Shown here: positions 1 to 64,000 of the stretch, one piece after another | How the letters are laid out: each line of letters begins with the position of its first letter | How positions within the stretch are numbered: the first letter of the stretch is position 1 | IMG/VR virus record: IMGVR_UViG_3300031369_000001 | Coordinates: 1-64,000 of that record | Strand: one strand, 5' to 3' | Length of the DNA: 64,000 nucleotides | From: a virus | The notes under the pieces: model-generated | What the model saw: only the letters and a program-made list of their open reading frames with translations | Databases searched by the model: none | Told to the model about the DNA's origin: nothing | Position numbers and translations under genes: made by a program

Positions 1-49
1 TAATAATCAACCTCAATATCCTAATAATCAACCTCAATATCCTAATAAT
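1..49 (+). repeat. 21-bp tandem repeat (TAATAATCAACCTCAATATCC x2 plus partial) encoding NNQPQYP
   Basis: Read directly from the sequence. Confidence 0.9.
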
Positions 50-1291
50 GCATATCAGCCGCAACAAGGATTTCCACAACAAGGATATCCTATTCAATCA
101 CCATATCCTATGCAAGGACAAATGCCGTCACAAAATATGCCACAGCAATTTACTGGACAAATGCCTGTTTATAATATGCCTGATGCTAATCAAATGATGA
201 GTGCATATCAAGAGCATAAAATGTCTATGGGACGCGGTGGATCTCAATATACTTTTGTTAAATTTTTAGGCCCAAATAATGAGTCTAAATGGGAGAGTGT
301 AGCAGTTCCTATTGGCTACCAATCGGTTATAAGGGCTTTTATTTTACCACCATGGGCACCTGGAAAATATATATTTGCGATTGCTTTAAGCCATTTTTGG
401 AAATCAGTCAGTAAGCCTCAAGGTGCGTCATTAGGCTGTCCGGGAGCTGATAGTTGTAAAATATGCCAAGTAGCTAGATTAGCTATTGAAAGTTCTGACC
501 TTAGTACACAGAAAAGGGCGAAAGATTGGGGGAGTGTTAATACTAATTTTCTATATCAAGTAGCGTTATTAGATACACCACAAATTCATTTTAATAATGG
601 ACAAGCCCAACCGGCTGTTTTACGAGCAGGTGCTACGCTGCATAAAGCAATTGGTAATTTATTAGAGGAAAGATCTGTTAATATTTGCGATCCACAATTA
701 GGTAGACCTATTAGAATAAAGAAAACAAAAACTGGTCCAGGGAAGTTTGATGTAGAATATAGTTGTATTGATGAAGATCCACAGCCTTTACCACAGCAAT
801 TTTGGGGATTATTGTCTAATTTGATAGACCTTGAATCTGTATTTAAGCATCCAAGCGAAGAAGAGATGCAAAATGCAATCATAGATATGGGACTTGGTAA
901 CATCGGTGGATCTTCATCGATGCAATATCCCAATTCTGGAGTACGGCAGCCTTATTCAATGCAAAATACAATTCCTCCAATGGTGTCTAATCCTATTCCT
1001 CAACCTAATGCTCCTAATTTAGTACCACAACCCCAACAGAATATTAATCCTCCTCCTGTTTCAAGTGGGAATTATAATGGACCTCCGTACTATCCGCAGC
1101 CTTCCCAACAGAATACTTTACCACAGCAACCTATTACGCCTAATGTACCATTTAACCGTAGTCCAATTAAAAAGGAAGCTCAAAATGTAAATCCTTCCCA
1201 GCAGGCGAATACTCAAGCACCTTTAGGGCAACAACAGCCCATGACTTTACAACAACTTCAAGATTCTATTCGAGGAAATAATGGTAATTAG
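2..1291 (+). CDS. ssDNA-binding protein (gp32-like phage SSB) with Q/N/P-rich tails; 5' end probably outside the window
   Basis: Frame is open from base 2 (NNQPQYPNNQPQYP...) into the 110 ATG. Core has H..C-P...C-x2-C, DPxxGRxIxIxK and GxxxxxYxx signatures. Lies directly upstream of RecA. Confidence 0.75.
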   Translation, partial: NNQPQYPNNQPQYPNNAYQPQQGFPQQGYPIQSPYPMQGQMPSQNMPQQFTGQMPVYNMPDANQMMSAYQEHKMSMGRGGSQYTFVKFLGPNNESKWESVAVPIGYQSVIRAFILPPWAPGKYIFAIALSHFWKSVSKPQGASLGCPGADSCKICQVARLAIESSDLSTQKRAKDWGSVNTNFLYQVALLDTPQIHFNNGQAQPAVLRAGATLHKAIGNLLEERSVNICDPQLGRPIRIKKTKTGPGKFDVEYSCIDEDPQPLPQQFWGLLSNLIDLESVFKHPSEEEMQNAIIDMGLGNIGGSSSMQYPNSGVRQPYSMQNTIPPMVSNPIPQPNAPNLVPQPQQNINPPPVSSGNYNGPPYYPQPSQQNTLPQQPITPNVPFNRSPIKKEAQNVNPSQQANTQAPLGQQQPMTLQQLQDSIRGNNGN

Positions 1292-1293
1292 TA

Positions 1294-2379
1294 ATGAAGC
1301 GTATTTCTATTGGGAAAAAACCTAAACCTATTAAAAAAGACCCAATTGCCGAATACCAGACTTATATAAAGAAAAAAGGTAATGGGATTGTTGAGGTATT
1401 AGATTTTTCTAATGATGATTGCTTAGCTAACGTTAAGCAATACATATCTACACAAAGTATTGCTTTAGATTCGTTATTGAATGGTGTAGGTATTCCAACA
1501 GGTAGAGTGACAGAGATTTATGGGCCACAACATATCGGAAAATCTACTATTATAGATCACCTATTTGCTTCTGTTCAGTCCATAGGTGGAGTGCCTATTT
1601 TATTTGATTCAGAATCTGCAAGGGATTTTAGGTACACAAGTAAGATAGGGGTCGATATTAATAAATTGCAATGCGTAGAATTTAAAAGAGATGAATTACA
1701 TATAGAAAATGTAATGATTCAAATGTACAATACTGTGGAATGGTGGGCGATTAATGCTCCAGATGTTCCTGTAGTAATTGGATGGGATGCGCTAGGTGGG
1801 ACTGCAACTAGAGATGAAGTAAAAAAGCGATTAGAAGCTGAAGGCAAACCTGCGGGAGCCGCTAAAGTATTAAAAGAAGCTTGTCGTTTATTGCCTTCTA
1901 AATTAGGAAGAACTAATGTAGCTATTGTAATTGCTAATCATCAATATGAAGCATTTGGTAAGAACAAAGGCGGTTTTGGAAATGTAACAAAAAAAGAAAC
2001 TTATGGAGGTTCAGCGGTCAGACATTTAGCCACTATTAGGATTAATTTATTTAATCTGGGATATATTAATTATAAAGGGGAACATATTGGTAGACAAGTT
2101 GGTGCATTTTTAGATAAAAATAGATTAGGGAATCCGTATAAAAAAACTGATTTTGCGCTTATTTCTGGAATTGGTATAGATAATACTTGGTCTATTTATG
2201 AAACATTAAAAAATGCAAAAATTATCGTAGTGGATGGTAGTTGGGGCGCAATTAATATAGATGGGGAAGTAATAAAATTTCAAGGTTGGAATGGTTTGGC
2301 AGATAAATGTAGAGAAAATCCTTTATTGTTTAATAAGTTGCTATCGGTTTATTACACAGTAATGTCTAACAATAAATAA
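1294..2379 (+). CDS. recA: RecA/UvsX-like recombinase
   Basis: STxSxxLDxLL..GIPxGRxTEIYG, Walker A GPQHIGKST, DSE, GGxAxxHxAxIRI, KNR, KFQG motifs. Confidence 0.92.
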   Translation: MKRISIGKKPKPIKKDPIAEYQTYIKKKGNGIVEVLDFSNDDCLANVKQYISTQSIALDSLLNGVGIPTGRVTEIYGPQHIGKSTIIDHLFASVQSIGGVPILFDSESARDFRYTSKIGVDINKLQCVEFKRDELHIENVMIQMYNTVEWWAINAPDVPVVIGWDALGGTATRDEVKKRLEAEGKPAGAAKVLKEACRLLPSKLGRTNVAIVIANHQYEAFGKNKGGFGNVTKKETYGGSAVRHLATIRINLFNLGYINYKGEHIGRQVGAFLDKNRLGNPYKKTDFALISGIGIDNTWSIYETLKNAKIIVVDGSWGAINIDGEVIKFQGWNGLADKCRENPLLFNKLLSVYYTVMSNNK

Positions 2380-2390
2380 GGAGTATTTTT

Positions 2391-2627
2391 ATGGATGATC
2401 TATATCATAAAAATTTATATGAATTGGTTTTATTGTTTTTAAAAGAAAATAATTTAGATGGGTTAAGTAATGTAGTAGAACCTTGTGAAATGGATTGTTG
2501 TTGTGACTTAGATAATTTAGGATGTTGGTGTGATAGATGTACAATGATGCATTGTTTCCCTGGTAAAAAGCATGTAGTGGAGAAGGATAGTTGGATAATA
2601 TTTCCGTGTAAATTTAGAAAAGAGTAA
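2391..2627 (+). CDS. Cys-rich hypothetical protein
   Basis: AGGAG RBS; fills gap in operon. Confidence 0.6.
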   Translation: MDDLYHKNLYELVLLFLKENNLDGLSNVVEPCEMDCCCDLDNLGCWCDRCTMMHCFPGKKHVVEKDSWIIFPCKFRKE

Positions 2628-2632
2628 GCAAT

Positions 2633-2848
2633 ATGCCTATTTATGAATTTAAATGTAATAAATGTAGTAATATTGTTGAACAATTATTCGATACTTTTGA
2701 AGAGGCTTATAATTTTGATGGTTCTATTTGTGAATGTGGTGGGCAATTAATTCGTATGTATAGTTCTCCTTTTTTAGGAAAGCCTAAGCATCAAACTTAT
2801 TTAGTTGCGGATGATGGTTCTATTATAAAAGGAAAATTTGAAAAATGA
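2633..2848 (+). CDS. FmdB-family zinc-ribbon protein
   Basis: MPIYEFKCxxC...CECGG..RxxS pattern. Confidence 0.8.
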   Translation: MPIYEFKCNKCSNIVEQLFDTFEEAYNFDGSICECGGQLIRMYSSPFLGKPKHQTYLVADDGSIIKGKFEK

Positions 2849-3816
2849 TTATTTTTTCTGATTTACATCTACATGAACGTACTTCGGAAATAGTATTTAA
2901 TGAAGTACTTCCTGGTTTAAAGAATGCAGTAGTTCAACAAGCGGATAAATTACTTGTTTGTTTAGGCGATTTTTATCATTTAAGGTATAAAGTAGATGTA
3001 GAGATACAGAATAAGGTATTTGATTATTTTCATGATTTAAATGATTGTGGAATTGAAGTTATTTTATTAGTCGGTAATCATGATCAAATAAATGAAAAAG
3101 GAGATAATGCGTTAAAACCTTTTTCAGAATTAAATAATGTGGAAGTGATTGAACAGCCTTGTGTTTACAAAAATTTTATTTGGTTACCATATAGAAAAAA
3201 TAAACAAATATTATTAGACTACTTAAGTAAAATTCCTTCTGGAATTGTTTTCATGCATCAAGGTATTCAGGGGTTTGAGATTTATAATAACGTATTAGAT
3301 AATGATGGTGTGTCTATTAATGAATTATCTAGCTATTTTATGGTTATTTCTGGGCATTATCATAAAAGGCAGAATATACGTAATATATTTTATGTAGGGT
3401 CTCCTTATCAAATTGATGCAAGTGAAGCAAATCAAGAAAAAGGTTATATGGTTTTTACTAAAAATATTCAAGAACATTTTGTTCCTATTTATAAGACTGT
3501 GAATTGGGGGACTAAACATTATGTATTTGATGTAGTACCACAAGGTACTTGTATTAACGGTGTTGAAAAAGGAGACATCGTTAAATTGAAAGCTCCTCAA
3601 GGAGTGGATTTAGAAAAATTTAGGAAAAGTATTGTTGTTCCTGAAGGAGTTAGATGCATTGTAGAATCTTCAAATGATAGTTCGGTAAACAATAGATTGA
3701 ACGTATGTAGTAATGATTCAATGGACTATGTAAGATCTTATATTGATAATTTTGCAGGTGAAATCGATAAAGAATTACTATTACAAGTATTTAATCAATT
3801 AGTGAATGAACTATGA
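2845..3816 (+). CDS. sbcD: SbcD/Mre11/gp47-like metallophosphoesterase nuclease
   Basis: SDLH, LGD, GNHD, MHQ, SGHYH, YVGSP motifs; translationally coupled to an SbcC-like gene. Confidence 0.9.
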   Translation: MIIFSDLHLHERTSEIVFNEVLPGLKNAVVQQADKLLVCLGDFYHLRYKVDVEIQNKVFDYFHDLNDCGIEVILLVGNHDQINEKGDNALKPFSELNNVEVIEQPCVYKNFIWLPYRKNKQILLDYLSKIPSGIVFMHQGIQGFEIYNNVLDNDGVSINELSSYFMVISGHYHKRQNIRNIFYVGSPYQIDASEANQEKGYMVFTKNIQEHFVPIYKTVNWGTKHYVFDVVPQGTCINGVEKGDIVKLKAPQGVDLEKFRKSIVVPEGVRCIVESSNDSSVNNRLNVCSNDSMDYVRSYIDNFAGEIDKELLLQVFNQLVNEL

Positions 3817-5819
3817 AAATACTTAATATTAAATTGTGTAATTATGGCTCTTATGCAGGAGAACATTTTATTTCGTTGATTGATAGAGGATTAGTGTTAA
3901 TTCAAGGAATAAATAAAGACGAGCCTAAAATGGATTCTAACGGGGCAGGTAAATCTTGTATTCCTGATAGTTTAGACTGGTGTATTAATGGAAAAATACC
4001 TCGAGGAGATCATATAGACAGTATTATCAATGATGATTGTAAGAATTGTTATGTTGAGGTTCAGATAGAATCAGATAATGGAGATATGATCCTAATTCGA
4101 AGGGAGAGATCTAGAAAAGGAAACACTGTTTTGCAATTATTAGTCAATGATGACAATCAATTGACTAAGTTAGATATAAAAGAAACACAGAAAGCTATTT
4201 ATAATCTATTAGGCATTGATGGAGAAATTTTCCATTCTACTATTTTATTTGCTCAAACAAATTTAGTGCATTATGCAGATAGTACTGACACTAAGCGAAT
4301 GGAAATATTAACTAAATTATCACAACTTGAATTCATAGATAATCTTTTAGAAAAAGTTAAGTGTAAGCAAAATGAATTACTGTTATCAGAACAGCGTATA
4401 CTAGGAAATAAACAAACCATTGATCAAATTATTTCAAGTTTACAAGGTAAAAATTATACCGTTAATATACAAGATTGGGAAATTAGCAAAAGTAAGTCTA
4501 TTGAATCTTTACGCATTAAGGAAAATGAATTACAAATTAAAAATGATGCAATTCAAATATTGGATAAGGTTGGACATGAAACCAGAATACAAGAGTTACA
4601 GATCCAAGTAGCCAATTTAAGTAAACCAGATGAATCTGTATATAAATCTTATTTGGCACAGCAGTTAGATATTAATAAACAGCTAGCTGTTGTAGATAAA
4701 GAATTGTCTGATATTATTAATAAACAACAGTATTTGAATTATACTATGAATAATGGTAATTATTATTGCGATAGTTGCGGGCAGTTAGTTACTATAGAGC
4801 ATTTACAAAAGGAATATAGTAAATTAGAGAATTTATTTTCTGTAAAAACGTCAGAATTTCATAATATAAAAAATACATTGGATACAATTGATGGATCTAT
4901 TCGAATAGAATTACGTAAAATAGAGAGAGAAAAAGCTTTGTTTTTAGATAATTCTGTTAAGTTAAAAGCAGAAATACAAGAACAATTAAATGCTATATCG
5001 GATATAGACAAAAATAATAAATTAAAAAATTCTATTCAGGATGATATTATTTTTATTCAAAATCGTATTAAAGAAGAATCTAATAAGATAAATCCGTGGA
5101 TATCTATACAGCAAGAAGATAACCTTAAATTGGATAGATGTAATAACGATTTATTACAAATAAACCAACAATTAGATAGTATTACAACTTTAAAAGAGTG
5201 CTATGTTTTTTGGGTTAAAGCATTAGGGGCTAAAGGATTAAAATCGTACATACTTGATACAAAATTAAGTGAACTTAATGCCTCCATTAATTATTGGGTA
5301 AAGCTTCTTACGGATGGTACTATTTGGGTAGAACTGGGTTCTTACAAAAAGGGTAGAGGTAAGAAGATAATAAATAGTCCCGAGGTTAATATTTGTAGAT
5401 GGGCACCTAACGGTTCCATAATTTCTAGAAATTATAGAAGTTGGAGTGGAGGGGAGAAACAGCGTATTTCAATAGCTATTGATTTAGGACTTTCGTCTAT
5501 AATCTCTAGACGTTCTACCAAGCAGTACAACTTACTTATTTTAGATGAAATATTTAGACATTTAGATAGTGGTGGCAAGTATGCAGTAATGGACATGCTT
5601 CAGTTGTTAGCTAAGGATAAGGATTCTGTATTTGTGATAGATCACGATCCAGATTTTCAATCCTTGTTTGAAAATAGAATTACTGTTATAAAAGAAAATG
5701 GACAAAGTAATCTTGTGGAGGATACTTTTAATGAAGACAAAAGATATAAAGAAGAAACAAACAGTTCTATACCAAATAGAGCCTATTTCAAGCGAAGAGC
5801 AATTAGAAATTCCGTTTGA
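3813..5819 (+). CDS. sbcC: SbcC/Rad50/gp46-like ABC-type ATPase
   Basis: Walker A SNGAGKS, coiled coil with CDSCGQ zinc hook, signature SGGEKQR, Walker B LILDE, D-loop HLD, H-switch IDH. Confidence 0.92.
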   Translation: MKILNIKLCNYGSYAGEHFISLIDRGLVLIQGINKDEPKMDSNGAGKSCIPDSLDWCINGKIPRGDHIDSIINDDCKNCYVEVQIESDNGDMILIRRERSRKGNTVLQLLVNDDNQLTKLDIKETQKAIYNLLGIDGEIFHSTILFAQTNLVHYADSTDTKRMEILTKLSQLEFIDNLLEKVKCKQNELLLSEQRILGNKQTIDQIISSLQGKNYTVNIQDWEISKSKSIESLRIKENELQIKNDAIQILDKVGHETRIQELQIQVANLSKPDESVYKSYLAQQLDINKQLAVVDKELSDIINKQQYLNYTMNNGNYYCDSCGQLVTIEHLQKEYSKLENLFSVKTSEFHNIKNTLDTIDGSIRIELRKIEREKALFLDNSVKLKAEIQEQLNAISDIDKNNKLKNSIQDDIIFIQNRIKEESNKINPWISIQQEDNLKLDRCNNDLLQINQQLDSITTLKECYVFWVKALGAKGLKSYILDTKLSELNASINYWVKLLTDGTIWVELGSYKKGRGKKIINSPEVNICRWAPNGSIISRNYRSWSGGEKQRISIAIDLGLSSIISRRSTKQYNLLILDEIFRHLDSGGKYAVMDMLQLLAKDKDSVFVIDHDPDFQSLFENRITVIKENGQSNLVEDTFNEDKRYKEETNSSIPNRAYFKRRAIRNSV

Positions 5820-6039
5820 TGAAAATATAAAGCATCAAATAGTTAAACAAGAATTAGATAATGTTATTGTTGTTAGTGTTCTTTCTAGTATGACGCACAA
5901 TAGCGTACAACAATTAATGGAAAAATTTCCCATAGAATGGAAAGATAGGCCGGTTATGATTATAACTGATAATATAAAGTTTTTTAGATGCAAAAGAATC
6001 CGTACAAAAGATTATGTAAAGTTATATAAAAATGATTAG
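5731..6039 (+). CDS. hypothetical protein
   Basis: GGAGGA RBS before ATG 5731; overlaps the sbcC 3' end. Confidence 0.6.
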   Translation: MKTKDIKKKQTVLYQIEPISSEEQLEIPFDENIKHQIVKQELDNVIVVSVLSSMTHNSVQQLMEKFPIEWKDRPVMIITDNIKFFRCKRIRTKDYVKLYKND

Positions 6040-6679
6040 GACACCCATTAGATACGGTATGAATTATTCTTTAGTAGTGCTTGGCGTTGATCCAGGTATT
6101 AGAACTACTGGATTATCTATAGTGGGCTTAGATAATGTTGGTCAATATTATTGTTTAGGTAGCCAATATATTGAGACTAAAAAGCAAGATAAAAAATCCA
6201 TTAACCAATTAAGAACTAATATAGATGATTTTAGAAGATATAGGGAGGTGTATGAAGAATTAGAACATTTATACCTTTCCCACAATGCCAAATTAAACCA
6301 GGTTATTTCAGCGGTTGCGATCGAATCTTATACTGTTATGCGTTATAAAAATCAAAAAAGTGAAATTATTATTGGAAATAATGCTTGGAAATCTGCTGTA
6401 GTTTATGGTGGTGTTTTATTTTGGGCGCTTTCTCGTCAATTATATGTTGCTCCCTTTTTTCCAAATGACATTAAAAAACGATTTGGTAAAAAAGATAAAA
6501 GTAAAGAAGGTATTCAATTAGCAGTTGAGAGTGAGGTGTTGAGTGCTTATGAAGAAATTCATAAGTATTCTAAAACAAAACGTGAGCATGTATCAGATGC
6601 TACCGCGCATGCGGTTTTATTAATAGAAGAAATAAGAAAGAATAAAATATTTATAGGAGGATTTAATGAAACTATATAA
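6032..6679 (+). CDS. ruvC: RuvC-like Holliday junction resolvase
   Basis: VLGVDPG..TG, VAIE, P..IKK, H.SDA.A.A motifs. Confidence 0.88.
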   Translation: MIRTPIRYGMNYSLVVLGVDPGIRTTGLSIVGLDNVGQYYCLGSQYIETKKQDKKSINQLRTNIDDFRRYREVYEELEHLYLSHNAKLNQVISAVAIESYTVMRYKNQKSEIIIGNNAWKSAVVYGGVLFWALSRQLYVAPFFPNDIKKRFGKKDKSKEGIQLAVESEVLSAYEEIHKYSKTKREHVSDATAHAVLLIEEIRKNKIFIGGFNETI

Positions 6680-7286
6680 CGAATTTAAAAGTTTGTTAGT
6701 TATATTAGTTGGTTGTTTCATAGTGTTGTTTCTTATGCTTTGTTTTCTTAGTCTAGCAAAGTCTGAAGAATTAACTAATGATTGTGTTTCTATTGTTTTA
6801 AATGATTGGATTTTACATAAAACAGAGGATACTCCTAATAGTAAATTTAGAAAGAGTTCAATTATTCGTAATCAATTAGTACAAGATCTCATAAATGGAT
6901 CTATGATATATGATAAAAGACCTTTTATGCCTTTTTTAGCTGTATTTTTTGCTTATAAAGAATCTTCATTTAATGAATTTGCTAGAGGGGATATTTCTAA
7001 TGGTAGAGCAAAGGCACATGGAATAATGCAATTCCACAGCACCATCAGAATGGTTTGTCGTAGACAATTACAACTTAATTTGAATGAACGATATGATCAA
7101 ATAGTTTGTTTTTCTTATTGGGTAAATTATTTATCTAAAAAATGTGGTGGATTAGAGGGAGCTATTCGAGCATATACCTCTAAAGGAGGTAGTTGTAGCG
7201 GAACGCCTAAAGGTCGTAGATTAGCAAAACATCGCATTAAACAAGTGAGGAAATTAGCAAATCAATGCCATATAGAGGTTAAATGA
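6666..7286 (+). CDS. lytic transglycosylase (SLT/lysozyme-like) with N-terminal membrane anchor
   Basis: N-terminal hydrophobic helix; catalytic KESSF, GIMQ and AIRAY motifs. Confidence 0.75.
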   Translation: MKLYNEFKSLLVILVGCFIVLFLMLCFLSLAKSEELTNDCVSIVLNDWILHKTEDTPNSKFRKSSIIRNQLVQDLINGSMIYDKRPFMPFLAVFFAYKESSFNEFARGDISNGRAKAHGIMQFHSTIRMVCRRQLQLNLNERYDQIVCFSYWVNYLSKKCGGLEGAIRAYTSKGGSCSGTPKGRRLAKHRIKQVRKLANQCHIEVK

Positions 7287-7561
7287 CTACTATCTTTCTA
7301 TATAATAGAGAGCGAATTGTAATGGAAGGATTACAATTAGCTAAATTACGAATTTCTAAAAAGTTGGGTTTATCTGAGAATATTGTAGAAGGGGATTTTA
7401 AGATTGCTAACGGAGAATTAGTTCCTAATTTTACTATAGATAAGCAGAAAGTTCCTTTGTCTAAATTGGATGATTTAGAAATGATTGTGAAAGATACATG
7501 GAGCCAAACTCTAGTAGATATCAAAGACAGGTTAGATAGTTTTGAAAAGGGTTCCCATTAA
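7283..7561 (+). CDS. hypothetical protein
   Basis: ATGA coupling; GAGG RBS. Confidence 0.55.
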   Translation: MTTIFLYNRERIVMEGLQLAKLRISKKLGLSENIVEGDFKIANGELVPNFTIDKQKVPLSKLDDLEMIVKDTWSQTLVDIKDRLDSFEKGSH

Positions 7562-8216
7562 AGACACAAGAATTTCTTTTGACGATCCAGGTGTAAATGT
7601 AAAAGTTTTACCTGGTTCTAAAGTTTCTTCTATTGAATTTGGATCTCCAATAGAAGAATTAAACAATAAAAGTTTGAGAAGTCTTGCAAAGATAAAATAT
7701 GTAACTTCGCAAACCGGTATTTCTTTGAATGATTTATCTAAAGTTTATCCATTTGATAAGGTAGCATTTTCTACATTGACTAAATGGAGTAAGGCGGATA
7801 ATTGGGTAGAAGACCGTGAAAATTATAGGATTGCATTAGAGACAAAAATATTAGAGAAGCTTGGGCAGGCACATGTCCAGGCTATTACTAATCAATTAAA
7901 AGATGCTGACACTATATCGGAAAAAGTGTTTTCAATGCTTGAAAACATGGGCATAGCTACTGTTAATTCTTATGAAGGTTTATTAAATGCTTTAATGCGA
8001 TTAGAAAAATTTAGATTTGATGCTAGGAAAGAAATTGCTGACATAACTAGAGGGGTATTAACTGATAAAGAATCTGAAAAGGTTGACAGTAGGCAGGGTG
8101 TGTCCGTTCCTAAAATAACTCATTCTAAGGAAGCTTTAAGACAAGCAGCTTTTGCTATTATAAAGGCAAATAGAGAACTGAATAAAAAGAAAAATGAAAA
8201 AGAGACATTGGACTAA
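7542..8216 (+). CDS. putative terminase small subunit (HTH plus coiled coil)
   Basis: HTH-like SLNDLSK...FSTLTKWSKADNW followed by a helical oligomerisation region; upstream of TerL; TTG start. Confidence 0.5.
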   Translation: MKRVPIKDTRISFDDPGVNVKVLPGSKVSSIEFGSPIEELNNKSLRSLAKIKYVTSQTGISLNDLSKVYPFDKVAFSTLTKWSKADNWVEDRENYRIALETKILEKLGQAHVQAITNQLKDADTISEKVFSMLENMGIATVNSYEGLLNALMRLEKFRFDARKEIADITRGVLTDKESEKVDSRQGVSVPKITHSKEALRQAAFAIIKANRELNKKKNEKETLD

Positions 8217-8859
8217 AAAAGAAGAGTTAAATTTACTTCAAGGTATTGGGGCAAATAGTATTAAATGGCTTTGTAGGAAAAGTGGTAATAGGAGTATATC
8301 TTCTTTATATCATAAATTATCGAGAATTGGTTATAATGGGGGATTTACTAGGGGTTCTTATACTTTACGGCAATTGATAGAATTAACTGGATATAGTGAA
8401 TCGCAGTTAAGAAGGGCTGCTAAGGCTCTTCTTCAAAAATGGCGTAGAACTTCTACTAAAGGAAGTTTTGTAATTACTGAAGATCAAATGGACGAATTAT
8501 GTACTTGGCTTGGTAAAGATTTTTGGAGTAAACGGCATAAATTATATAGATGTATGTGGTGTAATACGCAAAAAAATAATCATTATGGTTTGGGTTTATG
8601 TTTGGATTGCTATAATGAATATCATAGATTATTATATATGTTAGGTTTACGTAAATATAATTTTGAGCATCTTAGATACTGTATAGTTTCTTTATATTTT
8701 CCTTTACAAGATATGGATATTGTTACTGGATTTCTAGATAAAGGTAGGGCTATACCAAAAGAACTATTATTGAAGTGTATCGGTTTAAAACAATTGAGGG
8801 AACATCATGGAATTGAAGCCTGCTTTGAAAGGCATGCTATCGCTTTTAACGAAGGATAG
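8194..8859 (+). CDS. HTH/zinc-finger hypothetical DNA-binding protein
   Basis: WTKKEE..L start, YTLRQLIELTGYS HTH, C-x2-C..H..GLC-x2-C. Confidence 0.6.
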   Translation: MKKRHWTKKEELNLLQGIGANSIKWLCRKSGNRSISSLYHKLSRIGYNGGFTRGSYTLRQLIELTGYSESQLRRAAKALLQKWRRTSTKGSFVITEDQMDELCTWLGKDFWSKRHKLYRCMWCNTQKNNHYGLGLCLDCYNEYHRLLYMLGLRKYNFEHLRYCIVSLYFPLQDMDIVTGFLDKGRAIPKELLLKCIGLKQLREHHGIEACFERHAIAFNEG

Positions 8860-9823
8860 TAGTAAATCTGTCTTTAATAAAATTAGGTTTGTAGTGAATC
8901 CATCTGGAGTATTTGTCACTGATGGAATATGTTCTTCTTTTGCTTATATAGACTCTCCTTTATTAGATTGTTTAGTGGATGCTTCAATAGTGTCTGAAGC
9001 AGTAAAGGACAAAGGTGATTTAGAATTTAGTACAACATTTGACGGAACTAATCGTGTATGTCTTATGGGTAAATCCAATTATTACTATTTAGATTGTCTA
9101 CCAGACGTATATCCATTGCCTATTTATCCTAAAAGTGATTATCAATTTATTAGTATGGATATATGTAAATTGAATAGTGTTATTTTTGGCGCTTCTAAAT
9201 CTTCTAAGGCAAATGGATTTCCTTATTTACATTTTACTAAAGACTATATTGAAGCAACCGATGGAAATAGATTAGTTAGATTAGAGGAAATGAGTTTTCC
9301 TTATGAAGACATAATTATTCCCATTGAATTGTTTAATAAATGGCCTAAAAAAGTGAAATGTGGTGCAGTGTATAAAGATGATTACTTTTTGTATTTTATG
9401 TTGGATAGTATTATTCGTATAGTTGCTTTAGGGGATAGAAAATATCCTAATACAGAGATAGCTACAAAGTATAAATATGAGCACCATACTATTGTAAATA
9501 GAAAACAATTATTAGATGTAGTTAAACAAGCTTCTAATGTTTCAGATATAAATGGTATTTCTTTTAATATTATTGATAGAAAAATAGAAATAAAAGCTTT
9601 AGGAATTGATACTGTTTCAGATTCTTACATTGGTAATGTAGGTATTATTGATGGATCTACTGATATCTCATTTAATGTAGGAATTAATGGTGTAATGATA
9701 TACCAATGTCTATCGCATATTAAATCTGATGTAGTTGAATTAATATATAATAAATATCCATCTCCTTTAGTAATTAAAGGCGATAATATTACTATGTATA
9801 TTTGGCCGTTAATTAATGAATAA
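8807..9823 (+). CDS. dnaN: DNA polymerase III beta sliding-clamp-like protein
   Basis: 338 aa; ATDGNRL, YP motifs, VNRKQLL, IGxN..I..L..I..D.V...P-hydrophobic..P C-terminus typical of DnaN. Confidence 0.8.
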   Translation: MELKPALKGMLSLLTKDSSKSVFNKIRFVVNPSGVFVTDGICSSFAYIDSPLLDCLVDASIVSEAVKDKGDLEFSTTFDGTNRVCLMGKSNYYYLDCLPDVYPLPIYPKSDYQFISMDICKLNSVIFGASKSSKANGFPYLHFTKDYIEATDGNRLVRLEEMSFPYEDIIIPIELFNKWPKKVKCGAVYKDDYFLYFMLDSIIRIVALGDRKYPNTEIATKYKYEHHTIVNRKQLLDVVKQASNVSDINGISFNIIDRKIEIKALGIDTVSDSYIGNVGIIDGSTDISFNVGINGVMIYQCLSHIKSDVVELIYNKYPSPLVIKGDNITMYIWPLINE

Positions 9824-9990
9824 TGGACAAGAAACCTAAAAAGGATTGTTATTTTGATGAAAAACGTGGTATAGTAATTCACGTATATGAAATACATGCA
9901 TGGAAATGTAATTGTGGGAAAAAGACAAATAGGGTTCCAATAAAAGATGATTTTTCAGTTTTTTTATTTGGAAAGGGTTTAGGTAAATAG
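9823..9990 (+). CDS. small hypothetical protein (55 aa, below ORF-track cutoff)
   Basis: Exactly fills the gap with TAATG coupling; contains NRVPIK. Confidence 0.5.
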   Translation: MDKKPKKDCYFDEKRGIVIHVYEIHAWKCNCGKKTNRVPIKDDFSVFLFGKGLGK

Positions 9991-10191
9991 ATGGAAGAAT
10001 CAGCTGTTTCAATGAGTAAATGTACTTTGCTTAAAAAATCAGGTAAAGCGGTTTACGTAGATACCCCTGATTTTGGTTACAAATGGGTTCCCTATAAGGT
10101 TATCCATGATGATTCTGATTTACATGAAAAATGTACGTTAGGATTTGAAGGTGAGTTAAAAATAAAAGAATCATGGCTTTCAAAACTATAA
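9991..10191 (+). CDS. hypothetical protein (SH3-like, KAV...WVP)
   Basis: Operon position; common small phage pattern KAV..WxP. Confidence 0.6.
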   Translation: MEESAVSMSKCTLLKKSGKAVYVDTPDFGYKWVPYKVIHDDSDLHEKCTLGFEGELKIKESWLSKL

Positions 10192-10203
10192 GGAGGTAAG
10201 CCA

Positions 10204-10491
10204 ATGAAACGAACTATAATTATTTGTTTATGTTTAATTGTAATTTGTATAGTGTATGCTTGTGCATTCTTTCAAGGCATTGATCGTGAAAAAGTGAATC
10301 AATGCGCCGAAGATTGTACTCTATCCTACGTAAAAAATATTGATGCGTTAAACGATGTAATGGATAAAAAATTGTTGACAGAAGCAGGATTACGTTTTTC
10401 TAATTGTATGATTCAGTGTACTGATGCAACGGATTATGTTTTCGAGTATATTAGTAACGCTGTTAATAATAGAAACGTACAATTGAAATAA
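10204..10491 (+). CDS. putative lipoprotein
   Basis: AAGGAGG RBS; basic N-terminus, hydrophobic stretch and lipobox-like VYAC. Confidence 0.6.
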   Translation: MKRTIIICLCLIVICIVYACAFFQGIDREKVNQCAEDCTLSYVKNIDALNDVMDKKLLTEAGLRFSNCMIQCTDATDYVFEYISNAVNNRNVQLK

Positions 10492-10494
10492 ATT

Positions 10495-10671
10495 ATGAAA
10501 ATTTCTACCAGTATATTATATACGGATTATTTTCATTTTGTAGATGACTTAGTGACCTTTAAAAATAGGTTGGTAACTAGTGTATTTGTAGGAATAGATT
10601 TATCGGAAGAACCTATTTATACTACTAAGATTATCAACAATTATGAAAAGGTTACTTTTCATGAAAAATAA
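10495..10671 (+). CDS. small hypothetical protein (58 aa)
   Basis: Fills gap; TAATG coupling to terL. Confidence 0.4.
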   Translation: MKISTSILYTDYFHFVDDLVTFKNRLVTSVFVGIDLSEEPIYTTKIINNYEKVTFHEK

Positions 10672-12599
10672 TGCAGCGTATTCCTATAATAAATACTACT
10701 CCTTTAACTAATCCATTTAAACGGATAGCTATTCCCTTTATAGATAGAAATACTACTATTGCTAATTCATATGAATTACTATTAGCTTCACTTGAATCTA
10801 ATTTTAATTATGAAATAGTTGAAGAAGATTTAACTGAAGAAGAATCTAATTTTGATTATGAAGATATTAATCCTGAATGTGAAATAAAGTTAGATGAATT
10901 AGATAAGCAAATGATACTTGAATCAGTTGCTTATTTTGCAGATTCTATTTTAACGGGGCCTATTGAGCCTCCTTATAATGGTAGATTTTTAATTGGTGAC
11001 CACCACCTTGAATGGGATGAATTAATTGCTTATAATAATAGAATTTGTATATTGAGTGCTAGAGATCACGGTAAGTCATATTTTTTTGATTTTGCTTACC
11101 CAATTAGACAAGCAATTAAATATCCTGGAGAATGCGGGTTTATTTTTTCAGCTACCCAATCACAGGCATCTGAATTTTTAGAAATGATTAAGATTGAAAT
11201 TGAGACTAATCCTAAATTACAATATTTAGTTCCTAAAAAGAAATCTTCATGGGGTTCTAAAAAAATTACGTTAGCAAATGGACATAGGATATATGCTAGG
11301 GGTTTTGGTGTGCGTGTTCGAGGTGCACACCCTAGATGGATTGTAGTAGATGACGGGCTTAACGATGAAACTGCTTGGAGTGAGACAGTTAGAAATAAAC
11401 AAAATGATTATTTCTTTAATGCTATTTCAAACATGGTTACTCCTTCAGGCCAAATAATTGTAGTAGGTACCCCATTTCATATAAATGATTTATATGGGGA
11501 ATTACAAAAAAATAAACAATATGTTTTTAAGATGTATCCGGCTGAATCTAATCCAGGAGAAATTGCTAATAATATTCTTTGGCCAGATAGATATTCATTA
11601 GAGCGTTTACTTACTAAAAAAGATGAAATAGGACTTATTAGATATGGTAGGGAATTTTTAGTTTCTCCAATTAGTGATGAAATGAGTTTATTCCCAATTA
11701 GTCTATTTAGAGGTAATCCCGTTGAACAATTTAGTTTAAAGTTAGGGATGCCTTTACAATTTTGGTTAGATAAAGGGATTGTTCCTTATGCCGGGGTTGA
11801 TTTCGCCATTTCATCCACTGTCCAGGCAGATTATACGGTTATTATTATTTTAGGTTTAGACAATTTTGGAAATAGATGGTTGATCGATATGTTTCGAAAG
11901 AAAGGATTGCCTTATAGAGAACAGCAATCTGAAATTAATAGAATGGGACGTATATATGATCCTGGATTAATGACTTTAGAAGCAAATCAAATGCAACGAA
12001 TTTTTGGAGACGAATTAATAAGGGAAACTGATTTACCTATTTATAAATTTGTAACTACTGCGCAAAATAAAAATTCATTAGAATTTGGTGTTCCTGAATT
12101 ACGTGTATTGTTTGAAAATGGTAAATTTAGAATTCCTCGAGGAGATGCCCATAGTATTGAGTTAACGGATATATTGATTGATGAATTTAGATCAATGACT
12201 TTTTTAGATGGTAGGGTTCAATCAGTTGGCCAGCATGATGACACCGTTTTAGCTTGTTGGTTATGCAATCAAGCAATTAAACGAGGTGCTTTTGGTTTTA
12301 GTTTTGGTGATGACGTTGAGATAGAACCTCGTAGATCTAATTTAATGGATAATGTAGCAGCGACTGATTCTAAAATATCTAATGCAGATCTAGAAGAAAA
12401 GAAAAAATATGTTATTAATAATATTAAGAAAGGAAATGGTATTATTTGCAATGAATACGACTATCCTATATACAGAGATATTTTACACGAAATAGCTGGA
12501 GAAAGTATTGATGGATGTTCAGAAATACATAGTATTATTGCCTTACAAGAAATAAAGCGATTGGATGATCAATATAATTTTGGAATAGGAGGTTTTTGA
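10671..12599 (+). CDS. terL: terminase large subunit
   Basis: Walker A ARDHGKS, RG..PRWIVVDD Walker B, VVGTP motif III, nuclease GVDFA...DYT, E..Q, HDDTV.A.W. Confidence 0.93.
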   Translation: MQRIPIINTTPLTNPFKRIAIPFIDRNTTIANSYELLLASLESNFNYEIVEEDLTEEESNFDYEDINPECEIKLDELDKQMILESVAYFADSILTGPIEPPYNGRFLIGDHHLEWDELIAYNNRICILSARDHGKSYFFDFAYPIRQAIKYPGECGFIFSATQSQASEFLEMIKIEIETNPKLQYLVPKKKSSWGSKKITLANGHRIYARGFGVRVRGAHPRWIVVDDGLNDETAWSETVRNKQNDYFFNAISNMVTPSGQIIVVGTPFHINDLYGELQKNKQYVFKMYPAESNPGEIANNILWPDRYSLERLLTKKDEIGLIRYGREFLVSPISDEMSLFPISLFRGNPVEQFSLKLGMPLQFWLDKGIVPYAGVDFAISSTVQADYTVIIILGLDNFGNRWLIDMFRKKGLPYREQQSEINRMGRIYDPGLMTLEANQMQRIFGDELIRETDLPIYKFVTTAQNKNSLEFGVPELRVLFENGKFRIPRGDAHSIELTDILIDEFRSMTFLDGRVQSVGQHDDTVLACWLCNQAIKRGAFGFSFGDDVEIEPRRSNLMDNVAATDSKISNADLEEKKKYVINNIKKGNGIICNEYDYPIYRDILHEIAGESIDGCSEIHSIIALQEIKRLDDQYNFGIGGF

Positions 12600-12772
12600 T
12601 GTTTGATGAGAAATGCGATTGTAAAAAACGGGAATTAGATGGTTTATGCAGGTATAAGTTTATAAAGGATGACAAAGAAGTGTTGTGTTGCGATCATAAT
12701 AGAAGAAAGGTTATTAATTGTATTGAAGAAGAACGTCAATTATTTATTTTTAGAAAACGGCGGAATAAATGA
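12599..12772 (+). CDS. small Cys-rich hypothetical protein (57 aa)
   Basis: GGAGG RBS; TGATG and ATGA coupling on both sides. Confidence 0.5.
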   Translation: MFDEKCDCKKRELDGLCRYKFIKDDKEVLCCDHNRRKVINCIEEERQLFIFRKRRNK

Positions 12773-13215
12773 ATAATGTAAAAGAAAAAAGTGTAAAACT
12801 ATATATCCTCAAGTATATTTATAGAGAAGTAAGGGATAAGCCTATACCTACTCCCTTTTTATATCATAAAGCATCTGCTATATTAGGTATACCTAAAAAA
12901 CAAATGGGAAATTGGTTACATATATTAGTAAATGAAGGATTATTAAACCGTTTAAAAAAGTCAGAAAAATCAAATAAAAGTCATCATTACGTTTTAACGC
13001 AAAAGGGGTGCCAGTTTATCAACAATGGAATAATGACCACAGTATATAAACCTAAACATAAAATAGATTATTGCTATAACTGTAATGTAAAGACTACGTT
13101 ATATCTATACAAGTCTCAATATTACTGCGGAAAGTGTCTGCGACAAGGAGATGAATTTGAGGAAGATCTTAGACTAGAGGATTATATCTACAAAGGGGTT
13201 GGCTATATTTGGTAA
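12769..13215 (+). CDS. winged-HTH plus zinc-finger protein
   Basis: L.ILVNEGLL.R...YVLTQKG winged-helix pattern; C-x2-C...C-x2-C. Confidence 0.65.
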   Translation: MNNVKEKSVKLYILKYIYREVRDKPIPTPFLYHKASAILGIPKKQMGNWLHILVNEGLLNRLKKSEKSNKSHHYVLTQKGCQFINNGIMTTVYKPKHKIDYCYNCNVKTTLYLYKSQYYCGKCLRQGDEFEEDLRLEDYIYKGVGYIW

Positions 13216-13216
13216 G

Positions 13217-13387
13217 TGCGCAAACTTTTCATAAGTTATTACCTTTTTACCTATTTAGTATCATATTGAAATTATTATATTTTTATAAGTTGCGCACTTT
13301 TTGCGTAGTTGAGGTATGCAAAAAGTATTATATTTAAGTATATACTTACCTAAATATTATTTCTAAGTACCTTAAATCATTAGTTTT
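13217..13387 (+). promoter_or_regulatory. candidate enhancer (17-bp TRYGCA-N5 boxes) and IHF-like site upstream of the sigma-54 promoter
   Basis: Boxes at 13217, 13291 and 13315. TAAGTACCTTAAATCATTAGTTTT (13364-13387) is nearly identical to the reverse complement of 52849-52872. Confidence 0.5.
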
Positions 13388-13413
13388 TATTTTTTAACCT
13401 TATTTACTTGCTT

Positions 13414-13429
13414 TGGTATACCGTTTGCA
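13414..13429 (+). promoter_or_regulatory. sigma-54-type -24/-12 promoter
   Basis: TGGTAT-ACCGT-TTGCA, GG-N10-GC, at the end of an AT-rich intergenic region about 45 nt before an RBS. Confidence 0.7.
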
Positions 13430-13475
13430 CTAACATAAGGGTATGAGCTGCGAGGCAACAACAAAGGAGAAGAAA

Positions 13476-13700
13476 ATGAAAACGTATCGAGACTTCAAAA
13501 AAGCGCTTGAAGATTTTAGGGACTGTGGTGAGGCGATGAACTATTACGCAGGTTTATGGTTCGTCGGAACGGCGCAGTCTATAGGAGAGATGACTACTTC
13601 TTCTGCAAAACATGCCACGGAATTCGCTCTCGCAATTGGGGGAATGTCGAAGGAGGAAATCCGAGAGGAGTTAGCTGATTGGTGTGAGGTGTCGAAATGA
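13476..13700 (+). CDS. hypothetical protein, first gene of GC-rich island
   Basis: AAGGAG RBS before ATG 13476. Confidence 0.7.
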   Translation: MKTYRDFKKALEDFRDCGEAMNYYAGLWFVGTAQSIGEMTTSSAKHATEFALAIGGMSKEEIREELADWCEVSK

Positions 13701-13843
13701 GACTGAATAGGACACAAGAGTATCTTGAGTTAGCCGTAAATCTTTTGGCCGACAAGGGACTTTCGCCTTGTCAGTGCGACGATTTTGACGAGTACGAGGA
13801 GGCGCTCATTGAGGTCGAGGGGGATGTTCTCTGGGCACAGTAG
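13697..13843 (+). CDS. small acidic hypothetical protein (48 aa)
   Basis: GAGGTG RBS, ATGA coupling. Confidence 0.55.
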   Translation: MRLNRTQEYLELAVNLLADKGLSPCQCDDFDEYEEALIEVEGDVLWAQ

Positions 13844-13847
13844 CTGG

Positions 13848-13955
13848 TGACTTCGACCTCCATCCGCTCGCCACTCCGTGGCGGGCGACGATGGGCGCCG
13901 AAAGGCAACCGAGGGCCAACCGTGGCCCGGCAAATGCGCGACAGGCGCAAGGAGA
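13848..13955 (+). repeat. structured intergenic spacer 1 of cassette-like array
   Basis: TGACTTCGACC...stem-loop...CGATGGGCGCCGAA shared with 14234-14290; GTGGCCCG and GCGCGACAGGCGCAAGGAGA shared with 14746-14779. Confidence 0.8.
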
Positions 13956-13960
13956 TGGAT

Positions 13961-14236
13961 ATGAAAGTCTACACGATCGAGAAAAAAATGTCCGGAACCG
14001 GAACCATCCACGGCATCGCGAGCGAGCATTACGACAGGGAGATCAAGTTTCGGAACGGAATGAAATACGCGGTGGTCTTGGCTGCCTTTTACGGTGACTG
14101 CTACAGCACGCACAAGACCAAGGATGCCGCCGCAGACATGTCAAACTCCCAGGCCCGAGCGGGGTACAGTCACGTGGTACTAGACACCGAAGGCAACACC
14201 TATACCTCAAACGGATGGACATTGGTAGCCGACTGA
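13961..14236 (+). CDS. hypothetical protein
   Basis: AAGGAG RBS; ends GAC-TGA. Confidence 0.75.
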   Translation: MKVYTIEKKMSGTGTIHGIASEHYDREIKFRNGMKYAVVLAAFYGDCYSTHKTKDAAADMSNSQARAGYSHVVLDTEGNTYTSNGWTLVAD

Positions 14237-14290
14237 CCTTCGACCCCCACGCCGCCCCCCCGAAACTCGGGGGCGGCGATGGGCGCCGAA
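14231..14290 (+). repeat. structured intergenic spacer 2
   Basis: GACTGACCTTCGACC, GC stem-loop GCCGCCCC/GGGGCGGC, then CGATGGGCGCCGAA. Confidence 0.8.
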
Positions 14291-14309
14291 CAAAAAAGGA
14301 GACTGAGAG

Positions 14310-14732
14310 ATGAGAGGTGTATTTTTTGGTAGAGAACAATTGCCGGACGGGATGGTTGGTATCGATTATGACGACGATTATGTGCAGCAACCAGGGAATT
14401 TGGTCGTCGTGTATTGCGAGATGGAGGATGAGGTAATCCCTCATACTGATAATGCATACCCGGCAGGTTTTTATCCACGGGACTACAAGTGCCCCTCGTA
14501 TATTGCGAGGATAAAAGCCTTAGAAGATGCCAAGGAGTGTATAGTGTGCCCAGACTGCGGACGAGAGCGCCTTATTGTTCCGCAGGATCCAGACTGTTTT
14601 GATGCTAGGATTGGTGGATACCCGCTCATGGTATTGAGGTGCCCCATATCTGCCGCGTGGAGAGGGCGGGCGGCGAGGGAGGTCGGCAGGTTATACAGAT
14701 ATCGTCCAACAGATATTGTTCCGGTTGACTGA
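14310..14732 (+). CDS. hypothetical protein (CPDCG zinc motif)
   Basis: AAGGAG RBS; ends GAC-TGA. Confidence 0.7.
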   Translation: MRGVFFGREQLPDGMVGIDYDDDYVQQPGNLVVVYCEMEDEVIPHTDNAYPAGFYPRDYKCPSYIARIKALEDAKECIVCPDCGRERLIVPQDPDCFDARIGGYPLMVLRCPISAAWRGRAAREVGRLYRYRPTDIVPVD

Positions 14733-14779
14733 CCCTCAGCCCCAAGTGGCCCGTTAAACGCGCGACAGGCGCAAGGAGA
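14727..14779 (+). repeat. intergenic spacer 3
   Basis: GACTGACCCTC; 20-bp identity (14760-14779) with 13936-13955. Confidence 0.8.
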
Positions 14780-14787
14780 ATAAAAAG

Positions 14788-15387
14788 ATGAATATGGAAC
14801 CATATGGATTCGAAGGAATCCCAGATTGGAAAAGGGGATTTTTAACCTTTGACGTAGAGCATAATTGTAGCGGATACGTGTCCATGTGGATAGAGGGTTG
14901 CGGCATCTCCTCCATGTGGCTAGACGTAGTGAAGGAAGGGAAAAACCTCGGAGGGCTCATTCTGTACGAGGATGGAATAGTGTGTGGCGCAGGCGAATAC
15001 GCCACACACCCGAGGGAACTATACGATTGGGGGGATTACCTGTTATCGGAGGCAATCCGTCAAGACAACACCGTGGCGGACTGGGCCAGGAAATGGATTG
15101 ATGCCCCCGAAGAAACTGTGGCGCAATGGAAGAGATGTCGTCGATATTGGGCCGAACAGGTCGATTCTAAAGCCGTGGAAGAGATTTTACGATCTGGAGG
15201 AACGTGTAAAAAGCACGGCGAGATGTTTGAGATCGAACTGGAAAGTAACCCCAACCTAGTGGTTACTGATTGGCCGGACAGCGATTACGATTCGGGTTGG
15301 ACGCAGATCTCATGTAGGCCAGGGCCGCCTACCCATGTCGGTTCAATCAAATTAACGAAGCATACGCGAACCATGATCCACGACTGA
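14788..15387 (+). CDS. hypothetical protein
   Basis: AAGGAG RBS; ends GAC-TGA followed by CCCTCGAC. Confidence 0.75.
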   Translation: MNMEPYGFEGIPDWKRGFLTFDVEHNCSGYVSMWIEGCGISSMWLDVVKEGKNLGGLILYEDGIVCGAGEYATHPRELYDWGDYLLSEAIRQDNTVADWARKWIDAPEETVAQWKRCRRYWAEQVDSKAVEEILRSGGTCKKHGEMFEIELESNPNLVVTDWPDSDYDSGWTQISCRPGPPTHVGSIKLTKHTRTMIHD

Positions 15388-15451
15388 CCCTCGACTTCTA
15401 CTTCGCTCGTCCCCCTCAAGGCGGGTGTTGAAAGGCAGAAAGGAAAGTAAT

Positions 15452-15688
15452 ATGTATCAGGTAATAGATTGTGCTAGAGGAAATGTGATCGATAGTCAGT
15501 GGGATGATTTCGATGACGCTCTCGTGAGGGCAGGGGAGCTTGCTGCTGAACAGGCTATTGAGGATGTCGAGGTATCGACCTATGAGAATGGTGATGACCC
15601 TCGACGCGGCCCGGGGAACTGGGAGGCGGGGGCGTGTCCGTATGGTGATGGAGGTGGATATTGGACGCATGTTGAATGGGTTGACTGA
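15452..15688 (+). CDS. hypothetical protein
   Basis: AAGGA RBS before ATG 15452; ends GAC-TGA. Confidence 0.7.
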   Translation: MYQVIDCARGNVIDSQWDDFDDALVRAGELAAEQAIEDVEVSTYENGDDPRRGPGNWEAGACPYGDGGGYWTHVEWVD

Positions 15689-15737
15689 TTTTGACTTTGT
15701 CAAGTGATTGTTGAGGATGAAAAGAAAGGATTTGAAT

Positions 15738-15896
15738 ATGTCATTAGATATTAATTCATATACAGGAGCCCTTGTGTTTTGGTGTCCGGATTGTGGAGCA
15801 CAAGTTGATGAGATGGAAGATAAATGCCCCAATTGTGATTATGATGGTGTGGATGGTTGGGAACCGTCTCCGCCTGCAATAATGGAAGTTTACTAG
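15738..15896 (+). CDS. small zinc-ribbon protein
   Basis: CPDCG...CPNC; AAGGA RBS. Confidence 0.65.
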   Translation: MSLDINSYTGALVFWCPDCGAQVDEMEDKCPNCDYDGVDGWEPSPPAIMEVY

Positions 15897-15929
15897 GCCT
15901 AAATGGGTGATGAAAGAAGGAGAAGTGTA

Positions 15930-16445
15930 ATGATTAACAAACTTCATAATTCTCTTGCCTTAGCGAGAGAATTCCTTGAAATAGGCGTTATAAATAGCGT
16001 CTCAAAATATTTAGAAGATGCAATGTCAATTGTAGATGATCTTGTGATTGACATTAAAAGCATTAACGACAATCTCCTGACATCTCAGGAGAATGTAGAA
16101 AAACTGTCTGAGACGTTGTCGCGATTATTCTACGACAAGCAACAAAATGAAAATGAAATCAGATTACTTAAAAAAGAAAATTCTCGCGTAAGGCGCGAGT
16201 ATATGGTCTTTAAAGATCATGCGGAAAAAGAATTGTCCCAAGCTCGTTTGTATTGGCATGCAGGGTATAAATCAGAGCAAAATGCTCGTAACTCAGTACG
16301 CCTTTCCTACGAAAGGGAGTGTTTACTATCAGAGATAGCGTACGAGAATAGACAGTTAAAGGAGAAGATGTCATGTGTAAAGAAGTTAGCGGAGCCCGTG
16401 AAATTAAAATTGGTCCATTGCCAGTTTTCATCGAAGATTGCGTAA
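15930..16445 (+). CDS. coiled-coil hypothetical protein
   Basis: AAGGAG RBS; heptad-like pattern. Confidence 0.65.
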   Translation: MINKLHNSLALAREFLEIGVINSVSKYLEDAMSIVDDLVIDIKSINDNLLTSQENVEKLSETLSRLFYDKQQNENEIRLLKKENSRVRREYMVFKDHAEKELSQARLYWHAGYKSEQNARNSVRLSYERECLLSEIAYENRQLKEKMSCVKKLAEPVKLKLVHCQFSSKIA

Positions 16446-16906
16446 TAGGGGAAACGTGGGGAGATATTCTTCCTGAAAAAATTAACGGAGAATGGTTTGA
16501 CCAATTTGGCCACTCTGTAACTCGTGAATTAGGGGGATGGTTTGTATATTTAAATACAGACGACGATCGTGTATTCTATATAGCGTGTGATCTTGCAAAA
16601 GAATTTGTGGGGCCACAAGCATGCTCTAGCTCTGGATCCCATTATATATTAAGCGATGGAAATTGGCACATTTCAACATTGGATGCTATAGAAATTCGAA
16701 ATATTGCATCCTCTATGAATATACCAATAGAAGTCGTCAATGATGCGATTATTCATCTAAGAATGACTGACACTGAAAGGGTGAATGAGTCAGATCATGA
16801 CGCGCTAGAGTCTTTTCCGCGCGGAAGATACTATGCTCGAGGGGGAGGAGTACATCTAGACGGAAAACCTTGTGGGCCATCTTGTCCACAAGGTAGATAT
16901 AGGTAG
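16373..16906 (+). CDS. hypothetical protein
   Basis: AAGGAG RBS upstream; fills gap. Confidence 0.6.
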   Translation: MCKEVSGAREIKIGPLPVFIEDCVIGETWGDILPEKINGEWFDQFGHSVTRELGGWFVYLNTDDDRVFYIACDLAKEFVGPQACSSSGSHYILSDGNWHISTLDAIEIRNIASSMNIPIEVVNDAIIHLRMTDTERVNESDHDALESFPRGRYYARGGGVHLDGKPCGPSCPQGRYR

Positions 16907-16934
16907 AATGAAAAGAAGGACGTGGGGTATTAAA

Positions 16935-17447
16935 ATGAAAATTGTGATTTTTGCATTACTTATCTGTTATTGTACGGGTTGTGAAACAACCCCTTATGAA
17001 TTGTGGATCGACGATACATGTTCTGATTCAGATCAGGAAGTTATTCGAAATTCTGTTAGTTACCTTAATACGTGGACGAAAAACTTAACAGGTAAAGCTT
17101 TCATCAGTATAGAGGGTACTGACAAAGTGAATCACAGAAAGGCGCTCACTGTTGGGTCTGATCCAGCCTGGGGGAGGGATTTTGTTGTATGTTTTTACGA
17201 TGATCCACAGATGGAGGAATGGGCGGGTTTATTAGGTCATGCATACCAAAATGGTGATGTATGGTTATTTAGATATTTATTATCGGATGAATTATTCACA
17301 CTTACGGTATTGCATGAATTAGGCCATTATATTGGTATGGATGACATAGTATCTCCTGGATCGGTCATGGATGCAATCAATACAGGAAATACTTTTACTG
17401 AAGCAGATAAAATAGAATTTTGTTCGGATGTAAATTGTCATGACTGA
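16935..17447 (+). CDS. matrixin-like zinc metallopeptidase, putative lipoprotein
   Basis: Signal peptide with CTGC lipobox; LGHA, HELGHYIGM, Met-turn SVM, T..D. The third metzincin His appears as Asp. Confidence 0.75.
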   Translation: MKIVIFALLICYCTGCETTPYELWIDDTCSDSDQEVIRNSVSYLNTWTKNLTGKAFISIEGTDKVNHRKALTVGSDPAWGRDFVVCFYDDPQMEEWAGLLGHAYQNGDVWLFRYLLSDELFTLTVLHELGHYIGMDDIVSPGSVMDAINTGNTFTEADKIEFCSDVNCHD

Positions 17448-17715
17448 ATATCATATCAGATTAGTCTTATATGCAAAATTGGTTAATTTAACGCCTGAAT
17501 TAATTTTACAGTTATACAGCGAATCTTATAGTCGATGGATAAAGGATGAACGCATTGCATGGTGCGCTCAAACTGGGCAAATAAAGAATGGGCGATGGAC
17601 CGTTGATCAGAATAACTTATTTGATGAATGGCTTTGTTATAGATGGAATTTTAGTAGGCCAATAGAAATGATTAGGAAATCTATTAGAAGAATTCCTATA
17701 AAACAGAAAGGATAA
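17440..17715 (+). CDS. hypothetical protein
   Basis: Coupled; ends RRIPIKQKG. Confidence 0.6.
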   Translation: MTEYHIRLVLYAKLVNLTPELILQLYSESYSRWIKDERIAWCAQTGQIKNGRWTVDQNNLFDEWLCYRWNFSRPIEMIRKSIRRIPIKQKG

Positions 17716-17720
17716 ATAAT

Positions 17721-18041
17721 ATGAAACGTACGCCAATTAAATCGGTAGAGGTAGTTTACGAAACACCTCCTTTGAGGAAAGAATGTGGGGAGGCTATGTG
17801 TTGGGAATGCATGGGGCATTGGGCAGACGGAAAGGTGGACTGTGAATCAAGGAAATGCCCATTTTATCAATATCAGCCTTACAGAAAATTGGAGCCTGAT
17901 TTTTGGTGGCGTCAATTTAATCCCAAACATAAAGGGAAAGTTACATGGGAAGATTGCAAGCGGGAAATGACTGAGGAGCAAATAGAGGAATTGAAGGAAC
18001 GAGGCCGAAGGTTGGGAGCGAGTAGAAAAGGAAAAAAATAA
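17721..18041 (+). CDS. Cys-rich hypothetical protein
   Basis: A.C.ECMG...DC....CP.Y.Y pattern; starts MKRTPIK. Confidence 0.7.
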   Translation: MKRTPIKSVEVVYETPPLRKECGEAMCWECMGHWADGKVDCESRKCPFYQYQPYRKLEPDFWWRQFNPKHKGKVTWEDCKREMTEEQIEELKERGRRLGASRKGKK

Positions 18042-18042
18042 G

Positions 18043-18798
18043 ATGAAAAAGCCTATTGAGATTATTGACGTATTTCGTTGTGTTGATATAGACACAACAT
18101 ATATGGAGCCACTTGAAGAGTGGCATTGGATTTCAAAAACACAAAAAGCTCAGCGATGGGCATTGAAGGGAGTGTCAACTAGCGTAATAGATTTTTATAT
18201 TGTAGACAGATCTTTAAATACTTTAATACCGGATGACCATGTAATGGTTGTTGAGTTGTCAAAGAAGGTTGGTAAATATGATCATTCAAAACGCGATCAT
18301 ATTTGCATTAAATTTGTACCCGCACATCAATCTCCATCATCTTGTGTGGGGTTACATTCTTCATGTGATGATGAACAAATTCATCTTCATATCGGTGAAT
18401 TAATGTATTCTTATTTTTATTTTAAGGATTTTGAATTAAAAAACCCAGATCATATTGAAGGTATTGTTAGATGGCATTTTGATCGTTATTATAAATTTCT
18501 AGACAATAGCGATATAAAGAGCGCTGTGGTACAATTATCTGAATATATAGATCAAAATAATTGTACATTGGCTAGTATTAACCGTGCGGCGTCACGTATT
18601 TTATATGATCATGCTAAGGTGAGGGGTTTCCGCAAACTGACCAAACAACAACAGAAGCGTTTAGGTTTATTAGGTCAATGGCATACAGAGGCGGAATATG
18701 CAACGGCTTTATCTAAGATAGAGAATAGTAGGTATCATCCTTCTGGTGTTAGTGATTATTCCTTAAGAGAAAGTAGAGGTGTTGCAGAACATGGATAA
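18043..18798 (+). CDS. hypothetical protein
   Basis: Long ORF with RBS. Confidence 0.7.
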   Translation: MKKPIEIIDVFRCVDIDTTYMEPLEEWHWISKTQKAQRWALKGVSTSVIDFYIVDRSLNTLIPDDHVMVVELSKKVGKYDHSKRDHICIKFVPAHQSPSSCVGLHSSCDDEQIHLHIGELMYSYFYFKDFELKNPDHIEGIVRWHFDRYYKFLDNSDIKSAVVQLSEYIDQNNCTLASINRAASRILYDHAKVRGFRKLTKQQQKRLGLLGQWHTEAEYATALSKIENSRYHPSGVSDYSLRESRGVAEHG

Positions 18799-19044
18799 TG
18801 TGTCGTTAAAAAAGGAAGAAGGTGCGAATAATGAATAAAGTATTACAACAAATTATCACGGAATTGGAGAAAGAAAAGGGAGAATGGATAGAACGGGCGG
18901 ATAACACCTATGATTGGGCGGTAATACATAAAGCTCATGCACAGGGAACTGTTAGTGGTCTTTCTGATGCTATTTTTATAATTAAAAAATATGTAGAGGT
19001 GTTGCAGAACATGGATAATGTGTCGTTTAAAAAGGAAGAAGGTG
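18773..19044 (+). repeat. 52-bp direct repeat (18773-18824 / 18993-19044, 1 mismatch)
   Basis: GTAGAGGTGTTGCAGAACATGGATAATGTGTCGTTwAAAAAGGAAGAAGGTG read twice. Confidence 0.9.
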
Positions 19045-19115
19045 TGAATTCAGTGGGCACAGTCCCCTGTGTCTACTGCCAAAGAGATAATGGAAAAGGA
19101 AGGAAGAAGGTGTGA
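18831..19115 (+). CDS. hypothetical protein, tandem paralog 1
   Basis: Aligns with next ORF (QQIITEL...W...QG..SG.SDAI.IIKK). Confidence 0.7.
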   Translation: MNKVLQQIITELEKEKGEWIERADNTYDWAVIHKAHAQGTVSGLSDAIFIIKKYVEVLQNMDNVSFKKEEGVNSVGTVPCVYCQRDNGKGRKKV

Positions 19116-19316
19116 ATGATGGATAAAACGGTACGGCAACAAATTATTACGGAATTACAACAAAAGAAAGAAGAATGGCTGAAGGAGGCAAATAACTGTT
19201 ACAGTAGTTGGGCTACAGAGTATAAAGCTCTTTCGCAGGGAGCAGCTAGTGGTATTTCCGATGCGATTAATATAATCAAAAAACATATGGAAAGGAATAA
19301 CATTAATGGAAAGTAG
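19116..19316 (+). CDS. hypothetical protein, tandem paralog 2
   Basis: Paralog of 18831-19115. Confidence 0.7.
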   Translation: MMDKTVRQQIITELQQKKEEWLKEANNCYSSWATEYKALSQGAASGISDAINIIKKHMERNNINGK

Positions 19317-19605
19317 ATATCAACGAAAACAAGAAGAAAAGAAAATGACTCGGATGGAGATGATTAAAGAATTGAAGAACCATGGAATTCTGGTTAATAA
19401 AAAGGCGAATACGGACAGAGTTACAAAAAAGTATTTTGCCTTTAAGGAGGAGCAGCGAAAAAAGAAAGATAAAAAATCAATAGGGCATGTGGTTGTTCGT
19501 AAAATATCAAGGCAAAGGAGGCGTACCATTCAACGTCGTAAAGAGCGCGCTATAGCAGAGATTGGCCGACATGTTGTTCCGAGATATAGAGCAGAAAGAA
19601 AATAG
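19306..19605 (+). CDS. highly basic hypothetical protein
   Basis: K/R-rich; RBS. Confidence 0.6.
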   Translation: MESRYQRKQEEKKMTRMEMIKELKNHGILVNKKANTDRVTKKYFAFKEEQRKKKDKKSIGHVVVRKISRQRRRTIQRRKERAIAEIGRHVVPRYRAERK

Positions 19606-19619
19606 AAAGGAGACCAATT

Positions 19620-20465
19620 ATGGATCTAACACACGCGTTAAGGGTTTTTGAAAAAGAAGAAGGTTTTTTTAAAGATAATGTGGAATTGAAATCTGTATTT
19701 CGAAAATTGTCTATGCAAAGGCATCCGGATTGTGGGGGGAGTGAAACAGCCTTTATTGAGTTAACGTCAGCGTATGAATTTTTGTTTGAAAAAATTAAAG
19801 AATTGGGAATTAACACATCTATCTCGGATAAGACTATTGAGGGGGATTTAATTACGTCGTTGGGGAAAGGCTTCCCTATTACGGAGATTGATGTAGGGCC
19901 TTGTGATGTATGTTTAGGAAAAGGATATCATATATACCACGATAAAGGGCAAGTATTGGGTATTGGAGAATGTCCTATTTGTATTGGAGAATGTCCTATT
20001 TGTAATGGCGTAGGGTTATTTTCCTATGCTTGTCGATATTGTAACGGTACGGGAAAATATCGTAAATCAGAGCACCACAATGAGATTGAATGTAAAGTTT
20101 GTAATGGGTTAGGGAGGTTTTATCCTGTTAATAAATTTTGTGATATTAATTTTAAAGAAAATGTCACTATGCAAGATATTGAAGCCTATATAATGAGTAG
20201 AGATAAAACACAATGGATGTCTTTTACAGATCTTTTATCCCATAATAAATTACGTACTAAAAAATGGTATAGGATGCGCATAATCCCTGAAAAGAACAAA
20301 ATTGGGGTAGCATGTAAAAATTGTCAAGGATCTGGTCAAGTGGAAATTAGGTCTGATGACAAACCTTATTACAGTACTTGTTATCATTGCAAAGGATTGG
20401 GGGAAGTTAAATTGAATTTGTGGAATCCAGTTTTAAGAAGGGGGGTTATGAAAGGATATAGGTAA
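19620..20465 (+). CDS. J-domain protein with DnaJ-type CxxCxGxG zinc fingers
   Basis: FRKLSMQRHPDCGG..F.EL..AY; six CxxCxGxG repeats. Confidence 0.85.
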   Translation: MDLTHALRVFEKEEGFFKDNVELKSVFRKLSMQRHPDCGGSETAFIELTSAYEFLFEKIKELGINTSISDKTIEGDLITSLGKGFPITEIDVGPCDVCLGKGYHIYHDKGQVLGIGECPICIGECPICNGVGLFSYACRYCNGTGKYRKSEHHNEIECKVCNGLGRFYPVNKFCDINFKENVTMQDIEAYIMSRDKTQWMSFTDLLSHNKLRTKKWYRMRIIPEKNKIGVACKNCQGSGQVEIRSDDKPYYSTCYHCKGLGEVKLNLWNPVLRRGVMKGYR

Positions 20466-20474
20466 GGAATAATT

Positions 20475-20792
20475 ATGAATAATAGGCAGCAAAGATTTAT
20501 TCAGAATAGAAAAAAAGAAGGGAAAAAGAGAAAATCTTTTTGGTGTACTGACTTAGAATGGGGAATTATCTCTTACATTAGACAACATATTGAATTAGAG
20601 TATATTAGTGTACAGGACATGGTGGGAGGAGAAAAATTTGTTGTTTATGAAGATACCATTATACCAATTGGTACAATAATAACGGCTAAAGCTTTTTGGG
20701 TACGTGGGAAATTTAAATGTGTTGTATTTACTTATAAAAATAAGGAATATATGCGAGAAATTAAATATTTAAGGAAACTTACTATAACTTAG
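20475..20792 (+). CDS. hypothetical protein
   Basis: RBS, operon position. Confidence 0.6.
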   Translation: MNNRQQRFIQNRKKEGKKRKSFWCTDLEWGIISYIRQHIELEYISVQDMVGGEKFVVYEDTIIPIGTIITAKAFWVRGKFKCVVFTYKNKEYMREIKYLRKLTIT

Positions 20793-20802
20793 TGAGGTTT
20801 TC

Positions 20803-21084
20803 ATGCAATCTTTTCAAATTACTGAGGATGGCATTGCACGACGTATTCAGTTAGTTTTAATGAATGAAATGCGACATCGGAAAAACAGAATTTCCGATGA
20901 ATGGCGATTGTTGGAAACTATCTGCGTTTATGAAGCTGTAAAATTAGAATGTGAAAAATTGAGCAGGTTACCTAGTATTTCTATTTATCAAATTATTAGC
21001 GTTATGCAACGAGCTAGAGGTAATCCGGATTTTACATATAGAGTAGCTAAACATTGTGAAGCTTTAATTCTTAGTAGTGCTTGA
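20803..21084 (+). CDS. hypothetical protein
   Basis: GAGG RBS. Confidence 0.6.
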   Translation: MQSFQITEDGIARRIQLVLMNEMRHRKNRISDEWRLLETICVYEAVKLECEKLSRLPSISIYQIISVMQRARGNPDFTYRVAKHCEALILSSA

Positions 21085-21129
21085 ATATACCGGCAAAATG
21101 CCGTATACTATAAATGAAGTGGTTTATAA

Positions 21130-21155
21130 TATTTAGGTATTTAAATACCTAAATA
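21130..21155. promoter_or_regulatory. 26-bp perfect palindrome TATTTAGGTATTTAAATACCTAAATA (operator-like)
   Basis: Intergenic, just before an RBS; related copies at 25130-25161, about 33556-33584 and 55058-55081. Confidence 0.6.
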
Positions 21156-21170
21156 AAGAAAGGAAATATT

Positions 21171-21407
21171 ATGGAAAAGAAAATGTTGGTTGCGACATAT
21201 ACAAATAGTGTAGGGGAAACTATTTATATCAAGAAGACTTCTAAAAAATACTATGTACATTTAAATTCCGCTAATGGTTCTATTTTAGCTGAAGGAAATT
21301 TTCGGAAGGTGTGCGACGGGGAAATTGTAGTTGGTTATATAGGCAATATGCCTGTAACAATGAATACATTATTGGATATGAATAGCGTTGGGTTAAGGTG
21401 CGAATGA
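21171..21407 (+). CDS. hypothetical protein
   Basis: AAGGA RBS. Confidence 0.65.
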   Translation: MEKKMLVATYTNSVGETIYIKKTSKKYYVHLNSANGSILAEGNFRKVCDGEIVVGYIGNMPVTMNTLLDMNSVGLRCE

Positions 21408-21829
21408 TGAGAATAGAACGATTAGAAGAATTGATTAAATTCAATGACGCACATGATAGTATTAAGGTTTTTTTGTATTTTGTAGTGCCTTACATGGATT
21501 TTAATACTGATTGCGATATATCTGATAATTATCAGGATACTGTTAATATAGTGCTTATGGGGGGTGAATTTGATCCTTATAGGTTTCTTAAAATTATTGA
21601 ATCTAATAGTTTTGAAATTTCAGATTCATTTTTGAAGAGTACAGGAGAACAGGAAGTAATATTATACTATAGGGGCCATATTATCTATATACCAATTAGT
21701 TGGATATTTGAACGAAAGGAGGGTGCAGATGAAAAATTGTTATGGATAGGTTATGAATTTTTTGAAAAAGGTGAGAAGTACTATCGAGAAAAATTATTAG
21801 ACTATTTGCGAAAAGGAGACACTAAATGA
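21398..21829 (+). CDS. hypothetical protein
   Basis: Operon position. Confidence 0.6.
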   Translation: MRMMRIERLEELIKFNDAHDSIKVFLYFVVPYMDFNTDCDISDNYQDTVNIVLMGGEFDPYRFLKIIESNSFEISDSFLKSTGEQEVILYYRGHIIYIPISWIFERKEGADEKLLWIGYEFFEKGEKYYREKLLDYLRKGDTK

Positions 21830-22305
21830 GGTACATTTTATTATTGATTTTGTTTTGTTCTTTTGCTGCTTGTGAAGATCAAGATTTCGAAATGGATGCT
21901 ATAGAAGATCAAGCAGGACTTACCGTAGTTACTCGTCATAAATGTAGGAATCCCATTGATATCGATAATCAAGACGATGCAGACTATTGGGAGGAGAAAC
22001 CTACTTATTGTATTCAGGGGGATTTGACGGTTGTTAATGCTTCGGCATATTCTGTACGTATGTCTAGTCTTGTAAAGATTTATGGACGATTAGTCGTTGT
22101 GAATAATCATGATTTACAAGATTTACGTTTTGATAAATTGCGATATGTTCGGGATGGAGTATTTATTATTAGTAATCCACGTTTATGTGCAGATTATTTT
22201 ATACCTAGATTATTGATTGCTGCCACTGGGTATAATATAGAGCCATTACCTTCAGGATATTTACTTAGTGATAACGGGTCTTGTACGGGTTATCCTGATA
22301 TCTGA
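21826..22305 (+). CDS. putative lipoprotein with receptor-L/LRR-like solenoid
   Basis: Lipobox FAAC; repeats C.IQGDL.V.N / L..I.G.L.V.NN..L..L.F..L..V..GV.I..NP.LC. Confidence 0.65.
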   Translation: MRYILLLILFCSFAACEDQDFEMDAIEDQAGLTVVTRHKCRNPIDIDNQDDADYWEEKPTYCIQGDLTVVNASAYSVRMSSLVKIYGRLVVVNNHDLQDLRFDKLRYVRDGVFIISNPRLCADYFIPRLLIAATGYNIEPLPSGYLLSDNGSCTGYPDI

Positions 22306-22403
22306 TTTTTATGGGGGGGATTTTATTATATGAAAGGAATTTATTATTAGGTAAACAAACTATGTAAATATTTAAAGAGGTATTGAGGAATGGTGGATAG
22401 AAC

Positions 22404-22634
22404 ATGGGTAAGCAATTAAAAACAGGTTGGTATTGGTTTAGAAAAAGGAATTTGGAAATAGAGTGGTTACCTGCTTTTGTATTTATTCAAAGAGGTGGTG
22501 AACCTATTTATAAAGTTTTTGGAGATAGTGATTATAAGGCATTAGCTTTAACTGATGAATGGCAATGGGGCGATAGAATACCTAGTTATAATGAGCATTG
22601 TTATCCATGTACGGATTTATTGAAAAGAAAATAA
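22404..22634 (+). CDS. hypothetical protein (GWYW...W.P family pattern)
   Basis: KTGWYWFR...WLP...WG.RIP. Confidence 0.6.
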   Translation: MGKQLKTGWYWFRKRNLEIEWLPAFVFIQRGGEPIYKVFGDSDYKALALTDEWQWGDRIPSYNEHCYPCTDLLKRK

Positions 22635-22644
22635 GGAATAATCA

Positions 22645-22788
22645 ATGCCTGTGAAAGCTAATCAGCTTTATTCTGATAAGAAGAATAAAGAAGTGAAAGA
22701 GATACTGACTGAGGAAGAGATTGATGAAATATTGGCTATGGCTGAAAATATAAAAACTGCTTCATTAAATCAACTTCTAGAAAGATAA
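22645..22788 (+). CDS. small hypothetical protein (47 aa)
   Basis: AAGGA RBS; ILTEEEIDEIL motif. Confidence 0.45.
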   Translation: MPVKANQLYSDKKNKEVKEILTEEEIDEILAMAENIKTASLNQLLER

Positions 22789-23067
22789 ATGATCATGGAA
22801 AGAAGTTTAGTGGATAGTTTTAAATTTAAATCTGTTCAAGCCAATTATTTGTATAAGCAATTATTACAAATAGCTGAAGATTTTAAGGTGTCTAGGGAAA
22901 TTAGAGATAATGAATTAGATAAGCTTGATAAAGTTTATGCGCAAAGTCAGAGCGCTATTCGTTATCAAGATATGGTGAGTAATGCTTTTAAAGAAGCAAT
23001 GCAGGTAGAATTAACAATGATAGAAAGTTGTGTATCAATTTTTAAAACATTAAATGATAGTGATTAA
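22789..23067 (+). CDS. hypothetical protein
   Basis: Operon position. Confidence 0.55.
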   Translation: MIMERSLVDSFKFKSVQANYLYKQLLQIAEDFKVSREIRDNELDKLDKVYAQSQSAIRYQDMVSNAFKEAMQVELTMIESCVSIFKTLNDSD

Positions 23068-23082
23068 ATAAAGGAATTTATT

Positions 23083-23841
23083 ATGTTGAACACTAATACA
23101 TTCAAAGGAGTTATTATGAATGAAATCAAAAAAGGTGACTGGGTTTACGCTGAAGATGGTGGAGAGCATGTATTTCAGTGCTCTGGAACAATGGGATTTG
23201 ACGGTCTCGTCGACGGTGGAGATCATTGGTGGCACGAAGAATACTGCTATCGACTAGGGCCTCTGAGGACCGGTGACAAACTCGAAGTAGGAGATAGGGT
23301 GGCGGTGATTAAGCGGTGCGCTACTGCTTATCCTGATATTGGGACAATACATAGGGTCATGGGTTTTTCGTTTGGCAACATTAAAATAGATTTTGCTTCT
23401 GGTCGTATCATGCTGCACAGAGAGCTCGCCCGACTACCGGATTGTACGCAGGATAAACGGTGCGAAACGTCAGACGTAAAAGAAACACACTGTGCAGATG
23501 ATGTTAAAGACGACCAGCCAATACCGTACGTGTTGACCGGCCTGACCATGGAAGCCCCGTGCCCGCACCCTGAGTTTGAGGGATCCACGTGGGATTATTG
23601 TGGAGAAGGATTTAAAATATATTGGGAAAATAATGGATGGATAGCGCATAGCATTAAACCATCAGAAAAATGGAACCCTAGTTTTCCAGTGCATTCTGAT
23701 TCATTGGATTTAGTTACAGAAGAAGACAGTTTTTGGAGACTGGTTGAATTGGCTCCCCAGCAATCTACGCCAGGCAAGAAACTCGAACGACCTAGGAAGC
23801 ACGGTGGAATCAAAACTCCGTGGAATCCCTGGGAGATATAG
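23083..23841 (+). CDS. hypothetical protein, GC-shifted (start may be 23116)
   Basis: Two candidate RBS/starts; visibly higher GC than neighbours. Confidence 0.7.
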   Translation: MLNTNTFKGVIMNEIKKGDWVYAEDGGEHVFQCSGTMGFDGLVDGGDHWWHEEYCYRLGPLRTGDKLEVGDRVAVIKRCATAYPDIGTIHRVMGFSFGNIKIDFASGRIMLHRELARLPDCTQDKRCETSDVKETHCADDVKDDQPIPYVLTGLTMEAPCPHPEFEGSTWDYCGEGFKIYWENNGWIAHSIKPSEKWNPSFPVHSDSLDLVTEEDSFWRLVELAPQQSTPGKKLERPRKHGGIKTPWNPWEI

Positions 23842-23850
23842 GAGTGAAAA

Positions 23851-24078
23851 ATGATAAGAGAATTTTTAATTAAGGTTACTGTGCCTGAATGGGCTACGTG
23901 TTACGCAATTGATGAGAGTGGGGATGTGTATTACTATGAAAAGAAACCAGTTGCAGATGATGATGAAGACGGGGAGATGTGGATCTCAAAGGGTAGAATG
24001 GAATTCTCAGGAATAACGCTGGAATTGGGCCTATTCGGTGACTGGCGCCAAACTTTGCACGAAATCATAAAAGGATAA
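23851..24078 (+). CDS. hypothetical protein (paralog of 26483-26686)
   Basis: VP.W...AIDESG.V...P...W..TL shared. Confidence 0.7.
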   Translation: MIREFLIKVTVPEWATCYAIDESGDVYYYEKKPVADDDEDGEMWISKGRMEFSGITLELGLFGDWRQTLHEIIKG

Positions 24079-24083
24079 AAATA

Positions 24084-24476
24084 ATGAAATTTTGTATGAA
24101 GAAAGAAAATGTAGTTAAAGCTATGAAAGAAAAGGTGTCTTTGTATTTAGTAAATACTTCTAATAAATACAGTATGTATTGCACACCTATTCTTGTTACA
24201 TCAGTTGAGGGCTCCCATGATGAAATGCGCGTTACTTTCGAGTATATGCATTTTTGTAAAACAGGAGAAAGTTGTCCATGGTCAAAAGATGAATTTTTGT
24301 TTGAAACAGAAGAAGAAGCTTTAAGGTATATGTATAAAGAAATGAAACAATATATAGATAGTAAAGTGTTTTATTTAAATTCAGTAATTAATGATTTCAA
24401 TAAGAAAATTGTTAAAGCAGGTAAGCAGTTAGCTTTAATTACTCATCAGTATATAGGAGATGAAAATAGAGATTAA
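24084..24476 (+). CDS. member of expanded small-protein family
   Basis: LFETEEEAL motif; see finding. Confidence 0.65.
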   Translation: MKFCMKKENVVKAMKEKVSLYLVNTSNKYSMYCTPILVTSVEGSHDEMRVTFEYMHFCKTGESCPWSKDEFLFETEEEALRYMYKEMKQYIDSKVFYLNSVINDFNKKIVKAGKQLALITHQYIGDENRD

Positions 24477-24520
24477 ATTTAAAAAAATTAATATTACAAG
24501 TCTATAGAAGGCAGTAAGTG

Positions 24521-24859
24521 ATGAGAAAAAGATTACGAAAGAAATTAGGATTAAAAGAGTTTATTAATTTTGCTTTTTATATTTATATTACTTTAAAAGA
24601 TGAATTCAATACTAAAGAACATTTAAAAGTAGTATTAGAGTACTTAATTACTTTTTGTGAAAGATATGGTTTGCATACTGGCGGAGTATCTAGAATTAGA
24701 ATGAATGATAAGCAATATAACATTAAGCATTTTATCACTAGTGATAAATGTTTTTATATAATGAATTGGCGCCAAATTTTTTTGTATACATAATTAGAGG
24801 AACTAGAATCAGTAAAACAAGTAGTGTGTGAGGACGTAACTCGTTTAGGATTAAGGTAG
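24521..24859 (+). pseudogene. YggL/DUF469-like protein interrupted by in-frame TAA at 24791
   Basis: MRKRLRKKL...EF N-terminus; frame continues LEELESVKQVVCEDV after the stop. Confidence 0.5.
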
Positions 24860-24869
24860 GAGTTTACTA

Positions 24870-25103
24870 ATGGCGGTGCATCCAGAACTAGCAATTGATA
24901 TTAAAATAAATGATATAGTACGAGTTATAGATCTATATTCTGCTCACTTTTATAAAATAGGTAAAGTGTATGGATATTTTAATTTATCATCATGTGGGTT
25001 AAGGGATTATCAAGTACAATTTAGTAATGGAGAAACTAAGTGTTTTAAGCCAACGGCGCTTGAGGTAATAGGAAAAGGTGGGTATAGGCCATTAACGGAA
25101 TAA
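24870..25103 (+). CDS. small SH3/KOW-like hypothetical protein
   Basis: IKINDIVRV...GKV...Y.V.F...F....LEVI. Confidence 0.6.
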   Translation: MAVHPELAIDIKINDIVRVIDLYSAHFYKIGKVYGYFNLSSCGLRDYQVQFSNGETKCFKPTALEVIGKGGYRPLTE

Positions 25104-25129
25104 TGTTTCCAGAAAAAACATATAAATCT

Positions 25130-25161
25130 GGTATTTAAATACCTAAATATATTTAGGTATT
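25130..25161. promoter_or_regulatory. overlapping palindromes of the AGGTATTTAAATACCT family
   Basis: GGTATTTAAATACC and AATACCTAAATATATTTAGGTATT, intergenic. Confidence 0.55.
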
Positions 25162-25220
25162 AACTATATAATGAATGCTTGTCCTTAATAAATTGACTTT
25201 GAATAATATGGAGATAAGTA

Positions 25221-25670
25221 ATGTATATAAGGAGTAAACCAAAGAACGTAATGAATAGAGCTGATTTAGAAATGGTTGCTATTAATAAGGAGGCAATATA
25301 TAGAGTAGTGGTCAGTGATCATTTAAATAGTCTTAAATATGATAAAGTATTAATAGTTTCTGTAGAAGATATAGCACCACACGCAAATCATTTAGGAAGT
25401 TATAAAGAGGATTTGTTTTTCTATAGTTATTGTTTTGTAGATAATGGTATGTTCAAGATACTTTCAGGACTTTATAAAGTGTCGAGTCATAGTAAAACAA
25501 TTTTTATGTTTAAGACGGAGGAAGAAGCTATTGATTTTATATTCGCTGTAGGTCTTTACTCAGTAAATAAGAAAATAGCTTCTATAAACAACGCTATTCG
25601 TGGAATGAATGTGATGGGTTTAAAGAAGTGTAAAAGGATAGCCCCTATAAAGAATAGAAAGGTGGGTTAA
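25221..25670 (+). CDS. member of expanded small-protein family
   Basis: MFKTEEEAI motif. Confidence 0.6.
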   Translation: MYIRSKPKNVMNRADLEMVAINKEAIYRVVVSDHLNSLKYDKVLIVSVEDIAPHANHLGSYKEDLFFYSYCFVDNGMFKILSGLYKVSSHSKTIFMFKTEEEAIDFIFAVGLYSVNKKIASINNAIRGMNVMGLKKCKRIAPIKNRKVG

Positions 25671-25673
25671 GAG

Positions 25674-25874
25674 ATGTTTAAGATATCAGAGAATGGAGAA
25701 GAGTTTTTAATTGAGGAAAGGTGTATTTGTGGAAGTAATAACTTGAGATTTAGTTTACCTTATTTTGCCGTAGTATGTGATGAATGTTGTTTAAGGACTT
25801 CTGCTTGTAATTCTAATAAAGAAGCCTGCATTATGTGGGATAAACAAATGAAAATTTTAAAAAGGAATAAGTAA
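25674..25874 (+). CDS. Lar-like (restriction alleviation) zinc-finger protein
   Basis: CICG...VVCDEC......EA...W pattern. Confidence 0.5.
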   Translation: MFKISENGEEFLIEERCICGSNNLRFSLPYFAVVCDECCLRTSACNSNKEACIMWDKQMKILKRNK

Positions 25875-25875
25875 A

Positions 25876-26064
25876 ATGGTTCATTCATTCATAGGGATTA
25901 TTTATTTGAATTTACTTTTTTGGTTGGTTAGTGATACTTTATTAAGTACGGCTTTGGTTATAAAGAGAAAAAGATTAATCAATATATGTTTTCATTCTGC
26001 TTTTATAGTCAAAGTAGCCTTAATATTGTTTAATTGTTTTTATATATTTAATATTAGGGGATAG
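25876..26064 (+). CDS. small membrane protein
   Basis: Two hydrophobic segments. Confidence 0.45.
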   Translation: MVHSFIGIIYLNLLFWLVSDTLLSTALVIKRKRLINICFHSAFIVKVALILFNCFYIFNIRG

Positions 26065-26083
26065 AAATATGAGTAAGATATAA

Positions 26084-26269
26084 ATGATGTTTTTTAAAGT
26101 GAAAATATTATATATAGTATGGGCTTTTTTCTTAGTATTTTTAATAGTTGCAACCCAATTACCTAATAAACTACAACAAGTATTGTTCTACTTTACGGTA
26201 TTTTTTGGTGTAGGTATTGTCTTGTATTCTTTAATACAAGGCTTTATAAAGTATTTTGGAGGTATGTAG
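26084..26269 (+). CDS. small membrane protein
   Basis: Two hydrophobic segments. Confidence 0.5.
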   Translation: MMFFKVKILYIVWAFFLVFLIVATQLPNKLQQVLFYFTVFFGVGIVLYSLIQGFIKYFGGM

Positions 26270-26508
26270 TGACTCAGTATCAGTCTTTAATTCATGAATA
26301 CTTATTTAAAACATATGGAATACCATTAAGTACTGTATCCTTGTCTACTTATATTTTATTAGATATTTATAAAATATTTTCTTTTGATACATCTGAGGTT
26401 TGTCATATAGCGGTTAGATTACAATCAGTTTTTTATTTGTATGGTTGGGAAGGGCTTTTAGAAGAAGAAAAAAGGATTAGATATGAGAAAAGTGCAAATA
26501 ATGATTGA
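26269..26508 (+). CDS. hypothetical protein
   Basis: GGAGG RBS, GTG start. Confidence 0.5.
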   Translation: MTQYQSLIHEYLFKTYGIPLSTVSLSTYILLDIYKIFSFDTSEVCHIAVRLQSVFYLYGWEGLLEEEKRIRYEKSANND

Positions 26509-26686
26509 GGTAGAAGTACCTGATGGTATTGATTCAATTGCTATTAATCGCTATGGTGATGTTTTTGGATTTCCATACGGAAGTAATCCAATTAATGAAT
26601 CTAATTCATGGACCATTTCAGATAGGTATTATTCTCATCTAAAAATATCAAACTGGAAAGATACATTGACAAAAGTAGAGGATTAG
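26483..26686 (+). CDS. hypothetical protein (paralog of 23851-24078)
   Basis: VPD....IAIN..GDVF...NWKDTL. Confidence 0.65.
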   Translation: MRKVQIMIEVEVPDGIDSIAINRYGDVFGFPYGSNPINESNSWTISDRYYSHLKISNWKDTLTKVED

Positions 26687-26688
26687 AG

Positions 26689-26985
26689 ATGAAATCAAAA
26701 TCAATTAAAGAACGTATGGAAGAACTAGCCATTGCGGCGAATACTGCAAATAATCCTGAAAATGCTTATGTATCTAGTTATACTTTAGGTATAGCAGATG
26801 GACTTTTACAAGCGTTTAATTTGATTTATAATACCAATAGACCAAAATTAGAATTACCTGAGAAGTTTAAAATGGTATTAGAGGTAGATAGAAAGGTTAT
26901 TATAGAAGAATTAGGAAATGAGGCGAAAGAATTAATGGCTAATATAGCCTTAATGGGTATGACTGATGATTCAGTGCGGCATTGA
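26689..26985 (+). CDS. hypothetical protein
   Basis: GAGG RBS. Confidence 0.6.
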   Translation: MKSKSIKERMEELAIAANTANNPENAYVSSYTLGIADGLLQAFNLIYNTNRPKLELPEKFKMVLEVDRKVIIEELGNEAKELMANIALMGMTDDSVRH

Positions 26986-27349
26986 AATGAGAAATAAAAT
27001 GAATGACATATTGACTTTAGATAAGATTAGGGATTTGATAAAGGATAAGAATTCTTTGTGTTATGTTTATGATAGTGCTATAGATTCTTATTTTATTGGT
27101 AGAATTTGCCAGTTTTTTTGTGAGGAAGAAGGAGAATATGTCTTTATGAAGAATGAATGTGGTGTTGCGCGTAGAGAAATACCTATAGCATTAGTGGGAT
27201 TAAGTAGAGAGCATGCTAAAGCATTATACGCTGTTAAACGAATGTCTGAACTTATTTCCTCAATAGATGAATTACAATTGGAAAGAAATATGTGGAAAAA
27301 TTATTTAGAGAGTATAGAAATAGAACAAGAGGAGAAAGAAAATGTATGA
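26966..27349 (+). CDS. member of expanded small-protein family
   Basis: LCYVYD...VGLSREHAKAL. Confidence 0.65.
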   Translation: MIQCGIEMRNKMNDILTLDKIRDLIKDKNSLCYVYDSAIDSYFIGRICQFFCEEEGEYVFMKNECGVARREIPIALVGLSREHAKALYAVKRMSELISSIDELQLERNMWKNYLESIEIEQEEKENV

Positions 27350-27668
27350 AGCATTAACTATTAATCAGTTAATTGATTGTTTAAATAATCAAACACCTTG
27401 TTATGTTATTGATAGGAATATACCTTACGAAATACTCATATGCAAAATAGTTTTTACTTCAGTTTGGTGCAAAGTAGTTTGTACAGGAGTAAATTTTCAT
27501 GGCGAAGTAATCCCGCCTATGATTGGTTTATCAGAAGATCATGCATGGGCTTTACACTATTCTAGTGAATTAGATAAGGTCCAGAAAACTATTAAAGATG
27601 CAAAAGAATTGGAAAAGGAACTAATGGAAAAATTAGTACAATTCGTGAAAAAGGTAAATGGTGAATAA
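27342..27668 (+). CDS. member of expanded small-protein family
   Basis: PCYVID...IGLSEDHAWAL. Confidence 0.7.
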   Translation: MYEALTINQLIDCLNNQTPCYVIDRNIPYEILICKIVFTSVWCKVVCTGVNFHGEVIPPMIGLSEDHAWALHYSSELDKVQKTIKDAKELEKELMEKLVQFVKKVNGE

Positions 27669-28020
27669 CATGGCAAGTTATTTAACTACGGTAAAGGAAG
27701 TAAGGGAGTGTATTAAAAATAAAACTGAACTTTGGACTATTTTAATACGAGAAGATACACAAGAAGGTTTTGTATTTAGGGTTATTGTGGATTCCTATAA
27801 TCGGTTTAGTGGTAAATCAATTTGTGTTGATAAATGGATTCCCAAATATAATAAGATTTTATGTTTAGTTTGTCCAGTGGCTGAGACATCTCGGTCTTTT
27901 ATTTGGTGTACTGGTGGATATGATAGGCCCATGAATTATTTATTTTATGACAGAGAAAGTGCTATATTGGCTTTAAATAAATATTGGAAACAAGCAGATA
28001 TAGAGGAGGATAGGGTATAA
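27658..28020 (+). CDS. member of expanded small-protein family
   Basis: VRECIKN..LW...LFYDRESA. Confidence 0.65.
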   Translation: MVNNMASYLTTVKEVRECIKNKTELWTILIREDTQEGFVFRVIVDSYNRFSGKSICVDKWIPKYNKILCLVCPVAETSRSFIWCTGGYDRPMNYLFYDRESAILALNKYWKQADIEEDRV

Positions 28021-28565
28021 TGGAATGGCAACCTTTTAAGGTAAATGAGTTAATAGATTTAATGAATAATGGCACGGTTTGTTTTGTGTATAATGAAGGA
28101 AATAGTCAATATATTAATTTTAAAATAGATGGAATAATGATAGATAAGGGGGATAGCATAAATAAGTGTTATGTATATACGGATTTAGATAGAGATGATG
28201 TATTAGAAGAACCTATTGACAGTGACTTAGTAGGAGTATGTAAATCGCATGCGTATTATCTACGAGAAAATTATTTGAGTAAAAATAAAAATAGTGAGAG
28301 TAATACAAATCCTATTGGGCCAAGGACTAAGGAAGAAATTAACAATTGTATTAATAGCAGAACTATAGTGTATAGTTTTCTAATCCAGCCATCGGTTTTA
28401 AAAATAATAAAAGGAAGAATTGATAGAGTAGATTCTATTTCCCCTGAGTTTTTGTTAGTATTCTCTTGGGATGAATTAGAAGGTAAACGATGGAGTTTAC
28501 CTATTGAAAGAATCTTTTATACTAAGAAATTAGTGTTATCTGAAATAGAAAGGATTTGGGAATAA
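28020..28565 (+). CDS. two-domain member of expanded small-protein family
   Basis: VCFVY...VGVCKSHAYYL then GPRT..INNCI...VY...IFYTK. Confidence 0.7.
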   Translation: MEWQPFKVNELIDLMNNGTVCFVYNEGNSQYINFKIDGIMIDKGDSINKCYVYTDLDRDDVLEEPIDSDLVGVCKSHAYYLRENYLSKNKNSESNTNPIGPRTKEEINNCINSRTIVYSFLIQPSVLKIIKGRIDRVDSISPEFLLVFSWDELEGKRWSLPIERIFYTKKLVLSEIERIWE

Positions 28566-28894
28566 TGGCATATGAAAATATTCGCTATAATGGATATCTT
28601 TTTTCACCTGATGAAAAAAAGATTAGAAGAAAAGGCCCTAGATCCAATTCAGATTTTTATGAATGTATTGATAAAGAATTATCTGTTTATTATGTATCTA
28701 TTAGGAGTTTATCTATTGAAATTCAAAAAGGACATATTGTACAAGAAGGTAGTTTTGATGAATGTAATTGTTGTCCTACTTATTTATTTCGTAGTGAACT
28801 AGATGGAGACATTTACACTATAAGAGAACGAGAAAGTTTGTTCTATGACAAAGATGACGCTTTACACTATATTAGCTTAATGTGGAAGGGATAA
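28556..28894 (+). CDS. member of expanded small-protein family
   Basis: GPRS..FYECI...VYYV...LFYDKDDAL. Confidence 0.65.
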   Translation: MGIMAYENIRYNGYLFSPDEKKIRRKGPRSNSDFYECIDKELSVYYVSIRSLSIEIQKGHIVQEGSFDECNCCPTYLFRSELDGDIYTIRERESLFYDKDDALHYISLMWKG

Positions 28895-28895
28895 A

Positions 28896-29171
28896 ATGCG
28901 ATTAGATGAATATAAAACCACTAATAATAATCAACTTTATAAACGATTAAGAAAAAGGTATTTAGAAAATCAAAATCTTATTTCTTGTTCATATTGTAGA
29001 TATCATCGATTAGAAAATAGAAATAAAAAGGGATGGACAGGAGATCGTATGTGGCAGGTAATGTGGTATCCTGTTATATCTAGTAAAACTACTTGGAAAA
29101 AGGTAAGAAGATATCAATATAAACGTAGTAAAAGGTTAGTAATATGGAAAGAAGATCAATTCAGTATTTAG
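28896..29171 (+). CDS. basic hypothetical protein
   Basis: CSYC..H..EN...WKK.R..QYK pattern. Confidence 0.6.
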   Translation: MRLDEYKTTNNNQLYKRLRKRYLENQNLISCSYCRYHRLENRNKKGWTGDRMWQVMWYPVISSKTTWKKVRRYQYKRSKRLVIWKEDQFSI

Positions 29172-29782
29172 TTAATACGTTTAAACGAATCCCATTTAAA
29201 TTAGATTTAAAATCTATCCAATTACCGGAGTATTCAGCTATGGTAGTATTGGGTGACCAAATTACTGAAGAAAAGGCTTCTGAAATAATTATTAGAACAG
29301 ATAGTCTTAATATATGGGAAAGTAAACATGGTGGTTTTAAAGGATGTATTACCTATTTACCTTTGATTTTTTTATGTAATGAATGGATTACTTCCGAATA
29401 TAGTAAAGGTCCTCATGGTTGGTGCGATTGGGAAGGAAATATTGGTTGTCATTATGGGAATATAGGGCCTAATGCAACGGTTGAATGGATAGAATATGAA
29501 TGGAAATTAATTGCTTATTACTTTCCTTTTCTTAGTCTGAGGTGTCAATTATTTGATAGAGATGTCAATGATGTAGGTCGAAAACCTATAGTAGAATATG
29601 AAGTAAATAAAGGAGTAGTAAAGACTTTATTACCTAGTGATTGCTTGGCACATAGTATTTATGGTGCTAAATATAGGACTGTGAAGGAATGGTGTGAGAC
29701 TTACCCGGTAGAAGAACGGTATAAAGGATTTAAAAATTCTAAACAAGTGGAGGAGGCTTATAAAATATGTCTGAGAAAATAG
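29144..29782 (+). CDS. hypothetical protein
   Basis: A.EIIIRTD, L.N.WI.S...GPHGWC.W.G, EW..IA..FPFL.L pattern. Confidence 0.7.
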   Translation: MERRSIQYLVNTFKRIPFKLDLKSIQLPEYSAMVVLGDQITEEKASEIIIRTDSLNIWESKHGGFKGCITYLPLIFLCNEWITSEYSKGPHGWCDWEGNIGCHYGNIGPNATVEWIEYEWKLIAYYFPFLSLRCQLFDRDVNDVGRKPIVEYEVNKGVVKTLLPSDCLAHSIYGAKYRTVKEWCETYPVEERYKGFKNSKQVEEAYKICLRK

Positions 29783-30150
29783 TAACGGCTTGTGATAAAG
29801 AACATTATTGTGGTTATGAGGGTATTAGCTGTATAAATATGTTGGATTGTTCTTACTATGAAAAGTGTAATTGTAGAGTTTGTATAAATGTTGTATCTAA
29901 TACATGTAAATGGGAATCTAGTATCGGTAGATGCGAAAATATAAAAGCTTGGCCAGAGAATCAAAATATTGAAAGTGAAATAGAAGCAAGTAGGTCTTTT
30001 GCAAAAGCTTTTAAATGGGCTATGCAATTAGGAATGGAAATTGAATTTTTTGTTTCATTTATGGATCATATGAATAATGGATATAGTATAGTTGAATCTA
30101 TTTTCCATGCAAATAGGGAATGGGATTTATAAAATATGTCTGAGAAAATA
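29758..30150 (+). repeat. 24-bp exact direct repeat TTATAAAATATGTCTGAGAAAATA (29758-29781 / 30127-30150) bracketing one gene
   Basis: Read directly. Confidence 0.85.
29767..30132 (+). CDS. Cys-rich hypothetical protein
   Basis: GGAGG RBS; A..EWDL C-terminus. Confidence 0.65.
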   Translation: MSEKIVTACDKEHYCGYEGISCINMLDCSYYEKCNCRVCINVVSNTCKWESSIGRCENIKAWPENQNIESEIEASRSFAKAFKWAMQLGMEIEFFVSFMDHMNNGYSIVESIFHANREWDL

Positions 30151-30152
30151 AA

Positions 30153-30431
30153 ATGATTTGTTTGCATTGTGGCTATTGCTGTACTCATTTGTCTGTTGTT
30201 ATAGTAGATAATCCTAAATTAGGTATTCAAGAAGGTAATTTAATACATCATGCAGGTAATGGTCCTTGTAAACATTTGATAGGAAATCATTCAGGGAAAT
30301 ATATGTGTGCTGTTCACAATGAGGAATGGTATAAAGAAACTCCATGTTTTCAATATACTCAGATTGAATCTTCAATAGATACATTTTGTCGAATAGGTTT
30401 ATCAAAAATGAAAGGTATTGATGATGTTTAA
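30153..30431 (+). CDS. CxxCxxCC (YkgJ-like) Zn/Fe-chelating protein
   Basis: CLHCGYCC...CKHL....C.VH....C. Confidence 0.7.
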   Translation: MICLHCGYCCTHLSVVIVDNPKLGIQEGNLIHHAGNGPCKHLIGNHSGKYMCAVHNEEWYKETPCFQYTQIESSIDTFCRIGLSKMKGIDDV

Positions 30432-30612
30432 CAAAAAGAAAATAGATATAAAAGATCTTCCTTTTGCTTATATGGAAGAAGGAATGTGTGCTCATTGTGG
30501 TTGTAGACTAAGTACAACAAAAATGAATGGAAAATTTATTTGTGGTTATTGTAGAGTGCTATATAAAAAGTGTTATATAAAAAAGTTTTATTTAGTAAAT
30601 GGGATGAGCTAG
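30418..30612 (+). CDS. small zinc-finger protein
   Basis: CAHCG...CGYC. Confidence 0.5.
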   Translation: MMMFNKKKIDIKDLPFAYMEEGMCAHCGCRLSTTKMNGKFICGYCRVLYKKCYIKKFYLVNGMS

Positions 30613-30658
30613 CTAAGCTAGAGGATTTAGCGCATGGTTGGAAAAGTTAGGAGACAAG

Positions 30659-31036
30659 ATGGCTAAAAAGAGAGACATAGATAAATGGATTAAGAATGGG
30701 CAAAAAGTTTGGGAAGTAACTAATAATGGGCCAATAGAAGTAGAATTAATCTATAGGGATTATTTTCAGACCATGGTTCAATATATTAGTGGGCATCGTG
30801 GATGTTGTCCGCATTGGGCAATTTGTGAAATAAAAGAGGAAGCTTTATCTGCTTCTATTATACTTATTAGGAATGTGTGTAATTATGATTTAGAAAAATT
30901 AGATAAGCAATTTATTAAATTGCAAGAATTGGTAAATGAATCTAGAGAATATTCACATTTAGCGATAGTGAACGATAAAAGATTATCCTTTTTTAAAAAA
31001 GGATTTCGTTTAATGAAATTTAAGAAAGGAGAATAG
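30659..31036 (+). CDS. member of expanded small-protein family
   Basis: AGGAG RBS; IDKWIKNGQKVW...EIKEEAL. Confidence 0.6.
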   Translation: MAKKRDIDKWIKNGQKVWEVTNNGPIEVELIYRDYFQTMVQYISGHRGCCPHWAICEIKEEALSASIILIRNVCNYDLEKLDKQFIKLQELVNESREYSHLAIVNDKRLSFFKKGFRLMKFKKGE

Positions 31037-31037
31037 T

Positions 31038-31295
31038 ATGTACAACACTACGGCTTCCAATCACGTTTACCTTACTATTACTGATGCTATAGGTTTATGT
31101 AAAATTTGTAACCGGGTTATTTATAAAGAAGATTTAGTTGATGAAGAATTATATAGATGTATTGATTCTGTTATAAAATCAATGAGCATTGATTTATCAA
31201 TAGCTAAGGATAAGGTGGTAAAATTTAATAAGGAATATCTTTGTTTAAAACATAAAGGTGTAAAAGAATTATGTTTTGGAAAAGAGGAGAATTAA
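31038..31295 (+). CDS. hypothetical protein
   Basis: AAGGAG RBS. Confidence 0.6.
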   Translation: MYNTTASNHVYLTITDAIGLCKICNRVIYKEDLVDEELYRCIDSVIKSMSIDLSIAKDKVVKFNKEYLCLKHKGVKELCFGKEEN

Positions 31296-31296
31296 A

Positions 31297-31674
31297 ATGT
31301 CTAAGCAATCAAACTATGTAAAAGCAGATGTACTAAAGAATTTTGAAAATGGTAAAATGCCAAGAGTAAAAATTGATTGGCGTGGATTATTGTATATTAA
31401 TAGAGCAGGAAAATTGATTAAGGTTAAATGTATTTATTCTGGAAATAGTAGTGCTGAAAGGAGATACTGTACTCATGATTGTGCTTGTTTTGGAGATCCC
31501 ATAACACAGTATTTACCTCCAGATAAAATTAGGATAGAGTTATCTTTATGTCATAAGTTTATTGAGTGTGGATTGTATGAGTTTTTAGATGAACGATTAT
31601 TGTCTATAGGGGAACGTCGATATATGAATGAATGTGGTGATTTTTGTCATTTAGATACCAGGGATGATGTTTGA
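31297..31674 (+). CDS. hypothetical protein
   Basis: GAGGAG RBS; ID..G.L.I.RAG....C...C...C..FG.P pattern. Confidence 0.65.
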   Translation: MSKQSNYVKADVLKNFENGKMPRVKIDWRGLLYINRAGKLIKVKCIYSGNSSAERRYCTHDCACFGDPITQYLPPDKIRIELSLCHKFIECGLYEFLDERLLSIGERRYMNECGDFCHLDTRDDV

Positions 31675-31921
31675 TATTTTTGAAATAATGGATAAATTAA
31701 TTGAATTACGAAATACCTATTCTATTTTAGAGTGCTCTAATAAATGGTATTTCGTAATAGGGGATATTTACTTTGAGGCATTACGGGCTAATATACCTAA
31801 TTGGATGCAGGTAATTTATGAAGATAGTAATGGAGAAAATAGATATAGAAATATTCCTATTGAGATTGATTATACTAATCGGACAGTAGTTTCTTTAGAA
31901 AGGCAAAGGATACCTAGATGA
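31664..31921 (+). CDS. hypothetical protein
   Basis: Coupled ORF. Confidence 0.55.
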   Translation: MMFDIFEIMDKLIELRNTYSILECSNKWYFVIGDIYFEALRANIPNWMQVIYEDSNGENRYRNIPIEIDYTNRTVVSLERQRIPR

Positions 31922-32274
31922 CTGTTTGGAATGAAAGTAATGATTATGGAAAATCATTTCTTTTAGAGGAGTGGCGGCAAGCATGTGATCGAGCAAAGAA
32001 TTGTTTAATTGGAACTGACCCTAATTTACGAGTAATGAGCGCATTACAAGAATTGCGTAGAATGAGATCTCAGGTATTTTCAATGGCGGGAGTTATTTGT
32101 TCGTCTTGTGGAGGGGAAGGCATGAAAACATATTCTTCTACTGCAACTTGGAAAGGAGGAATTGGTGGTCAATCTATTACCGAAGATGTTTGTGATAAAT
32201 GCTGGGGAACTGGGCGCAGTGATGTAACTGGTTTAAATTTACGTAAGGTAGACCGGCTTTTAAGAAATAAATAA
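31918..32274 (+). CDS. CxxCxGxG zinc-finger protein
   Basis: CSSCGGEG...TATW.GG.GGQ..T.DVCDKCWGTG. Confidence 0.75.
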   Translation: MTVWNESNDYGKSFLLEEWRQACDRAKNCLIGTDPNLRVMSALQELRRMRSQVFSMAGVICSSCGGEGMKTYSSTATWKGGIGGQSITEDVCDKCWGTGRSDVTGLNLRKVDRLLRNK

Positions 32275-32340
32275 GTTGTTTATTTACTAATAGATGTTAA
32301 ATTAGTTAATGTCATATGTCCTTTTCTTCTCCTTGGGTTA

Positions 32341-32381
32341 CACCCCCTAAATTATATCGGCATGGTTGGTTTAGGGGGTGG
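32341..32381 (+). terminator. stem-loop (CACCCCCTAAA / TTTAGGGGGTG) after accessory operon
   Basis: 11-bp perfect stem followed by T-rich tract. Confidence 0.55.
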
Positions 32382-32483
32382 TTTATCTATTTTCATTTTT
32401 AATAAAGATTTGTATTGAAATTATTGTTGATGTGGTGTATGGGTTAAATTCACTTTAACACTCATACTAAGGAGGTATGAATC

Positions 32484-33395
32484 ATGGGAACATCACATTT
32501 AAACATTCTTTTAAGAGACCATCTTTGTACACCAATTACTGATTGCTGGATGCTTGATTTAGCTGTTCAGCTTTGTAATGGGACACCGTTATATGATGTA
32601 TTTCCTATTGTACAGCAATTAAAGGATAGATATTCGTATGCTGCTGTAGTTAAGGATTTATCTGAATATCCTTTACCTGATCAAAGTGGAAATACTCTAC
32701 AGGTTACTGTAAGCAGTGGGACTATGGAGGAACTCACATTTACTGCTCCAGCAATGACGCAGTCTCAGATTTTTACTCAAATTAAGAATAGAAACTTTAC
32801 GGGGTGTAAAGTTTATATTCAAGATGGCCAAATTGTCATTGAAACAAATGATAAAGGTCCTACAGTTACTTTGACTATTGGTGGGTCTAATTCTATCGGA
32901 TGGGCACCTGTGGAACAGGGAGCAGGTTATCGGATTAGTACTCGCTATTATCATAGTGCCTATCGAATTAATATACTTCCTCCTAGTGGACAGTATATTA
33001 ATCATGTTGAAATGGATGTTCCTGTTGGGTGCTATAAGGTATTTGGTAGAGTTTGTCATGGTAAGAATGAGGATACCTCTAAGGTTATGCAGGTAATTGA
33101 GAATTGTGGGGAATGTTATACGGCCAACCTCTTATTGCCGGAAGTTATGAATTGTTCTCGAGATGTTATTTACCCATTAATGCACAAGTTACTTGATTAT
33201 CAGGGATTGCCTGATATTGCTGATAGGGCAAAGGTATTACAGGGCATTGCGTATGTTGCTAATTTACCGAGGGAACAGATTTTAGTTGAATTGGCCGATC
33301 GGAAACAGGATGCCTTGGATATTGATAGGACTGATCTTGCAGCACAGGTTGATTTAATTATTGCTATCGCACAATTACTTCCACAGTGTTGTTAA
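32484..33395 (+). CDS. hypothetical protein, stand-alone unit (possibly structural/beta-rich)
   Basis: AAGGAGG RBS; flanked by stem-loops. Confidence 0.8.
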   Translation: MGTSHLNILLRDHLCTPITDCWMLDLAVQLCNGTPLYDVFPIVQQLKDRYSYAAVVKDLSEYPLPDQSGNTLQVTVSSGTMEELTFTAPAMTQSQIFTQIKNRNFTGCKVYIQDGQIVIETNDKGPTVTLTIGGSNSIGWAPVEQGAGYRISTRYYHSAYRINILPPSGQYINHVEMDVPVGCYKVFGRVCHGKNEDTSKVMQVIENCGECYTANLLLPEVMNCSRDVIYPLMHKLLDYQGLPDIADRAKVLQGIAYVANLPREQILVELADRKQDALDIDRTDLAAQVDLIIAIAQLLPQCC

Positions 33396-33458
33396 TTTCT
33401 AAAAAAGGGCTATATTGTAGATAGGCACTTTGTGCCCCTCCTGTATCTTTGTTGGGGT

Positions 33459-33505
33459 TGCCCTTGGCAGTGAGTCTCCTTTCCTCCTACCAAGGGCACT
33501 TTTTT
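33459..33505 (+). terminator. rho-independent terminator with CU-rich loop
   Basis: TGCCCTTGG / CCAAGGGCA stem then C and a T run. Confidence 0.7.
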
Positions 33506-33598
33506 ATAGACAATACCTCCATTTTGCCGTAAAATATTTAGAGGAATAGTATTAAGGTATAATTAAGTACTTTAATACCTAAATGAAAGGAAAAACAA

Positions 33599-33828
33599 AT
33601 GTTGATTAAAAATGTCACTGTTTTGGTTGATCGTGGGTGCGATAGGATTATGATCACGTTTGAAGATAAAGAGGCTTTTCCTAATTTGTGTGATAATACC
33701 GTCATACACATAGATACACAAAAGGGCATATGGGTATTAATCCAGAAGTGATTAGTTCTCTTCATGGGGTTGTTGAAAAAGGTGAGGAGTTAAAAGATAG
33801 ACACATTGAGTTTACAAAACGTACTTAG
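33599..33828 (+). pseudogene. small gene apparently frameshifted near 33728
   Basis: AAGGA RBS; first frame stops at about 33751 while a second frame (MGINPEVIS...) runs open to 33828. Confidence 0.35.
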
Positions 33829-33849
33829 ACGCAATGAAAGGAAGTAGGA

Positions 33850-34425
33850 ATGGACAGGAAAGAGATAAAGGATATACCTGTGAATAGAAAATTGTATGGA
33901 GAATATCTTCGTGAGGAAAGAAAGAAAAAACGAAAAACTCTTGGAGATATTGCAAGAGCACTGGAAGTATCAGTTACCTGTGTATCAGATATTGAGCGAG
34001 CTAAACGATGCCCATTTAGTGATACTCAAAATGAAATCATTGCGAGAATTCTCCAAATTTCTGTTGAGGAATTAAAGTTACGCGCAGCAGAAAGCCTAGG
34101 AGCGTTTATCTTAGTGGATTGTAATGTTTTACTTGTTTGGTTTACTTCTGATGGTTTTTCTAATCTTTATCTTATAAAAAATCCTATAAAAAAAGATATT
34201 GAACTCTTAGAGAAAGCACATGGGCATTATGTAAATGTAGATGAAGAAGATGCTATTCAAGAGGTTTTAATAATAGCTGATTATATATGTGAGAATGTAG
34301 ATTATTGGTCAAATAAGAATGATCCTAATATGGGTAAATGGGTTAATTACAAATTGGATACATCTTCTCCTATTATAGTAGACGTTCCTATCTCTATTAT
34401 TTATACATGTGGTTGGGTAGATTAG
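33850..34425 (+). CDS. XRE-family HTH protein with additional C-terminal domain
   Basis: YG.YLR..R......L.DIA..L.VS...VSDIER.KR.P. Confidence 0.8.
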   Translation: MDRKEIKDIPVNRKLYGEYLREERKKKRKTLGDIARALEVSVTCVSDIERAKRCPFSDTQNEIIARILQISVEELKLRAAESLGAFILVDCNVLLVWFTSDGFSNLYLIKNPIKKDIELLEKAHGHYVNVDEEDAIQEVLIIADYICENVDYWSNKNDPNMGKWVNYKLDTSSPIIVDVPISIIYTCGWVD

Positions 34426-34427
34426 AA

Positions 34428-34718
34428 ATGAAACTACGAGATATGAAGCCGAATGTTCGGTATAAGGTTATTAAGGGATCAACGGACAAAGCTTTTCAAA
34501 TAGGGGATAGTGTTGAATTATGTGAAAAATCAAAGGATATTTTGAATCAAAATGCAGGTGGGTGGATGGATTCATATGATTTAGAAGAATCTGGTTATTT
34601 GGATAAAGTATTCGTTGATGTGGATACTGAATATCTTGTGAAAAAGATAAAAGAGAAAAAGGAGCAATTAGAAAAAGAAATCGATTTATTGAGTAGTTTA
34701 TTGGAGAAAGAGAAATGA
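34428..34718 (+). CDS. hypothetical protein, tandem paralog (MKLRDMKPN)
   Basis: Aligns with 34715-34909. Confidence 0.7.
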   Translation: MKLRDMKPNVRYKVIKGSTDKAFQIGDSVELCEKSKDILNQNAGGWMDSYDLEESGYLDKVFVDVDTEYLVKKIKEKKEQLEKEIDLLSSLLEKEK

Positions 34719-34909
34719 AGTTACGAGATGTAAAACCAAATACTAGTTATATAGTTATTAAGGGATCTAAGGATGACACTTTTCAAAGAGGGGATAAGAT
34801 TTATATTGATGCGTTGTACGAAGATGGTTTTATTCATGGTATTGATGCGTGGATAAATGTAAAAAATTCTGTTTATTTGGATGAAGTAGTAGTGGAAGAA
34901 ATAGATTAG
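34715..34909 (+). CDS. hypothetical protein, tandem paralog (MKLRDVKPN)
   Basis: Y.VIKGS.D..FQ.GD...W......YLD.V shared. Confidence 0.7.
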   Translation: MKLRDVKPNTSYIVIKGSKDDTFQRGDKIYIDALYEDGFIHGIDAWINVKNSVYLDEVVVEEID

Positions 34910-34983
34910 TTTTTACTTTTTGGTTAATACCTTGTCTTTTTTCTAGAAATACTTCATATATAGAATAATGGAAGGAGGGAAAA

Positions 34984-35676
34984 ATGCTTCCTGTAACGCA
35001 TATTTTTTCTAGACGGCAAACTTGGCCAGGGCAAGTTCCTAAAAGATTAGACCCTATTTGTTATGGGCCGCAAAGATTAGCGGATTTTGAAAAATTTAAT
35101 CAATGGACGCAGTCCACTGTGTCTACTGCTAAAGATGTGGTAGAGGGGCTAGGATTCCCTATTTCTCAAGAAAAGGAGTGGATAACTTTTCTTCAGACGC
35201 AGATTACTGGTCAAAAAAATGAGTTAGAATTTAGAAAATCAGTAGTTCTGAAGGCCATTTCAGATAATTTAGATCCTTTTTTACGGAATATAATTGGCGT
35301 ACGTGCTATTAAATATTTTCGAAATATGAAAAAAAGTATACCTATTTTTATGTTACGAAAAGCGGTTCCTCGAGGAGGTTCTTACTATAGGAGGGTACCT
35401 AAGAAGAATGGAAATGGTTATAATTATTATTATAATCAAGAAACATACGAGCGAAGTAAGGGGGCACATTTAGGTGGCCCTGATACTGTTTCAGGGTATT
35501 TAGGAAATAAAATAAAAAATATTTTGAGTAATGGGGCGCAAAATCCTGAAGTATTTAAAAACCTTGTAAAAAAACATGGTTTAGATAAGATAGAAAGTGT
35601 GATGACTGAGTTACAAAAGAAAGGAAATTTGAAAATCAGTAAAGGTAAATTTTACTGGGTAGAAAGTGAGGGATAA
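34984..35676 (+). CDS. putative head-associated protein
   Basis: AAGGAGG RBS; four K|[SA] sites (FRKS, VLKA, MKKS, LRKA); LRKAVPRGGSYYRRVPK. Confidence 0.65.
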   Translation: MLPVTHIFSRRQTWPGQVPKRLDPICYGPQRLADFEKFNQWTQSTVSTAKDVVEGLGFPISQEKEWITFLQTQITGQKNELEFRKSVVLKAISDNLDPFLRNIIGVRAIKYFRNMKKSIPIFMLRKAVPRGGSYYRRVPKKNGNGYNYYYNQETYERSKGAHLGGPDTVSGYLGNKIKNILSNGAQNPEVFKNLVKKHGLDKIESVMTELQKKGNLKISKGKFYWVESEG

Positions 35677-35680
35677 TGAA

Positions 35681-35872
35681 ATGGAACTTTTTTGTAAAGT
35701 ATGTGGATCTCCTGTGAATGGAGAATATCTTCGAATTGGTCATTTAGAGCGCAATGTGTATTCGTGTACAAATCGACATTGTGAACGAGCATCATTGCAT
35801 TATCTAAAGGATAATGCCTCCTTGCCTTCTTGGATTCGTCTGAATCTTCAAGAATATAAAAAGGCCAATTAA
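35681..35872 (+). CDS. small zinc-finger protein
   Basis: CKVCG...CTNRHC. Confidence 0.55.
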   Translation: MELFCKVCGSPVNGEYLRIGHLERNVYSCTNRHCERASLHYLKDNASLPSWIRLNLQEYKKAN

Positions 35873-36059
35873 TGGCTAAATCTCCAAGGGTATTTACACA
35901 TTGCCGTTGGGATTGTAATCGAATAGCAATTTTATTTATAGATAAAGAATTGTCTATAGATATTACACTAGAGGAAGCTAAAGAACTTTTTTCTAGCCTT
36001 AGAAAAAGATATAGAAGAGTATTCTTCGAATAAAGATTGAAATAAAAGGAGTATGTTAA

Positions 36060-37334
36060 ATGGAAAAGGCAGTTTGGTCAAATGCGCATATGAATGATTT
36101 GCCGGATAGTGCGTTTCTTTATATTGAATCAGGTGGAAAGAAAGATGAAAGTGGTAAAACGGTACCTCGTTCATTGCGTCATTTTCCTTATAGAGGAATG
36201 GATGGTAAAATTGATTTAGCACATGTAAGGAATGCAATTGCCCGCATTCCTCAATCTAAGTGTGGTTTATCGGAACAACAAAAAGTAGCCTTACAGAATA
36301 GGGCTCGTAAATTATTGGAAGGAAAAAAAGAAATGGAAAAAGCAATGTTTCATATTAATTTGCAAAAAGCTGGTCAAGTTTATTATGGGCCTAAAGGCGG
36401 AAAGTATCGAGATCCACAACATAAAATACCTTGGAGCGATAAAGAATTAAAGTATGGAATGACTAAAGAAGAAGGACATATTCAATCTAGTGTATACAAG
36501 ATACATAATACTGCTTCAGATACAGAAGCGTTAAAATTATTTAAAGAAATTACTGGTACATACGGAAATGATAAGATTAAAGAGGTTATTGCTAAACAGA
36601 ATATTCCTATAAGTTCTGGACTAAAAGATGCCTTAAATTCTTATCGTGGAAGAAAAGATTTTATTAATACTTTACAAAATCATATTAATTGGGTCAAGAA
36701 GTATGGGGCGAAAAGAGATAAAGAAGAATCTTCAAACGTTCATGGAAAAATACTTAAAAGTTTAAATGAAGAAATTGAAATCTTAGAGACTTTTTTAAAG
36801 TCTACAATTGAAGATAGTTCTTTACCTATTATTGGAAAAGGTAAGGAACAAGGAGATCAAACATTAGATGGTAAAGGGAAATCTTCTGGCACTCCTGGTA
36901 GTGGTAGTACTGCCCCTGATAGAGGGGTGACAAAACCATCTGTAAAAAAGTTATCTGAAGATGATGAAGTAGACGAGAAAAATATGAAAGATCATAAGAA
37001 GCCTATTGAGAACACTGCAAGGAAAAGCCTTAATCTTTCTACTCACGCACATGACTATATGGCTAGAGAGGTAGCGTTACGAAAGGCTCAATTGCTTAAA
37101 GAAGATTTGGTTTATATTGAACCAGATGAACCTATTCAAAAGTCTATTGAAAATAAAATAATGACCTCTGATGAAATGGCTGTTCTTTCTATGCAGGATG
37201 AATCTTTTTATAAAGCGCATTTACTGAATCGGCCTTTGTCTGGTATTTCTTTAAGTACTGTTAGCAAGTGTAGACATTGCAGTAATACTTTTAGTAAAGC
37301 AATAACAGTTTGTCCGAATTGTGGTCGTATGTAA
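36060..37334 (+). CDS. multi-segment putative head protein (DUF6582-like N-domain, GPKGG tag, C-terminal Zn ribbon)
   Basis: DLPDSAF...RHFP....D..HVRNAIAR; about ten K|[SA] sites; YYGPKGGKYRDPQHKIPW; directly upstream of portal. Confidence 0.65.
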   Translation: MEKAVWSNAHMNDLPDSAFLYIESGGKKDESGKTVPRSLRHFPYRGMDGKIDLAHVRNAIARIPQSKCGLSEQQKVALQNRARKLLEGKKEMEKAMFHINLQKAGQVYYGPKGGKYRDPQHKIPWSDKELKYGMTKEEGHIQSSVYKIHNTASDTEALKLFKEITGTYGNDKIKEVIAKQNIPISSGLKDALNSYRGRKDFINTLQNHINWVKKYGAKRDKEESSNVHGKILKSLNEEIEILETFLKSTIEDSSLPIIGKGKEQGDQTLDGKGKSSGTPGSGSTAPDRGVTKPSVKKLSEDDEVDEKNMKDHKKPIENTARKSLNLSTHAHDYMAREVALRKAQLLKEDLVYIEPDEPIQKSIENKIMTSDEMAVLSMQDESFYKAHLLNRPLSGISLSTVSKCRHCSNTFSKAITVCPNCGRM

Positions 37335-37351
37335 TATAAAGGATTTTGATT

Positions 37352-38944
37352 ATGGGCATTATTAGTACTTTTCAAGAAATGATGCCTATTGCTACGGATT
37401 TGATAAAAGCTAAACTTGAGCAGTCACGACAAGCAATCAATGTTCAAGCACAACAATTATCTAATCCAGCGCAAAAGGCAGATAATGATCCTAAGTCTAT
37501 TTTCTTTGATCCTTATTCCGTAGTAGAGCAATTTGGCTATAAGGATCGTCCTTCATCTATTACGTATGCTACTTTGTGGAATATCTTTTGTAAGCTTCCA
37601 ATTGTTCAAGCAATTGTATTTTTAAGAATGAATCAAGTAGCGGCTTTTGCTACTCCTCAACAAGATAAATTTTCATTAGGATTTCGAGTAGTATTAAAGG
37701 ATAAGGATAAGAATACTACTAAGCAAGAACAGAGATTCATTGCACAGATGAATAATGTTTTATTAAATACGGGAGTAACAAATAATTCTAGAGGCAGAGA
37801 CAGCTTTAAAACTTTTTTAAAGAAATTAGTATTTGATACCCTTATATATGACCAAATGTGTTTTGAAATAGTTCCTAATAGAAAAGGTCTCCCCGCCGAA
37901 TGGTATGCTACAGATGCAGCTACCATTAGAATTGCAGATAATGGGAATGTATTTAATGATGAAGACAAAACAAAAGAGATCAGATATGTACAGGTATATG
38001 ATGGGGTAGTGATTAACGAATATACCCAATATGAAATGGTATTTGGTGTAAGACACCCTAATACTAATATCAGGCTTCAAGGATATGGGGTAAGTGAATT
38101 AGAATTATTGGTGTCTACAATTACTTCCTTATTGTATGGCCATCAATACAATCAGAAGTTTTTTACACAAGGTTCTAGTGCCAAAGGTATTTTGAATTTT
38201 AAAGGAACAACTAATGCTAAGCAACTTGCTGAATTCAAAAGGCATTGGTACACTTTACTTTCTTCGGTTAATAACGCATGGAAAACTCCTATAACTAATA
38301 CCGAGGGTATCGAATGGGTTAATATGCAGCAGACACATAGGGATATGGAATTTTCTGCGTGGATGGATTTTCTTATTAAAGAAGCTTCTGCTGTATATGC
38401 AACTGATCCAGCAGAAATTAATTTTAATTACGGTAATACTGGTCAATCGAGAGCTTTAGTTGAAAGTTCTTCTGCTGAAAAAATTATAGAAAGTAAAGAG
38501 CGCGGACTACGTCCCTTATTAAATGACGTAGGGGAATTAATTGCCATTCATATAGTGGAACCTATTAACCCTGATTTTACTTTTGAGTTTATGGGGCTTG
38601 ATGCAGAAACAAAAGATAGTGTTGCTAAAAGAAATCAACAAAGAGTTCAAACCTATATTACGGTAAATGAATTAAGGGCTGAAGAAGATAGACCTCCATT
38701 GCCAGATGAACAAGGGGATATTATACTGAATCAGGTTTACATTCAGAACAAACAGCAAACACAAGCAATGCAGCAACAAGAAGAAGGTGATCAAAACGAA
38801 AACGGAATGACACAAGATGAAGAAGGTGATGATGGAAAACAAGATATAAGATCTTTATTATCTAAATATTCTGAGGATGATTTAGTTGATCAAAATGAAG
38901 ATGATGAAGTAAAGAAAAGTTTAGTATTGGATGTAGTTTTATAA
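37352..38944 (+). CDS. portal protein
   Basis: D...YDQ..FE.V, D..TI, GYG.SELE, N..FF.QG...GIL, DMEF..W, DP.EI.F, SK..GL.PLL, T.NE.R, GDII motifs as in SPO1/Twort-like portals. Confidence 0.9.
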   Translation: MGIISTFQEMMPIATDLIKAKLEQSRQAINVQAQQLSNPAQKADNDPKSIFFDPYSVVEQFGYKDRPSSITYATLWNIFCKLPIVQAIVFLRMNQVAAFATPQQDKFSLGFRVVLKDKDKNTTKQEQRFIAQMNNVLLNTGVTNNSRGRDSFKTFLKKLVFDTLIYDQMCFEIVPNRKGLPAEWYATDAATIRIADNGNVFNDEDKTKEIRYVQVYDGVVINEYTQYEMVFGVRHPNTNIRLQGYGVSELELLVSTITSLLYGHQYNQKFFTQGSSAKGILNFKGTTNAKQLAEFKRHWYTLLSSVNNAWKTPITNTEGIEWVNMQQTHRDMEFSAWMDFLIKEASAVYATDPAEINFNYGNTGQSRALVESSSAEKIIESKERGLRPLLNDVGELIAIHIVEPINPDFTFEFMGLDAETKDSVAKRNQQRVQTYITVNELRAEEDRPPLPDEQGDIILNQVYIQNKQQTQAMQQQEEGDQNENGMTQDEEGDDGKQDIRSLLSKYSEDDLVDQNEDDEVKKSLVLDVVL

Positions 38945-38959
38945 AATAAGGAAATTGAG

Positions 38960-39169
38960 ATGAGTATTGATAAAAAATTTGTTGACCGTTATGCAGACGC
39001 TTTATCTAGGCTACATATTTCTGTTGAGGTAATTAGTTACTATGAGTCTTTGTTAAAAGATGCTAATCAATTAATTTATGAAGCGTCTAAACATACTACG
39101 AATGATTCTTTTTATAATAGGTGTCTTAGTTGGGAAGAAGGTTACCATAATAGGAGGGATAATGTCTAA
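38960..39169 (+). CDS. hypothetical protein
   Basis: AAGGA RBS. Confidence 0.55.
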   Translation: MSIDKKFVDRYADALSRLHISVEVISYYESLLKDANQLIYEASKHTTNDSFYNRCLSWEEGYHNRRDNV

Positions 39170-39347
39170 GATAAAACATATTTGTCGTAATTGTGCCTTT
39201 ATGCGAAGAAGCGCTAAACCTAAAACTATTTATAAATGTAGAATTAAAATTATGCATGGCATACTTCCATCGGTTGTTAAACCATCAAATGAATGTGACG
39301 TAGAGAATGGTTTTCAGCCGTTGCGGATCTTAAATAAGGATAAATAA
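39162..39347 (+). CDS. small Cys-containing protein
   Basis: AGGAGG RBS before MSKIKHICRNC. Confidence 0.55.
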   Translation: MSKIKHICRNCAFMRRSAKPKTIYKCRIKIMHGILPSVVKPSNECDVENGFQPLRILNKDK

Positions 39348-39349
39348 TT

Positions 39350-39730
39350 ATGAAATTGGAACATATAGTGAATGCTAGAATTATAAAAGAATCAGATTTA
39401 AGTGATTTATATTTTGGTTTAAGTAATGACTTAGCTAAGATTACTGTTTCTGAATATGATAAATATTGTTCTGGTACTATTAATATTGATATAGGAGGAA
39501 CAGAAGCTCTTTCTTTTGGGGATATTGATACAGTCAAAGGTATTTTATTAGTAGTTAACAATGATTGCGAATTAACTGTAAATAGCAGTAATGTTCCTAT
39601 TTCATTGATACGTCATACGGATACTACTTACCCAAAAGCTAGTTTTTTCATGAACGCTTTAATTAGTGATTTTAGCATTAAGGCATTAACTGTAGCTTTA
39701 TCTGGTTTTTATTGTGCTTGGGGGGAATAA
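39350..39730 (+). CDS. hypothetical, probable virion beta-sandwich protein
   Basis: Composition and position near portal. Confidence 0.55.
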   Translation: MKLEHIVNARIIKESDLSDLYFGLSNDLAKITVSEYDKYCSGTINIDIGGTEALSFGDIDTVKGILLVVNNDCELTVNSSNVPISLIRHTDTTYPKASFFMNALISDFSIKALTVALSGFYCAWGE

Positions 39731-40201
39731 ATGGCTAGGAAAGATGAGATTGAGAGTATAGAAAAAGTATTACAACTTTATACTCAACAAATGGATAGCC
39801 AAATTACTAGGTTCAATGAAATTGTGATTGAGCAATCGATTCAAATTGGAAAGCAATCTGTTAATTTTGAAAGACTAGAGCGGACTGTAGCGCAAGAAGT
39901 ACTTCCAGTGATTAAAGAGCTTCCTGGATTGATAGAGCACGGCATTAGATTAGCCCAAGATACTTGTCCATTGTATAAAGCTTGGGATAGGAAAGAAAAA
40001 GAATCAGTAGGAGATAAATTGGGTTCTTTATTTGATTCTAAACCACCAAATAAAAAGAAATTTACAATATCTACTAATCTTAAAATTAGATTAATTGAAG
40101 CGCTTATTCTTTTACTTCTATCCCTTGCGGCATGGTTTGGTATAAGTAGTTACAATGAACCTTTTTCAGTTGCTGATAAAGCAGTAACAACCCATAAGTA
40201 A
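39731..40201 (+). CDS. coiled-coil membrane protein (possible holin-like/lysis accessory)
   Basis: N-terminal coiled coil, one C-terminal hydrophobic helix. Confidence 0.5.
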   Translation: MARKDEIESIEKVLQLYTQQMDSQITRFNEIVIEQSIQIGKQSVNFERLERTVAQEVLPVIKELPGLIEHGIRLAQDTCPLYKAWDRKEKESVGDKLGSLFDSKPPNKKKFTISTNLKIRLIEALILLLLSLAAWFGISSYNEPFSVADKAVTTHK

Positions 40202-40202
40202 A

Positions 40203-43200
40203 ATGCACATACAAATAGAAGCAAAGAAGGAAGAACTTTTTTCCAAAAGAGTTTCTTTAGTAAAGTCTATCGCTGATTGCATTGGAGAAGTAGATTCTGA
40301 TTTAAAAAATCGTTTAATAAAAGCGATAGACAATAAAGACAAATTGTTTACTGATCCAGTTTTACTAGAAGTATTGAAGCAATGGGAAATAGGTTATAAA
40401 GACCAAACCAATGCGATGCTTGTTGATATAAGTAAAGTATTGGATAAGGGAAAATTAAATAAGAGTCTTAGTTCTGATCCTTCTTGGATTGGTGTTGATT
40501 TAGATAGGACGTTAGCTGAATATCATGAATATAAAGGCCCTGCTTCTATCGGTAAGCCAATTCCTAGAATGGTTGATAGGGTTAAGGAATGGATTGCTAA
40601 TAATAAAAATGTAAAAATTATGACCGCTAGGGCAAATCCAAATTCTAGCGATTTTAGAGCATCTATTACTGCTATAAAGAAATGGTGCAAAAAATATATT
40701 GGAGAAGAATTACCGGTAGTATACGAAAAAGATCTGCATATGGTTGAACTTTGGGATGACCGAGCTATTCAGATTAAACCTAATACGGGTATTAGGGCAG
40801 ATGGATTAAATAAAAGTGAAGATGAAGGTATTTCATATTTTCATTACGATATAGATACAGATTCCTATATTGAAGACTATAATGAATATTTAAATAAAGC
40901 ACAAAAAGGTCCATTCATTGGTCCACGTGGAGGTAAATGGGCTGATCCAGAACACACCATACCTTGGAAAGAAGAAGTACACAGCTACTCAGAAACTAAA
41001 GACCGATATAGTGATGAAGAAGCTGAACAAATTTTAGATAGAATAGGCGAGGCTTTATATAGTCATCAAGCAATTAATCCTCGTGAAAAAGATGATACTG
41101 GATTTAGTTATGTGGATATGGACAGATGGAGATCTGTAACTGGTGTAAATGCAAAGAGACAATTACTTCAAAAATATAAACGCCAAATAGTCGGTGCTTA
41201 TAGTATTGAAGAATATCATAAATTAGGATTAGCAGATGTAAGAGAAGGTAAGGGATATAAAGCGAACATTAAACCTTATTATAATAAAACTTGGGGAAGC
41301 CTCACCCTTCCGGTAGATGGAAGGGTTGATAGAGATACCTTTAATAAATTTAGAGAGATTAATAGAAAACATAATGTGTGGTTTAGTAATGGCGATAACT
41401 TTATTAAAGAACAATATTTAGATGATTTTGATTTTGAATCTTATAAGAAGGATATGGGGGAAATAGGCATAAAAGTTCACCCAATTAAGGGGGAACGAAA
41501 ACAAAATGTATCTGAAAAAGACGAAAAGGATCTTACTGTAGATGAAGCTTTGCAAAGCATTAAAAATAGAAGGATTAAGGATGCAATTGTTCTTAAGAAA
41601 ATAGGTAAAGATAAATTTGCTTTTTGGTCTACCTATTCTCCAGAATTTAATGATTTGTTTTCTAATAAAACTGGTGGATTGTCCGGTATTTTTTACGCAA
41701 ATAAAGATAATAATTGGGCTAGAGAAACGCATGAATTGAATCTAGTAGAAGAAGCTTTACAACAGATAAAGAAGCAATTGCCTAATTATAAGTTGTATAT
41801 AGATGAAGAAGGTTTGAAAGAAGCACAAAATGAAAAAGCGAGATATCAAGCTGAATTACAAAAGCCAATTCCTGAAGTACAGAAATTATTAGATAGTAAA
41901 TATTCATTATTTCCTTATCAAAATGAAGCAGTGCATTTTTTAGATAAAACAAATGGAAATGCCTTAATTGGGGATTCCATGGGACTTGGAAAAACGCTTG
42001 AAACTTTGGCTTGGTTGGCTAAAGGAAATAAGAAAACAATTTTAGTTGTTCCGAAAGTAGTAAGGCGTACTTGGTTACAAGAAGCAGATAAGTTTTTTCC
42101 AGGGCAGTTTAAAGGAACTGAATTAGTGTCTTCTGATATAAGAAATAATAGAGTTCCAAATTTTAAAGATAAGAACCTTGTAACTGTTAATTATGAATCT
42201 TTAGATAAGTTTTATCCTTATTTAAAGGATGCTGGTTTTGATACAGTAGTAGTTGATGAATCACATAGGATGAAGAATCCTAAAGCTAAACAGACAAAAG
42301 CGATTCAAAAGGTATCGGCATTAGTAAATCATCATATTTTATTGTCTGGAACAGCGGTTAAAAATAAAAAAGAAGAGTTGTTTACCCAGTTAGAAGTTGT
42401 TGCGCCAGGTAAATTTACATCTAAAAATCAAATAAAATTTGCTACTATTGGCGGACTTTGGCGCGATATGAAGGATTTCTATATTGCGAGGAGTAAGGAA
42501 GAAGTTCTAAAAGATTTACCTGAAAAAGTCACTTCTATTATTCAACAAGACATACCTAATTTACCTGATTATGGTGCAAATAAAGATATTGGGGATATTG
42601 CTAAAATTAAAGCTTCTGTAGCAATTGGAAAAGTTCCTGCTACTATTGATTTGGCTAAAGAGATACTAGGTTCTTCTGATTCAAAGATAATTGTGTTTAC
42701 TGATTCAGTTGAGGCAGCTAAAAAGATTCATGAAGAATTAGGTGATATTTCTTTATTGCACCATGGGCAAATGAGCGATGATAAAAGGGAAGCGGTAAAG
42801 GAAGAATTTCAAAAAACAGATGGTAATGGTGATTTCATTTCTCCTAAACGGGTATTCGTAACTACTCGTCAGTCAATGGCTGTAGGAGCTACTTTAACCG
42901 CTGCTGATAAAGTCATTTTTAATGACTTACCTTGGACTGCTGCTGATTTACGACAAGCAGAGGATAGAGCACATAGAATTGGGCAAAAGAACAACGTAAA
43001 TGTTTATTGGGTCACTGCTTCGAATAATTTATTTGATTCTTCAGTTACGGAGATAATTAAAAGGAAATATGAATTATCTAAAAAAGTAAATCAGGGAAAG
43101 AAGCTGACGCAAGAAGAAATTGCATGGATGAATAAGCCGTTAACGGTTAGTGATATATTGAATAAAATACATGGAGGTAAAACGCCTATAGAAGAAGAAA

Positions 43201-45011
43201 AACAATTGCTGATTAAAGAAAATAAACCTGAAGTTCCTGTTATTCCGATAGAAGTACCTAAACAAGAAGAAGAGCAGAAGCCTAAATTTATTATGCAAGA
43301 ACCTGTAAAAGTTAAAGAATCTAAAGATATAATAGATATAAAAAAAGATATTAAAGAAACACAAAATAAGATTGATAAATTAAGAGATAGACAATTAAAA
43401 GATTGGCAATCTGGATCTATAACTCGTAAAAGGACAACTACATATAATGCTGAAATAAGTCGACATAATGATAGGATACAAGAATTAAAAAAGCTTTTAA
43501 ACAAATATGAAGAAAATATTAGTGTAATACAAGAAAAAGAACCTGTAAAAGTTGAAACACAAGAACCTGTTAAAAAGAAACGTGGAAGGCCTCTTGGTTC
43601 TAAAAACATTAAAAGAGTTGCTATTCCTCCAATGGTTATCCAAGAACCTGAAAAAAAGAAAAGAGGGAGACCTCCTGGTTCTAAAAACAAAATGACTCGA
43701 GTTGCTATTAAAGAAGTAACACCTCCTACATTTAAACGAGAAGCTATAAAAGAGGAACCTGTTAAACAAGGTAGGGGAAGGCCACCAAAGCCACAAAGTG
43801 TAAAAGAAGCGGAATCTAGTTTAGCTTACGTTTCTGCTAAGAATATAAAACTTAAAAAAGTTGCTTCTGATGACGTTCACGATGTCTATCAAACTAATTT
43901 TTCTATAGACGTAGATGACGCCAAAATAGCTATGAATAATTTACGTGAGCAAGGTATCAATGCAACGGTGCTAGAAGGAGATCCAGGAATAGTTAAAATA
44001 AGAAAAGGTTTTATAATTAGTGAATCTGATTTATATAAAGCCTTATTCATAGGACCTAAAGGTGGTAAATGGGCAAATGCTGAACATACCATACCTTATC
44101 AAGAAGATATAGTTCGAAAACCTGTTAAGCGAGAACCACCTGGTTCACAGTTAGCAATTGACGTACAAAATAAATTAAAAGAATTGAAAGTAGACAAATT
44201 ACCTCAATCTACTATTCCAATTTCAGACATTAGAATTGATTTAACAGGTAATGTTGATACAAAAGCAATCATTACTTGGAAAGATACTAAAGGAAAAGTC
44301 CAAAGTGGTTATACTCCAAAATTCCATGAAATAAATGCTAAGGAAAAATGGGATAGAATTAATAAATTTAGAAGTAAGAAAAAAGAAATTGTAAATACAT
44401 TAAATGAAAAATTGATTAAGGGGAAACCCGGTAGTATTGACCACCAAGGTTATACTATATTAGCCATTATTGCAGAAACAGGATTACGTCCAGGTAGTAC
44501 TGAAAGTGTTAGAAAGCATGGTCATTACGGTATAAGTACTTTAAAAAAGGATCACATTGCTTTAAATAATAAAATGGCTGTTTTAAATTTTATTGGCAAA
44601 GAAGGAAAGAAGAATGTTACAGTGATTCAAAATCCTGTTACGTTAAAAGCTTTAGAGTATTACGTAAGCAATGCTACCGAAAATGGTAGTATATTTAATT
44701 CCAATGCTTTGGATACTGGTAAAACCATACTTCCTAAAGGAATGAAGGTGAAAGACCTTAGAACAATTAAGGCCACCGAATCAGCGGAAAGATTATTAAA
44801 AGAAGTTGACACTCCTCCTCCATTAACCGGAGATAGTAAAAAGGATAAACGATTATTAGCAAAGGCATTGTTGGAAACAAGTAAAAAAGTGGCTACAATA
44901 TTGAATAATACTCCTAGTATTGCAAAGGCTAGTTATATCCATCCAATGGTATTTGAACAATGGGCAAAAAGTGTAGGAGCATCTGAAAAACTTTGGAAAG
45001 AGGTAGGTTAA
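40203..45011 (+). CDS. polyvalent protein: HAD phosphatase + SNF2/SWI2 ATPase + 3 AT-hooks + type IB topoisomerase
   Basis: HAD WIGVDLDRTL...TAR...K...WDDRA. SNF2 LFPYQ, MGLGKT, DESH, LSGT, G.TLT.A, QAEDRAHRIGQ. AT-hooks RGRP x3. TopIB GLRPG, YG..TL, F.GK.G, KDLRT, NTP..A..SYIHP. Confidence 0.9.
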   Translation: MHIQIEAKKEELFSKRVSLVKSIADCIGEVDSDLKNRLIKAIDNKDKLFTDPVLLEVLKQWEIGYKDQTNAMLVDISKVLDKGKLNKSLSSDPSWIGVDLDRTLAEYHEYKGPASIGKPIPRMVDRVKEWIANNKNVKIMTARANPNSSDFRASITAIKKWCKKYIGEELPVVYEKDLHMVELWDDRAIQIKPNTGIRADGLNKSEDEGISYFHYDIDTDSYIEDYNEYLNKAQKGPFIGPRGGKWADPEHTIPWKEEVHSYSETKDRYSDEEAEQILDRIGEALYSHQAINPREKDDTGFSYVDMDRWRSVTGVNAKRQLLQKYKRQIVGAYSIEEYHKLGLADVREGKGYKANIKPYYNKTWGSLTLPVDGRVDRDTFNKFREINRKHNVWFSNGDNFIKEQYLDDFDFESYKKDMGEIGIKVHPIKGERKQNVSEKDEKDLTVDEALQSIKNRRIKDAIVLKKIGKDKFAFWSTYSPEFNDLFSNKTGGLSGIFYANKDNNWARETHELNLVEEALQQIKKQLPNYKLYIDEEGLKEAQNEKARYQAELQKPIPEVQKLLDSKYSLFPYQNEAVHFLDKTNGNALIGDSMGLGKTLETLAWLAKGNKKTILVVPKVVRRTWLQEADKFFPGQFKGTELVSSDIRNNRVPNFKDKNLVTVNYESLDKFYPYLKDAGFDTVVVDESHRMKNPKAKQTKAIQKVSALVNHHILLSGTAVKNKKEELFTQLEVVAPGKFTSKNQIKFATIGGLWRDMKDFYIARSKEEVLKDLPEKVTSIIQQDIPNLPDYGANKDIGDIAKIKASVAIGKVPATIDLAKEILGSSDSKIIVFTDSVEAAKKIHEELGDISLLHHGQMSDDKREAVKEEFQKTDGNGDFISPKRVFVTTRQSMAVGATLTAADKVIFNDLPWTAADLRQAEDRAHRIGQKNNVNVYWVTASNNLFDSSVTEIIKRKYELSKKVNQGKKLTQEEIAWMNKPLTVSDILNKIHGGKTPIEEEKQLLIKENKPEVPVIPIEVPKQEEEQKPKFIMQEPVKVKESKDIIDIKKDIKETQNKIDKLRDRQLKDWQSGSITRKRTTTYNAEISRHNDRIQELKKLLNKYEENISVIQEKEPVKVETQEPVKKKRGRPLGSKNIKRVAIPPMVIQEPEKKKRGRPPGSKNKMTRVAIKEVTPPTFKREAIKEEPVKQGRGRPPKPQSVKEAESSLAYVSAKNIKLKKVASDDVHDVYQTNFSIDVDDAKIAMNNLREQGINATVLEGDPGIVKIRKGFIISESDLYKALFIGPKGGKWANAEHTIPYQEDIVRKPVKREPPGSQLAIDVQNKLKELKVDKLPQSTIPISDIRIDLTGNVDTKAIITWKDTKGKVQSGYTPKFHEINAKEKWDRINKFRSKKKEIVNTLNEKLIKGKPGSIDHQGYTILAIIAETGLRPGSTESVRKHGHYGISTLKKDHIALNNKMAVLNFIGKEGKKNVTVIQNPVTLKALEYYVSNATENGSIFNSNALDTGKTILPKGMKVKDLRTIKATESAERLLKEVDTPPPLTGDSKKDKRLLAKALLETSKKVATILNNTPSIAKASYIHPMVFEQWAKSVGASEKLWKEVG
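40914..40979 (+). repeat. tag repeat A, copy 1 (FIGPRGGKWADPEHTIPWKEEV)
   Basis: 63/66 identical to 49529-49594. Confidence 0.95.
44032..44104 (+). repeat. tag repeat B, copy 1 (YKALFIGPKGGKWANAEHTIPYQ)
   Basis: 73/73 identical to 48465-48537. Confidence 0.95.
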
Positions 45012-45229
45012 TGCAAGAAAGACGAAATGTAAGAGTTATTGGTAGTAAATTACTACGTATACCCGATGGGTTTATTTCTTGGGAAGAACATTTAAAGGTA
45101 TGGGAAGCATACCATAAGAAATGGAATAATATTCAGTCGGCGGAAAGGATTGCGGAAAGAGGGGGATTTTACATGGATGAAGTTATTGAACTACTTGGAG
45201 AACAACCTAAGACATGGAGAGCACGGTAA
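45011..45229 (+). CDS. hypothetical protein (QSAERIAERGGF family pattern)
   Basis: GAGG RBS, TAATG coupling. Confidence 0.65.
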   Translation: MQERRNVRVIGSKLLRIPDGFISWEEHLKVWEAYHKKWNNIQSAERIAERGGFYMDEVIELLGEQPKTWRAR

Positions 45230-45362
45230 TGGAAAAAGAATTTAATAAAGAAATGAATGAAGATATTGATGATGATGGAGAATTAGACGTTGAGTGGTAT
45301 CCTATACCGGAAGGATTAAAAGAAGCTTGGAATGAGATTATTTTAGAGGAAGGTGGGGCGAA

Positions 45363-45590
45363 ATGAGTATAAGGGTGAGTGGTATTTTAGAGATTAATTG
45401 GTCAGTTGAATTGCCGGAAGGGAAAGAACATAGCGGGGTTATTTCAGATGATCCAGTTATTGAAGCCGTTTTAGATTTTATTCCGCAGACAGGTTCTATT
45501 TATTTATGGGGAGAAGATGAGAAACCAGTTGATGTGTTTTTAGAAGTTCATGAAGAAGACATGGAAATAGAAGAAGATGAAAGAGGTTAG
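45363..45590 (+). CDS. acidic hypothetical protein
   Basis: RBS; operon position. Confidence 0.55.
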   Translation: MSIRVSGILEINWSVELPEGKEHSGVISDDPVIEAVLDFIPQTGSIYLWGEDEKPVDVFLEVHEEDMEIEEDERG

Positions 45591-45592
45591 TT

Positions 45593-46582
45593 ATGCGTGA
45601 AAAAGTATTGTGTATTTATCATAATGCGGATTTAGATGGCATTTGTTCAGCAGCTATAGTTTACGATTATTTTAATTGCCAGGGTGATGTTATCGATGGA
45701 AATGTTATTCTATATGGAATGAATTACGGAGATGATTTTCCTTGGTCATTTATAGACAAAGATGAAATGACTGAAGAAGATAAAGAAGATTGTGTTCCTT
45801 ATGACAAGGTAGTAATGGTTGATTTTTCTTTATCTAAAGAAGATATGAAAAGATTAAATAATTTAGTTGATTTAATTTGGATAGATCATCATGTGAGTGT
45901 AATTGCCGACAACAAAGATATTCAAGGTGTGCGCGATATAAATTACGCTGCATGTGAATTAACCTATATGTATTTTCATACAGGAATTACTTATATTGAT
46001 GGAGTACTTGCTTTACCATTAGATGGGGATATGCCAAAAGCTGTTAGATTATTAGGACGTTATGATGTATGGGATCATAGTGATAAAGAAGTAGTACCTT
46101 TTCAATATGGAATGAAATTATACGATATAGGGCCTTGTAATTCTGAATGGAAGGATTTGTTAGATAATTCAGTGATTTCTGATAGTATAATTAAACAAGT
46201 AATTCATAATGGTGAAATAATTGAAAAATACCAAAGTAATTTGAACTATAAATATGTAAATGCATATGGCTTTGTTGCTGTTTTAGAATTTGAAGATGAA
46301 TTGTATAATGTACTGTGTGTAAATAAAGGTTTTAGTAATTCATCTATTGTTAAGGATAGTGCATTATATAACAAATCTATTATTGATTTAATAATGGTTT
46401 TTGTAAGGCATGAGGAGTCTTACAAAGTTTCTTTATATACCGAAAAAGAAATAGATGTATCACAGATAGCAAAAGCTTTTGGGGGTGGAGGACATAAAAA
46501 GGCTGCTGGGTTTATTTGTAGTGGCTTAGAATTTGAAGATTTTAATGGAAATTTGATTATTGACATAGATCCCAATGAATAG
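45593..46582 (+). CDS. DHH/DHHA1-family phosphoesterase (NrnB-like)
   Basis: YHNADLDG..SA, VDFS, IDHH, YD.W, GGGGHKKAAGF. Confidence 0.9.
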   Translation: MREKVLCIYHNADLDGICSAAIVYDYFNCQGDVIDGNVILYGMNYGDDFPWSFIDKDEMTEEDKEDCVPYDKVVMVDFSLSKEDMKRLNNLVDLIWIDHHVSVIADNKDIQGVRDINYAACELTYMYFHTGITYIDGVLALPLDGDMPKAVRLLGRYDVWDHSDKEVVPFQYGMKLYDIGPCNSEWKDLLDNSVISDSIIKQVIHNGEIIEKYQSNLNYKYVNAYGFVAVLEFEDELYNVLCVNKGFSNSSIVKDSALYNKSIIDLIMVFVRHEESYKVSLYTEKEIDVSQIAKAFGGGGHKKAAGFICSGLEFEDFNGNLIIDIDPNE

Positions 46583-47132
46583 AATTCCTATACAGCGATG
46601 GACTGAATTACGAATGCAATATGCATTAACTAGGAAAAATAATCTTTTTGACTTTGGAAGATATGCAGTTGTTCCGAATATTGGTTGGGGGTTAGGACTT
46701 AATCACGAACCTGATTTATTGTGTTTATCTAAAACTGGGATATTTCATGAAGTAGAGATTAAAGTAACTATGGCTGATTTGAAAACAGATAAAGATAAGT
46801 GGCATAATCATTATTCTAGATTTGTTAAACACCTATGGTTTGCTATTCCAGACATTTTATCTATAGATAAGGTTTTAAGCGAAATTCCTGATTATGCTGG
46901 ATTAGTTCAAGTGAGTACTTATTACAATGAATATCCATATAATCAAAAATATTCAAGACAAAAGTATTTAACTCATATAATTAGAAAACCTAGACCAAAA
47001 TTACGAAAAGGGTTGTTTACCGACCCTAAACAAGACACTATTATAAAATTTTTAAGGATTGGAGTTTTGCGAATGTGGACAGATACCTATAGGTTTAAAC
47101 ATTTTGACCGACAAGTAATATTAAAGGGGTGA
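46575..47132 (+). CDS. MmcB-like PD-(D/E)XK nuclease-family protein
   Basis: EPDLL....G...EVEIK....DL..D..K...WFA.P......IP..AGL. Confidence 0.7.
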   Translation: MNRIPIQRWTELRMQYALTRKNNLFDFGRYAVVPNIGWGLGLNHEPDLLCLSKTGIFHEVEIKVTMADLKTDKDKWHNHYSRFVKHLWFAIPDILSIDKVLSEIPDYAGLVQVSTYYNEYPYNQKYSRQKYLTHIIRKPRPKLRKGLFTDPKQDTIIKFLRIGVLRMWTDTYRFKHFDRQVILKG

Positions 47133-50100
47133 TTATTATGCCGTTAACTCCTGATCAAATATTAGAAATCCAAGATATAATTGAATTACATCATAATGCA
47201 TTTATAGCTAATACAATTGGTCATGATGCGTTACCTGATGAAGTAATTGATGAATTACGAGATAAAGGATTATTGAATAAAGAATCTAAAGACCTTATTA
47301 AGAAGATATATGAATACGGTCAAGTGCTTGGTAAATTGAATAGTCCCCAAGCTTCACAGATGTCCTATAATAGATTTGAAGATTATATTCAAAAAAATCC
47401 ACAACCGTTAACGCAAATGCAACAACGAGCTGTTCGTATGGCCCAAGTGAATGCCGGTCAGTATTGTATGGGATTAGGAAATATAATTGAAAAAGATACG
47501 GGAAGAACTTTAATAGAAGCAGATCAAAGATTTAGAATTGCATATGAGGATAAAATAAAAAATCTTACTGCTTTAAATGCTGCAAGAAGAGAGAGTATTG
47601 AAAAGCTTAGAAGTGATTTAGGTTGGTCTACAGGGGATTGGGCTAGGGATATGAAACGAATTGCTGTAACTGAAATAATGTATTCAACGCAGCAAGGACA
47701 AGCGGATTACCTTAGAAAGAAATATGGAGAAGATGTTTTTGTTGCACGTATTCCTAATCCAGGGGCGTGTAAGCATTGTATTCGTTTACATATTGGTCCA
47801 GATGGGCAGCCTAGAATATTTAAATTATCTACTTTAGAGGAACATGGTAGTAACGTAGGACGAAAACAAAATGATTGGCAAGCTGTAGTTGGCCCAGTTC
47901 ATCCTAATTGTGTATGCAACATGATTAGTGTTCCAAAGGGATGGGGATTCAATGAAGAAGGAGACTTGCTTCCAGGAGGTAAGTTAGGGGAAATATATTA
48001 TGAACCAGAAGAATTAGAAAGGGCTTTAATTGAAGAAAATCTTTTTTATAAATCTTTAAAGGCTAAGGTTAATATAGTTTTCCAAGGAATTCCTATTGTT
48101 ATTGAAACTCCAAAAGGAGATAAGCGAAAATGGATTAATGGAGATGGTTCGATAGGGGAAACCATTATGCAGGAAGCTTCTTATGGATTCGTAAAAAATA
48201 CTACTTCTATGGATGAAGAAGAATTAGATGTATTCGTTGGACCATTTAAAGATTCACCTGTAGTTTATATAATTGATCAAAAGAATCCGGATAATGAACT
48301 ATATGATGAACAGAAATGTATGCTTGGTTTTCGAAATGAAGAACATGCATTAAATGTATATAGAATGAATTACGATAATCCAGATAAATTTATTTATGAC
48401 TGTAGTTCGATGGATATAGAAGCCTTTAAGAGATGGTGTGGGATAGGTATTATTCGAGAAGAAATATATAAAGCCTTATTCATAGGACCTAAAGGTGGTA
48501 AATGGGCAAATGCTGAACATACCATACCTTATCAAGATCCTAGTTTAGCAATGAGAAATAAAGCTAGTAATTTTTATGATGGATTGATTAGTTGGGTAAA
48601 GGATAATAAAGATAATTTACAATTTGATTCAAATGGAAATGTTTATATACAGGCAAATCAATTTACAAATGATAAAAATTTATCGCATTTACATATACTG
48701 ATTACTCCTAAAGGAGTTTTTAGAGGCAATGGTATTGGTAAAACTAGTGATGGGAAAGATGTATTAGTGTTAACTAATTTAAGAAATCCATATGATACTA
48801 CTTATTTAGACACTAGAATAACTAGTAGAGTTATTATACACGAAATATCTCATTATCTTAATGCTGGATACGATAAAGTTCATAATATAGTAACTGAGCA
48901 TGGTAAAGAATATTATAATCAATCTGTCGAATTTGATGCATTTTGGAATGAAGGTGCTGGGGAATTGGAAAGATTTATTCGTAATTTTAAAGACACAAAT
49001 CAACATCATATATTTGAAAGGATAGTAGGAAATTCTCCTGATTTTAAGTACTTTAATAGTAAAGTAAAATCTTTTTGGGATAAAACCTTTTTGAATAGTT
49101 TAACAGAAGCTAATAAGAAAAAATTTGATAAAAGATTATATAGATTATGGGATGATTTAAAAAGCAATATCTATAAATCTAATTACGATTTATCCCCTGG
49201 TCCAGGTTCTGGATTGAATTTCTTTTTAGGTACTAATGTAAATAAACCGAATAGTGGAGGAACTATTCGATATAAAGAAGTATTGGAATTAGGTAAAGAG
49301 GAATTAGAAAAACGTAAAAAGCAAAAAGGTAATAAAGGTATTTACGGGGATATAGAGGATTATCAATTTGGCGAAAACATTATACCGGTTAAAGAATTGA
49401 TAATTCCTGAGACCGTAAAAGAGTCTAAGAAAGAAGCACGGAAGAAAAATAAGGATGTGAATAAATTTGTACTTACTAGAAGATTAAAATGGAAAAAAGG
49501 AAATGTAAATAATTTAAATAAATCATTGTTCATTGGTCCACGTGGAGGTAAATGGGCTGATTCAGAACATACTATACCTTGGAAAGAAGAAGTATCAACA
49601 AATGGTAAATTTGTTGATACTAACGATAGTGCTTTAAGTAACGTATTGGCGGAATTGTTGGGAAAAAATATTCATTTAGAAAAAGTTAGGGAAACAGATA
49701 AAGAGTTGTTTTATAGAGGGGGTAAGGAGTTACTTATTGGTGCTAAGAAGCTAATTAATGCTTTAAAAAATAAAGGATTTAAGGTAGAAATAATTCCGCA
49801 AGGAAAGAACCTTCCTATAGTTGTTTTGAATAAGCCAATAAAAAAAGAACCAATAAAGAAAGAACCAATAAAGAAAGAACCAATAAAGAAAGAACCAATA
49901 AAGAAAGAACCAATAAAGCTATCCAGTGATGAAGTTATAAAACAAGATAAAGTTTTAAAGGATAAAAAGATTTTTAACAAATTAAGTAGTGATTATGTTA
50001 ATAGGATTAATAATATTTACAAAGTATTAAAAGACGATAAAGATTTTAAATACTTTGTAAAATCTATTGGTCATACTAATGTAAAAGATACTATTGAATA

Positions 50101-50683
50101 CTTAATTAATAAATGGAATGAGACAGGAAGTGACCATGATATACATTTAATTATTTTACAAAAAGCTGCGATGGATGAGTTTGGATTGGATAGTGGGACG
50201 ATTAAACATTTTGATAAGAAGTTATTAAATAAGGTACATAAAATACCTAAAACTGTTATGGGGGCAAGAAAATTTATAAGAGCGCAGTATAGTCTTACAC
50301 AAGAATATCTAAAAAAACAGGGGATATCGGAAATTATTCTGTTTAGAGGAATGCAACTTAAAAAGATTAAAAGTGATGGTAGGTCTAAAGAGATTGAAGT
50401 TACTTCCCAACCTCTATCTTCTTGGTCTACTTCTTTTTCAGAGGCTAAAGATTTTTCTGTAAGGGGGGCAGTTGGTAGTTCTTCTTTTTCTAGTGTTTTA
50501 TTGTCTAAAAAAGTTCCTATAGAACAAATATTTTCTATACCAAAGGTTGGTATAGGTGAAAGTGATGAACAAGAATGCGTTTTACTTGGAAATAAGAAAG
50601 ATCCTGAAAAAGTGATTTCTTTAGCTGCTGATTATCATTATATGTATAATATTAATGTAAAACAATTATATGGAGAAAAGTAA
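47129..50683 (+). CDS. MuF (head morphogenesis) polyvalent protein: MuF + InPase-like + zincin + C-terminal ADP-ribosyltransferase
   Basis: MuF RIA.TE, ACKHC, PVHPNCVC. InPase IETPKG..R, YG, D.EELDVFVG, DQ, DEQK..LGF. Zincin HEISH..Y....E..A. ART LFRG, PLSSWSTS..A..F, EQE.V. Confidence 0.85.
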   Translation: MIIMPLTPDQILEIQDIIELHHNAFIANTIGHDALPDEVIDELRDKGLLNKESKDLIKKIYEYGQVLGKLNSPQASQMSYNRFEDYIQKNPQPLTQMQQRAVRMAQVNAGQYCMGLGNIIEKDTGRTLIEADQRFRIAYEDKIKNLTALNAARRESIEKLRSDLGWSTGDWARDMKRIAVTEIMYSTQQGQADYLRKKYGEDVFVARIPNPGACKHCIRLHIGPDGQPRIFKLSTLEEHGSNVGRKQNDWQAVVGPVHPNCVCNMISVPKGWGFNEEGDLLPGGKLGEIYYEPEELERALIEENLFYKSLKAKVNIVFQGIPIVIETPKGDKRKWINGDGSIGETIMQEASYGFVKNTTSMDEEELDVFVGPFKDSPVVYIIDQKNPDNELYDEQKCMLGFRNEEHALNVYRMNYDNPDKFIYDCSSMDIEAFKRWCGIGIIREEIYKALFIGPKGGKWANAEHTIPYQDPSLAMRNKASNFYDGLISWVKDNKDNLQFDSNGNVYIQANQFTNDKNLSHLHILITPKGVFRGNGIGKTSDGKDVLVLTNLRNPYDTTYLDTRITSRVIIHEISHYLNAGYDKVHNIVTEHGKEYYNQSVEFDAFWNEGAGELERFIRNFKDTNQHHIFERIVGNSPDFKYFNSKVKSFWDKTFLNSLTEANKKKFDKRLYRLWDDLKSNIYKSNYDLSPGPGSGLNFFLGTNVNKPNSGGTIRYKEVLELGKEELEKRKKQKGNKGIYGDIEDYQFGENIIPVKELIIPETVKESKKEARKKNKDVNKFVLTRRLKWKKGNVNNLNKSLFIGPRGGKWADSEHTIPWKEEVSTNGKFVDTNDSALSNVLAELLGKNIHLEKVRETDKELFYRGGKELLIGAKKLINALKNKGFKVEIIPQGKNLPIVVLNKPIKKEPIKKEPIKKEPIKKEPIKKEPIKLSSDEVIKQDKVLKDKKIFNKLSSDYVNRINNIYKVLKDDKDFKYFVKSIGHTNVKDTIEYLINKWNETGSDHDIHLIILQKAAMDEFGLDSGTIKHFDKKLLNKVHKIPKTVMGARKFIRAQYSLTQEYLKKQGISEIILFRGMQLKKIKSDGRSKEIEVTSQPLSSWSTSFSEAKDFSVRGAVGSSSFSSVLLSKKVPIEQIFSIPKVGIGESDEQECVLLGNKKDPEKVISLAADYHYMYNINVKQLYGEK
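48465..48537 (+). repeat. tag repeat B, copy 2
   Basis: 73/73 identical to 44032-44104. Confidence 0.95.
49529..49594 (+). repeat. tag repeat A, copy 2
   Basis: 63/66 identical to 40914-40979. Confidence 0.95.
49835..49918 (+). repeat. 15-bp tandem repeat CCAATAAAGAAAGAA x5.6 (PIKKE)
   Basis: Read directly; linker before the ART domain. Confidence 0.95.
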
Positions 50684-50898
50684 TGGTAATTAATATTGAT
50701 GAAGATTTAATAAATTCTGATTGGTTAAAAAGTAAATGGAATTTACCTCCATATAAAAGCTTTAAATTTATGGAGATATTGCATAGAGATAAAAAATCTT
50801 TAGATCAGTTTAAGCAATTACCTGTATATAAATGGGCAGTTAAAAATGGATTAATTAAAGATGATGAATGGACAGGTAGTGTAAATGAAGTGCCCTAA
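50683..50898 (+). CDS. small protein coupled to the MuF-ART gene (candidate immunity/partner)
   Basis: TAATG overlap directly after a toxin-like C-terminal domain. Confidence 0.55.
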   Translation: MVINIDEDLINSDWLKSKWNLPPYKSFKFMEILHRDKKSLDQFKQLPVYKWAVKNGLIKDDEWTGSVNEVP

Positions 50899-51085
50899 TT
50901 GTCGTAATCAAATAATCCAAAGAACTGATGATGGATTTAAATTACACGTAAAGGGGAGGATTATTTGGAAAGGAGATATATGTGAATCTAAATGTTATTG
51001 GTGTGGCGAACCCATTAAAGTGGCGTTGCCAGTTGATTTATCCAAAGCTATTAGGGGGAAAGAGCGTTATGTCATTAAGCGCTAA
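50885..51085 (+). CDS. small zinc-ribbon protein with LSKA site
   Basis: CPNC...CYWC; DLSKAI. Confidence 0.6.
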   Translation: MKCPNCRNQIIQRTDDGFKLHVKGRIIWKGDICESKCYWCGEPIKVALPVDLSKAIRGKERYVIKR

Positions 51086-51396
51086 TTGATTAGATATGTA
51101 GCGTCTCCCATCTCATACGTTAAAATGAATTGTAGTACGGCGGCTTCAGTGTTAAATTGATTATATAGTTCTTTAACGCTACTTTGATTGTCAATTTGGC
51201 TTTTAATCTCCATTAAACTATTTTCGTGGTAAAATGAAGAAATGAATGTATGTGGGAGTCTATATCCAATACCTAAGTATAGTGTATGGATACAAAATAG
51301 ATATAGCAAATCTTCATTTGACAGATAGATTCCTTCTTCTAAATCTTTCATGAGTTTTCGTGCTTTTTCGATTGACGATATTTTTTTATTTTTCAT
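51082..51396 (-). CDS. hypothetical protein
   Basis: GGAGG RBS; last gene of minus-strand operon. Confidence 0.6.
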   Translation of the reverse strand: MKNKKISSIEKARKLMKDLEEGIYLSNEDLLYLFCIHTLYLGIGYRLPHTFISSFYHENSLMEIKSQIDNQSSVKELYNQFNTEAAVLQFILTYEMGDATYLIN

Positions 51397-51634
51397 TTTT
51401 GGCCTCCATATTTGTTTTTAGGTTGTTTATATTCCATTGTTGTTCCGTTTCCCTTCTCATTTTATCTATTTCTTCTGAATAGATAACTTTGAAAATTGTT
51501 TCTTTTGATTCATATTCGTTTAGCCCCATACAGGCAGGGCACCGAATTATCCATTTACACGTTAAATCCTTATGGTTCGCCCACAAGTATGAAAATGGAG
51601 GTTTGTTGTGCTTTTTACAGTTATTCAGTTTCAT
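51386..51634 (-). CDS. Lar-like zinc-finger protein
   Basis: CKKH...IRCPAC...QWN. Confidence 0.5.
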   Translation of the reverse strand: MKLNNCKKHNKPPFSYLWANHKDLTCKWIIRCPACMGLNEYESKETIFKVIYSEEIDKMRRETEQQWNINNLKTNMEAKNEK

Positions 51635-51860
51635 AGCTCATATTATTCCAAAAAAAGATAACACGATCTACATCTTCTTTATGATTACTAAATATTTCTG
51701 AATAATTTGTGTATTGGAAATATTCTTTAATTGATATAGATGGTCCACGCATTAAGCACGACGGACATATTACGAATATATTTGTGCATGCTGGATTGAT
51801 TATTTGGTAATCTAATACTGGGTCGCTTTGACAAAATTGACATCTATTTATTTTTTTCAT
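51621..51860 (-). CDS. Lar-like (restriction alleviation) zinc-finger protein
   Basis: CQFC...VICPSC..RGP...WN; AAGGAG RBS. Confidence 0.6.
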   Translation of the reverse strand: MKKINRCQFCQSDPVLDYQIINPACTNIFVICPSCLMRGPSISIKEYFQYTNYSEIFSNHKEDVDRVIFFWNNMSYETE

Positions 51861-51863
51861 GAA

Positions 51864-52214
51864 TTACTCCTTATAATTTGGAAAATAATATTCGTCTTCT
51901 TCTCCTTGCGGATAAAAATCTGCGAAAGGTCTTCGATTGCCATTTTTTAGGGTGTTTTTTAGACACAATTTAATGTCTGCTATTCGATCGCATAGTGAAT
52001 AGATATATGTAAAATCATAGAATTGTTGTTTTGTTAATCCGTTTTGCAATTCATTTTTGTTTCGACAAGGTGGTATTCCCCAATCTCCATACAAACAACG
52101 ATCACTTAGCCTATATGCGCGAATTATCTCTTCGAGGCATTCTATGTATTCTCCTGCTAAAAAAAGAATACCCGCCCCTTTTATCGTTTCTTCTAGATCG
52201 TTTAGTTTAGTCAT
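51864..52214 (-). CDS. hypothetical protein
   Basis: AAGGAG RBS. Confidence 0.65.
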   Translation of the reverse strand: MTKLNDLEETIKGAGILFLAGEYIECLEEIIRAYRLSDRCLYGDWGIPPCRNKNELQNGLTKQQFYDFTYIYSLCDRIADIKLCLKNTLKNGNRRPFADFYPQGEEDEYYFPNYKE

Positions 52215-52476
52215 TTACCTGCTTCTCCTTGAAAAATGTTTTGATTTGGTTTTGGATTTGTTTACGATATTGTCCCCATGAATGGAAACAACCGTTTGCC
52301 CATTTTCTATTGGTAACTAGGTTGTCAATTATTATATTGGGATACGATCCTTTTTTTGGCCTACGGTTACTATATAGGACCATTTGATCTTTATAGATAA
52401 CTGTATATCGATATCTTTCTATATCTGGTGCCAGTAAGACATCGTATATGATGTCATTCATTGATCTTCTAGACAT
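52207..52476 (-). CDS. hypothetical protein
   Basis: AAGGA RBS before MSRRSM; ORF track starts at 52533. Confidence 0.6.
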   Translation of the reverse strand: MSRRSMNDIIYDVLLAPDIERYRYTVIYKDQMVLYSNRRPKKGSYPNIIIDNLVTNRKWANGCFHSWGQYRKQIQNQIKTFFKEKQVND

Positions 52477-52489
52477 GATTGTTTTGTCC

Positions 52490-52723
52490 TTATTTTGGGA
52501 TATTGAATTTAATGTAATCTTTATGAAATACACCTACACTATACCGTAAACTATCTAATGCTCGTTGGTAGGAAAGATCATAATTTGCTGGACGTATATT
52601 ACTAGTGTCATATAGGTATATAGCGTCTGCTAATGCTATTCTGGCAGATGATTCCATTTCTGGGAGCATTGCGATATGTTTTCGACAGGCGATGAATAAT
52701 TTTTGTATATTACGTTTTTTCAT
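52490..52723 (-). CDS. hypothetical protein, first gene after leftward sigma-54 promoter
   Basis: AAGGAGG RBS before MKKRN; SSAR..L.DA...RA..SL.YSVG..H.DY pattern. Confidence 0.7.
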   Translation of the reverse strand: MKKRNIQKLFIACRKHIAMLPEMESSARIALADAIYLYDTSNIRPANYDLSYQRALDSLRYSVGVFHKDYIKFNIPK

Positions 52724-52750
52724 TTTAATGGCCTCCTTACCTATAAACCT

Positions 52751-52767
52751 ATGCGAATAGTGTGCCA
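52751..52767 (-). promoter_or_regulatory. sigma-54-type -24/-12 promoter (leftward)
   Basis: Reverse complement TGGCAC-ACTAT-TCGCAT, GG-N10-GC. Confidence 0.7.
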
Positions 52768-52769
52768 AA

Positions 52770-53050
52770 AATTAAAAGTATTGATATGTTTAGGTTTTAT
52801 TAAAAAGTGGTATTAGTGTCTAAAAGTTCAAAAATAGAAGTTTTAGGTAAAAGCTAATGATTTTAAGTACTTAACTTTTTATATACTATTACTTTTTTGC
52901 GTATTTCTATATAAAATATGCATAGTTTATTAAATGGTTGTTTTACTTAAGTTTCTAGTGGTAAAATCTTAAAAATGTGGTTTAGCTATGCAAAGTTTTC
53001 ATAAAGCATTTAACTCCTATATTTATAAGTATTTGAATTTGTTAGATTTA
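52770..53050. promoter_or_regulatory. AT-rich divergent control region with enhancer-like TAYGCA boxes and IHF-like sites
   Basis: Boxes 52887-52903, 52907-52923, 52987-53003; IHF-like 52849-52872 and TAAGTATTTGAAT at 53026. Confidence 0.5.
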
Positions 53051-53056
53051 AATATT

Positions 53057-53073
53057 TGGCACACCGTTTGCAT
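53057..53073 (+). promoter_or_regulatory. sigma-54-type -24/-12 promoter (rightward)
   Basis: TGGCAC-ACCGT-TTGCAT, a full match to TGGCAC-N5-TTGCW. Confidence 0.8.
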
Positions 53074-53126
53074 TACCTTAGGGGTAGGAATGCGAAAAGC
53101 CGCAGCAAAGATAAAGGAGATATAAG

Positions 53127-53420
53127 ATGGTAAAATTAATACAGGACAATCTTTGGTTTTGTGACGACTGTTATATCGTGGCTGAAACAGGAGACACGTC
53201 ATCTTTTGACTATTATTACGGGCCTAAGGCGGAAGATAGAATACAAGAGATAGAGAAAGAATTATCTCTTTACGAAAAAGAAGGCCACATTGTTTCGGAT
53301 AATGACTCTGAAACGGGTGAAGGTATTGAAGAATTCTCGCATCGATACTGTGATTGTTGTGGCACAGGATTGGCAGGGGGACGGCACCGTATGGTATTAT
53401 TGGGGAATAACAAACAATAG
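53127..53420 (+). CDS. hypothetical protein (C..C...FS...CDCCG..LAG.RH pattern)
   Basis: AAGGAG RBS; first gene after promoter. Confidence 0.75.
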   Translation: MVKLIQDNLWFCDDCYIVAETGDTSSFDYYYGPKAEDRIQEIEKELSLYEKEGHIVSDNDSETGEGIEEFSHRYCDCCGTGLAGGRHRMVLLGNNKQ

Positions 53421-53438
53421 GAAAAGAAAGGAAAGAAA

Positions 53439-54206
53439 ATGACACCTCACGACAAAGTTGTTGAAATGTGCGGAAATTTTGACGAAAAATCAAAAGAAGA
53501 TTTGGCCATCAGAGCCGAACGACAACGGGAACGAGCTAACAAATGGATGGAACGTTATTTTCTCCTACGTGCAACATTAGAGCGTCAATTGGTTGAGCAA
53601 AAAAATGACGGTGAATTGCGCATAGCAGCTGCGATAGATGAATTGCAAAAAGGTGGTGAAAAATTTAACATTGAAATTGAGAAAATTAGAAAAGAGCTTT
53701 TTGCTGCTAGGCAAGAAACGCGCAAAATACGTGGGGAAAAAATTGAGGCTTATGAAAATGGGTGTAAAGAGGGATTTAAGCGGGCTCAAGAAAAATTTGC
53801 GCGTGAAATACGTATCGGTAAACGAGAAATCGCTCGTCAACGTAAAGAGCGTATTAGAATCAAAATCCATGCATTGTTGTGGGAGAGTGTCACTGGTATA
53901 GATGCTAATGGCGATTTAATTGACTGGGTTCGGCGTGCCATTAAGCGTCAAATTGACGCTCCAAATCATGTCGATGTTGTTGTTATTGAGGGTTCAAAAA
54001 AGCGAGAGAATAGTCAGCCAAAATTAGTCGGCAATTCAGGTTATTCCACAACCCCCTCGGGAAAAACAATCGTGAATTATCCAGGCGCATATGGCTGGAG
54101 TACAGTGTATCATCGCTCAACAGAACGAGTAGAAGTTGGGCGTAACTGGATTCGTAAAAATATTTATTATCTCGCAAAGTCTGAGGCGGAGATGAAGATA
54201 AAGTAA
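53439..54206 (+). CDS. coiled-coil hypothetical protein
   Basis: RBS; long ORF. Confidence 0.7.
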   Translation: MTPHDKVVEMCGNFDEKSKEDLAIRAERQRERANKWMERYFLLRATLERQLVEQKNDGELRIAAAIDELQKGGEKFNIEIEKIRKELFAARQETRKIRGEKIEAYENGCKEGFKRAQEKFAREIRIGKREIARQRKERIRIKIHALLWESVTGIDANGDLIDWVRRAIKRQIDAPNHVDVVVIEGSKKRENSQPKLVGNSGYSTTPSGKTIVNYPGAYGWSTVYHRSTERVEVGRNWIRKNIYYLAKSEAEMKIK

Positions 54207-54221
54207 TTTTTGTTTTCGGTA

Positions 54222-54247
54222 CTACACACAAAATTATTTGTGTGTAG
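54222..54247. terminator. hairpin CTACACACAAA / TTTGTGTGTAG
   Basis: Perfect inverted repeat in intergenic gap; function uncertain. Confidence 0.4.
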
Positions 54248-54285
54248 GATCGAGCACAAAAGCTCGTAAGAAAAGGGGGATTTAA

Positions 54286-54630
54286 ATGGAAAAAAGAATG
54301 ACATTGGAAGAAAAAATCAAAGAAATACAAGGTAAAGTTGATAGTAGTGCGCGGGTTTTGGCGTTTCAACGTGCTAAAACAAAAGCTAGTATGTATCAAT
54401 ACAAAGTCCAAGTTCCTTATACAATTATTACACAAAATGATCCTTTTGCTATTGCACAAGCGCTTAGATTGCACACAATGCAAGAAGTAATTTCTCTTGA
54501 ATCTTTGTATGCATCTAGACCACATCATTTTGTTCAAATAATTACGGATAGGGCCAAATTAGCAGATCAAATAGAGAAATGTGTTTCTGTAAAAGAGGCT
54601 CGCAAACTATTGATGGACAATTATACGTAG
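54286..54630 (+). CDS. hypothetical protein
   Basis: GGGGGA RBS. Confidence 0.6.
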   Translation: MEKRMTLEEKIKEIQGKVDSSARVLAFQRAKTKASMYQYKVQVPYTIITQNDPFAIAQALRLHTMQEVISLESLYASRPHHFVQIITDRAKLADQIEKCVSVKEARKLLMDNYT

Positions 54631-54641
54631 GAGGTTAGGTA

Positions 54642-54869
54642 ATGAATATCGAGACTAAAATAAATATTAATTATACAGTTACTGTGTCTAATAGATTTCG
54701 TAGAGCGGTTAATGCCTGGTATGGAAAAGTAGGCTTAGCTACTAATCGTCAAATTGTTAATTGGTTTAAAATGTATGGGGAATCTAATAGTGATGCAGTA
54801 ATGGAGCATTTAGCGATTATAGAATTGGAAAATAGAAATAAAAAATGTAGGAGGAATAATGCAAGTTGA
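54642..54869 (+). CDS. hypothetical protein
   Basis: AGGAGG RBS. Confidence 0.6.
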   Translation: MNIETKININYTVTVSNRFRRAVNAWYGKVGLATNRQIVNWFKMYGESNSDAVMEHLAIIELENRNKKCRRNNAS

Positions 54870-55068
54870 AATAAAAAATAAAGAAGATGTTCGTACATAT
54901 TTAATAGATGAATATTGTATGGATGATATGGAATGTTCTCAATTTTTAAACTGCATTAATGATAATTTAATTAGAGCTATATCTTCTAGTCATGTGTCTA
55001 TTATAGATTTTGTGGATGCCATGGTTAAATGGGGGAATATAAAAGTAATACGTTGTATAGGTATTTAA
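54859..55068 (+). CDS. hypothetical protein
   Basis: AGGAGG RBS. Confidence 0.6.
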   Translation: MQVEIKNKEDVRTYLIDEYCMDDMECSQFLNCINDNLIRAISSSHVSIIDFVDAMVKWGNIKVIRCIGI

Positions 55069-55207
55069 ATACTATAATACCTTTGTTTTTTTCTTTGTTT
55101 TTCTAAACTTTTGTGGTAGGGCATAATAAGGAAGTCAAAATGCCGGTAAAATTTGATGATGAAGAAGCAGTTTGTGGCGATTAACAGCAAGGAGGTTATT
55201 GGTGAAA

Positions 55208-55420
55208 ATGATGAAAAGAGTAGCAATTAAAGATCCTTATTTTTCATTAAAATGGGAAATTTTCCAATTGCCGGAAGAACAGCAAACGAAGTGGGAATTG
55301 ATGTATGAGGTGTCAGGTGGCTCACTTCTTTTTGAACGGATTCATGTTCTTTACCCACGTAAAATAAAGAATTTGGTAAAGGTAATTGATATCCTTTACG
55401 AGAAAATGGAAAGAGAATAG
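55208..55420 (+). CDS. hypothetical protein (MMKRVAIK)
   Basis: AAGGAGG RBS; start at 55202, 55208 or 55211. Confidence 0.6.
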   Translation: MMKRVAIKDPYFSLKWEIFQLPEEQQTKWELMYEVSGGSLLFERIHVLYPRKIKNLVKVIDILYEKMERE

Positions 55421-55430
55421 GAGGTTTTTC

Positions 55431-55811
55431 ATGGAGAAGAAAAGAATTTTGGTAGTAGATGACGATCCATTAATTTGTAAAATGATTAAACGTTGCATAA
55501 GAATTTTTATTAAATATCCTATATTAAAAGTGAAATGGGCATTTAGTGTTAGGCAAGCTATAAAGACTATAGATAACAGTCATAAAAAATATAGTCTAGT
55601 GATTACTGATTGGGATTGTTCCCAAGAGAATGATGGATTTAAAGTTGTTTCTTGTGCATTGGGGAATGGTATCCATTGTATTGTGTACACAGGTGATTCT
55701 TTATCTGCAAAATGTTTTTTAAAGAATTATGGAATAGAAATACCCATTATTGACAAAGTAGCTGATATTACGAAATTAATGGAGGTTATAAATGGAATTA
55801 TCATTAGATGA
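55431..55811 (+). CDS. stand-alone response-regulator receiver (REC) domain
   Basis: RILVVDDD, LVITD (phosphoacceptor), DG, YTG, DK; AGGAGG RBS. Confidence 0.8.
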   Translation: MEKKRILVVDDDPLICKMIKRCIRIFIKYPILKVKWAFSVRQAIKTIDNSHKKYSLVITDWDCSQENDGFKVVSCALGNGIHCIVYTGDSLSAKCFLKNYGIEIPIIDKVADITKLMEVINGIIIR

Positions 55812-56577
55812 TAAACATTTAAACACTTCATATCAAGAATTATTTGATGCAAATATAAAATTAGTATACCATTATGTTAAAAAACATTCTTATTTTTCCG
55901 ATGAGTTGGAAAAGGAAGATGTTTTACAAGACGGTAAACTAGGACTATTCTTAGCAGCTAAAACTTTTGATCCTAATAAAAATGTAGCTTTTTCTACTTG
56001 GGCATATTATTGGATAAAAGCCATTATTACTCGTTCTCAGGCCAAGTTTACATTTTTAAAATGGCCAAATAAAAAATATATTATCCGGACTAAAATTATT
56101 CAATTTTGGGGGAAGTACTACAATTCACATGGAGAAAATCCAGAATTAGACGACATTATTAATGCTTTAGAAGATTTGGACGCATATATGCCTATAACTT
56201 CTAAAGATATTACCATTGTTTATAATAATATAACAATGTTCAAAAAATCATTAACTAATAAAACAGGGGAAGCTAATCAAGACTTTTCAGATTATGGTAA
56301 TGAAATTCTATTAGAGAGTATAATGGTTCCGCAGGAATCAGCTGAAGATAGACTAGTAAAAAAAAGGTCGGTTGAGTTAAATAAATGTTTGTACAAATTG
56401 CCATATTTTGAACGTTTTATAATTGAAAAAAGATATTTGGAAGAATATACTTTAGAGGATATCAGAAATTTATGGAGTGAAATTACTGGAAAGACGTATA
56501 CACGAGAATGGATACGCCAAAAAGAAAAAACAGCATTAAAGAAAATGAAACGATTTATGGAGGAATTTGATGTCTAA
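55792..56577 (+). CDS. sigma-70-family RNA polymerase sigma factor
   Basis: Region 2 N..LV...EDV.QDG..GL..A...FDP.K...FST.A..WI; region 4 TL.DI...TRE.IRQ.E..AL.K. Confidence 0.9.
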   Translation: MELSLDDKHLNTSYQELFDANIKLVYHYVKKHSYFSDELEKEDVLQDGKLGLFLAAKTFDPNKNVAFSTWAYYWIKAIITRSQAKFTFLKWPNKKYIIRTKIIQFWGKYYNSHGENPELDDIINALEDLDAYMPITSKDITIVYNNITMFKKSLTNKTGEANQDFSDYGNEILLESIMVPQESAEDRLVKKRSVELNKCLYKLPYFERFIIEKRYLEEYTLEDIRNLWSEITGKTYTREWIRQKEKTALKKMKRFMEEFDV

Positions 56578-56908
56578 GTTATTTTATATATTTCTAATAG
56601 TTGTTACTTGCACGCCATTTGTAATTTATCAATACATAACATATGAGTTATATGATTATACCGGTAAGGTTTATGAAGAATCTTATATTACGGTAAAAGA
56701 TTATGAGTCTATTAACGACTTACCAGTTTATAAGCAATTAAAACAAATACAAAATAGAAAAGAAAAATGTGATAGGATATGTCGGTTGGCTAAGTATTTG
56801 TATAGAAAAGAAATGAAAAGATTAAATGATTGGTGGTACACATGGGATCAACTTGTAAAAGCAAAAAAGGAGAGATTACGTGAAAAGAGTAGCAATAAAA
56901 ACAGATAG
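56570..56908 (+). CDS. membrane-anchored hypothetical protein
   Basis: GGAGG RBS; N-terminal hydrophobic segment. Confidence 0.55.
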   Translation: MSKLFYIFLIVVTCTPFVIYQYITYELYDYTGKVYEESYITVKDYESINDLPVYKQLKQIQNRKEKCDRICRLAKYLYRKEMKRLNDWWYTWDQLVKAKKERLREKSSNKNR

Positions 56909-57332
56909 CTGTGATTGTGTCTATTGTAGGTACCCGGTTACTCCAGAAGTTCATGACAAGAGGTTTATTGCTGAAGCGGTTGCAATTCGGCAATATATAA
57001 AGTTAGATCAATTACCTAATTTACAAAAAGCATTAGAAAAAGCTTCAGTTAATTCGGAAATTTGGTTGGAGATAGTGTTCTTGCTTAAAAAAATTATTGA
57101 AGATAAGATAGCTTTAACGGAAGTTATTTCTCATGCTTCCATTGGTTTAATTCATTCTGAATGGTATAAAATAGGGGATTATTTGCGGAAACGGGCAAAA
57201 GACTATAGGAAAAATGCATCTATAGAAAGAAAGGATAACGAAATTGAGGGAGCTGCTATTTGGGAAGGAGTTGCTGAGGACCTAGAATCTTGCGCGTATG
57301 CTATTGATAACGGGATGCATTGGAATAAGTAG
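56880..57332 (+). CDS. hypothetical protein (MKRVAIK)
   Basis: AAGGAG RBS, GTG start. Confidence 0.65.
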   Translation: MKRVAIKTDSCDCVYCRYPVTPEVHDKRFIAEAVAIRQYIKLDQLPNLQKALEKASVNSEIWLEIVFLLKKIIEDKIALTEVISHASIGLIHSEWYKIGDYLRKRAKDYRKNASIERKDNEIEGAAIWEGVAEDLESCAYAIDNGMHWNK

Positions 57333-57380
57333 ACTCTATAAATTACCTACTATTATTTTTAGTTTTTCTTTTATTATTAG

Positions 57381-57458
57381 TAAGTTATACGTTAATTAAG
57401 GTATAACTTATCCGTAATGCATAAATTCTATTGACAAAATTTCAAATTTAATTACATT
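57381..57458 (+). promoter_or_regulatory. palindrome plus sigma-70-like promoter ahead of head operon
   Basis: TAAGTTATAC...GTATAACTTA (57381-57410); TTGACA at 57431, N16, TACATT. Confidence 0.5.
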
Positions 57459-57530
57459 CTTATATAGATAACGCGATAAGCCTACCTGTGTGCAAACACA
57501 ATTGAGGCAAATAGCATATAAAGGTGCTAA

Positions 57531-58322
57531 ATGCCTCAAGAAATTCCTACAAATGATTTTAGACTTTCTGTAGGAGAAGCTTCTTTTTTTACAAAAGCTT
57601 CAGCTCCCGAAGGACAACAACGTCGAATAGGTGGTGTTGTTTCTACAGAAACTCCGGATAGACAAGAAGAAACTCTTATTCAAAATGGTTTAGATTTTTC
57701 TGAATTTGTAAAATATGGTTGGTTTAATGACAACCATTCTAATCCTAAAGTGAGTCATACCTGTAATTTAGTAGGGTATCCTGAGTTAACTGAACGTTTT
57801 CAAAAAGGTGATAGGTTGCCTGATGGAAAAATTGCAAAAGCAGATTGTCATTGGGCAGAGGGGTATTTGTTAGAAGGTTATTCACCTGCTGATGAATTGT
57901 GGAATCTTGCCTGTGCCTTAAATAAGACCCCCCGTAGATTGGGTTTTTCAGTTGAAGGTAAAATTCAACGAAGAGATCCATTAAATAAGTCTACTGTTAC
58001 AAAGGCAATTGTTAGAGAAGTAGCAATTACAAAAGCCCCTGTTAATACAGATACACAATTAAATATATTAGCAAAGGCTCTTTCTATGGGTACTTCTATT
58101 CCAGGCAATTCTGTCGATGGAGATAAAACCGGGGAAAATGCTGGGCAAGTTCTTGCTCAGGAATCCTTAGAGAAGAAAAAGAAAAAGAATTTAAAAAAAG
58201 GTTTAACGGATAGTCAAGCGTTTGCTTGGTTATCTAATCATTTACCCAATATATCCCCTGAATTAAAAGGGAGAATAATCTCGTTGACTCGGGATTTAAA
58301 ATTGCAAAATAAATTGCATTAA
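57531..58322 (+). CDS. prohead (maturation) protease
   Basis: IGG..ST...D.Q.E....GLD...F...G.FNDNH, LGFSVEG, VAIT..PVN..T; SPO1/Twort-like; two genes before the MCP. Confidence 0.88.
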   Translation: MPQEIPTNDFRLSVGEASFFTKASAPEGQQRRIGGVVSTETPDRQEETLIQNGLDFSEFVKYGWFNDNHSNPKVSHTCNLVGYPELTERFQKGDRLPDGKIAKADCHWAEGYLLEGYSPADELWNLACALNKTPRRLGFSVEGKIQRRDPLNKSTVTKAIVREVAITKAPVNTDTQLNILAKALSMGTSIPGNSVDGDKTGENAGQVLAQESLEKKKKKNLKKGLTDSQAFAWLSNHLPNISPELKGRIISLTRDLKLQNKLH

Positions 58323-58338
58323 TTAAAAGGAGTTAGTT

Positions 58339-59157
58339 ATGAAAAGACAGCCAATGCAAAATGATGATGAGATGAAGAACAAGAAAGATCAGATGGATGA
58401 GGATAACGAAGATTCTCAAATGGAAGAAGAAGAAAAGTCTTGCGGTACTAAGAAATCACAAGACCTAACCGAAGATGACCTCAGTAAAGCTGTTGAGGTA
58501 TTAAATGATTATGTCAATACGACTGATCCAAATTCTCGAAAAGAGACTTTATTGAAAAAAGCAATGACTGATGATCTTTCTTCTGAAGAGATGAATGAAC
58601 TATTTAAATCTTTAAGTGGTTCTGAAAATTCAAATACGGAAGAAGTTAATGATTTTTCTGATTCTGTTCTTAATTCATTAGAATCTGATACTATTCAGAA
58701 ATCATTAGATGTTTCTGATTATTTAACAGAATTGCATAGTGGATTAGTTAAATCGCTTAGTACGTTAGAAGGAGAATTAAATAGTAATGCTATGCGTCAG
58801 CATACATTTAATATTACTCTTGCTAAGAGCATGGTTTCTGTTGTTACTGGGTTACAGCGTACAATGAATGTTATTTCTGAATTAAAAAAATCTATGGACA
58901 ATTATAGTGAAGCCCCTATTAGAAAGCCAACATCTGTTCAACCTTTAAACAAAGCTTTTGTTGGACACAATGGGCAAGAAGGGCAGTCTTTAAAGAAATC
59001 TGAAATGATGGGACAATTACTCTATCTTGCAGAGCAAGGAGTTGATAACATTGGGGGAGTTAGTGTAAATCATGCGGTTGCTTTACTGGAAAGTAGCAAT
59101 CAATTACCTAATCAAGTTGTTAGTGCTTTAAAAGCTAGACAAGGAGCTACTGCTTAA
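58339..59157 (+). CDS. scaffold-like head assembly protein
   Basis: Acidic/helical, between protease and MCP, about 12 K|[SA] sites. Confidence 0.7.
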   Translation: MKRQPMQNDDEMKNKKDQMDEDNEDSQMEEEEKSCGTKKSQDLTEDDLSKAVEVLNDYVNTTDPNSRKETLLKKAMTDDLSSEEMNELFKSLSGSENSNTEEVNDFSDSVLNSLESDTIQKSLDVSDYLTELHSGLVKSLSTLEGELNSNAMRQHTFNITLAKSMVSVVTGLQRTMNVISELKKSMDNYSEAPIRKPTSVQPLNKAFVGHNGQEGQSLKKSEMMGQLLYLAEQGVDNIGGVSVNHAVALLESSNQLPNQVVSALKARQGATA

Positions 59158-59158
59158 T

Positions 59159-59196
59159 AATGAGGGCAGAGCTTATATATAATTGTGCCCTCATTG
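59159..59196 (+). other. stem-loop before MCP RBS (AATGAGGGCA / TGCCCTCATT)
   Basis: 10-bp perfect stem; possible processing or stabilising hairpin. Confidence 0.55.
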
Positions 59197-59215
59197 GGCT
59201 TAAAAGGAGTTAAAA

Positions 59216-60646
59216 ATGTTAGAGAACATGGTTAGTTTTTCAGATTATGATGGCATCGAGGGATATGGAAGTGTTCAGCAGCAAGAAGTAGTTGACTTGA
59301 ATAAAGCTTTAACTGCTGGACAAGATATAGCGGCGCCTACTGTTGCTGCTGGAGAAGGCTTTCCTTTACGGGTTGAGTCTTTAGAGAATACCTTAAAAAC
59401 GGTTACCTTTACGGCAAAAGAAATTGTTTTTTGGAAAGCTATTCCCAAAATCCCTGCATACAATACGGTGGAAGAGCATAATCAGATTTCGAATTATGGA
59501 TCTAATGAGGATTCTGGATTCATTCCGGAAGGTGCGCTTCCTGAAAGTGATGATTCTACTTATGCGCGAAAGTACGCGGTGGTAAAGTTTTTAGGTACTA
59601 CTCGATCTGTAACTCATGTAATGAGTCTCGTTCGGCCAGCGCATGGTAACGTTATCGCCAATGAAACCGTTAATGGAACATTGCATTTACTTCGTATTTT
59701 GGAAAAAGCTCTTTATTACGCGGATTCTTCTTTATCTGCTGTTCAATTTGATGGCTTTAATAAGCTAATTACGGATAATGCAGATTCTGATCATGTATTA
59801 GATTTAAGAGGAGCGCCTCTTACCGAGGATATTTTATCGGACGCAGTAGCTACTGTTAGAACTTCTTATGGATTTCCTACTCATCTTCATTTAAACCATA
59901 AGACTAAGTCGGAATTAACTAAGACATTTTTCCCCAAAGAGCGACATAATACTTTTACTGATAATAGTGGTATTATTGGTAATAACATTACTGGGTTTAC
60001 TTCTGAATCAGGTATCGTTCAATTTGTAAGTAATACTTTTCTTACTGGTAACACTGCTTCTTATAATTCCGCAGCAATTGGGGACGCAACTAAAATCCCT
60101 GGAACACCTACTATCAGTACTTCATTAGCTGCTTCTGGTACGGCAGCTCCGTTATGGACTGCGGATGATGCTGGGAGCTATTATTGGACTGTCGTTGCGT
60201 GCAATCGTTATGGGAGGTCAGCTCCAGTGGACGCAAATGAGGCCGGAGGTGCTTTTGCCGTTGCCACTACGCAAACAGTTACTTTTGGTGTAACACCGTC
60301 AACTACTGGAGGTGCCGGGGCTACTGAATGGTACGAAATTTATCGTACTAAAAAGGGTGGGGCGGATGGTACGGAGAAATTAATTCAACGTATCGTGAAC
60401 TCTAATACTACAAGTGAACAAACAATTACGGATTTGAATGCAAGTCTCCCGGACACTACCAATGCCTTTTTACTTCAGCAGAATATTGATAGTCTTTCAT
60501 TTAAACAATTAGCTCCGATGGTTAAAATCCCATTAGCGACTATTGCGACAGCCGTTCGTTGGTGTCAGGTTCTTTATGGGGTTCCTGTGCTTTATGCCCC
60601 GAATAAGAATTTCTTATTTAAGAATGTGGGAAAGAATAACTACTAA
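59216..60646 (+). CDS. major capsid protein
   Basis: LNK|ALTAG, LRVESL...L, E......D....R.....KF, FDG..KL, V.DLRG..L, P..K.PLA...YG...L.AP; SPO1/Twort-like pattern. Confidence 0.92.
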   Translation: MLENMVSFSDYDGIEGYGSVQQQEVVDLNKALTAGQDIAAPTVAAGEGFPLRVESLENTLKTVTFTAKEIVFWKAIPKIPAYNTVEEHNQISNYGSNEDSGFIPEGALPESDDSTYARKYAVVKFLGTTRSVTHVMSLVRPAHGNVIANETVNGTLHLLRILEKALYYADSSLSAVQFDGFNKLITDNADSDHVLDLRGAPLTEDILSDAVATVRTSYGFPTHLHLNHKTKSELTKTFFPKERHNTFTDNSGIIGNNITGFTSESGIVQFVSNTFLTGNTASYNSAAIGDATKIPGTPTISTSLAASGTAAPLWTADDAGSYYWTVVACNRYGRSAPVDANEAGGAFAVATTQTVTFGVTPSTTGGAGATEWYEIYRTKKGGADGTEKLIQRIVNSNTTSEQTITDLNASLPDTTNAFLLQQNIDSLSFKQLAPMVKIPLATIATAVRWCQVLYGVPVLYAPNKNFLFKNVGKNNY

Positions 60647-60670
60647 TTGTTATTCGATGTAGATATTACC

Positions 60671-60706
60671 AATAAAGAAAGTTAGGGGGACTTTCTTTAT
60701 TATTTC
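60671..60706 (+). terminator. terminator-like hairpin after MCP
   Basis: AATAAAGAAAGT / ACTTTCTTTATT stem plus T-rich tail. Confidence 0.6.
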
Positions 60707-60721
60707 TAAAGGGAGTACATT

Positions 60722-61042
60722 ATGCCAAAAATGAAAAATATTTTACCTCATATGAGAAACAATAAAGTAAGGGTTAATGGTAATTCTTACAAATTGAATA
60801 ATGAGGGTGAAGCATTTATTGAGGATGAAATAGCTATTGGAATATTATTGCAAGATTCTGCATGGAGAAAGGTAATTGATAGGATTCCTATTAAGTCACC
60901 CTTAGAAGATGGTATTGATTACTCTAAAATGCATAAAGATGAGCTGATAGCTTTACTTAATTATAAAAATATTGAATTTGATCCAAAAGCTAAAAAAGCC
61001 GAGCTAATACAGTTAGTTCAGCAATTACCATTAGGAGAGTAA
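60722..61042 (+). CDS. protein with C-terminal HeH/LEM-like domain
   Basis: YSKM.KDEL..LL....IEF...AKKAELI.L; typical post-MCP gene. Confidence 0.7.
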   Translation: MPKMKNILPHMRNNKVRVNGNSYKLNNEGEAFIEDEIAIGILLQDSAWRKVIDRIPIKSPLEDGIDYSKMHKDELIALLNYKNIEFDPKAKKAELIQLVQQLPLGE

Positions 61043-61047
61043 ATATT

Positions 61048-61368
61048 ATGGAAAAATTTAAAGATTATGATCCAATTTTCGCAAAACATGGTATTGACAA
61101 CGTTTGCGCTGCTGGTAAACCTGGTGTAGGTGTACAGGGATTAACTTATACTATGGTTAGTGGTGGCGCAATTGTATTTGCTGCACAAGGATTGGCGAAT
61201 ATGGCTTCAGCTAGTTACCAGGTTCTTGTTCAAAATCAAACCGATATAGCTGATCCATCTACAGTGGGAACTAAAACTACTACTGGTTTTGTAATTACTG
61301 GCCCCGATGCGGATGATGTATTAGACATCGTGGTCGTTGGTCAGATTGCAGGACAAAAGGCTAGTTAA
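61048..61368 (+). CDS. probable virion structural protein
   Basis: M....YQV......KTTTGF.I......D.VV.G pattern. Confidence 0.6.
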   Translation: MEKFKDYDPIFAKHGIDNVCAAGKPGVGVQGLTYTMVSGGAIVFAAQGLANMASASYQVLVQNQTDIADPSTVGTKTTTGFVITGPDADDVLDIVVVGQIAGQKAS

Positions 61369-61658
61369 TGAGTTTACTGTATACAAGAAGTGGTAAACCT
61401 CATATATTTAATGACACTATTAGTACTACTGGAAGAATGCATGATTTTAGGGGGTACTCTAAGTGGTTAAGAATTACTGCTACCACAAATCCTTGTTTAA
61501 TTTACTTTACTGAAGAAGATTTTACTTCTGGAACTAATTTTATTACTGTAGCTACGGCAACTCCTTTCGAGGCACCTTTAGAAATTAATAAGATTTGGAT
61601 AAAAGGTAGTGGTGGTGATTCCGATGTGGCATTAGTGGCTTCTATACGTTTAAATTAG
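61368..61658 (+). CDS. probable virion structural protein
   Basis: Small beta-rich; coupled. Confidence 0.55.
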   Translation: MSLLYTRSGKPHIFNDTISTTGRMHDFRGYSKWLRITATTNPCLIYFTEEDFTSGTNFITVATATPFEAPLEINKIWIKGSGGDSDVALVASIRLN

Positions 61659-61694
61659 TGCCTAGTTCTTTTACTTTTAATTTTGGAGGATTAT

Positions 61695-63704
61695 ATGCCT
61701 ATTGCGCAATTTTATGCAATAAAGGATAATCGTTATAAAGTTGTAACTGGTCAAATAGACGGTACTAATCCTCCTATTCCTGGAACAATTGATCGAGTTT
61801 TCGTATGTACAACTTCAGGGGGGGTTTTTACTCTTAACTATTTATATTATGATAATGGTATTGATTGGATAGAAATTGTACCTTTTAATGAATTACTTAT
61901 TAGCGTAACTTTAGATTTATTAGGAGGTAGTACCGAATTTAAGGAATATAGATTATATACTTGGGGAATAGGAGATTCTTCGTGGCATATTCTTAGTGAA
62001 GTTATTATTGCAGGGGGGGATGTTCAAGGTCCTATTTCTTCTACGGATAATGCAATAGTTAGATTTGATTCTACTACTGGTAAACTAATACAGAATAGTA
62101 ACGTAATTCTTAATGATGATGGTGATATTGAAACTAGTGGTACAATTACTTCGAATTTAATTAATGGTAGAGATATAGCTACTGATGGAAGTAACTTAGA
62201 CTCTCATATATCGGATGATTCTATCCATTATGTCCAAACTTCAATAGACCATACAAATATACAAAATATTGGAGCTAATACCCATGCAGAAATTGATGAT
62301 CATATTTCTGATGGGGATAATCCACATGCCGTAACTAAAACCCAAATAGGATTGTCTAATGTCACAAATGATTCTCAATTAAAACGTAGTGCTTCGGATT
62401 TTAATAGTTTTGATTTAAAAGCTTCTCCAGTATCAGGGGATATAGTTTTAGTAGAAAATAGTGAAGATGCTAATAATAAAAATAAAATAACCATAGGATC
62501 TATTTCTCATACAGTTTTAGCTGATATAGGTGTTAAATCACATACAACCATTGATACACATATCGATGATAGTACTATACATTATGCTCAAACACTTATT
62601 GATCATACGAATCTTTTAAATAAAGGAACTAATACTCATAGTGCTATAGATTCTCATATATCTAGTAACTCTAATCCTCATTCTATTACTAAAACCCAAA
62701 TAGGTCTTGAAAATGTAACTAATGATTCTCAATTGAAAAGAAGCGCTAATGATTTTTCTTCTTTTACCATTAAAGCTTCTCCAGTATCAGGAGACATAAT
62801 ACTTATAGAAGATAGTGTTGATTCTAATAATAAGAAGTATATTACGATAGGTGGAATTTCCCATACTATTTTGTCTAACATAGGAACTAATTCGCATATT
62901 GCTATTGATTCGCATATAAGTGACGGAACTCTTCATTACACACAATCCAATATAGATCATACTAGTATCCAAAACATTGGAACTAATTCACATACTGTCA
63001 TAGATACTCACATTTCGAATATTAGTAATCCACATACGGTTACAAAAACGCAAGTTAGCTTAGGGAACGTTACCAATGACGCTCAATTGAAAAGGAGTGC
63101 AAGTGATTTTTCTTCGTTTACTGTAAAAAGTACTCCGGTATCAGGCGATATAATTTTAATAGAAGATAGTGCTGATTCAGGAAGTAAGAAATATATTACC
63201 TTGGCTAATTTATTGGGAAATGTGAATGGTCCAGGTTCTTCTACGGATAATACAATAGTTAGATTTGATTCTACTACTGGTAAACTAATACAAGGTAGCA
63301 ATGTTACGATAAATGATACAGGTGATATGCATATGAATAATCATCATATCACCAATGCACAAACTATTACTTTTAATGACGTAGGTAGTGTTTCTCCTAG
63401 TGGGAGTACTATTACTTGTGAATTTGATGTTGATCAGAAAATAATTGCAGATTTAGATGATAATGCTTCTTTAACTATTCAATTAAACACTCCTATAGGT
63501 CCTGGAAATTTTGTTTTAGTTTTAAAGCAAGGAAGTAGTACTGCTACTACTTCTATTACATGGGTAACTGAGGGAACTCATGGTTTATACGGAGTATTAA
63601 ATTTTAGCACTGCTTTAGAGGCTAGAATATTTATAGGATTATTCTACGATGGAACAGATTGGTATGCTTTATCTAGTGATATGCCTCAAATATTAGGGAA
63701 TTAA
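61695..63704 (+). CDS. fibre-like virion protein with His-rich internal repeats
   Basis: GGAGG RBS; three ~120-aa repeats (NPH.VTK.Q..L.NVTND.QLKR) between two GP.SSTDN.IVRFDSTTGKLIQ.S motifs. Confidence 0.75.
   Translation: MPIAQFYAIKDNRYKVVTGQIDGTNPPIPGTIDRVFVCTTSGGVFTLNYLYYDNGIDWIEIVPFNELLISVTLDLLGGSTEFKEYRLYTWGIGDSSWHILSEVIIAGGDVQGPISSTDNAIVRFDSTTGKLIQNSNVILNDDGDIETSGTITSNLINGRDIATDGSNLDSHISDDSIHYVQTSIDHTNIQNIGANTHAEIDDHISDGDNPHAVTKTQIGLSNVTNDSQLKRSASDFNSFDLKASPVSGDIVLVENSEDANNKNKITIGSISHTVLADIGVKSHTTIDTHIDDSTIHYAQTLIDHTNLLNKGTNTHSAIDSHISSNSNPHSITKTQIGLENVTNDSQLKRSANDFSSFTIKASPVSGDIILIEDSVDSNNKKYITIGGISHTILSNIGTNSHIAIDSHISDGTLHYTQSNIDHTSIQNIGTNSHTVIDTHISNISNPHTVTKTQVSLGNVTNDAQLKRSASDFSSFTVKSTPVSGDIILIEDSADSGSKKYITLANLLGNVNGPGSSTDNTIVRFDSTTGKLIQGSNVTINDTGDMHMNNHHITNAQTITFNDVGSVSPSGSTITCEFDVDQKIIADLDDNASLTIQLNTPIGPGNFVLVLKQGSSTATTSITWVTEGTHGLYGVLNFSTALEARIFIGLFYDGTDWYALSSDMPQILGN
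62036..63292 (+). repeat. 57-bp repeat pair (62036-62092 / 63236-63292, 1 mismatch) enclosing three ~360-bp repeats
   Basis: Read directly. Confidence 0.85.
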
Positions 63705-63705
63705 T

Positions 63706-64000
63706 ATGGCTACTTCTTTTGTAAGCACATCTTCTGATTCTGATAGCTCTAGTTATTCTGTTTATCCTGTTGTCCCCGCTGGTGTCCAGGACGGTGATCT
63801 TTTAGTAGCGTTTGTTGGTGGCGTTGCGGCTGACACATCAGCAAGTGGCTGGACGTATTTAGGAGGGATCTCTGAATTTCGCGGGTTTTTTAAGGTTGCC
63901 AATTCGGAGAGTGGAACTTACACATTTAATCAGGTTGTCCAGGGGCCGCTTAGGGCACAGGTTGTTGCCTATAGGGGAGGATTCGACACATCGGATCCAA
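63706..64000 (+). CDS. probable virion protein, 3' truncated by window edge
   Basis: Open to the end: MATSFVS...PAGVQDGDLLVAFV...GWT...ESGTYTF; GC higher than neighbours. Confidence 0.65.
   Translation, partial: MATSFVSTSSDSDSSSYSVYPVVPAGVQDGDLLVAFVGGVAADTSASGWTYLGGISEFRGFFKVANSESGTYTFNQVVQGPLRAQVVAYRGGFDTSDP

Follow-up and report, generated by a model that had tools for sequence, protein, structure and literature searches.

A short Arg-x-Pro-type tail motif on recombination, helicase and packaging proteins of an uncultured myovirus clade: a probable docking signal with the phage sliding clamp as candidate reader

The window analyzed in this study comprises 64,000 nucleotides (positions 1 to 64,000 of IMG/VR record IMGVR_UViG_3300031369_000001) of an uncultured phage genome of ~103 kb (102.6 kb), and all proteome-wide counts given below cover the whole 102.6-kb genome. 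The phage is part of a large, wholly uncultured clade of roughly 105-kb myoviruses that the major capsid protein ties to the SPO1-like phages, distantly only. An earlier note on the window had drawn attention to a short peptide pattern, R-[IVT]-[PA]-I, on many unrelated proteins. A six-frame scan of the window yielded 13 strict matches in 11 proteins encoded by credible plus-strand ORFs, with 7 of the 13 beginning at residue 3, which agrees with the numbers given in that note; every position it listed encodes the peptide it named, and its relaxed forms in RecA, the scaffold, the SSB tail and the end of SbcC are all present. The sites are located in N- or C-terminal tails beyond the Pfam- or PHROG-matched cores, as expected from the previous statement that the motif lies outside the catalytic cores, and its bearers (DnaB-like helicase, RecA, SbcC, RuvC, TerS-like and TerL) act on DNA ends and branches. 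All features of the window given with coordinates below are encoded on the plus strand.

Among the DNA-metabolism proteins, RuvC (gene 6032-6679) carries RTPI at residues 3-6 (6038-6049), upstream of its catalytic V-L-G-V-D-P-G segment, and an MmcB-like nuclease (gene 46575-47132) carries RIPI at residues 3-6 (46581-46592). RecA (gene 1294-2379) begins with the relaxed form R-I-S-I at residues 3-6 (1300-1311), and its N-terminal tail reads R-T-P-V or R-K-P-V in relatives. The C-terminal tail of SbcC (gene 3813-5819) contains R-R-A-I-R followed by R-N-S-V at the C-terminus (5793-5816), while SbcC of relatives ends in R-T-P-V, R-T-P-I or R-H-P-I. Another relaxed form is found in the tail of SSB (1157-1171; gene to 1291, with an ORF that spans the contig junction), and RVAI as well as RVAIK (43614-43712) are present in a low-complexity linker of a 1602-aa SNF2/type IB topoisomerase protein (gene 40203-45011). 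Outside the window, the DnaB-like helicase of the source genome has a match at both ends, the primase carries a further match and a GmrSD_N-domain protein has the C-terminal end KRKAIKN, a relaxed form with Lys at position 2.

Among the packaging proteins, the TerS-like protein (gene 7542-8216, TTG start) carries RVPIK at residues 3-7 (7548-7562) and TerL (gene 10671-12599) has two motifs, RIPI at residue 3 and RIAI at residue 18 (10677-10733), both within an N-terminal tail of roughly 70 residues. The scaffold protein (gene 58339-59157) has R-Q-P-M as its residues 3-6 (58345-58356), a relaxed, weak form that may be due to chance. The remaining sites include RVPIK at residue 37 of a 55-aa protein (9931-9945; gene 9823-9990), RIPIK near the C-terminus of a 91-aa protein (17689-17703; gene 17440-17715) whose counterpart in a 95% relative has its stop codon directly after the K of the motif, RTPIK at residues 3-7 of a 106-aa protein (17727-17741; gene 17721-18041) and RIPIK at residue 54 of an Arc-like 106-aa protein (60881-60895; gene 60722-61042). 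Tandem K-E-P-I-K units in a 1184-aa protein (49844-49918; gene 47129-50683) could be the tag in a Lys-form or simply an unrelated linker. Two genes encoding RVAIK flank the phage sigma-factor gene. Directly upstream of it, a small protein (gene about 55202/55211-55420) has the peptide near its N-terminus (55217-55231); directly downstream, a 150-aa protein has it at residues 3-7 (56886-56900), its gene (56880-57332) starting with GTG behind a Shine-Dalgarno site.

The ORF at 8807-9823 encodes a beta-sliding-clamp homologue of the DnaN family, identified by sequence, profile and predicted fold. It matches phrog_947, was recovered at 4e-6 against PDB sequences (phmmer) and reached 5e-24 against the B. 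subtilis and 1.7e-15 against the E. coli clamp in a profile search in which the A-T-D-x-x-R pocket strand was aligned. The AlphaFold2 model (pLDDT 95.3, pTM 0.90) exhibits the three-domain clamp fold, and the top Foldseek matches were all DnaN, over the full length at a TM of about 0.8. No match to PF13177 was found in the phage genome when searching for a clamp loader, and a host loader is possible. The conserved partner gene of the clamp (8194-8859) encodes a protein with a Myb/SANT-like N-terminus and a four-Cys zinc ribbon, probably a DNA-binding regulator; this resemblance to Myb/zinc-ribbon DNA-binding proteins led us to reject it as an unlikely reader of the tag.

The motif was considerably more frequent than expected. 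In the whole proteome R[IVT][PA]I was observed 14 times versus 1.8 expected, a count reached by 0 of 2000 within-protein shuffles, and R[IVT][PA]I[KR] 9 times versus 0.22 expected. The density of the motif was ~15x greater within the first 12 residues than inside the proteins (terminal bias, binomial P 2e-4), in line with the positional enrichment that the earlier note had proposed to look for. The comparison with other phages that had also been proposed points the same way, since the strict motif was present in the first or last 12 residues of 6 of 124 ORFs in the source phage and in none of 1,539 ORFs from 73 SbcC-bearing loci of unrelated phages (Fisher 1.5e-7). Proteins of the virion module (12,464 aa) contributed 2 matches and the remaining proteins (17,942 aa) 12. 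In the literature, the tetrapeptide in combination with terminase led only to papers on Rtp virus.

In all but one of the N-terminal cases the start is the first possible start codon of the ORF, the start of the 55211 protein being a choice because its ORF opens at TTG 55172. Several of these genes have a Shine-Dalgarno site or a stop/start overlap with the upstream gene, and the alternative internal Met of RuvC is missing in the 95%-identical relative. The codons of the motif vary between genes and the changes within the motif relative to the 95% relative are synonymous, a sign of selection on the protein; conservation is therefore at the protein level, a point that had already been made from the differing codons. 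A DNA-level repeat or translation-start effect was rejected in view of the codon differences, the C-terminal copies and the persistence of the motif across a GC content of 0.30-0.66. A Thr-Pro phosphorylation site was likewise rejected, since the Thr is replaced by Val or Ile in the source phage.

Orthologous tails were surveyed in complete relatives and 52 metagenome loci (GC 0.30-0.66), and R-x-P-[VIL], typically R-T-P-V and often in tandem, was found in the same orthologous tails throughout this range. In relatives the N-terminal tag is present on TerL, RecA, RuvC, the TerS-like protein and the DnaB-like helicase, while SbcC and DnaB end exactly in R-T-P-V, R-T-P-I or R-A-P-I. Among TerL homologues having an N-terminal tail, 33 of 67 contain the motif, and their tails hold 54 copies, often in tandem, versus 6.6 +/- 2.5 expected; x is Thr in 32 of these 54, the others having Lys, Glu or Tyr. 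The tag was found to be missing from PolA, primase and virion proteins of relatives. An R-x-P-L in PolA of relatives is no tail tag but belongs to the L-P-L-x-K-x-T segment conserved in the polymerase, and two W-R-T-P-I segments in portal proteins of relatives lie in the buried conserved core and inflate naive counts. As judged from these sequences, the motif is a lineage trait and not a peculiarity of one genome, and divergent relatives have the tag on the corresponding tails of the orthologous proteins, the outcome of a check that the earlier note had recommended. The core conserved across the clade is R/K-x-[P/A]-[I/V/L], equally frequent at C- and N-termini and spelled [K/N]-R-[V/I/T]-[P/A]-I-K in the AT-rich source phage and R-T-P-V in most relatives; the originally described pattern is thus real in the source genome but too narrow and genome-specific. 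Similarly, its bearers are many, as had been claimed, but they are restricted to DNA recombination, helicase and packaging proteins and do not extend to virion proteins or the polymerase. Beyond the shared clients, the source phage has genome-specific extra motif bearers.

We consider the motif very probably a genuine short linear docking motif. Docking on a common hub, the explanation offered in the earlier note, is the best supported because orthologous tails share the tag, while a compartment, a chaperone or a protease adaptor gained no support. The phage beta clamp, previously named only as one screening target, is now the leading candidate reader, and we propose it tentatively. Clamp-binding motifs (CBMs) are located in N- or C-terminal tails, and the clamp pocket reads a C-terminal carboxylate (PMC11139829). 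Mre11-Rad50 is bound by PCNA (PMC6009593), and the beta clamp is bound by RecBCD (10.1101/2025.08.20.671105).

The peptide pocket is the best-conserved part of the phage clamp and includes a family-specific Glu and Trp. Even though identity within the clamp family is only about 20%, V-E-A-T-D-x-x-R and W-P are kept, and the retained pocket residues are E149, T151, D152, R155, W333 and P334 (n=116: E 100, T151 86, D 112, R 103, W 101 and P334 87). Counterparts of the E. coli pocket residues T172, R176 and P363 are preserved as T151, R155 and P334, whereas V170 is replaced by Glu (E149) and M362 by Trp (W333). The E. coli numbering of these positions follows the E. coli clamp sequence and PMC11139829. 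Clamps in which the Glu or Trp is replaced (G006, L100/L208 and G008) belong to genomes with 0-1 tagged tails, a covariation that amounts to three or four lineages with counts that ignore shared ancestry. G007 has neither a clamp nor any tagged tails, and the tag was never present on the clamps themselves.

Several observations count against the clamp as reader. A clean co-occurrence of clamp and tag was dropped after a deeper profile detected a divergent clamp in G006, which has no tags; the co-occurrence argument was therefore withdrawn and the pocket residues were examined instead. In L199, L204, L212 and L104 the clamp keeps both the Glu and the Trp, yet no clear tag was found. PolA, which would be the likeliest client of a clamp, carries no tag and no canonical CBM at either end, and the search of the genome for a clamp loader was negative. 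The tag also departs from the canonical CBM residue rules (Gln at position 1; positions 4 and 5/6), and two tandem copies with a spacing of four residues cannot sit in two clamp pockets simultaneously.

The bacterial CBM, which docks in the hydrophobic pocket between clamp domains II and III, has the form Q-phi-x-[L/M]-[F/L] or Q-phi-x-[L/M]-x-[F/L] (PMC11139829). Like the CBM, the tag is a linear motif of 4-6 residues carried by a wide variety of DNA enzymes on their disordered N- or C-terminal tails, with a polar first residue and, in the source phage, a hydrophobic residue at position 4 and in many copies at position 2; it is often exactly C-terminal and at times multicopy, and the source genome encodes a beta-clamp homologue with a conserved pocket. 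Where the CBM has its key Gln at position 1, the tag has Arg (Lys in some relatives); position 3, unconstrained in the CBM, is fixed as Pro or Ala; Ile or Val takes the place of Leu or Met at position 4; and the Phe/Leu anchor at 5/6 is missing, with Lys, Arg or the end of the chain at position 5. Position 2, aliphatic in the CBM, is Val, Ile or Thr in the source phage and mostly Thr or polar in relatives. The clients that may bind the clamp here are recombination and packaging proteins, not the polymerase.

A second similarity concerns APIM, a eukaryotic PCNA-interacting motif with the consensus [K/R]-[F/Y/W]-[L/I/V/A]-[L/I/V/A]-[K/R]. Like APIM, the tag spans five residues, a basic one followed by three mostly hydrophobic ones and a further basic one. 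The R-V-A-I-K of the source phage departs from the APIM rule at position 2 only; overall, positions 1, 4 and usually 5 fit, while no copy has an aromatic residue at position 2 and most have Pro, foreign to APIM, at position 3. APIM peptides bind the bacterial beta clamp, whose pocket thus accepts basic-aliphatic peptides without Gln, and the aromatic residue at position 2 matters because R-A-L-V-K binds weakly (PMC7261172). Among phages, the T4/RB69 gp45 clamp reads C-terminal client peptides on gp43, gp33 and gp55 (PMC2988020). The arrangement proposed here would resemble that system in combining a phage clamp with short terminal peptides on several phage proteins, and gp45 links replication to other late functions; in the source phage, the sigma-factor gene has genes for small tagged proteins on either side. 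On the other hand, gp45, a PCNA-like trimer, is served by a loader of its own, has the polymerase as a client and reads a hydrophobic and acidic motif, whereas the clamp of the source phage is DnaN-like, its loader was not found in the genome and the polymerase is untagged.

Every client acts on DNA, and the R-x-P-[VI] units could accordingly be parts of basic proline-rich arms that raise the DNA affinity of the enzymes without any protein hub, in the manner of histone H1 S/T-P-K-K or AT-hook arms. The long, very basic Lys/Arg/Pro-rich tails with tandem motifs in GC-rich relatives allow for direct DNA binding, as does the low-complexity linker of the SNF2/TopIB protein, in which the earlier note placed AT-hooks. 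We regard this explanation as unlikely, since the tails of the source phage are minimal, with about six residues and two or three positive charges, which does not suffice to hold DNA electrostatically. Moreover, the conserved positions are the Pro (or Ala) and the aliphatic residue rather than charge, many copies are exactly C-terminal and would place a negative carboxylate beside the supposed DNA contact, no copy contains the AT-hook core G-R-P flanked by basic residues, and PolA, primase and the SF2 helicase bind DNA as well, yet lack the motif.

Docking on another hub, the phage SSB or a conserved host protein, is also improbable. The bacterial SSB tip D-D-D-I-P-F-COOH organizes a network linking many genome-maintenance enzymes, and the tagged client set of recombinase, SbcCD-type nuclease, resolvase and helicase resembles the partners of T4 gp32 and bacterial SSB. 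R-x-P-[IV]-COOH follows the pattern of the E. coli SSB tip D-I-P-F-COOH, [charged]-x-Pro-[hydrophobic]-COOH at a flexible end, with the charge reversed, so the clade could have a network of reversed polarity in which the tip is carried by the clients instead of the SSB. Unlike the SSB tip, the tag is present on many clients and not on a single hub, and has N-terminal copies too. The SSBs of the clade end without an acidic tip, that of the source phage having Gln/Pro-rich low-complexity tails instead, SSB is divergent in G006 and was not detected in G007, the two tagless genomes, and the untagged PolA is a poor fit to the clamp as well. However, the SSB of the source phage bears the tag in its own tail, the typical SSB partners primase, PolA and a UvsY-like mediator are without it, and neither conservation at the level of a pocket nor covariation is known for SSB. 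For a host protein to act as the hub, it would need to be conserved in hosts that differ widely in GC content.

It is highly improbable that the tag is a degron or remodelling signal at the protein ends by which a ClpX-type host AAA+ unfoldase would time when nucleases, recombinase, helicase and terminase are turned over or disassembled: the extreme terminal position, the basic and aliphatic character and the ends K-R-K-A-I-K-N and R-R-A-I-R recall the MuA C-terminal ClpX signal R-R-K-K-A-I, but many copies in relatives are 10-25 residues from the N-terminus, in tandem or in internal linkers, the conserved Pro belongs to no ClpX signal class known to us, tagging most core DNA enzymes for destruction brings no obvious benefit, and tag loss alongside changes in the clamp pocket would be left unexplained.

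Returning to docking, the tails of the tagged enzymes would tether them to one DNA-bound hub, and that this hub is the phage clamp, its most likely identity, is a proposition we place just short of an even balance. The Arg of the tag would pair with the family-specific E149 beside the pocket strand, the Pro would pack on the family-specific W333 and the aliphatic residue, often together with the free C-terminal carboxylate, would enter hydrophobic subsite I. Instead of conferring processivity on a polymerase, the clamp would then be a tool-belt for recombination-dependent replication and packaging. More speculatively still, the tag may define a new Arg-Pro class of clamp-binding motif matched to a Glu/Trp-rebuilt pocket, by which a clamp without loader or polymerase client gathers helicase, RecA, SbcCD, RuvC and terminase and couples recombination-dependent replication to packaging.

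Short docking motifs govern the assembly of replication, repair and packaging machines, and only a handful have been described in phages other than T4 and T7. The present case offers a testable four-residue tag, together with a defined set of clients and a specific candidate for the reader. Should the reader turn out to be SSB or DNA, the tag would remain an annotation handle for the DNA-metabolism proteins of this clade. With the clamp as the reader, clamp-binding peptides would span a wider chemical range, which is relevant to partner finding and to peptide-based clamp inhibitors, terminase and RecA would be shown to be able to act as clamp clients, and the clade would provide an example of a clamp serving recombination and packaging instead of a polymerase.

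The short peptide R-[IVT]-[PA]-I, which the earlier note had described on many unrelated proteins of this phage, was confirmed, and this tag could be extended to more proteins and to relatives. All of the reported positions translated as claimed, and the count of 13 strict matches in 11 proteins, seven of them beginning at residue 3, was borne out for the credible genes of the window in a six-frame scan, which placed 18 strict matches on the plus strand and six on the minus strand. Across the whole proteome the motif was observed 14 times versus 1.8 expected from within-protein shuffles, and its Lys/Arg-ending form nine times versus 0.22, with none of 2,000 shuffles attaining the observed count for either pattern. 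It was approximately 15 times denser in the first 12 residues than in protein interiors, and the virion block carried two matches in 12,464 amino acids compared to 12 in 17,942 for the remaining proteins. Enrichment also held against other phages: a strict match within 12 residues of an end was present in 6 of 124 proteins here and in none of 1,539 control ORFs from 73 unrelated SbcC-bearing phage loci. The start codons of the N-terminal cases were the first available in their ORFs, except for the 55211 protein, whose ORF opens upstream at a TTG (55172), and several were accompanied by a Shine-Dalgarno site or a stop/start overlap.

The window covers the first 64 kb of a virus record of 102,614 bp (G000), with a GC content of about 0.32 and almost all genes on the plus strand. 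There is an overlap of about 240 nt between the two contig ends, and the SSB ORF runs across the junction (G000 102263-102614 plus window 1-1291). SPO1-like Bacillus phages have major capsid proteins with about 37% identity to the one encoded here, and between TerL and its counterpart in Bacteroides phages DAC19-23 the identity is 35%. Since no close relative was found among the deposited phages searched, and about 2,000 TerL homologues occur in metagenomes, many on 95-110 kb contigs, the phage is a member of a large uncultured clade. Several TerL genes of this clade (P0026, P0092, P0105, P0111 and P0118) contain intein or homing-endonuclease domains (PF14890, PF14528). A 2.36-kb island at 13568-15929 has a GC content of about 0.52 versus about 0.31 for the genome; because Pfam, Rfam, tRNA and plasmid searches returned no match and relative L001 has about 200 bp at its place, within an otherwise co-linear stretch of 85-90% identity, we regard it as an insertion of no assigned nature.

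The tag is a trait of the clade. Among eight relatives with complete or near-complete genomes (G001-G008, GC 0.52-0.67), orthologues bear it on matching tails, and the same pattern was observed in 52 SbcC-anchored metagenome loci (GC 0.30-0.66). The tag is N-terminal on RuvC, TerL and the TerS-like protein and C-terminal on SbcC, many SbcC proteins of the metagenome loci terminating in R-T-P-V, R-T-P-I or R-H-P-I. RecA has an N-terminal tag in tagged relatives and only a relaxed R-I-S-I in G000, while the DnaB-like helicase of relatives has an N-terminal tag and, in three genomes, another precisely at the C-terminus. The N-terminal tails of TerL homologues contain R-T-P-V or R-T-P-I, frequently as three to five units in tandem; 33 of 67 tailed homologues are tagged, with 54 copies versus 6.6 expected, position 2 being Thr in 32 of these and position 4 Val or Ile in 52. 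Relative to a 95%-identical genome, codon differences within the motif were synonymous apart from a single Ile to Thr change at the variable position, in agreement with the proposed conservation at the protein level. Neither tails nor tag were found in more distant phages encoding SbcC and RecA. From the tags on orthologous tails, the conserved core reads as R/K-x-[P/A]-[I/V/L], of which the pattern in G000 is an AT-rich, shortened spelling. The portal proteins of L005-L040 (orthologues of 37346-38944) contain two conserved internal W-R-[TV]-P-[IV] segments, which are core sequence rather than tail tags and inflate naive motif counts.

Tagged proteins include SSB, RecA (weak form), SbcC, RuvC, the TerS-like protein, TerL, the MmcB-like nuclease, the DnaB-like helicase, the primase and several small proteins without assigned function, as well as the linker of an SNF2/type IB topoisomerase protein. 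The latter is a single 1602-aa ORF (40203-45011) with SNF2 helicase domains and a C-terminal type IB topoisomerase domain (Pfam 3e-24, 8e-17). Outside the window, copies are present at residue 3 and at the extreme end of the DnaB-like helicase, the primase copy is internal, and a GmrSD_N-domain protein terminates in the relaxed form KRKAIKN. Two tagged small proteins (55211-55420 and 56880-57332), both starting M-K-R-V-A-I-K, lie one on each side of a phage sigma-factor gene (55792-56577; phrog_351, 7e-27). PolA, the SF2 helicase, the UvsY-like protein, the clamp, the protease, the capsid protein and the tail proteins are untagged. The DHH-to-MmcB (46575) and g95114-to-DnaB (G000 95673) junctions share an identical 8-nt stop/start overlap, ATGAATAG, and the protein downstream of each starts M-N-R-x-P-I. 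A 1184-aa protein contains K-E-P-I-K units in tandem (49844-49918).

A conserved terminal peptide shared by multiple clients is what marks a docking motif, and we consider it quite probable that the tag is one. Basic, proline-rich arms that bind DNA directly would be consistent with the long tails of the GC-rich relatives, but tails here are just six residues, some copies terminate at a free C-terminus and other DNA-binding enzymes lack the tag. SSB could instead be the hub that reads it: the tag resembles a charge-reversed SSB tip, and SSBs of G000 and its relatives have long Gln/Pro/Tyr-rich low-complexity tails without the acidic C-terminal tip usual in SSB, gp32 and gp2.5; however, G000 has a tag on SSB itself and none on typical SSB partners. 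A role as a ClpX-type degron would suit the terminal, basic-aliphatic character, but the copies in tandem or at internal positions do not fit it, and neither does the link to the clamp pocket.

Of the docking signal for a common hub postulated in the earlier note, docking ranks as the best reading, and the phage clamp (8807-9823) is the leading candidate for the hub. This product is identified as a DnaN-type sliding clamp by sequence, profile and predicted fold. RuvC, the TerS-like gene, g8194 (8194-8859; Myb/SANT-like N-terminus and four-Cys zinc ribbon) and the clamp gene follow in this order in every tagged relative, and the trio at 7542-9823 sits far from TerL; given its weak PHROG match (6e-4), the TerS-like protein may be no terminase subunit. 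The clamp family is highly divergent (about 20% identity), its best-conserved columns being the pocket strand V-E-A-T-D-x-x-R and a C-terminal W-P, which align with A-T-D-G-H-R-L and M-P, the two segments lining subsites I and II of cellular clamps (PMC11139829). The residue preceding A-T-D is Val or Thr in cellular clamps and a family-specific Glu (E149) here, and a family-specific Trp (W333) stands at what we take to be the Met362 position. The Glu could pair with the Arg of the tag and the Trp could stack on its Pro. Genomes with altered clamps (G006, Ile/Met; L100/L208 lineage, Gly/His; G008, Trp to Phe) have zero or one tagged tail, whereas about two thirds of those keeping Glu and Trp have at least two, although lineages are few and counts ignore phylogeny. 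G007 lacks both clamp and tails.

The tag was not found on any family clamp, and PolA has neither tag nor canonical clamp motif. A clamp-loader AAA+ domain (PF13177) was not found in G000 by a search positive in 13 of 14 control genomes, and some clamp-bearing genomes have strongly basic tails or an R-R-G-V-S-A-G variant in place of a clear tag. Nor do the residues of the tag obey the rules for the canonical clamp motif or for APIM. PolA, the loader, the untagged clamp genomes, the few covarying lineages and the failed residue rules are the reasons why docking is held with good confidence and the clamp is proposed as reader only tentatively. No account of an Arg-x-Pro-aliphatic tag was found in the literature, nor one of a clamp that has a terminase, RecA or a DnaB-type helicase as its client. 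Clamp-binding terminal peptides are established for E. coli beta, PCNA and T4 gp45 (PMC11139829, PMC9690074, PMC2988020), Mre11-Rad50 (PMC6009593) and RecBCD (10.1101/2025.08.20.671105) are known clamp partners, and clamps are also known to be used in phage Mu late transcription (PMC12867686). The tagged small proteins around the sigma-factor gene recall T4 gp33 and gp55, whose docking on the clamp serves late transcription.

Follow-up and report, generated by a model that had tools for sequence, protein, structure and literature searches.

Phage polyvalent proteins, as described by Iyer, Burroughs, Anand, de Souza and Aravind (2017, PMC5512222), combine unrelated domains (InPase, ART, helicase, MuF and others) in one chain. 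They are encoded in the context of head genes, and both their delivery together with the DNA and the proteolytic release of their domains have been predicted. In that account, processing is assigned mainly to embedded zincins, assemblin-like peptidases appear only as C-terminal fusions, no junction motif is described, and the word 'linker' is absent from the text. Packaging without cleavage is known for P1 DarB and N4 vRNAP (PMC5512222; PMC9024508).

The window analysed here, a stretch of 64,000 nucleotides, is the left 64 kb of an uncultured phage genome of ~103 kb (102.6 kb), whose head module is, by homology, distantly SPO1-like. Two giant ORFs in this module, giant1 (40203-45011, 1602 aa) and giant2 (47129-50683, 1184 aa), resemble the polyvalent proteins in the domain mixture, the gene context and the predicted co-delivery and release. 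They differ in that their junctions carry the site of a free-standing prohead protease plus a tag, and most tag-bearing genomes are without a zincin. Since the site at which the capsid protein is trimmed, usually together with the tag, recurs at each enzyme boundary, the giants are probably head cargo that is loaded into the capsid and then split into separate enzymes. The tag, which is uncatalogued and absent from the first-pass annotation of this DNA, is where the signal is strongest. All features described below are on the plus strand; h denotes a hydrophobic residue and the arrow a predicted scissile bond.

Predicted maturation sites in the head module

The major capsid protein (MCP; 59216-60646) has an SPO1-like HK97 fold (phrog_752 in PHROGs, E 2e-90) and is ~37% identical to Herelleviridae MCPs. 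Its predicted maturation site, mapped by homology, is L28-N-K30↓A31 (nt 59297-59308), the DLNK↓ALTAG that the first-pass annotation had correctly read near the N-terminus. It is aligned with LNKA (ALNKALEAG) of SPO1 gp6.1 and also with VVK24↓S25 of the staphylococcal phi812-type MCP, whose mature form starts at S25 as taken from the 439-aa chain length of PDB 9row. The pattern h-x-K↓[AS]xxxG is kept in 13 clade MCPs of 29-58% identity.

Sites of the h-x-K↓[SA] type also occur at conserved positions near both ends of the prohead protease and of the portal. The protease (57531-58322; phrog_1028, E 6e-30) has an assemblin fold, with herpesvirus assemblins and T4 gp21 as the best Foldseek matches (prob 0.9-1.0). 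Two sites are conserved in it: FTK22↓A (57588-57599), and LAK182↓A (58068-58079), where the catalytic domain borders on a disordered linker that leads to a two-helix tail at the C-terminus; pLDDT in the AF2 model is >90 at aa 30-180 and <50 at aa 182-220. All 16 homologs have H69 and S140, and K22, L180 and K182 are nearly invariant. The portal (37346-38944; PF04860, phrog_12) carries LIK21↓A (37400-37411) at the N-terminal end and VKK524↓S (38909-38920) at the C-terminal end. In 30 portal homologs the N-terminal h-x-K-[AG] is placed at aa 21-36, and most of them also have the C-terminal site.

Sites were counted as [LIFMVY]xK[SA] and compared with composition-preserving shuffles of all ORFs in the genome (102.6 kb). 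Genome-wide, enrichment is highest in four proteins, ORF36060 (9 sites, 1.8 expected), the protease (6 sites, 0.8 expected), the scaffold (9 sites, 1.0 expected, with 0 of 2000 shuffles as high) and ORF34984 (4 sites, 0.6 expected). The scaffolding protein (58339-59157; phrog_15087) has one h-x-K↓[SA] site per 15-30 residues, and the ORF at the scaffold position in 10 of 10 related loci holds 6-12 sites against 0.5-1.6 expected, an excess of 7-14 times here and in these relatives. The first-pass annotation had placed the site in the protease, the portal (2 sites), ORF34984 and ORF36060, and these assignments are borne out; the density it described in the scaffold is likewise real, although its count of about 12 has to be lowered to 9.

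The comparison of head with non-head ORFs, and of sites inside with sites between domains, which the same annotation had proposed, gives a divided result. The top four are all proteins that it had named, but the giants are without overall enrichment (8 sites against 6.2 and 6 against 3.7 expected), and about half of their loose matches (6/14) are inside folded domains, e.g. TopIB or the leader. Only the position of their sites and the strict motif set the giants apart: in a total of 32,753 aa there are eight LNK[SA] matches, seven of them within the MCP, scaffold, protease and giants. Tag-bearing proteins show no sign of site avoidance outside their tags, because the motif is not depleted there (observed/expected 1.44, compared with 1.35 for the reversed motif).

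Junction sites and the tag

Giant1 comprises, in this order, a leader domain (1-87), an HAD-like domain (93-200), a spacer, a tag, an SNF2 helicase with three AT-hooks and a small domain, another tag and TopIB. The domains and boundary sites given for giant1 in the first-pass annotation are all recovered: Pfam confirms SNF2-rel_dom, Helicase_C and Topoisom_I, phrog_1238/415 and a DLDRT motif support HAD, and the AT-hooks are three RGRP copies. LNK87↓S (40455-40466) ends the leader domain and is kept in 9 orthologs, with TRK↓S in the distant locus L025; the leader itself, which has three internal sites, is kept in L025, L061 and L076. After HAD stands LNK204↓S (40806-40817), which appears as GLNK[SG] in 8 of 9 orthologs and is matched by RADGLKK↓S in the HAD homolog of L025. 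LNK232↓A with tag copy 1 (aa 233-258; 40890-40976; profile A2, 90.7 bits) has N or M at P2 among orthologs, with P3, P1 and P1' constant, and LYK1279↓A with tag copy 2 (aa 1280-1302; 44031-44108; profile 81.3 bits), ahead of TopIB, has Y, R, Q, T or L at P2.

Giant2 is composed of a MuF-like part (1-290), InPase (313-440), a tag, an HExxH region (472-680), a PGPG motif with a basic spacer, a tag, PIKKE repeats and an ART-like C-terminus. The four sites quoted earlier for this ORF are present at its domain boundaries. Of the domains named with them, InPase is identified by Pfam (PF18823, E 4e-30) and MuF is supported by phrog_115 and tblastn matches to minor capsid proteins of SPO1-like phages, whereas zincin and ART are weakly identified: the former by HEISH at aa 571 and weak WLM, SprT and LPD23 hints only, the latter by a series of motifs (R-STS-EQE) and by an Atlas lead pointing to clusters of the DRAT/ART kind (0.91), with no Pfam match to the module. 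The proposed number of at least six separate enzymes agrees with the count of predicted modules, although it includes these two calls.

FYK308↓S (48044-48055), which the AF2 model places in the helix linking MuF to InPase, has no tag. This junction is conserved as E-x-x-L-x-K-[SAG], with P2 free, in 11 of 12 MuF-InPase homologs (25-41% identity), and MuF-only ORFs end just short of its position. IYK448↓A with tag copy 3 (aa 449-470; 48464-48538; profile 83.5 bits) corresponds to INKA in the ortholog of locus L001. IYK683↓S (49169-49180), whose conservation is known in close orthologs only, is followed by PGPGxGxN[YF][LF], a motif also found in 6 other clade proteins. LNK798↓S with tag copy 4 (aa 799-821; 49514-49591; profile 84.3 bits) precedes the ART-like module; the L001 ortholog, of 794 aa, stops exactly ahead of this site and is without that module. 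Judging from such orthologs, gain and loss of modules occur exactly at the sites. In the AF2 model, pLDDT is 75-92 for MuF and InPase and <50 for the tag region 440-480, implying that the tag stretch is probably flexible.

The ~22-residue tag has the consensus (A/S/G)-x0-3-[FY]-I-G-P-[KR]-G-G-K-[WY]-x-D-x-x-H-T-I-P-[WY]. It has no model in Pfam or NCBIfam, and we did not find it described in the literature. The genome has five copies, all in head-block genes, four in the giants and one in ORF36060; across 70 loci, tags are confined to this head module. With the same residues kept, it is present in 757 representative proteins. Among 281 copies in 120 diverse proteins, 262 (93%) have K-[ASG] 5-10 residues upstream, where ~3% is expected by chance; P3 is L, F, I, M or V in 250 of these 262, and P2 is unconstrained. 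The domains bracketed by tags (Pfam) include ART-PolyVal, InPase, Zeta toxin, SAM lyase, DarA_C, GGDEF and LPD1. The tag always stands ahead of a module, at least 108 aa from the C-terminus, and 17 of 74 tagged ORFs open with a leader of 7-25 aa followed by site and tag. The peptide is conserved among loci of 32-71% GC, and identical residues are encoded by different codons at 6-7 of 15 positions between tag copy types, which shows selection at the level of the peptide. The giant1 copy at 44031 and the giant2 copy at 48464 share 69 identical nt, and a second pair of copies is 85% identical in nucleotides. A 33-aa query did not find the tag in 50,697 records of cultured phages, and it was not found in Chryseobacterium phage MA9V-3.

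Two smaller ORFs carry related arrangements. ORF36060 (36060-37334, 424 aa), a probable internal head protein, consists of an N-domain, LQK103↓A with tag copy 5 (36360-36440; profile 71.2 bits), a site-rich region and a C-terminal zinc ribbon. In ORF34984 (34984-35676, 230 aa), LRK126↓A is followed by a second type of tag (35353-35439), [PA]-RGG-x-Y-x-[RK]R[VI]P…G-x-Y-x-Y-x-Y, found in 15 distinct clade proteins with h-x-K-[AGS] ahead of it in 14.

The probable processing enzyme

Five tag-bearing genomes (91-100% complete) all encode an assemblin-fold protease (E 1e-67 to 1e-100), and none of the five has MPTase-PolyVal (PF18818) above the cut-off or the HExxH domain of the window, as judged with a single metallopeptidase model from Pfam and a single sequence. 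Because of this distribution and the evidence from tags and sites, cutting of the junctions by the prohead protease is the best reading, and we consider it fairly probable. The first-pass annotation had equated the junction sites of the giants with prohead-protease sites; the comparative evidence from MCP, scaffold, portal, protease and tags speaks for this, but the missing overall enrichment in the giants does not.

From these data we infer the following route from packaging to ejection. Giant1, giant2, ORF36060 and ORF34984 would be cargo inside the head, entering the prohead via one or more of the MuF domain, the leader domain at the N-terminus and the tags. The assemblin-fold prohead protease would cleave after Lys within hydrophobic-x-K↓[A/S/G] and, after entry, cut the cargo at its junction sites. 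Giant1 would yield HAD phosphatase, SNF2 helicase with AT-hooks and TopIB, and giant2 would yield MuF, InPase, the HExxH module and the ART-like module, while the leader and spacer peptides would be discarded. The tag would form the new N-terminal start of most freed modules; most likely, it would serve as a docking peptide that binds either the scaffold or the inside of the capsid, or else acts as an exosite for the protease. The freed modules may enter the host along with the DNA, counter host defences and start infection.

It is also conceivable, though unlikely, that the polyvalent proteins enter the head and are delivered as whole chains, K-[ASG] and tag being an uncleaved flexible linker or a docking peptide for capsid, DNA or host, with the cassette repeated ahead of each module. 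K-[ASG] could then belong to the tag as a structural element instead of being a scissile bond, in keeping with the full-length packaging of DarB and vRNAP (PMC5512222; PMC9024508), the predicted flexibility of the tag region, the absence of global enrichment in the giants and the fact that cleavage is deduced from sequence. Delivery as whole chains, however, leaves unexplained why the residues ahead of the tag mimic the MCP site at varying distances and with P2 unconstrained, why a short leader ending in the site is retained by stand-alone tagged ORFs, and why the same motif is conserved at tagless junctions. We regard as rather improbable that the embedded zincin-like metallopeptidase, i.e. 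the HExxH region of giant2, processes polyvalent proteins in cis or trans, a published hypothesis (Iyer et al. 2017, PMC5512222) with which the position of HEISH between two tags and its weak domain hints are compatible. Giant1 and ORF36060 are tagged, yet without a peptidase domain; the HExxH region is found in close relatives only (phmmer, 70 loci), the predicted cut site is that of the assemblin-type protease in MCP, scaffold and portal, and the five genomes above have the prohead protease and not the zincin.

With their virion association predicted, the giants could also be ordinary cytoplasmic early or late enzymes that happen to be encoded in the head-gene block, unpackaged and uncut. 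This seems very improbable, since giant2 opens with a MuF domain of the minor head protein type, tags are restricted to the head module in 70 loci, and InPase, ART, DarA_C and LPD domains are hallmarks of virion-borne polyvalent proteins (PMC5512222). Least probable of all, the tags would be mainly DNA-level recombination joints for module shuffling, encoding a peptide without its own function. The 69-nt and 85% matches between copies fit such joints, as does the module order, which varies widely among phages and breaks at tags; but the retention of the peptide across 32-71% GC, the differing codons and the 757 proteins with the same residues argue against them, and recombination at these places is more plausibly interpreted as a consequence.

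Comparison with known packaging systems

Cleavage by the prohead protease, as favoured here, has a counterpart in T4, where IPI-III and Alt, head-internal proteins that include an ADP-ribosyltransferase, are ejected, and the assemblin-fold gp21 uses one short motif for internal proteins, capsid and scaffold (see PMC9026906, PMC9024508). The T4 proteins differ in being cut once each, in an N-terminal targeting peptide that is discarded, and in the motif L/I-x-E↓, whereas here several cuts per chain are predicted, the tag lies C-terminal of the cut and would stay, and the motif is h-x-K↓[ASG]. In phiKZ, 201phi2-1 and SPN3US, too, the prohead protease cuts many internal head proteins at a three-residue motif, propeptides are cleaved at multiple sites, and the protease sheds its own C-terminal propeptide; that motif, however, is of the A-x-E type, the substrates are single-function proteins losing N-terminal propeptides, and neither multi-enzyme polyproteins nor a common post-cleavage tag are reported (PMC10052503).

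The P1 Dar system (DarB, DdrB, DarA, Hdf, Ulx; PMC9024508) resembles this locus in that a huge helicase-bearing anti-restriction protein is packaged into the head via a short N-terminal signal, and DarA_C and DdrB-ParB domains are present in tag-bearing proteins. DarB nevertheless stays uncut, its N-terminal signal has 30 residues, no consensus is shared among the Dar proteins, and the P1 MCP is cleaved at E120↓S121 (PMC9024508). Homologs of the MCP, the protease, the portal and the minor head protein of MuF type occur in SPO1-like phages (Herelleviridae), which share the K↓[AS] site of the MCP; their MuF proteins, in contrast, are short and without enzyme fusion, and the tag was not found in cultured-phage records. 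The cargo-loading peptides of encapsulins are usually C-terminal and have no link to proteolysis. Although they have no homology to the tag, and binding of the tag to the MCP is hypothetical, the likeness would be one of function: a short conserved peptide could send diverse enzymes into an HK97-fold shell.

Predicted cleavage sites of the head module

The window is the first 64 kb of one 102.6-kb phage contig, and almost all genes of its phage lie on the plus strand. The head module (34984-60646) starts with ORF34984 and ORF36060, followed in listed order by the portal (37346-38944; PF04860, phrog_12), three small ORFs, the first giant ORF, giant1 (40203-45011; 1602 aa; SNF2-rel_dom, Helicase_C and Topoisom_I), a DHH phosphoesterase and an MmcB-like nuclease, the second giant ORF, giant2 (47129-50683; 1184 aa; InPase), a short minus-strand cluster with small ORFs, the prohead protease (57531-58322; phrog_1028), the scaffold (58339-59157; phrog_15087) and the major capsid protein (MCP; 59216-60646; phrog_752). 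The otherwise plus-strand head region is broken between the giant2 and protease genes by six small minus-strand ORFs (51082-52768). The MCP is about 37% identical to those of SPO1-like Herelleviridae, and a megablast search with a 20-kb region found no cultured phage close at the DNA level.

The predicted site has the form h-x-K↓[SAG], with a hydrophobic residue at P3 and cleavage (↓) after Lys. The MCP aligns over its full length with SPO1 gp6.1 (PDB 9vel, E 6e-80), whose ALNKALEAG stands opposite DLNKALTAG of the window protein, and also with the staphylococcal phi812-type MCP. Chains of the latter comprise 463 residues at full length (5lii) versus 439 in 9row, 9rox and 9roz; with the mature start taken from this PDB chain length and the alignment offset, the shorter chain begins at S25, right after D-V-V-K24, so that K24↓S25 stands opposite the candidate bond K30↓A31 of the window MCP. 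The literature yielded no usable experimentally determined MCP N-terminus for SPO1, Twort or A511. By Herelleviridae homology and by a site aligned to a known mature N-terminus, the window MCP belongs with the SPO1-like proteins. The pattern h-x-K↓[AS]-x-x-x-G occupies the same position in 13 of 13 related MCPs from uncultured phages (29-58% identity).

Every motif quoted in the first-pass annotation was found in the window's proteins, and the candidate bonds of the giants are K87↓S, K204↓S, K232↓A and K1279↓A in giant1 and K308↓S, K448↓A, K683↓S and K798↓S in giant2. That annotation had also described the motif as dense in the scaffold and present in other head ORFs. When [LIFMV]-x-K-[SA] was counted over the whole genome against composition-preserving shuffles of each ORF, the four most enriched proteins were ORF36060 (9 motifs versus 1.8 expected), the scaffold (9 versus 1.0), the protease (6 versus 0.8) and ORF34984 (4 versus 0.6). 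Giant1 and giant2 showed no overall enrichment in this test, so what sets their sites apart is placement alone. A search of 32,753 residues for LNK[SA], the strict form found in the MCP, gave eight matches, seven of them in the MCP, scaffold, protease and giants. No avoidance of the site within putative cargo domains was seen (observed/expected 1.44 versus 1.35 for the reversed motif). Among relatives, the ORF in the scaffold position carries 6-12 sites versus 0.5-1.6 expected in all ten cases, and the clade portals have one site near either end. Taken together, the sites in the MCP, scaffold, protease and portal look like the usual imprint of prohead protease specificity, and the motif statistics agree with the homology-mapped MCP site on one short motif that would be cut in the MCP, the scaffold and the protease itself. 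Since the motif is invariant across the clade, covariation between the MCP site and the tag-associated site described below cannot be read.

The catalytic domain of the protease is predicted to have an assemblin fold: its AF2 model is confident (pLDDT >90 over aa 30-180), and the best Foldseek matches are the KSHV, HCMV, PrV, EBV and HSV assemblins and T4 gp21 (probability 0.9-1.0, TM 0.3-0.46). H69 and S140, along with S38 and E142, are invariant in 16 homologs and are candidate catalytic residues. Its own sites at K22 and K182 are nearly invariant, and K182 marks the exact border in the model between the confident domain and a disordered linker with a C-terminal two-helix tail. The C-terminal part after LAK182↓A (58080-58322) resembles the post-cut N-arm of the MCP (59306-59400; alignment A3) in the pattern AL-x-AG-x-D-I…PG…GEGFPLR-x-ESLE, and the protease profile gives a second, weaker match on the N-terminus of the MCP gene in five other genomes. 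This C-terminal part may mimic the MCP and thereby let the protease co-assemble into the shell.

A peptide following the junction sites

Four of the eight sites in the giants, and one site in ORF36060, are followed by a peptide of about 22 residues, hereafter the tag, with the consensus [FY]-I-G-P-[KR]-G-G-K-[WY]-x-[DN]-x-x-H-[TK]-I-P-[WY]; the genome contains these five copies and no others. The tag is a stronger signal than the sites alone. A word index search with the tag profile retrieved 244 proteins with scores of up to 241 bits, values that imply several copies per protein, and when 1.84 billion sequences were scanned exhaustively with HMMER, 757 representative tag proteins emerged, of which 258 reached E<=1e-10. 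Tags are carried by long proteins whose domains vary widely and include ART-PolyVal, InPase, Zeta toxin, SAM lyase, DarA_C, DdrB-ParB, GGDEF, GNAT, PAPS reductase, Tyr phosphatase, TopIB, SNF2 and inteins; tag-bearing relatives carry ART-PolyVal, LPD1 and DarA_C.

The association between tag and site is close. K-[ASG] lies 5-10 residues upstream of the tag in 262 of 281 copies (120 proteins), where about 3% would be expected by chance; P3 is L, F, I, M or V in 250 of these 262, P2 is essentially free, and P1' is A in 153, G in 83 and S in 26. Orthologs of the window proteins behave alike, with P2 drifting (Y/R/Q/T/L; N/M; Y/N) at fixed P3, P1 and P1'. Tags fall between Pfam domains, never within one, wherever such domains are known. 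Across 70 viral loci with tags, no tag comes within 108 residues of a C-terminus and successive tags are at least 120 residues apart (median 368), while 17 of 74 tagged ORFs start with a leader of 7-25 residues that ends in a site and is followed by the tag. The unit is therefore site, tag and module, either chained or free-standing.

The tag found nothing in Pfam at E<=10, and neither NCBIfam nor the PDB offered a model or match. One copy (49487-49624) resembles the C-terminal tail of the gyrase inhibitor YacG in NCBIfam, but at 14.6 bits versus a cut-off of 83; the tag profile did not recover this tail from the PDB, and the likeness is probably due to chance. A tblastn search of 50,697 phage records with a 33-aa tag query gave no match at E<=1 in cultured relatives, and Chryseobacterium phage MA9V-3, with a similar MuF and a 103-kb genome, is without the tag. 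No paper containing the strings GPRGGKW, IGPRGG, GPKGGKW or GPRGGRW was found. The widespread tag, which is uncatalogued, and the defined junction code are what is new here.

Several further motifs accompany the sites. A beta-strand-like R-F-V-[IV]-P-L-x-K stands ahead of many sites, e.g. in the tag-bearing proteins P0004, P0005 and P0007 and in the related locus L029:7960-10137. ORF34984 has a second tag type, [PA]-RGG-x-Y-x-[RK]R[VI]P…G-x-Y-x-Y-x-Y, after LRK126↓A (aa 124-152; 35353-35439), which shares an RGG-x-[YW]…[IV]P skeleton with the main tag; it is present in 15 distinct clade proteins and preceded by h-x-K-[AGS] in 14 of them. In giant2, IYK683↓S is followed immediately by a third motif, PGPGxGxN[YF][LF] (aa 685-710; 49181-49260), which recurs in six other clade proteins, usually downstream of InPase. 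Tag matches also occur within long bacterial MAG contigs of Acidimicrobiia and Myxococcales (L084, CAWAEN010000015.1, 469 kb; L086, CP070713.1, 3.5 Mb), a location that suggests prophages or other integrated forms and makes these taxa possible clues to the host. MAGs of Lentisphaeria and Sedimentisphaerales likewise include contigs with the tag.

Domains of the putative cargo proteins and their possible exchange

Both giants are polyvalent in the sense of Iyer et al. 2017, each combining at least two unrelated effector domains in one polypeptide: HAD-like, SNF2 with Helicase_C, and TopIB in giant1, and InPase (PF18823, E 4e-30) with MuF-like, HExxH and ART-like regions in giant2. The MuF-like region has no Pfam match at E<5; it matches phrog_115 'minor head protein' (E 7e-4), aligns by tblastn over 275 aa with SPO1-like 'minor capsid protein' genes at 29-32% identity, and has a Cys-x2-Cys…His…Cys-x-Cys pattern conserved in 16 homologs. 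Pfam ART-PolyVal and MPTase-PolyVal do not match giant2. An AF2 model of the whole protein is confident for MuF and InPase only; the HExxH and ART-like regions, modeled from a shallow alignment, have pLDDT <50 and their folds are not confirmed. Between the spacer of the last tag and the ART-like domain lie five tandem P-I-K-K-E repeats (aa ~900-929; 49826-49915). The giants may be virion-associated and delivered to the host, as the gene context, between portal and protease, and the fusion to MuF suggest.

The sites without a tag are also conserved. K308↓S sits in the helix joining MuF and InPase in the model. Of 12 homologs with 25-41% identity, 11 keep it as E-x-x-L-x-K-[SAG], and genes with MuF alone end just before its position. 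K204↓S, after the HAD domain, recurs in a distant homolog as RADGLKK↓S, followed by a charged spacer and then site and tag. K87↓S ends a helical leader domain of about 85 residues (giant1 aa 1-88; 40203-40466) with three conserved h-x-K-[SA] motifs, two besides K87↓S, an arrangement that would be like that of a propeptide to be chopped up. The same domain heads unrelated polyvalent proteins in the related loci L025, L061 and L076. It is a candidate for a cleavable targeting propeptide.

The closest relative, L001 (IMGVR_UViG_3300042731_006804), is a complete 103-kb genome with terminal repeats; its giant2 (L001:10010-12394, 794 aa) stops exactly before LNK798↓S and the tag, and is without the ART-like module. 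Its ORF36060 homolog appears to begin directly with M-N-K-A and the tag. In other phages TopIB, InPase, HAD and the leader domain occur in varied combinations, with breaks always at sites and tags. Within the window, tag DNA at 44031-44099 in giant1 shares 69 identical nt with 48464-48532 in giant2, and 40899-40976 is 85% identical to 49523-49591; the two pairs stand in opposite order in the two genes. These pairs suggest recent exchange between the giant genes. Identical tag residues are often written with different codons in the two copy types, and tag-bearing loci span 32-71% GC; therefore, selection acts on the tag peptide, and recombination at tags is probably a by-product.

The probable cutting enzyme and related systems

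Self-processing of polyvalent proteins by embedded zincin metallopeptidases has been proposed (PMC5512222), and giant2 indeed has an HExxH (aa 571) that could serve such a role. However, in giant1 and ORF36060 tags are present and a peptidase is absent. Moreover, a scan limited to MPTase-PolyVal and to homologs of the window's HExxH region found neither, with MPTase-PolyVal judged at its cut-off, in any of five tag-bearing genomes that are 91-100% complete. All five have the prohead protease (E 1e-67 to 1e-100). This survey, together with a junction motif identical to that of the MCP, scaffold and portal, favors the prohead protease as the enzyme that would cut the junction sites.

The first-pass annotation had read the giant ORFs as polyproteins that are loaded into the prohead and cut into separate enzymes for ejection. 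With the broad comparative evidence added here this reading is plausible, yet still inferred, and the cargo proteins are plausibly head proteins of the polyvalent or ejected kind that the prohead protease would process. A more specific model is offered tentatively, as possible rather than probable: across a large clade of uncultured phages of about 100 kb (32-71% GC), h-x-K↓[ASG] plus the 22-residue tag would be a modular capsid-cargo address, by which any enzyme placed after it would be loaded into the prohead, freed from a polyprotein by the capsid protease with the tag as its new N-terminus, and then injected, and modules would be swapped between genes at tags. The tag might dock the cargo to the scaffold or capsid interior, might be an exosite for the protease, or might have its role after the cut, whether at ejection or inside the host.

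Polyvalent proteins are thought to be a major anti-defence arsenal of phages. The locus and its several hundred tagged relatives provide a concrete, testable alternative to zincin self-processing, with the capsid-maturation protease as cutter and the cut marked by the MCP's code and then by a portable tag. If this is confirmed, the sequence alone would suffice to identify mature cargo enzymes, the shuffling of SAM lyase, DarA-like domains, ARTs, Zeta toxin, GGDEF and TopIB modules would be explained, and heterologous proteins could be brought into phage capsids with a short peptide cassette.

Should the modular-address model hold, the system would be a dsDNA-phage counterpart of RNA-virus polyproteins and would resemble encapsulin in its cargo peptide. 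The tag is not a T4-type capsid targeting sequence: such a sequence precedes the cut and is lost, whereas the conserved peptide of the window lies after the predicted cut. Where a tag is N-terminal, the leader ahead of it is short and shows no sequence conservation. The position after a predicted cut also distinguishes the tag from the uncleaved 30-residue signal of P1 DarB (PMC9024508). In giant phages the prohead protease likewise trims many ejection proteins, but there N-terminal propeptides are removed from single-function proteins (PMC10052503), whereas the giants of the window are multi-enzyme proteins.

Follow-up and report, generated by a model that had tools for sequence, protein, structure and literature searches.

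The window examined here is a stretch of 64,000 nucleotides from the 102.6-kb record of an uncultured phage (~103 kb). It contains, on the plus strand, a set of head genes and three genes whose products share five copies of a short sequence tag. The first of these three genes (ORF 36060, 36060..37334, +) encodes a head-associated protein and lies directly upstream of the portal protein gene (37346..38944, +; phrog_12, E = 6e-55). The other two encode polyvalent proteins: ORF 40203 (40203..45011, +), of 1602 aa, and ORF 47129 (47129..50683, +), of 1184 aa. Further downstream are the genes for the head-maturation protease (57531..58322, +), a scaffolding protein of 272 aa (58339..59157, +), and a major capsid protein of the SPO1 type (59216..60646, +) with ~36% identity to SPO1 gp6.1.

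The conserved unit of ~25 to 30 residues (~20 to 25 for the tag) consists of h-x-K-[A/S/G], 0 to 4 small residues, and the core [F/Y]IGP[R/K]GGKWA[D/N]xxHTIP[W/Y]. In a six-frame translation of the window, the string GP[RK]GG occurs exactly five times (nt 36387, 40920, 44052, 48485, and 49535), always on the plus strand and always within a tag. A profile of the five copies, searched against the whole 102.6-kb record, finds the same five only (E = 8.5e-26 to 6.3e-23). ORF 36060 has a single, diverged copy (36366..36434, +; K103|AGQV-YYGPKGGKYRDPQHKIPW, the bar marking the predicted cut). ORF 40203 has two, at the heads of its SNF2-containing module (40896..40967, +; K232|AQKGP-FIGPRGGKWADPEHTIPW) and its TopIB module (44037..44099, +; K1279|AL-FIGPKGGKWANAEHTIPY). 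ORF 47129 also has two, at the heads of a putative zincin (HEISH) module (48470..48532, +; K448|AL-FIGPKGGKWANAEHTIPY) and a probable ART module (49520..49582, +; K798|SL-FIGPRGGKWADSEHTIPW). Each [F/Y][I/Y]GP core is preceded at 2 to 5 residues by K-[A/S]. The copies fall into two subtypes, A (SNF2 and ART) and B (TopIB and zincin). A 73-nt stretch of DNA is identical between the TopIB and zincin copies and is the longest exact repeat within the genome. The SNF2 and ART copies are identical over a run of 33 nt and at 51 of 57 core bases, and their flanks are unrelated. Five copies in three proteins, each with K|[SA] a few residues ahead of it, had been described in an earlier note on this DNA, and both observations hold. 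The same note placed one copy directly before SNF2; that copy does head the module, but the ATPase core lies ~300 residues further downstream.

The three carrier proteins are modular. ORF 36060 comprises an N-terminal domain of ~90 aa, known elsewhere as a fusion partner of prohead proteases, the tag, a helical or disordered middle region, and a C-terminal zinc-ribbon domain that also occurs at the C termini of other tagged proteins; an AlphaFold model of the protein, made with 16 homologues, is of low confidence (pLDDT 47). In ORF 40203, an N-terminal leader and a HAD-like module precede tag A, which is followed by a region of unknown nature, the SNF2 ATPase, three AT-hooks, tag B, and a type IB topoisomerase; SNF2 (with Helicase_C) and TopIB are confirmed by Pfam. 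ORF 47129 begins with a MuF-like head domain and an InPase (PF18823, E = 3.8e-30), followed by tag B, the HEISH zincin-like module, a Lys-rich spacer, tag A, PIKKE repeats, and the probable ART. The MuF-like assignment is a weak match (phrog_115, E = 6.8e-4), and in relatives, homologues are encoded between the portal and protease genes. We consider the ART module probable from its R/S/ExE motifs and its language-model neighbors (DRAT and other ART families, score 0.91), and the zincin module putative from the HEISH motif and weak leads; neither matched a PHROGs family. The predicted HAD and InPase modules are flanked by h-x-K|S sites and have no tag, so not every module requires one.

The tag recurs widely, within limits. 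Among 1.84 billion representatives, 806 protein clusters match it at E <= 1e-3, and 595 do so at E <= 1e-10. A single protein has as many as five copies. Counts given below out of 150 tagged proteins refer to the best 150 of the 806 clusters. In IMG/VR, 130 stretches carry the tag, and the sources among the matches listed are all uncultured phages. In metagenome-assembled genomes (MAGs), it was found at only 7 loci, in MAGs of four phyla. Searches by tblastn of 50,697 cultured phage records and of 72,556 plasmids gave nothing beyond chance hits (E >= 2 in both), and a word-indexed protein search with the tag region returned 8 close relatives and no others. A homologue of this phage's SPO1-type capsid protein is present in 13 of the 15 tag-bearing virus records tested, at 32 to 59% identity. 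The tag-bearing clade comprises uncultured phages of ~80 to 113 kb with SPO1-type heads. A second tag type, a motif of ORF 36060 homologues searched for as a regular expression, was found neither in this genome nor in the best 150 tagged proteins.

The company that the tag keeps points to a known class of cargo proteins. Pfam places InPase in 17 of 37 tagged relatives, along with LPD1, ART-PolyVal, RelA_SpoT, Zeta toxin, DarA_C, and SAM lyase, and a MuF-like N terminus occurs in 18 of the best 150 tagged proteins. These signature domains support placing the carriers among the polyvalent head-cargo proteins of phages. For phage-type polyvalent proteins, packaging, processing, and injection have been predicted (Iyer, Burroughs, Anand, de Souza, and Aravind 2017, PMC5512222); for the proteins described here, the observation that would bear on packaging and delivery is their genomic context beside the portal gene. 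As in those polyvalent proteins, ORF 40203 and ORF 47129 each combine domains of disparate biochemical activity. Like them and the MuF-fused effectors described in the same work, the tagged proteins as a group are large, lie near head genes, and join domains such as MuF-like, InPase, ART, SNF2, zincin, RelA/SpoT, and DarA. The profile search and tally of fused domains that the earlier note had proposed thus list InPase, LPD1, ART-PolyVal, RelA_SpoT, and DarA_C among the carriers, and its description of a portable tag with unrelated cargo applies both to the modules headed here and to those in ~800 protein clusters elsewhere.

The step that precedes the tag is probably a cleavage site of the phage's own head protease. 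In this phage, [LIVMF]xK[SA] is overrepresented in the scaffold (9 h-x-K-[S/A] sites, p = 1.4e-6), in the protease (p = 6e-4; 6 h-x-K|[S/A/G] sites, including a conserved ILAK|AL near the C-terminal part), and in ORF 36060 (9 sites, p = 4.5e-5). Five further phages that bear the tag show a like enrichment in their scaffolds (p = 2e-4 to 7e-8), and the motif is near zero in their tail genes. In SPO1, the 244-aa scaffold has 11 such sites and the capsid protein has LNK23|AL; the LNK|AL step at the N-terminal propeptide boundary of the capsid protein is conserved and appears here as DLNK30|AL. Because the motif is enriched in scaffold and protease and marks the capsid propeptide boundary in this phage, five relatives, and SPO1, the head-maturation protease is the probable enzyme cutting at h-x-K|[S/A/G]; a literature search found no paper stating the cut site of SPO1-like head proteases. 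All five tags are preceded by this type of site, and K-[AGS] lies within 12 residues upstream of 327 of 345 tags (95%), with a sharp peak at positions -7 to -5 over a background of 1 to 3% per position. The link between tag and Lys step is thereby upheld, and the comparative motif data tie the step to the head protease. Gene boundaries, too, coincide with K| sites: ORF 36060 starts with MEK|AVW, its relatives have LQK|AVW at the same point behind an additional upstream module, and the gene of one relative opens with MNKAQ[K/T]GPFIGPRGG.

So close a coupling might also mean that the tag serves only to let the processing protease (the head protease or the carried zincin) recognize or dock on its substrate, which would ensure cuts at module boundaries, and that it has no role after cleavage. 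The 95% association extends to gene N termini, where merely 3 to 10 residues would be removed, and zincin peptidases have been proposed as the processors of polyvalent proteins (Iyer et al. 2017, PMC5512222). However, the site occurs without the tag in the scaffold, the capsid protein, the protease itself, and at the HAD and InPase boundaries. The spacing from Lys to core varies from 2 to 6 residues of Gly-rich filler, which fits poorly with a single rigid recognition element, and Pfam tallies of tagged proteins (111 modules; 37 whole proteins) include no zincin peptidase family. We regard a recognition element as improbable. The evidence here favors the head-maturation protease over zincin peptidases; for this lineage at least, the enzyme proposed to process polyvalent proteins would then be the head protease instead of the zincins that they carry.

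The tag is without a match in the domain libraries and literature searched. When the five tags of the window and a set of 118 diverse tags were compared with Pfam at E <= 10, nothing relevant matched, the LPD domains derived from the polyvalent-protein paper included; NCBIfam gave YacG only, below threshold (E = 0.04 to 0.17); and the tag profile matched only chance lectin repeats among PDB chains. AlphaFold models the tag as a small hairpin with moderate confidence (mean pLDDT 69.5, core about 84), for which Foldseek found no structural analogue. Full-text literature searches for strings of the GPRGG or GPRGGKW type found no phage paper, and the text of the polyvalent-protein paper (PMC5512222) does not mention the motif. 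The earlier note saw a resemblance to the PBCV-specific basic adaptor domain (PF08789), by which the tag would be a basic DNA-binding adaptor. A shared GPRGG-like string is the one feature in favor; PF08789 matched none of the five window tags and none of the 118 diverse tags at E <= 10, the charge of the core is roughly neutral, and the sequence that follows the tag in this phage is acidic or mixed. The resemblance does not survive these comparisons, and we consider membership of that family extremely improbable. Plain DNA binding by the tag is rejected, since the core is not basic, as is self-cleavage at the His-Thr step, since Lys replaces this Thr in 21% of tags.

Could the tag instead act in the host after injection, binding a universally conserved target and so placing all effectors at one site? 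Several features would suit such a role: conservation is higher in the tag than in the capsid protein, and the tagged phages differ widely in GC content and occur in MAGs of four phyla. The one concrete candidate would be DNA gyrase subunit B, with the tag occupying its TOPRIM pocket as YacG does. When the core G-K-W-A-x5-I-P is aligned to E. coli YacG 38-GEWAAEEKRIP-48, the distance from Trp to Ile is equal in both; the YacG residues that dock on GyrB are Trp40 and Ile47 (PMC4083091), and no TOPRIM or GyrB gene was found in this phage. Against this, the similarity is not significant by hhalign (probability 3.8%, P = 0.011) or in the NCBIfam search given above, and YacG is missing from the PDB chains matched by the tag profile at E <= 10. 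InPase or RelA/SpoT cargo has no evident need for gyrase. The restriction of the tag to one head lineage, together with its absence from plasmid-borne polyvalent proteins, makes a phage-encoded partner more likely. We thus judge a host target to be unlikely.

The position of the tag within proteins is regular. In 47 of the best 150 proteins, the first tag is found no more than 25 residues from the N terminus; successive tags are a median of 281 aa apart, and no tags occur near C termini, the distance to the protein end having a 10th percentile of 210 aa. Tags always stand at module heads. Of the end points of internal homology, 39% map to the interval from -10 to +30 residues around a tag, against 8% by chance, and close relatives have gained or lost cassettes at tags, with individual swaps identified. 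Because homology between relatives breaks at the tags, cargo has been exchanged there, and these comparisons establish the tag as a junction for the swapping of cargo cassettes between genes and between phages. A comparable element is VENN in CdiA, a conserved short junction motif where polymorphic-toxin cassettes are exchanged. CdiA belongs to the secreted bacterial toxins and carries one C-terminal cassette, whereas here several cassettes occur per protein and the context is the phage head.

It might be supposed that the tag is mainly a conserved linker, a recombination junction for cassette shuffling with no specific binding function. The breakpoints concentrated at tags, the gain and loss of cassettes there among close relatives, and the 73-nt and 33-nt exact repeats between the tags of different genes all agree with this. 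Yet the same residues are retained in genomes of 30% and of 55 to 67% GC, where the DNA cannot be alike, so selection acts on the protein. Some 10 positions, including two Trp, a His, and an Asp, are 85 to 100% invariant, far beyond the needs of a linker or recombination site. Part of this conservation could stem from common ancestry and gene conversion, since the tag occurs in a single head lineage. A mere linker nevertheless seems to us a poor candidate.

We favor a reading in which the tag is a portable unit that heads a cargo module, follows a head-protease cut, remains on the cargo as a docking element, and serves as a cassette junction; we would give this four-part reading as a whole about an even chance of being right. 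On strong comparative evidence, the head-maturation protease would cut at the Lys|small-residue step, and if so, the polyproteins would be split into modules within the procapsid. By the geometry of the site, the tag would then become the new N terminus of every freed module, joined to its enzyme by a flexible linker. As a short protein-docking peptide, it might bind a conserved head component, and docked cargo might stay in the head while scaffold fragments exit, be aligned for exit with the DNA, or both, the tag acting akin to a cargo-loading or retention peptide. To this is added the exchange of cassettes between genes and phages observed at the tag. Overall, the tag probably marks cargo that is freed in the capsid and delivered with the DNA. 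A more specific proposal, which we hold only tentatively, is that the protease-exposed N terminus binds a conserved site in the interior of the HK97-fold capsid and would alone suffice for head retention and delivery of arbitrary proteins.

Such a peptide would have parallels elsewhere. The cargo-loading peptide of encapsulins is short and conserved, is joined by a flexible linker, and targets unrelated enzymes into an HK97-fold shell. Encapsulin peptides are usually C-terminal, involve no protease step, and do not lead to delivery into another cell; the sequences are unrelated, and the tag would be N-terminal after a predicted protease step. The capsid-targeting sequence of T4, found on internal proteins and cut by the gp21 prohead protease, is likewise a short, portable peptide beside a prohead-protease site (review, PMC9958956); the T4 proteins are packed in the head and injected, as is predicted for the tagged cargo. 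The T4 signal has ~10 residues, lies upstream of the cut, is removed, and can be transferred to other proteins (PMC9958956). In contrast, the tag core lies 2 to 6 residues downstream of K-[AGS] in 95% of tags and would remain attached to the cargo. Tags are also found at internal positions, with several in one polyprotein, and show no sequence similarity to the T4 signal; the likeness is conceptual only. In the giant phages SPN3US and phiKZ, a single head protease that recognizes a simple motif processes many head proteins, ejected ones among them, and the released propeptides are expected to exit the head (PMC10052503). Those systems differ in that the motif is A-X-E rather than h-x-K, N-terminal propeptides are cut from separate proteins, and no common tag is reported on the mature N termini (PMC10052503).

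The rules by which phages choose the proteins that are carried in the capsid and enter the host are understood for very few models, such as the T4 targeting sequence and P1 Dar. The tag offers a rule that is defined by sequence, a head-protease site followed by a tag of ~20 residues, with ~800 recurrences in uncultured phages. It marks swappable enzymes of anti-defense and host takeover, among them SNF2, TopIB, ART, Zeta toxin, RelA/SpoT, SAM lyase, and InPase. If the tag is indeed a loading or retention signal, the repertoire of injected effectors of these phages would be readable from sequence, the survival of cargo in the head during clearance of scaffold fragments would be explained, and a compact handle for putting proteins into capsids would be available. 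Should the tag alone suffice, evolution or an experimenter could load any enzyme by the addition of ~25 residues.

The ~25-residue tag (core [F/Y]IGP[R/K]GGKWA..HTIP[W/Y]) that the earlier note described as shared by three proteins of this uncultured, nearly complete IMG/VR phage (GC ~30%) is real. Five copies are seen in translated ORFs 36060-37334, 40203-45011, and 47129-50683 (all + strand), GP[RK]GG occurs together with H-x-IP[WY] in only five places in a six-frame scan of the window, and a profile of the five copies found no sixth tag in the whole 102.6-kb virus record. Subtype A copies start the SNF2 and ART modules, share an exact 33-nt run, and are identical at 51 of 57 core bases. Subtype B copies start the TopIB and zincin modules and share an exact repeat of 73 nt, longer than any other internal exact repeat in the genome. 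Within each pair, the flanking sequences are unrelated. The ORF 36060 copy is diverged (YYGPKGGKYRDPQHKIPW).

The tag is widespread in metagenomic sequence. Degenerate patterns confirmed 130 tag stretches at 75 IMG/VR loci, and a profile-based reanalysis counted 168 domain hits across 115 ORFs. A profile of 118 nonredundant tags, run against 1.84 billion representative proteins, matched 806 proteins at E<=1e-3 (595 at E<=1e-10), each with at most five copies and mostly 600 to 2,600 residues long; ten of the best matches come only from metagenomic sources, and none of the ten has a functional name. The tag is absent from 50,697 cultured phage records and 72,556 plasmids, and a search of 185,579 prokaryote species (one genome each) located it at just seven loci, each of them in a MAG. 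No matching entry was found in Pfam, NCBIfam, or PDB, and a literature search for tag strings found none in a phage context. The resemblance to the PBCV basic adaptor domain suggested in the earlier note does not hold, as no Pfam entry matches the tag.

Among 345 tags from the 150 best of the 806 matching proteins, the core is G-P-[Y/F]-I-G-P-[R/K]-G-G-K-W-A-D-[P/A]-x-H-[T/K]-I-P-W, with ~10 positions 85-100% conserved, followed by a variable Lys/Ala/Gly-rich stretch. From the 118-sequence alignment, AlphaFold models a small hairpin (FI, turn PRGG, KW) at moderate confidence (mean pLDDT 69.5; core ~84); Foldseek found no structural analogue of it. G-K-W-A-x5-I-P aligns with equal spacing to YacG residues 38-48, which include the gyrase B subunit docking residues Trp40 and Ile47; the match is subthreshold and not statistically significant, and we treat it as a weak lead, an idea only. 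An example of this stretch lies at window 40932-40964.

Two of the carriers, ORF 40203 and ORF 47129, are phage-type polyvalent proteins as defined by Iyer et al. 2017 (PMC5512222). The former contains a HAD-like module, SNF2/Helicase_C, three AT-hooks, and a type IB topoisomerase. The AT-hook-like repeats (KKKRGRP.GSKN twice and QGRGRPPKP; residues ~1000-1120, window 43200-43560) sit between the SNF2 and TopIB parts and suggest DNA tethering of that module. ORF 47129 contains a MuF-like N terminus (a weak PHROG match, with homologues located between portal and protease in relatives), an InPase (PF18823), an HEISH module, and probably an ADP-ribosyltransferase (ART). Between tag A and this probable ART, a 15-nt unit repeated six times in tandem (window 49844-49933) encodes PIKKE repeats. 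The head module comprises the portal (37346-38944), head maturation protease (57531-58322), scaffold (58339-59157), and major capsid protein (59216-60646), the last ~36% identical to capsid proteins of SPO1 and other Herelleviridae. A phage-encoded RNA polymerase sigma factor (55792-56577; phrog_351, E 7e-27) lies ~950 bases upstream of the protease gene. Elsewhere, there is a GC-rich island of ~2.4 kb (13400-15800; 45-59% GC versus ~30% for the genome), in which the ORFs on either strand are all short and overlapping and neither a tRNA nor an Rfam family reaching the gathering score was found. The record ends (window 1-281; record 102317-102614) have exact repeats of 126 and 127 nt in common, with 21-nt tandem units at the right end; these are probably direct terminal repeats of a complete genome, though the source label is "linear".

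The motif [LIVMF]-x-K-[S/A], a predicted cleavage step, occurs genome-wide at 0.38 per 100 residues and is far more frequent in the scaffold (9 sites in 272 aa; p=1.4e-6), the protease (6 in 263 aa; p=6e-4), and ORF 36060 (9 in 424 aa; p=4.5e-5). The capsid protein has a 30-residue leader, then DLNK30|AL. In the head module of each of five further phages that carry the tag (GC 55-67%), the protein between protease and capsid protein had 7-16 sites (p=2e-4 to 7e-8), and their tail genes had almost none. The capsid LNK|AL boundary and a protease ILAK|S[L] site are conserved. SPO1, too, has LNK23|AL in gp6.1, and its scaffold of 244 residues contains 11 sites. Because scaffold and protease enrichment and the capsid boundary recur here, in the five relatives, and in SPO1, Lys|small residue is very probably the specificity of this head protease family, for which the literature searched held no report of an experimentally determined cut site.

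The proposed coupling of the tag to this site is well supported: Lys-Ala or Lys-Ser lies upstream of all five window tags, and 327 of the 345 tags (95%) have a Lys-[Ala/Gly/Ser] pair in the 12 residues before them, most often with Lys at -7 to -5 (background, 1-3% per position). Of the 150 best proteins, 47 have their first tag no more than 25 residues from the N terminus; median tag-to-tag spacing is 281 residues, and the last tag is never near the C terminus (median distance, 380 residues). The tag is always at the head of something. That it is purely a processing signal seems unlikely to us. The presence of a Lys step with each tag, even at gene N termini, suggests that the exact new N terminus matters, and the occurrence of several tags per polyprotein argues that the tag is needed after cleavage, because one anchor suffices before it. 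Lys-site motifs also bound modules that have no tag, namely HAD (K87 and K204 of ORF 40203) and InPase (K308 and K448 of ORF 47129). Separately, the head regions of three relatives (L096, L097, and L098) have ORFs of 2,267-2,685 residues, two to three small ORFs upstream of the protease gene, with 13-18 h-x-K-[SAG] sites and no GPRGG tag by regex; these may be tagless cargo polyproteins of the same lineage.

Comparison of relatives shows that cassettes are gained and lost at Lys sites. In three MuF-InPase proteins, the alignment with ORF 47129 extends only as far as the end of tag B (residue 470-472), beyond which they diverge; K308 is the insertion point of an additional tag-headed module in one relative, and another relative amounts to ORF 40203 minus the SNF2 module. 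Coupling of the tag to cassette boundaries is well supported, with 39% of internal homology endpoints in the 150 best proteins falling -10 to +30 residues from a tag (8% at random) and 35% of start points near one (11% at random). The cargo downstream is unrelated between copies, as first noticed from the sequence; the domains identified in tagged proteins include InPase, SNF2, TopIB, Zeta toxin, ART-PolyVal, RelA_SpoT, DarA_C, SAM lyase, PRTase, GNAT, DSP phosphatase, LPD1, and DUF6582, and most modules have no Pfam match. We consider it very unlikely that the tag is a mere recombination joint.

Gene boundaries in relatives, too, coincide with predicted Lys sites. ORF 36060 starts MEK|AVW, where five homologues have LQK|AVW, or in one case MQK|AYW, behind an extra upstream module; a close relative's homologue starts MNKAQTGPFIGPRGG, a string found internally in ORF 40203. 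The N-terminal ~90 residues of ORF 36060 (window 36060-36330; DLPDSAF...RHFPY...HVRNAIARIPQS) form a domain that starts hundreds of proteins at 60-72% identity and is fused to prohead proteases (Pfam families PF14550, PF10123, and PF04586) and to capsid-protein, methylase, and 2'-5' RNA ligase domains, making it a candidate general head-targeting domain. At least 12 further tagged proteins have the C-terminal domain of ORF 36060 at their own C termini. Roughly half of the aligned ORF 36060 homologues (columns 620-660) carry a different motif in the tag slot, [R/T]GGKY-x3-4-PK-x-GGGY-x-Y-x-Y, directly behind the same EKAM...K site, and one homologue combines the two motifs, which suggests a second tag family interchangeable with the first. 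Like the tag, this alternative motif has no match to the PBCV adaptor.

A capsid-protein homologue (32-59% identity) is present in 13 of 15 tested tag-bearing virus records, the other two being fragments (~40% complete), and the tag core is more conserved than the capsid protein. This pattern suggests a phage-encoded partner, most simply a head component; a peptide directed at a host target is improbable. We infer entry, cutting, and tag-mediated retention as the most likely reading, which reaches beyond sequence statistics. The polyproteins would enter the procapsid via a head-binding part (the MuF-like domain or head-associated domains of ORF 36060) and be cut at Lys sites by the head protease, each freed enzyme retaining the tag as its new N terminus. 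As a rule, propeptides are expected to exit the head once cleaved, and scaffold fragments likewise (PMC10052503). The tag would be a docking peptide that keeps freed cargo in the head as fragments exit, a plausible function that would account for the cargo staying there. The tag is a new and apparently undescribed component of a type of system that is itself known, that of phage proteins packaged in the head, processed, and injected.
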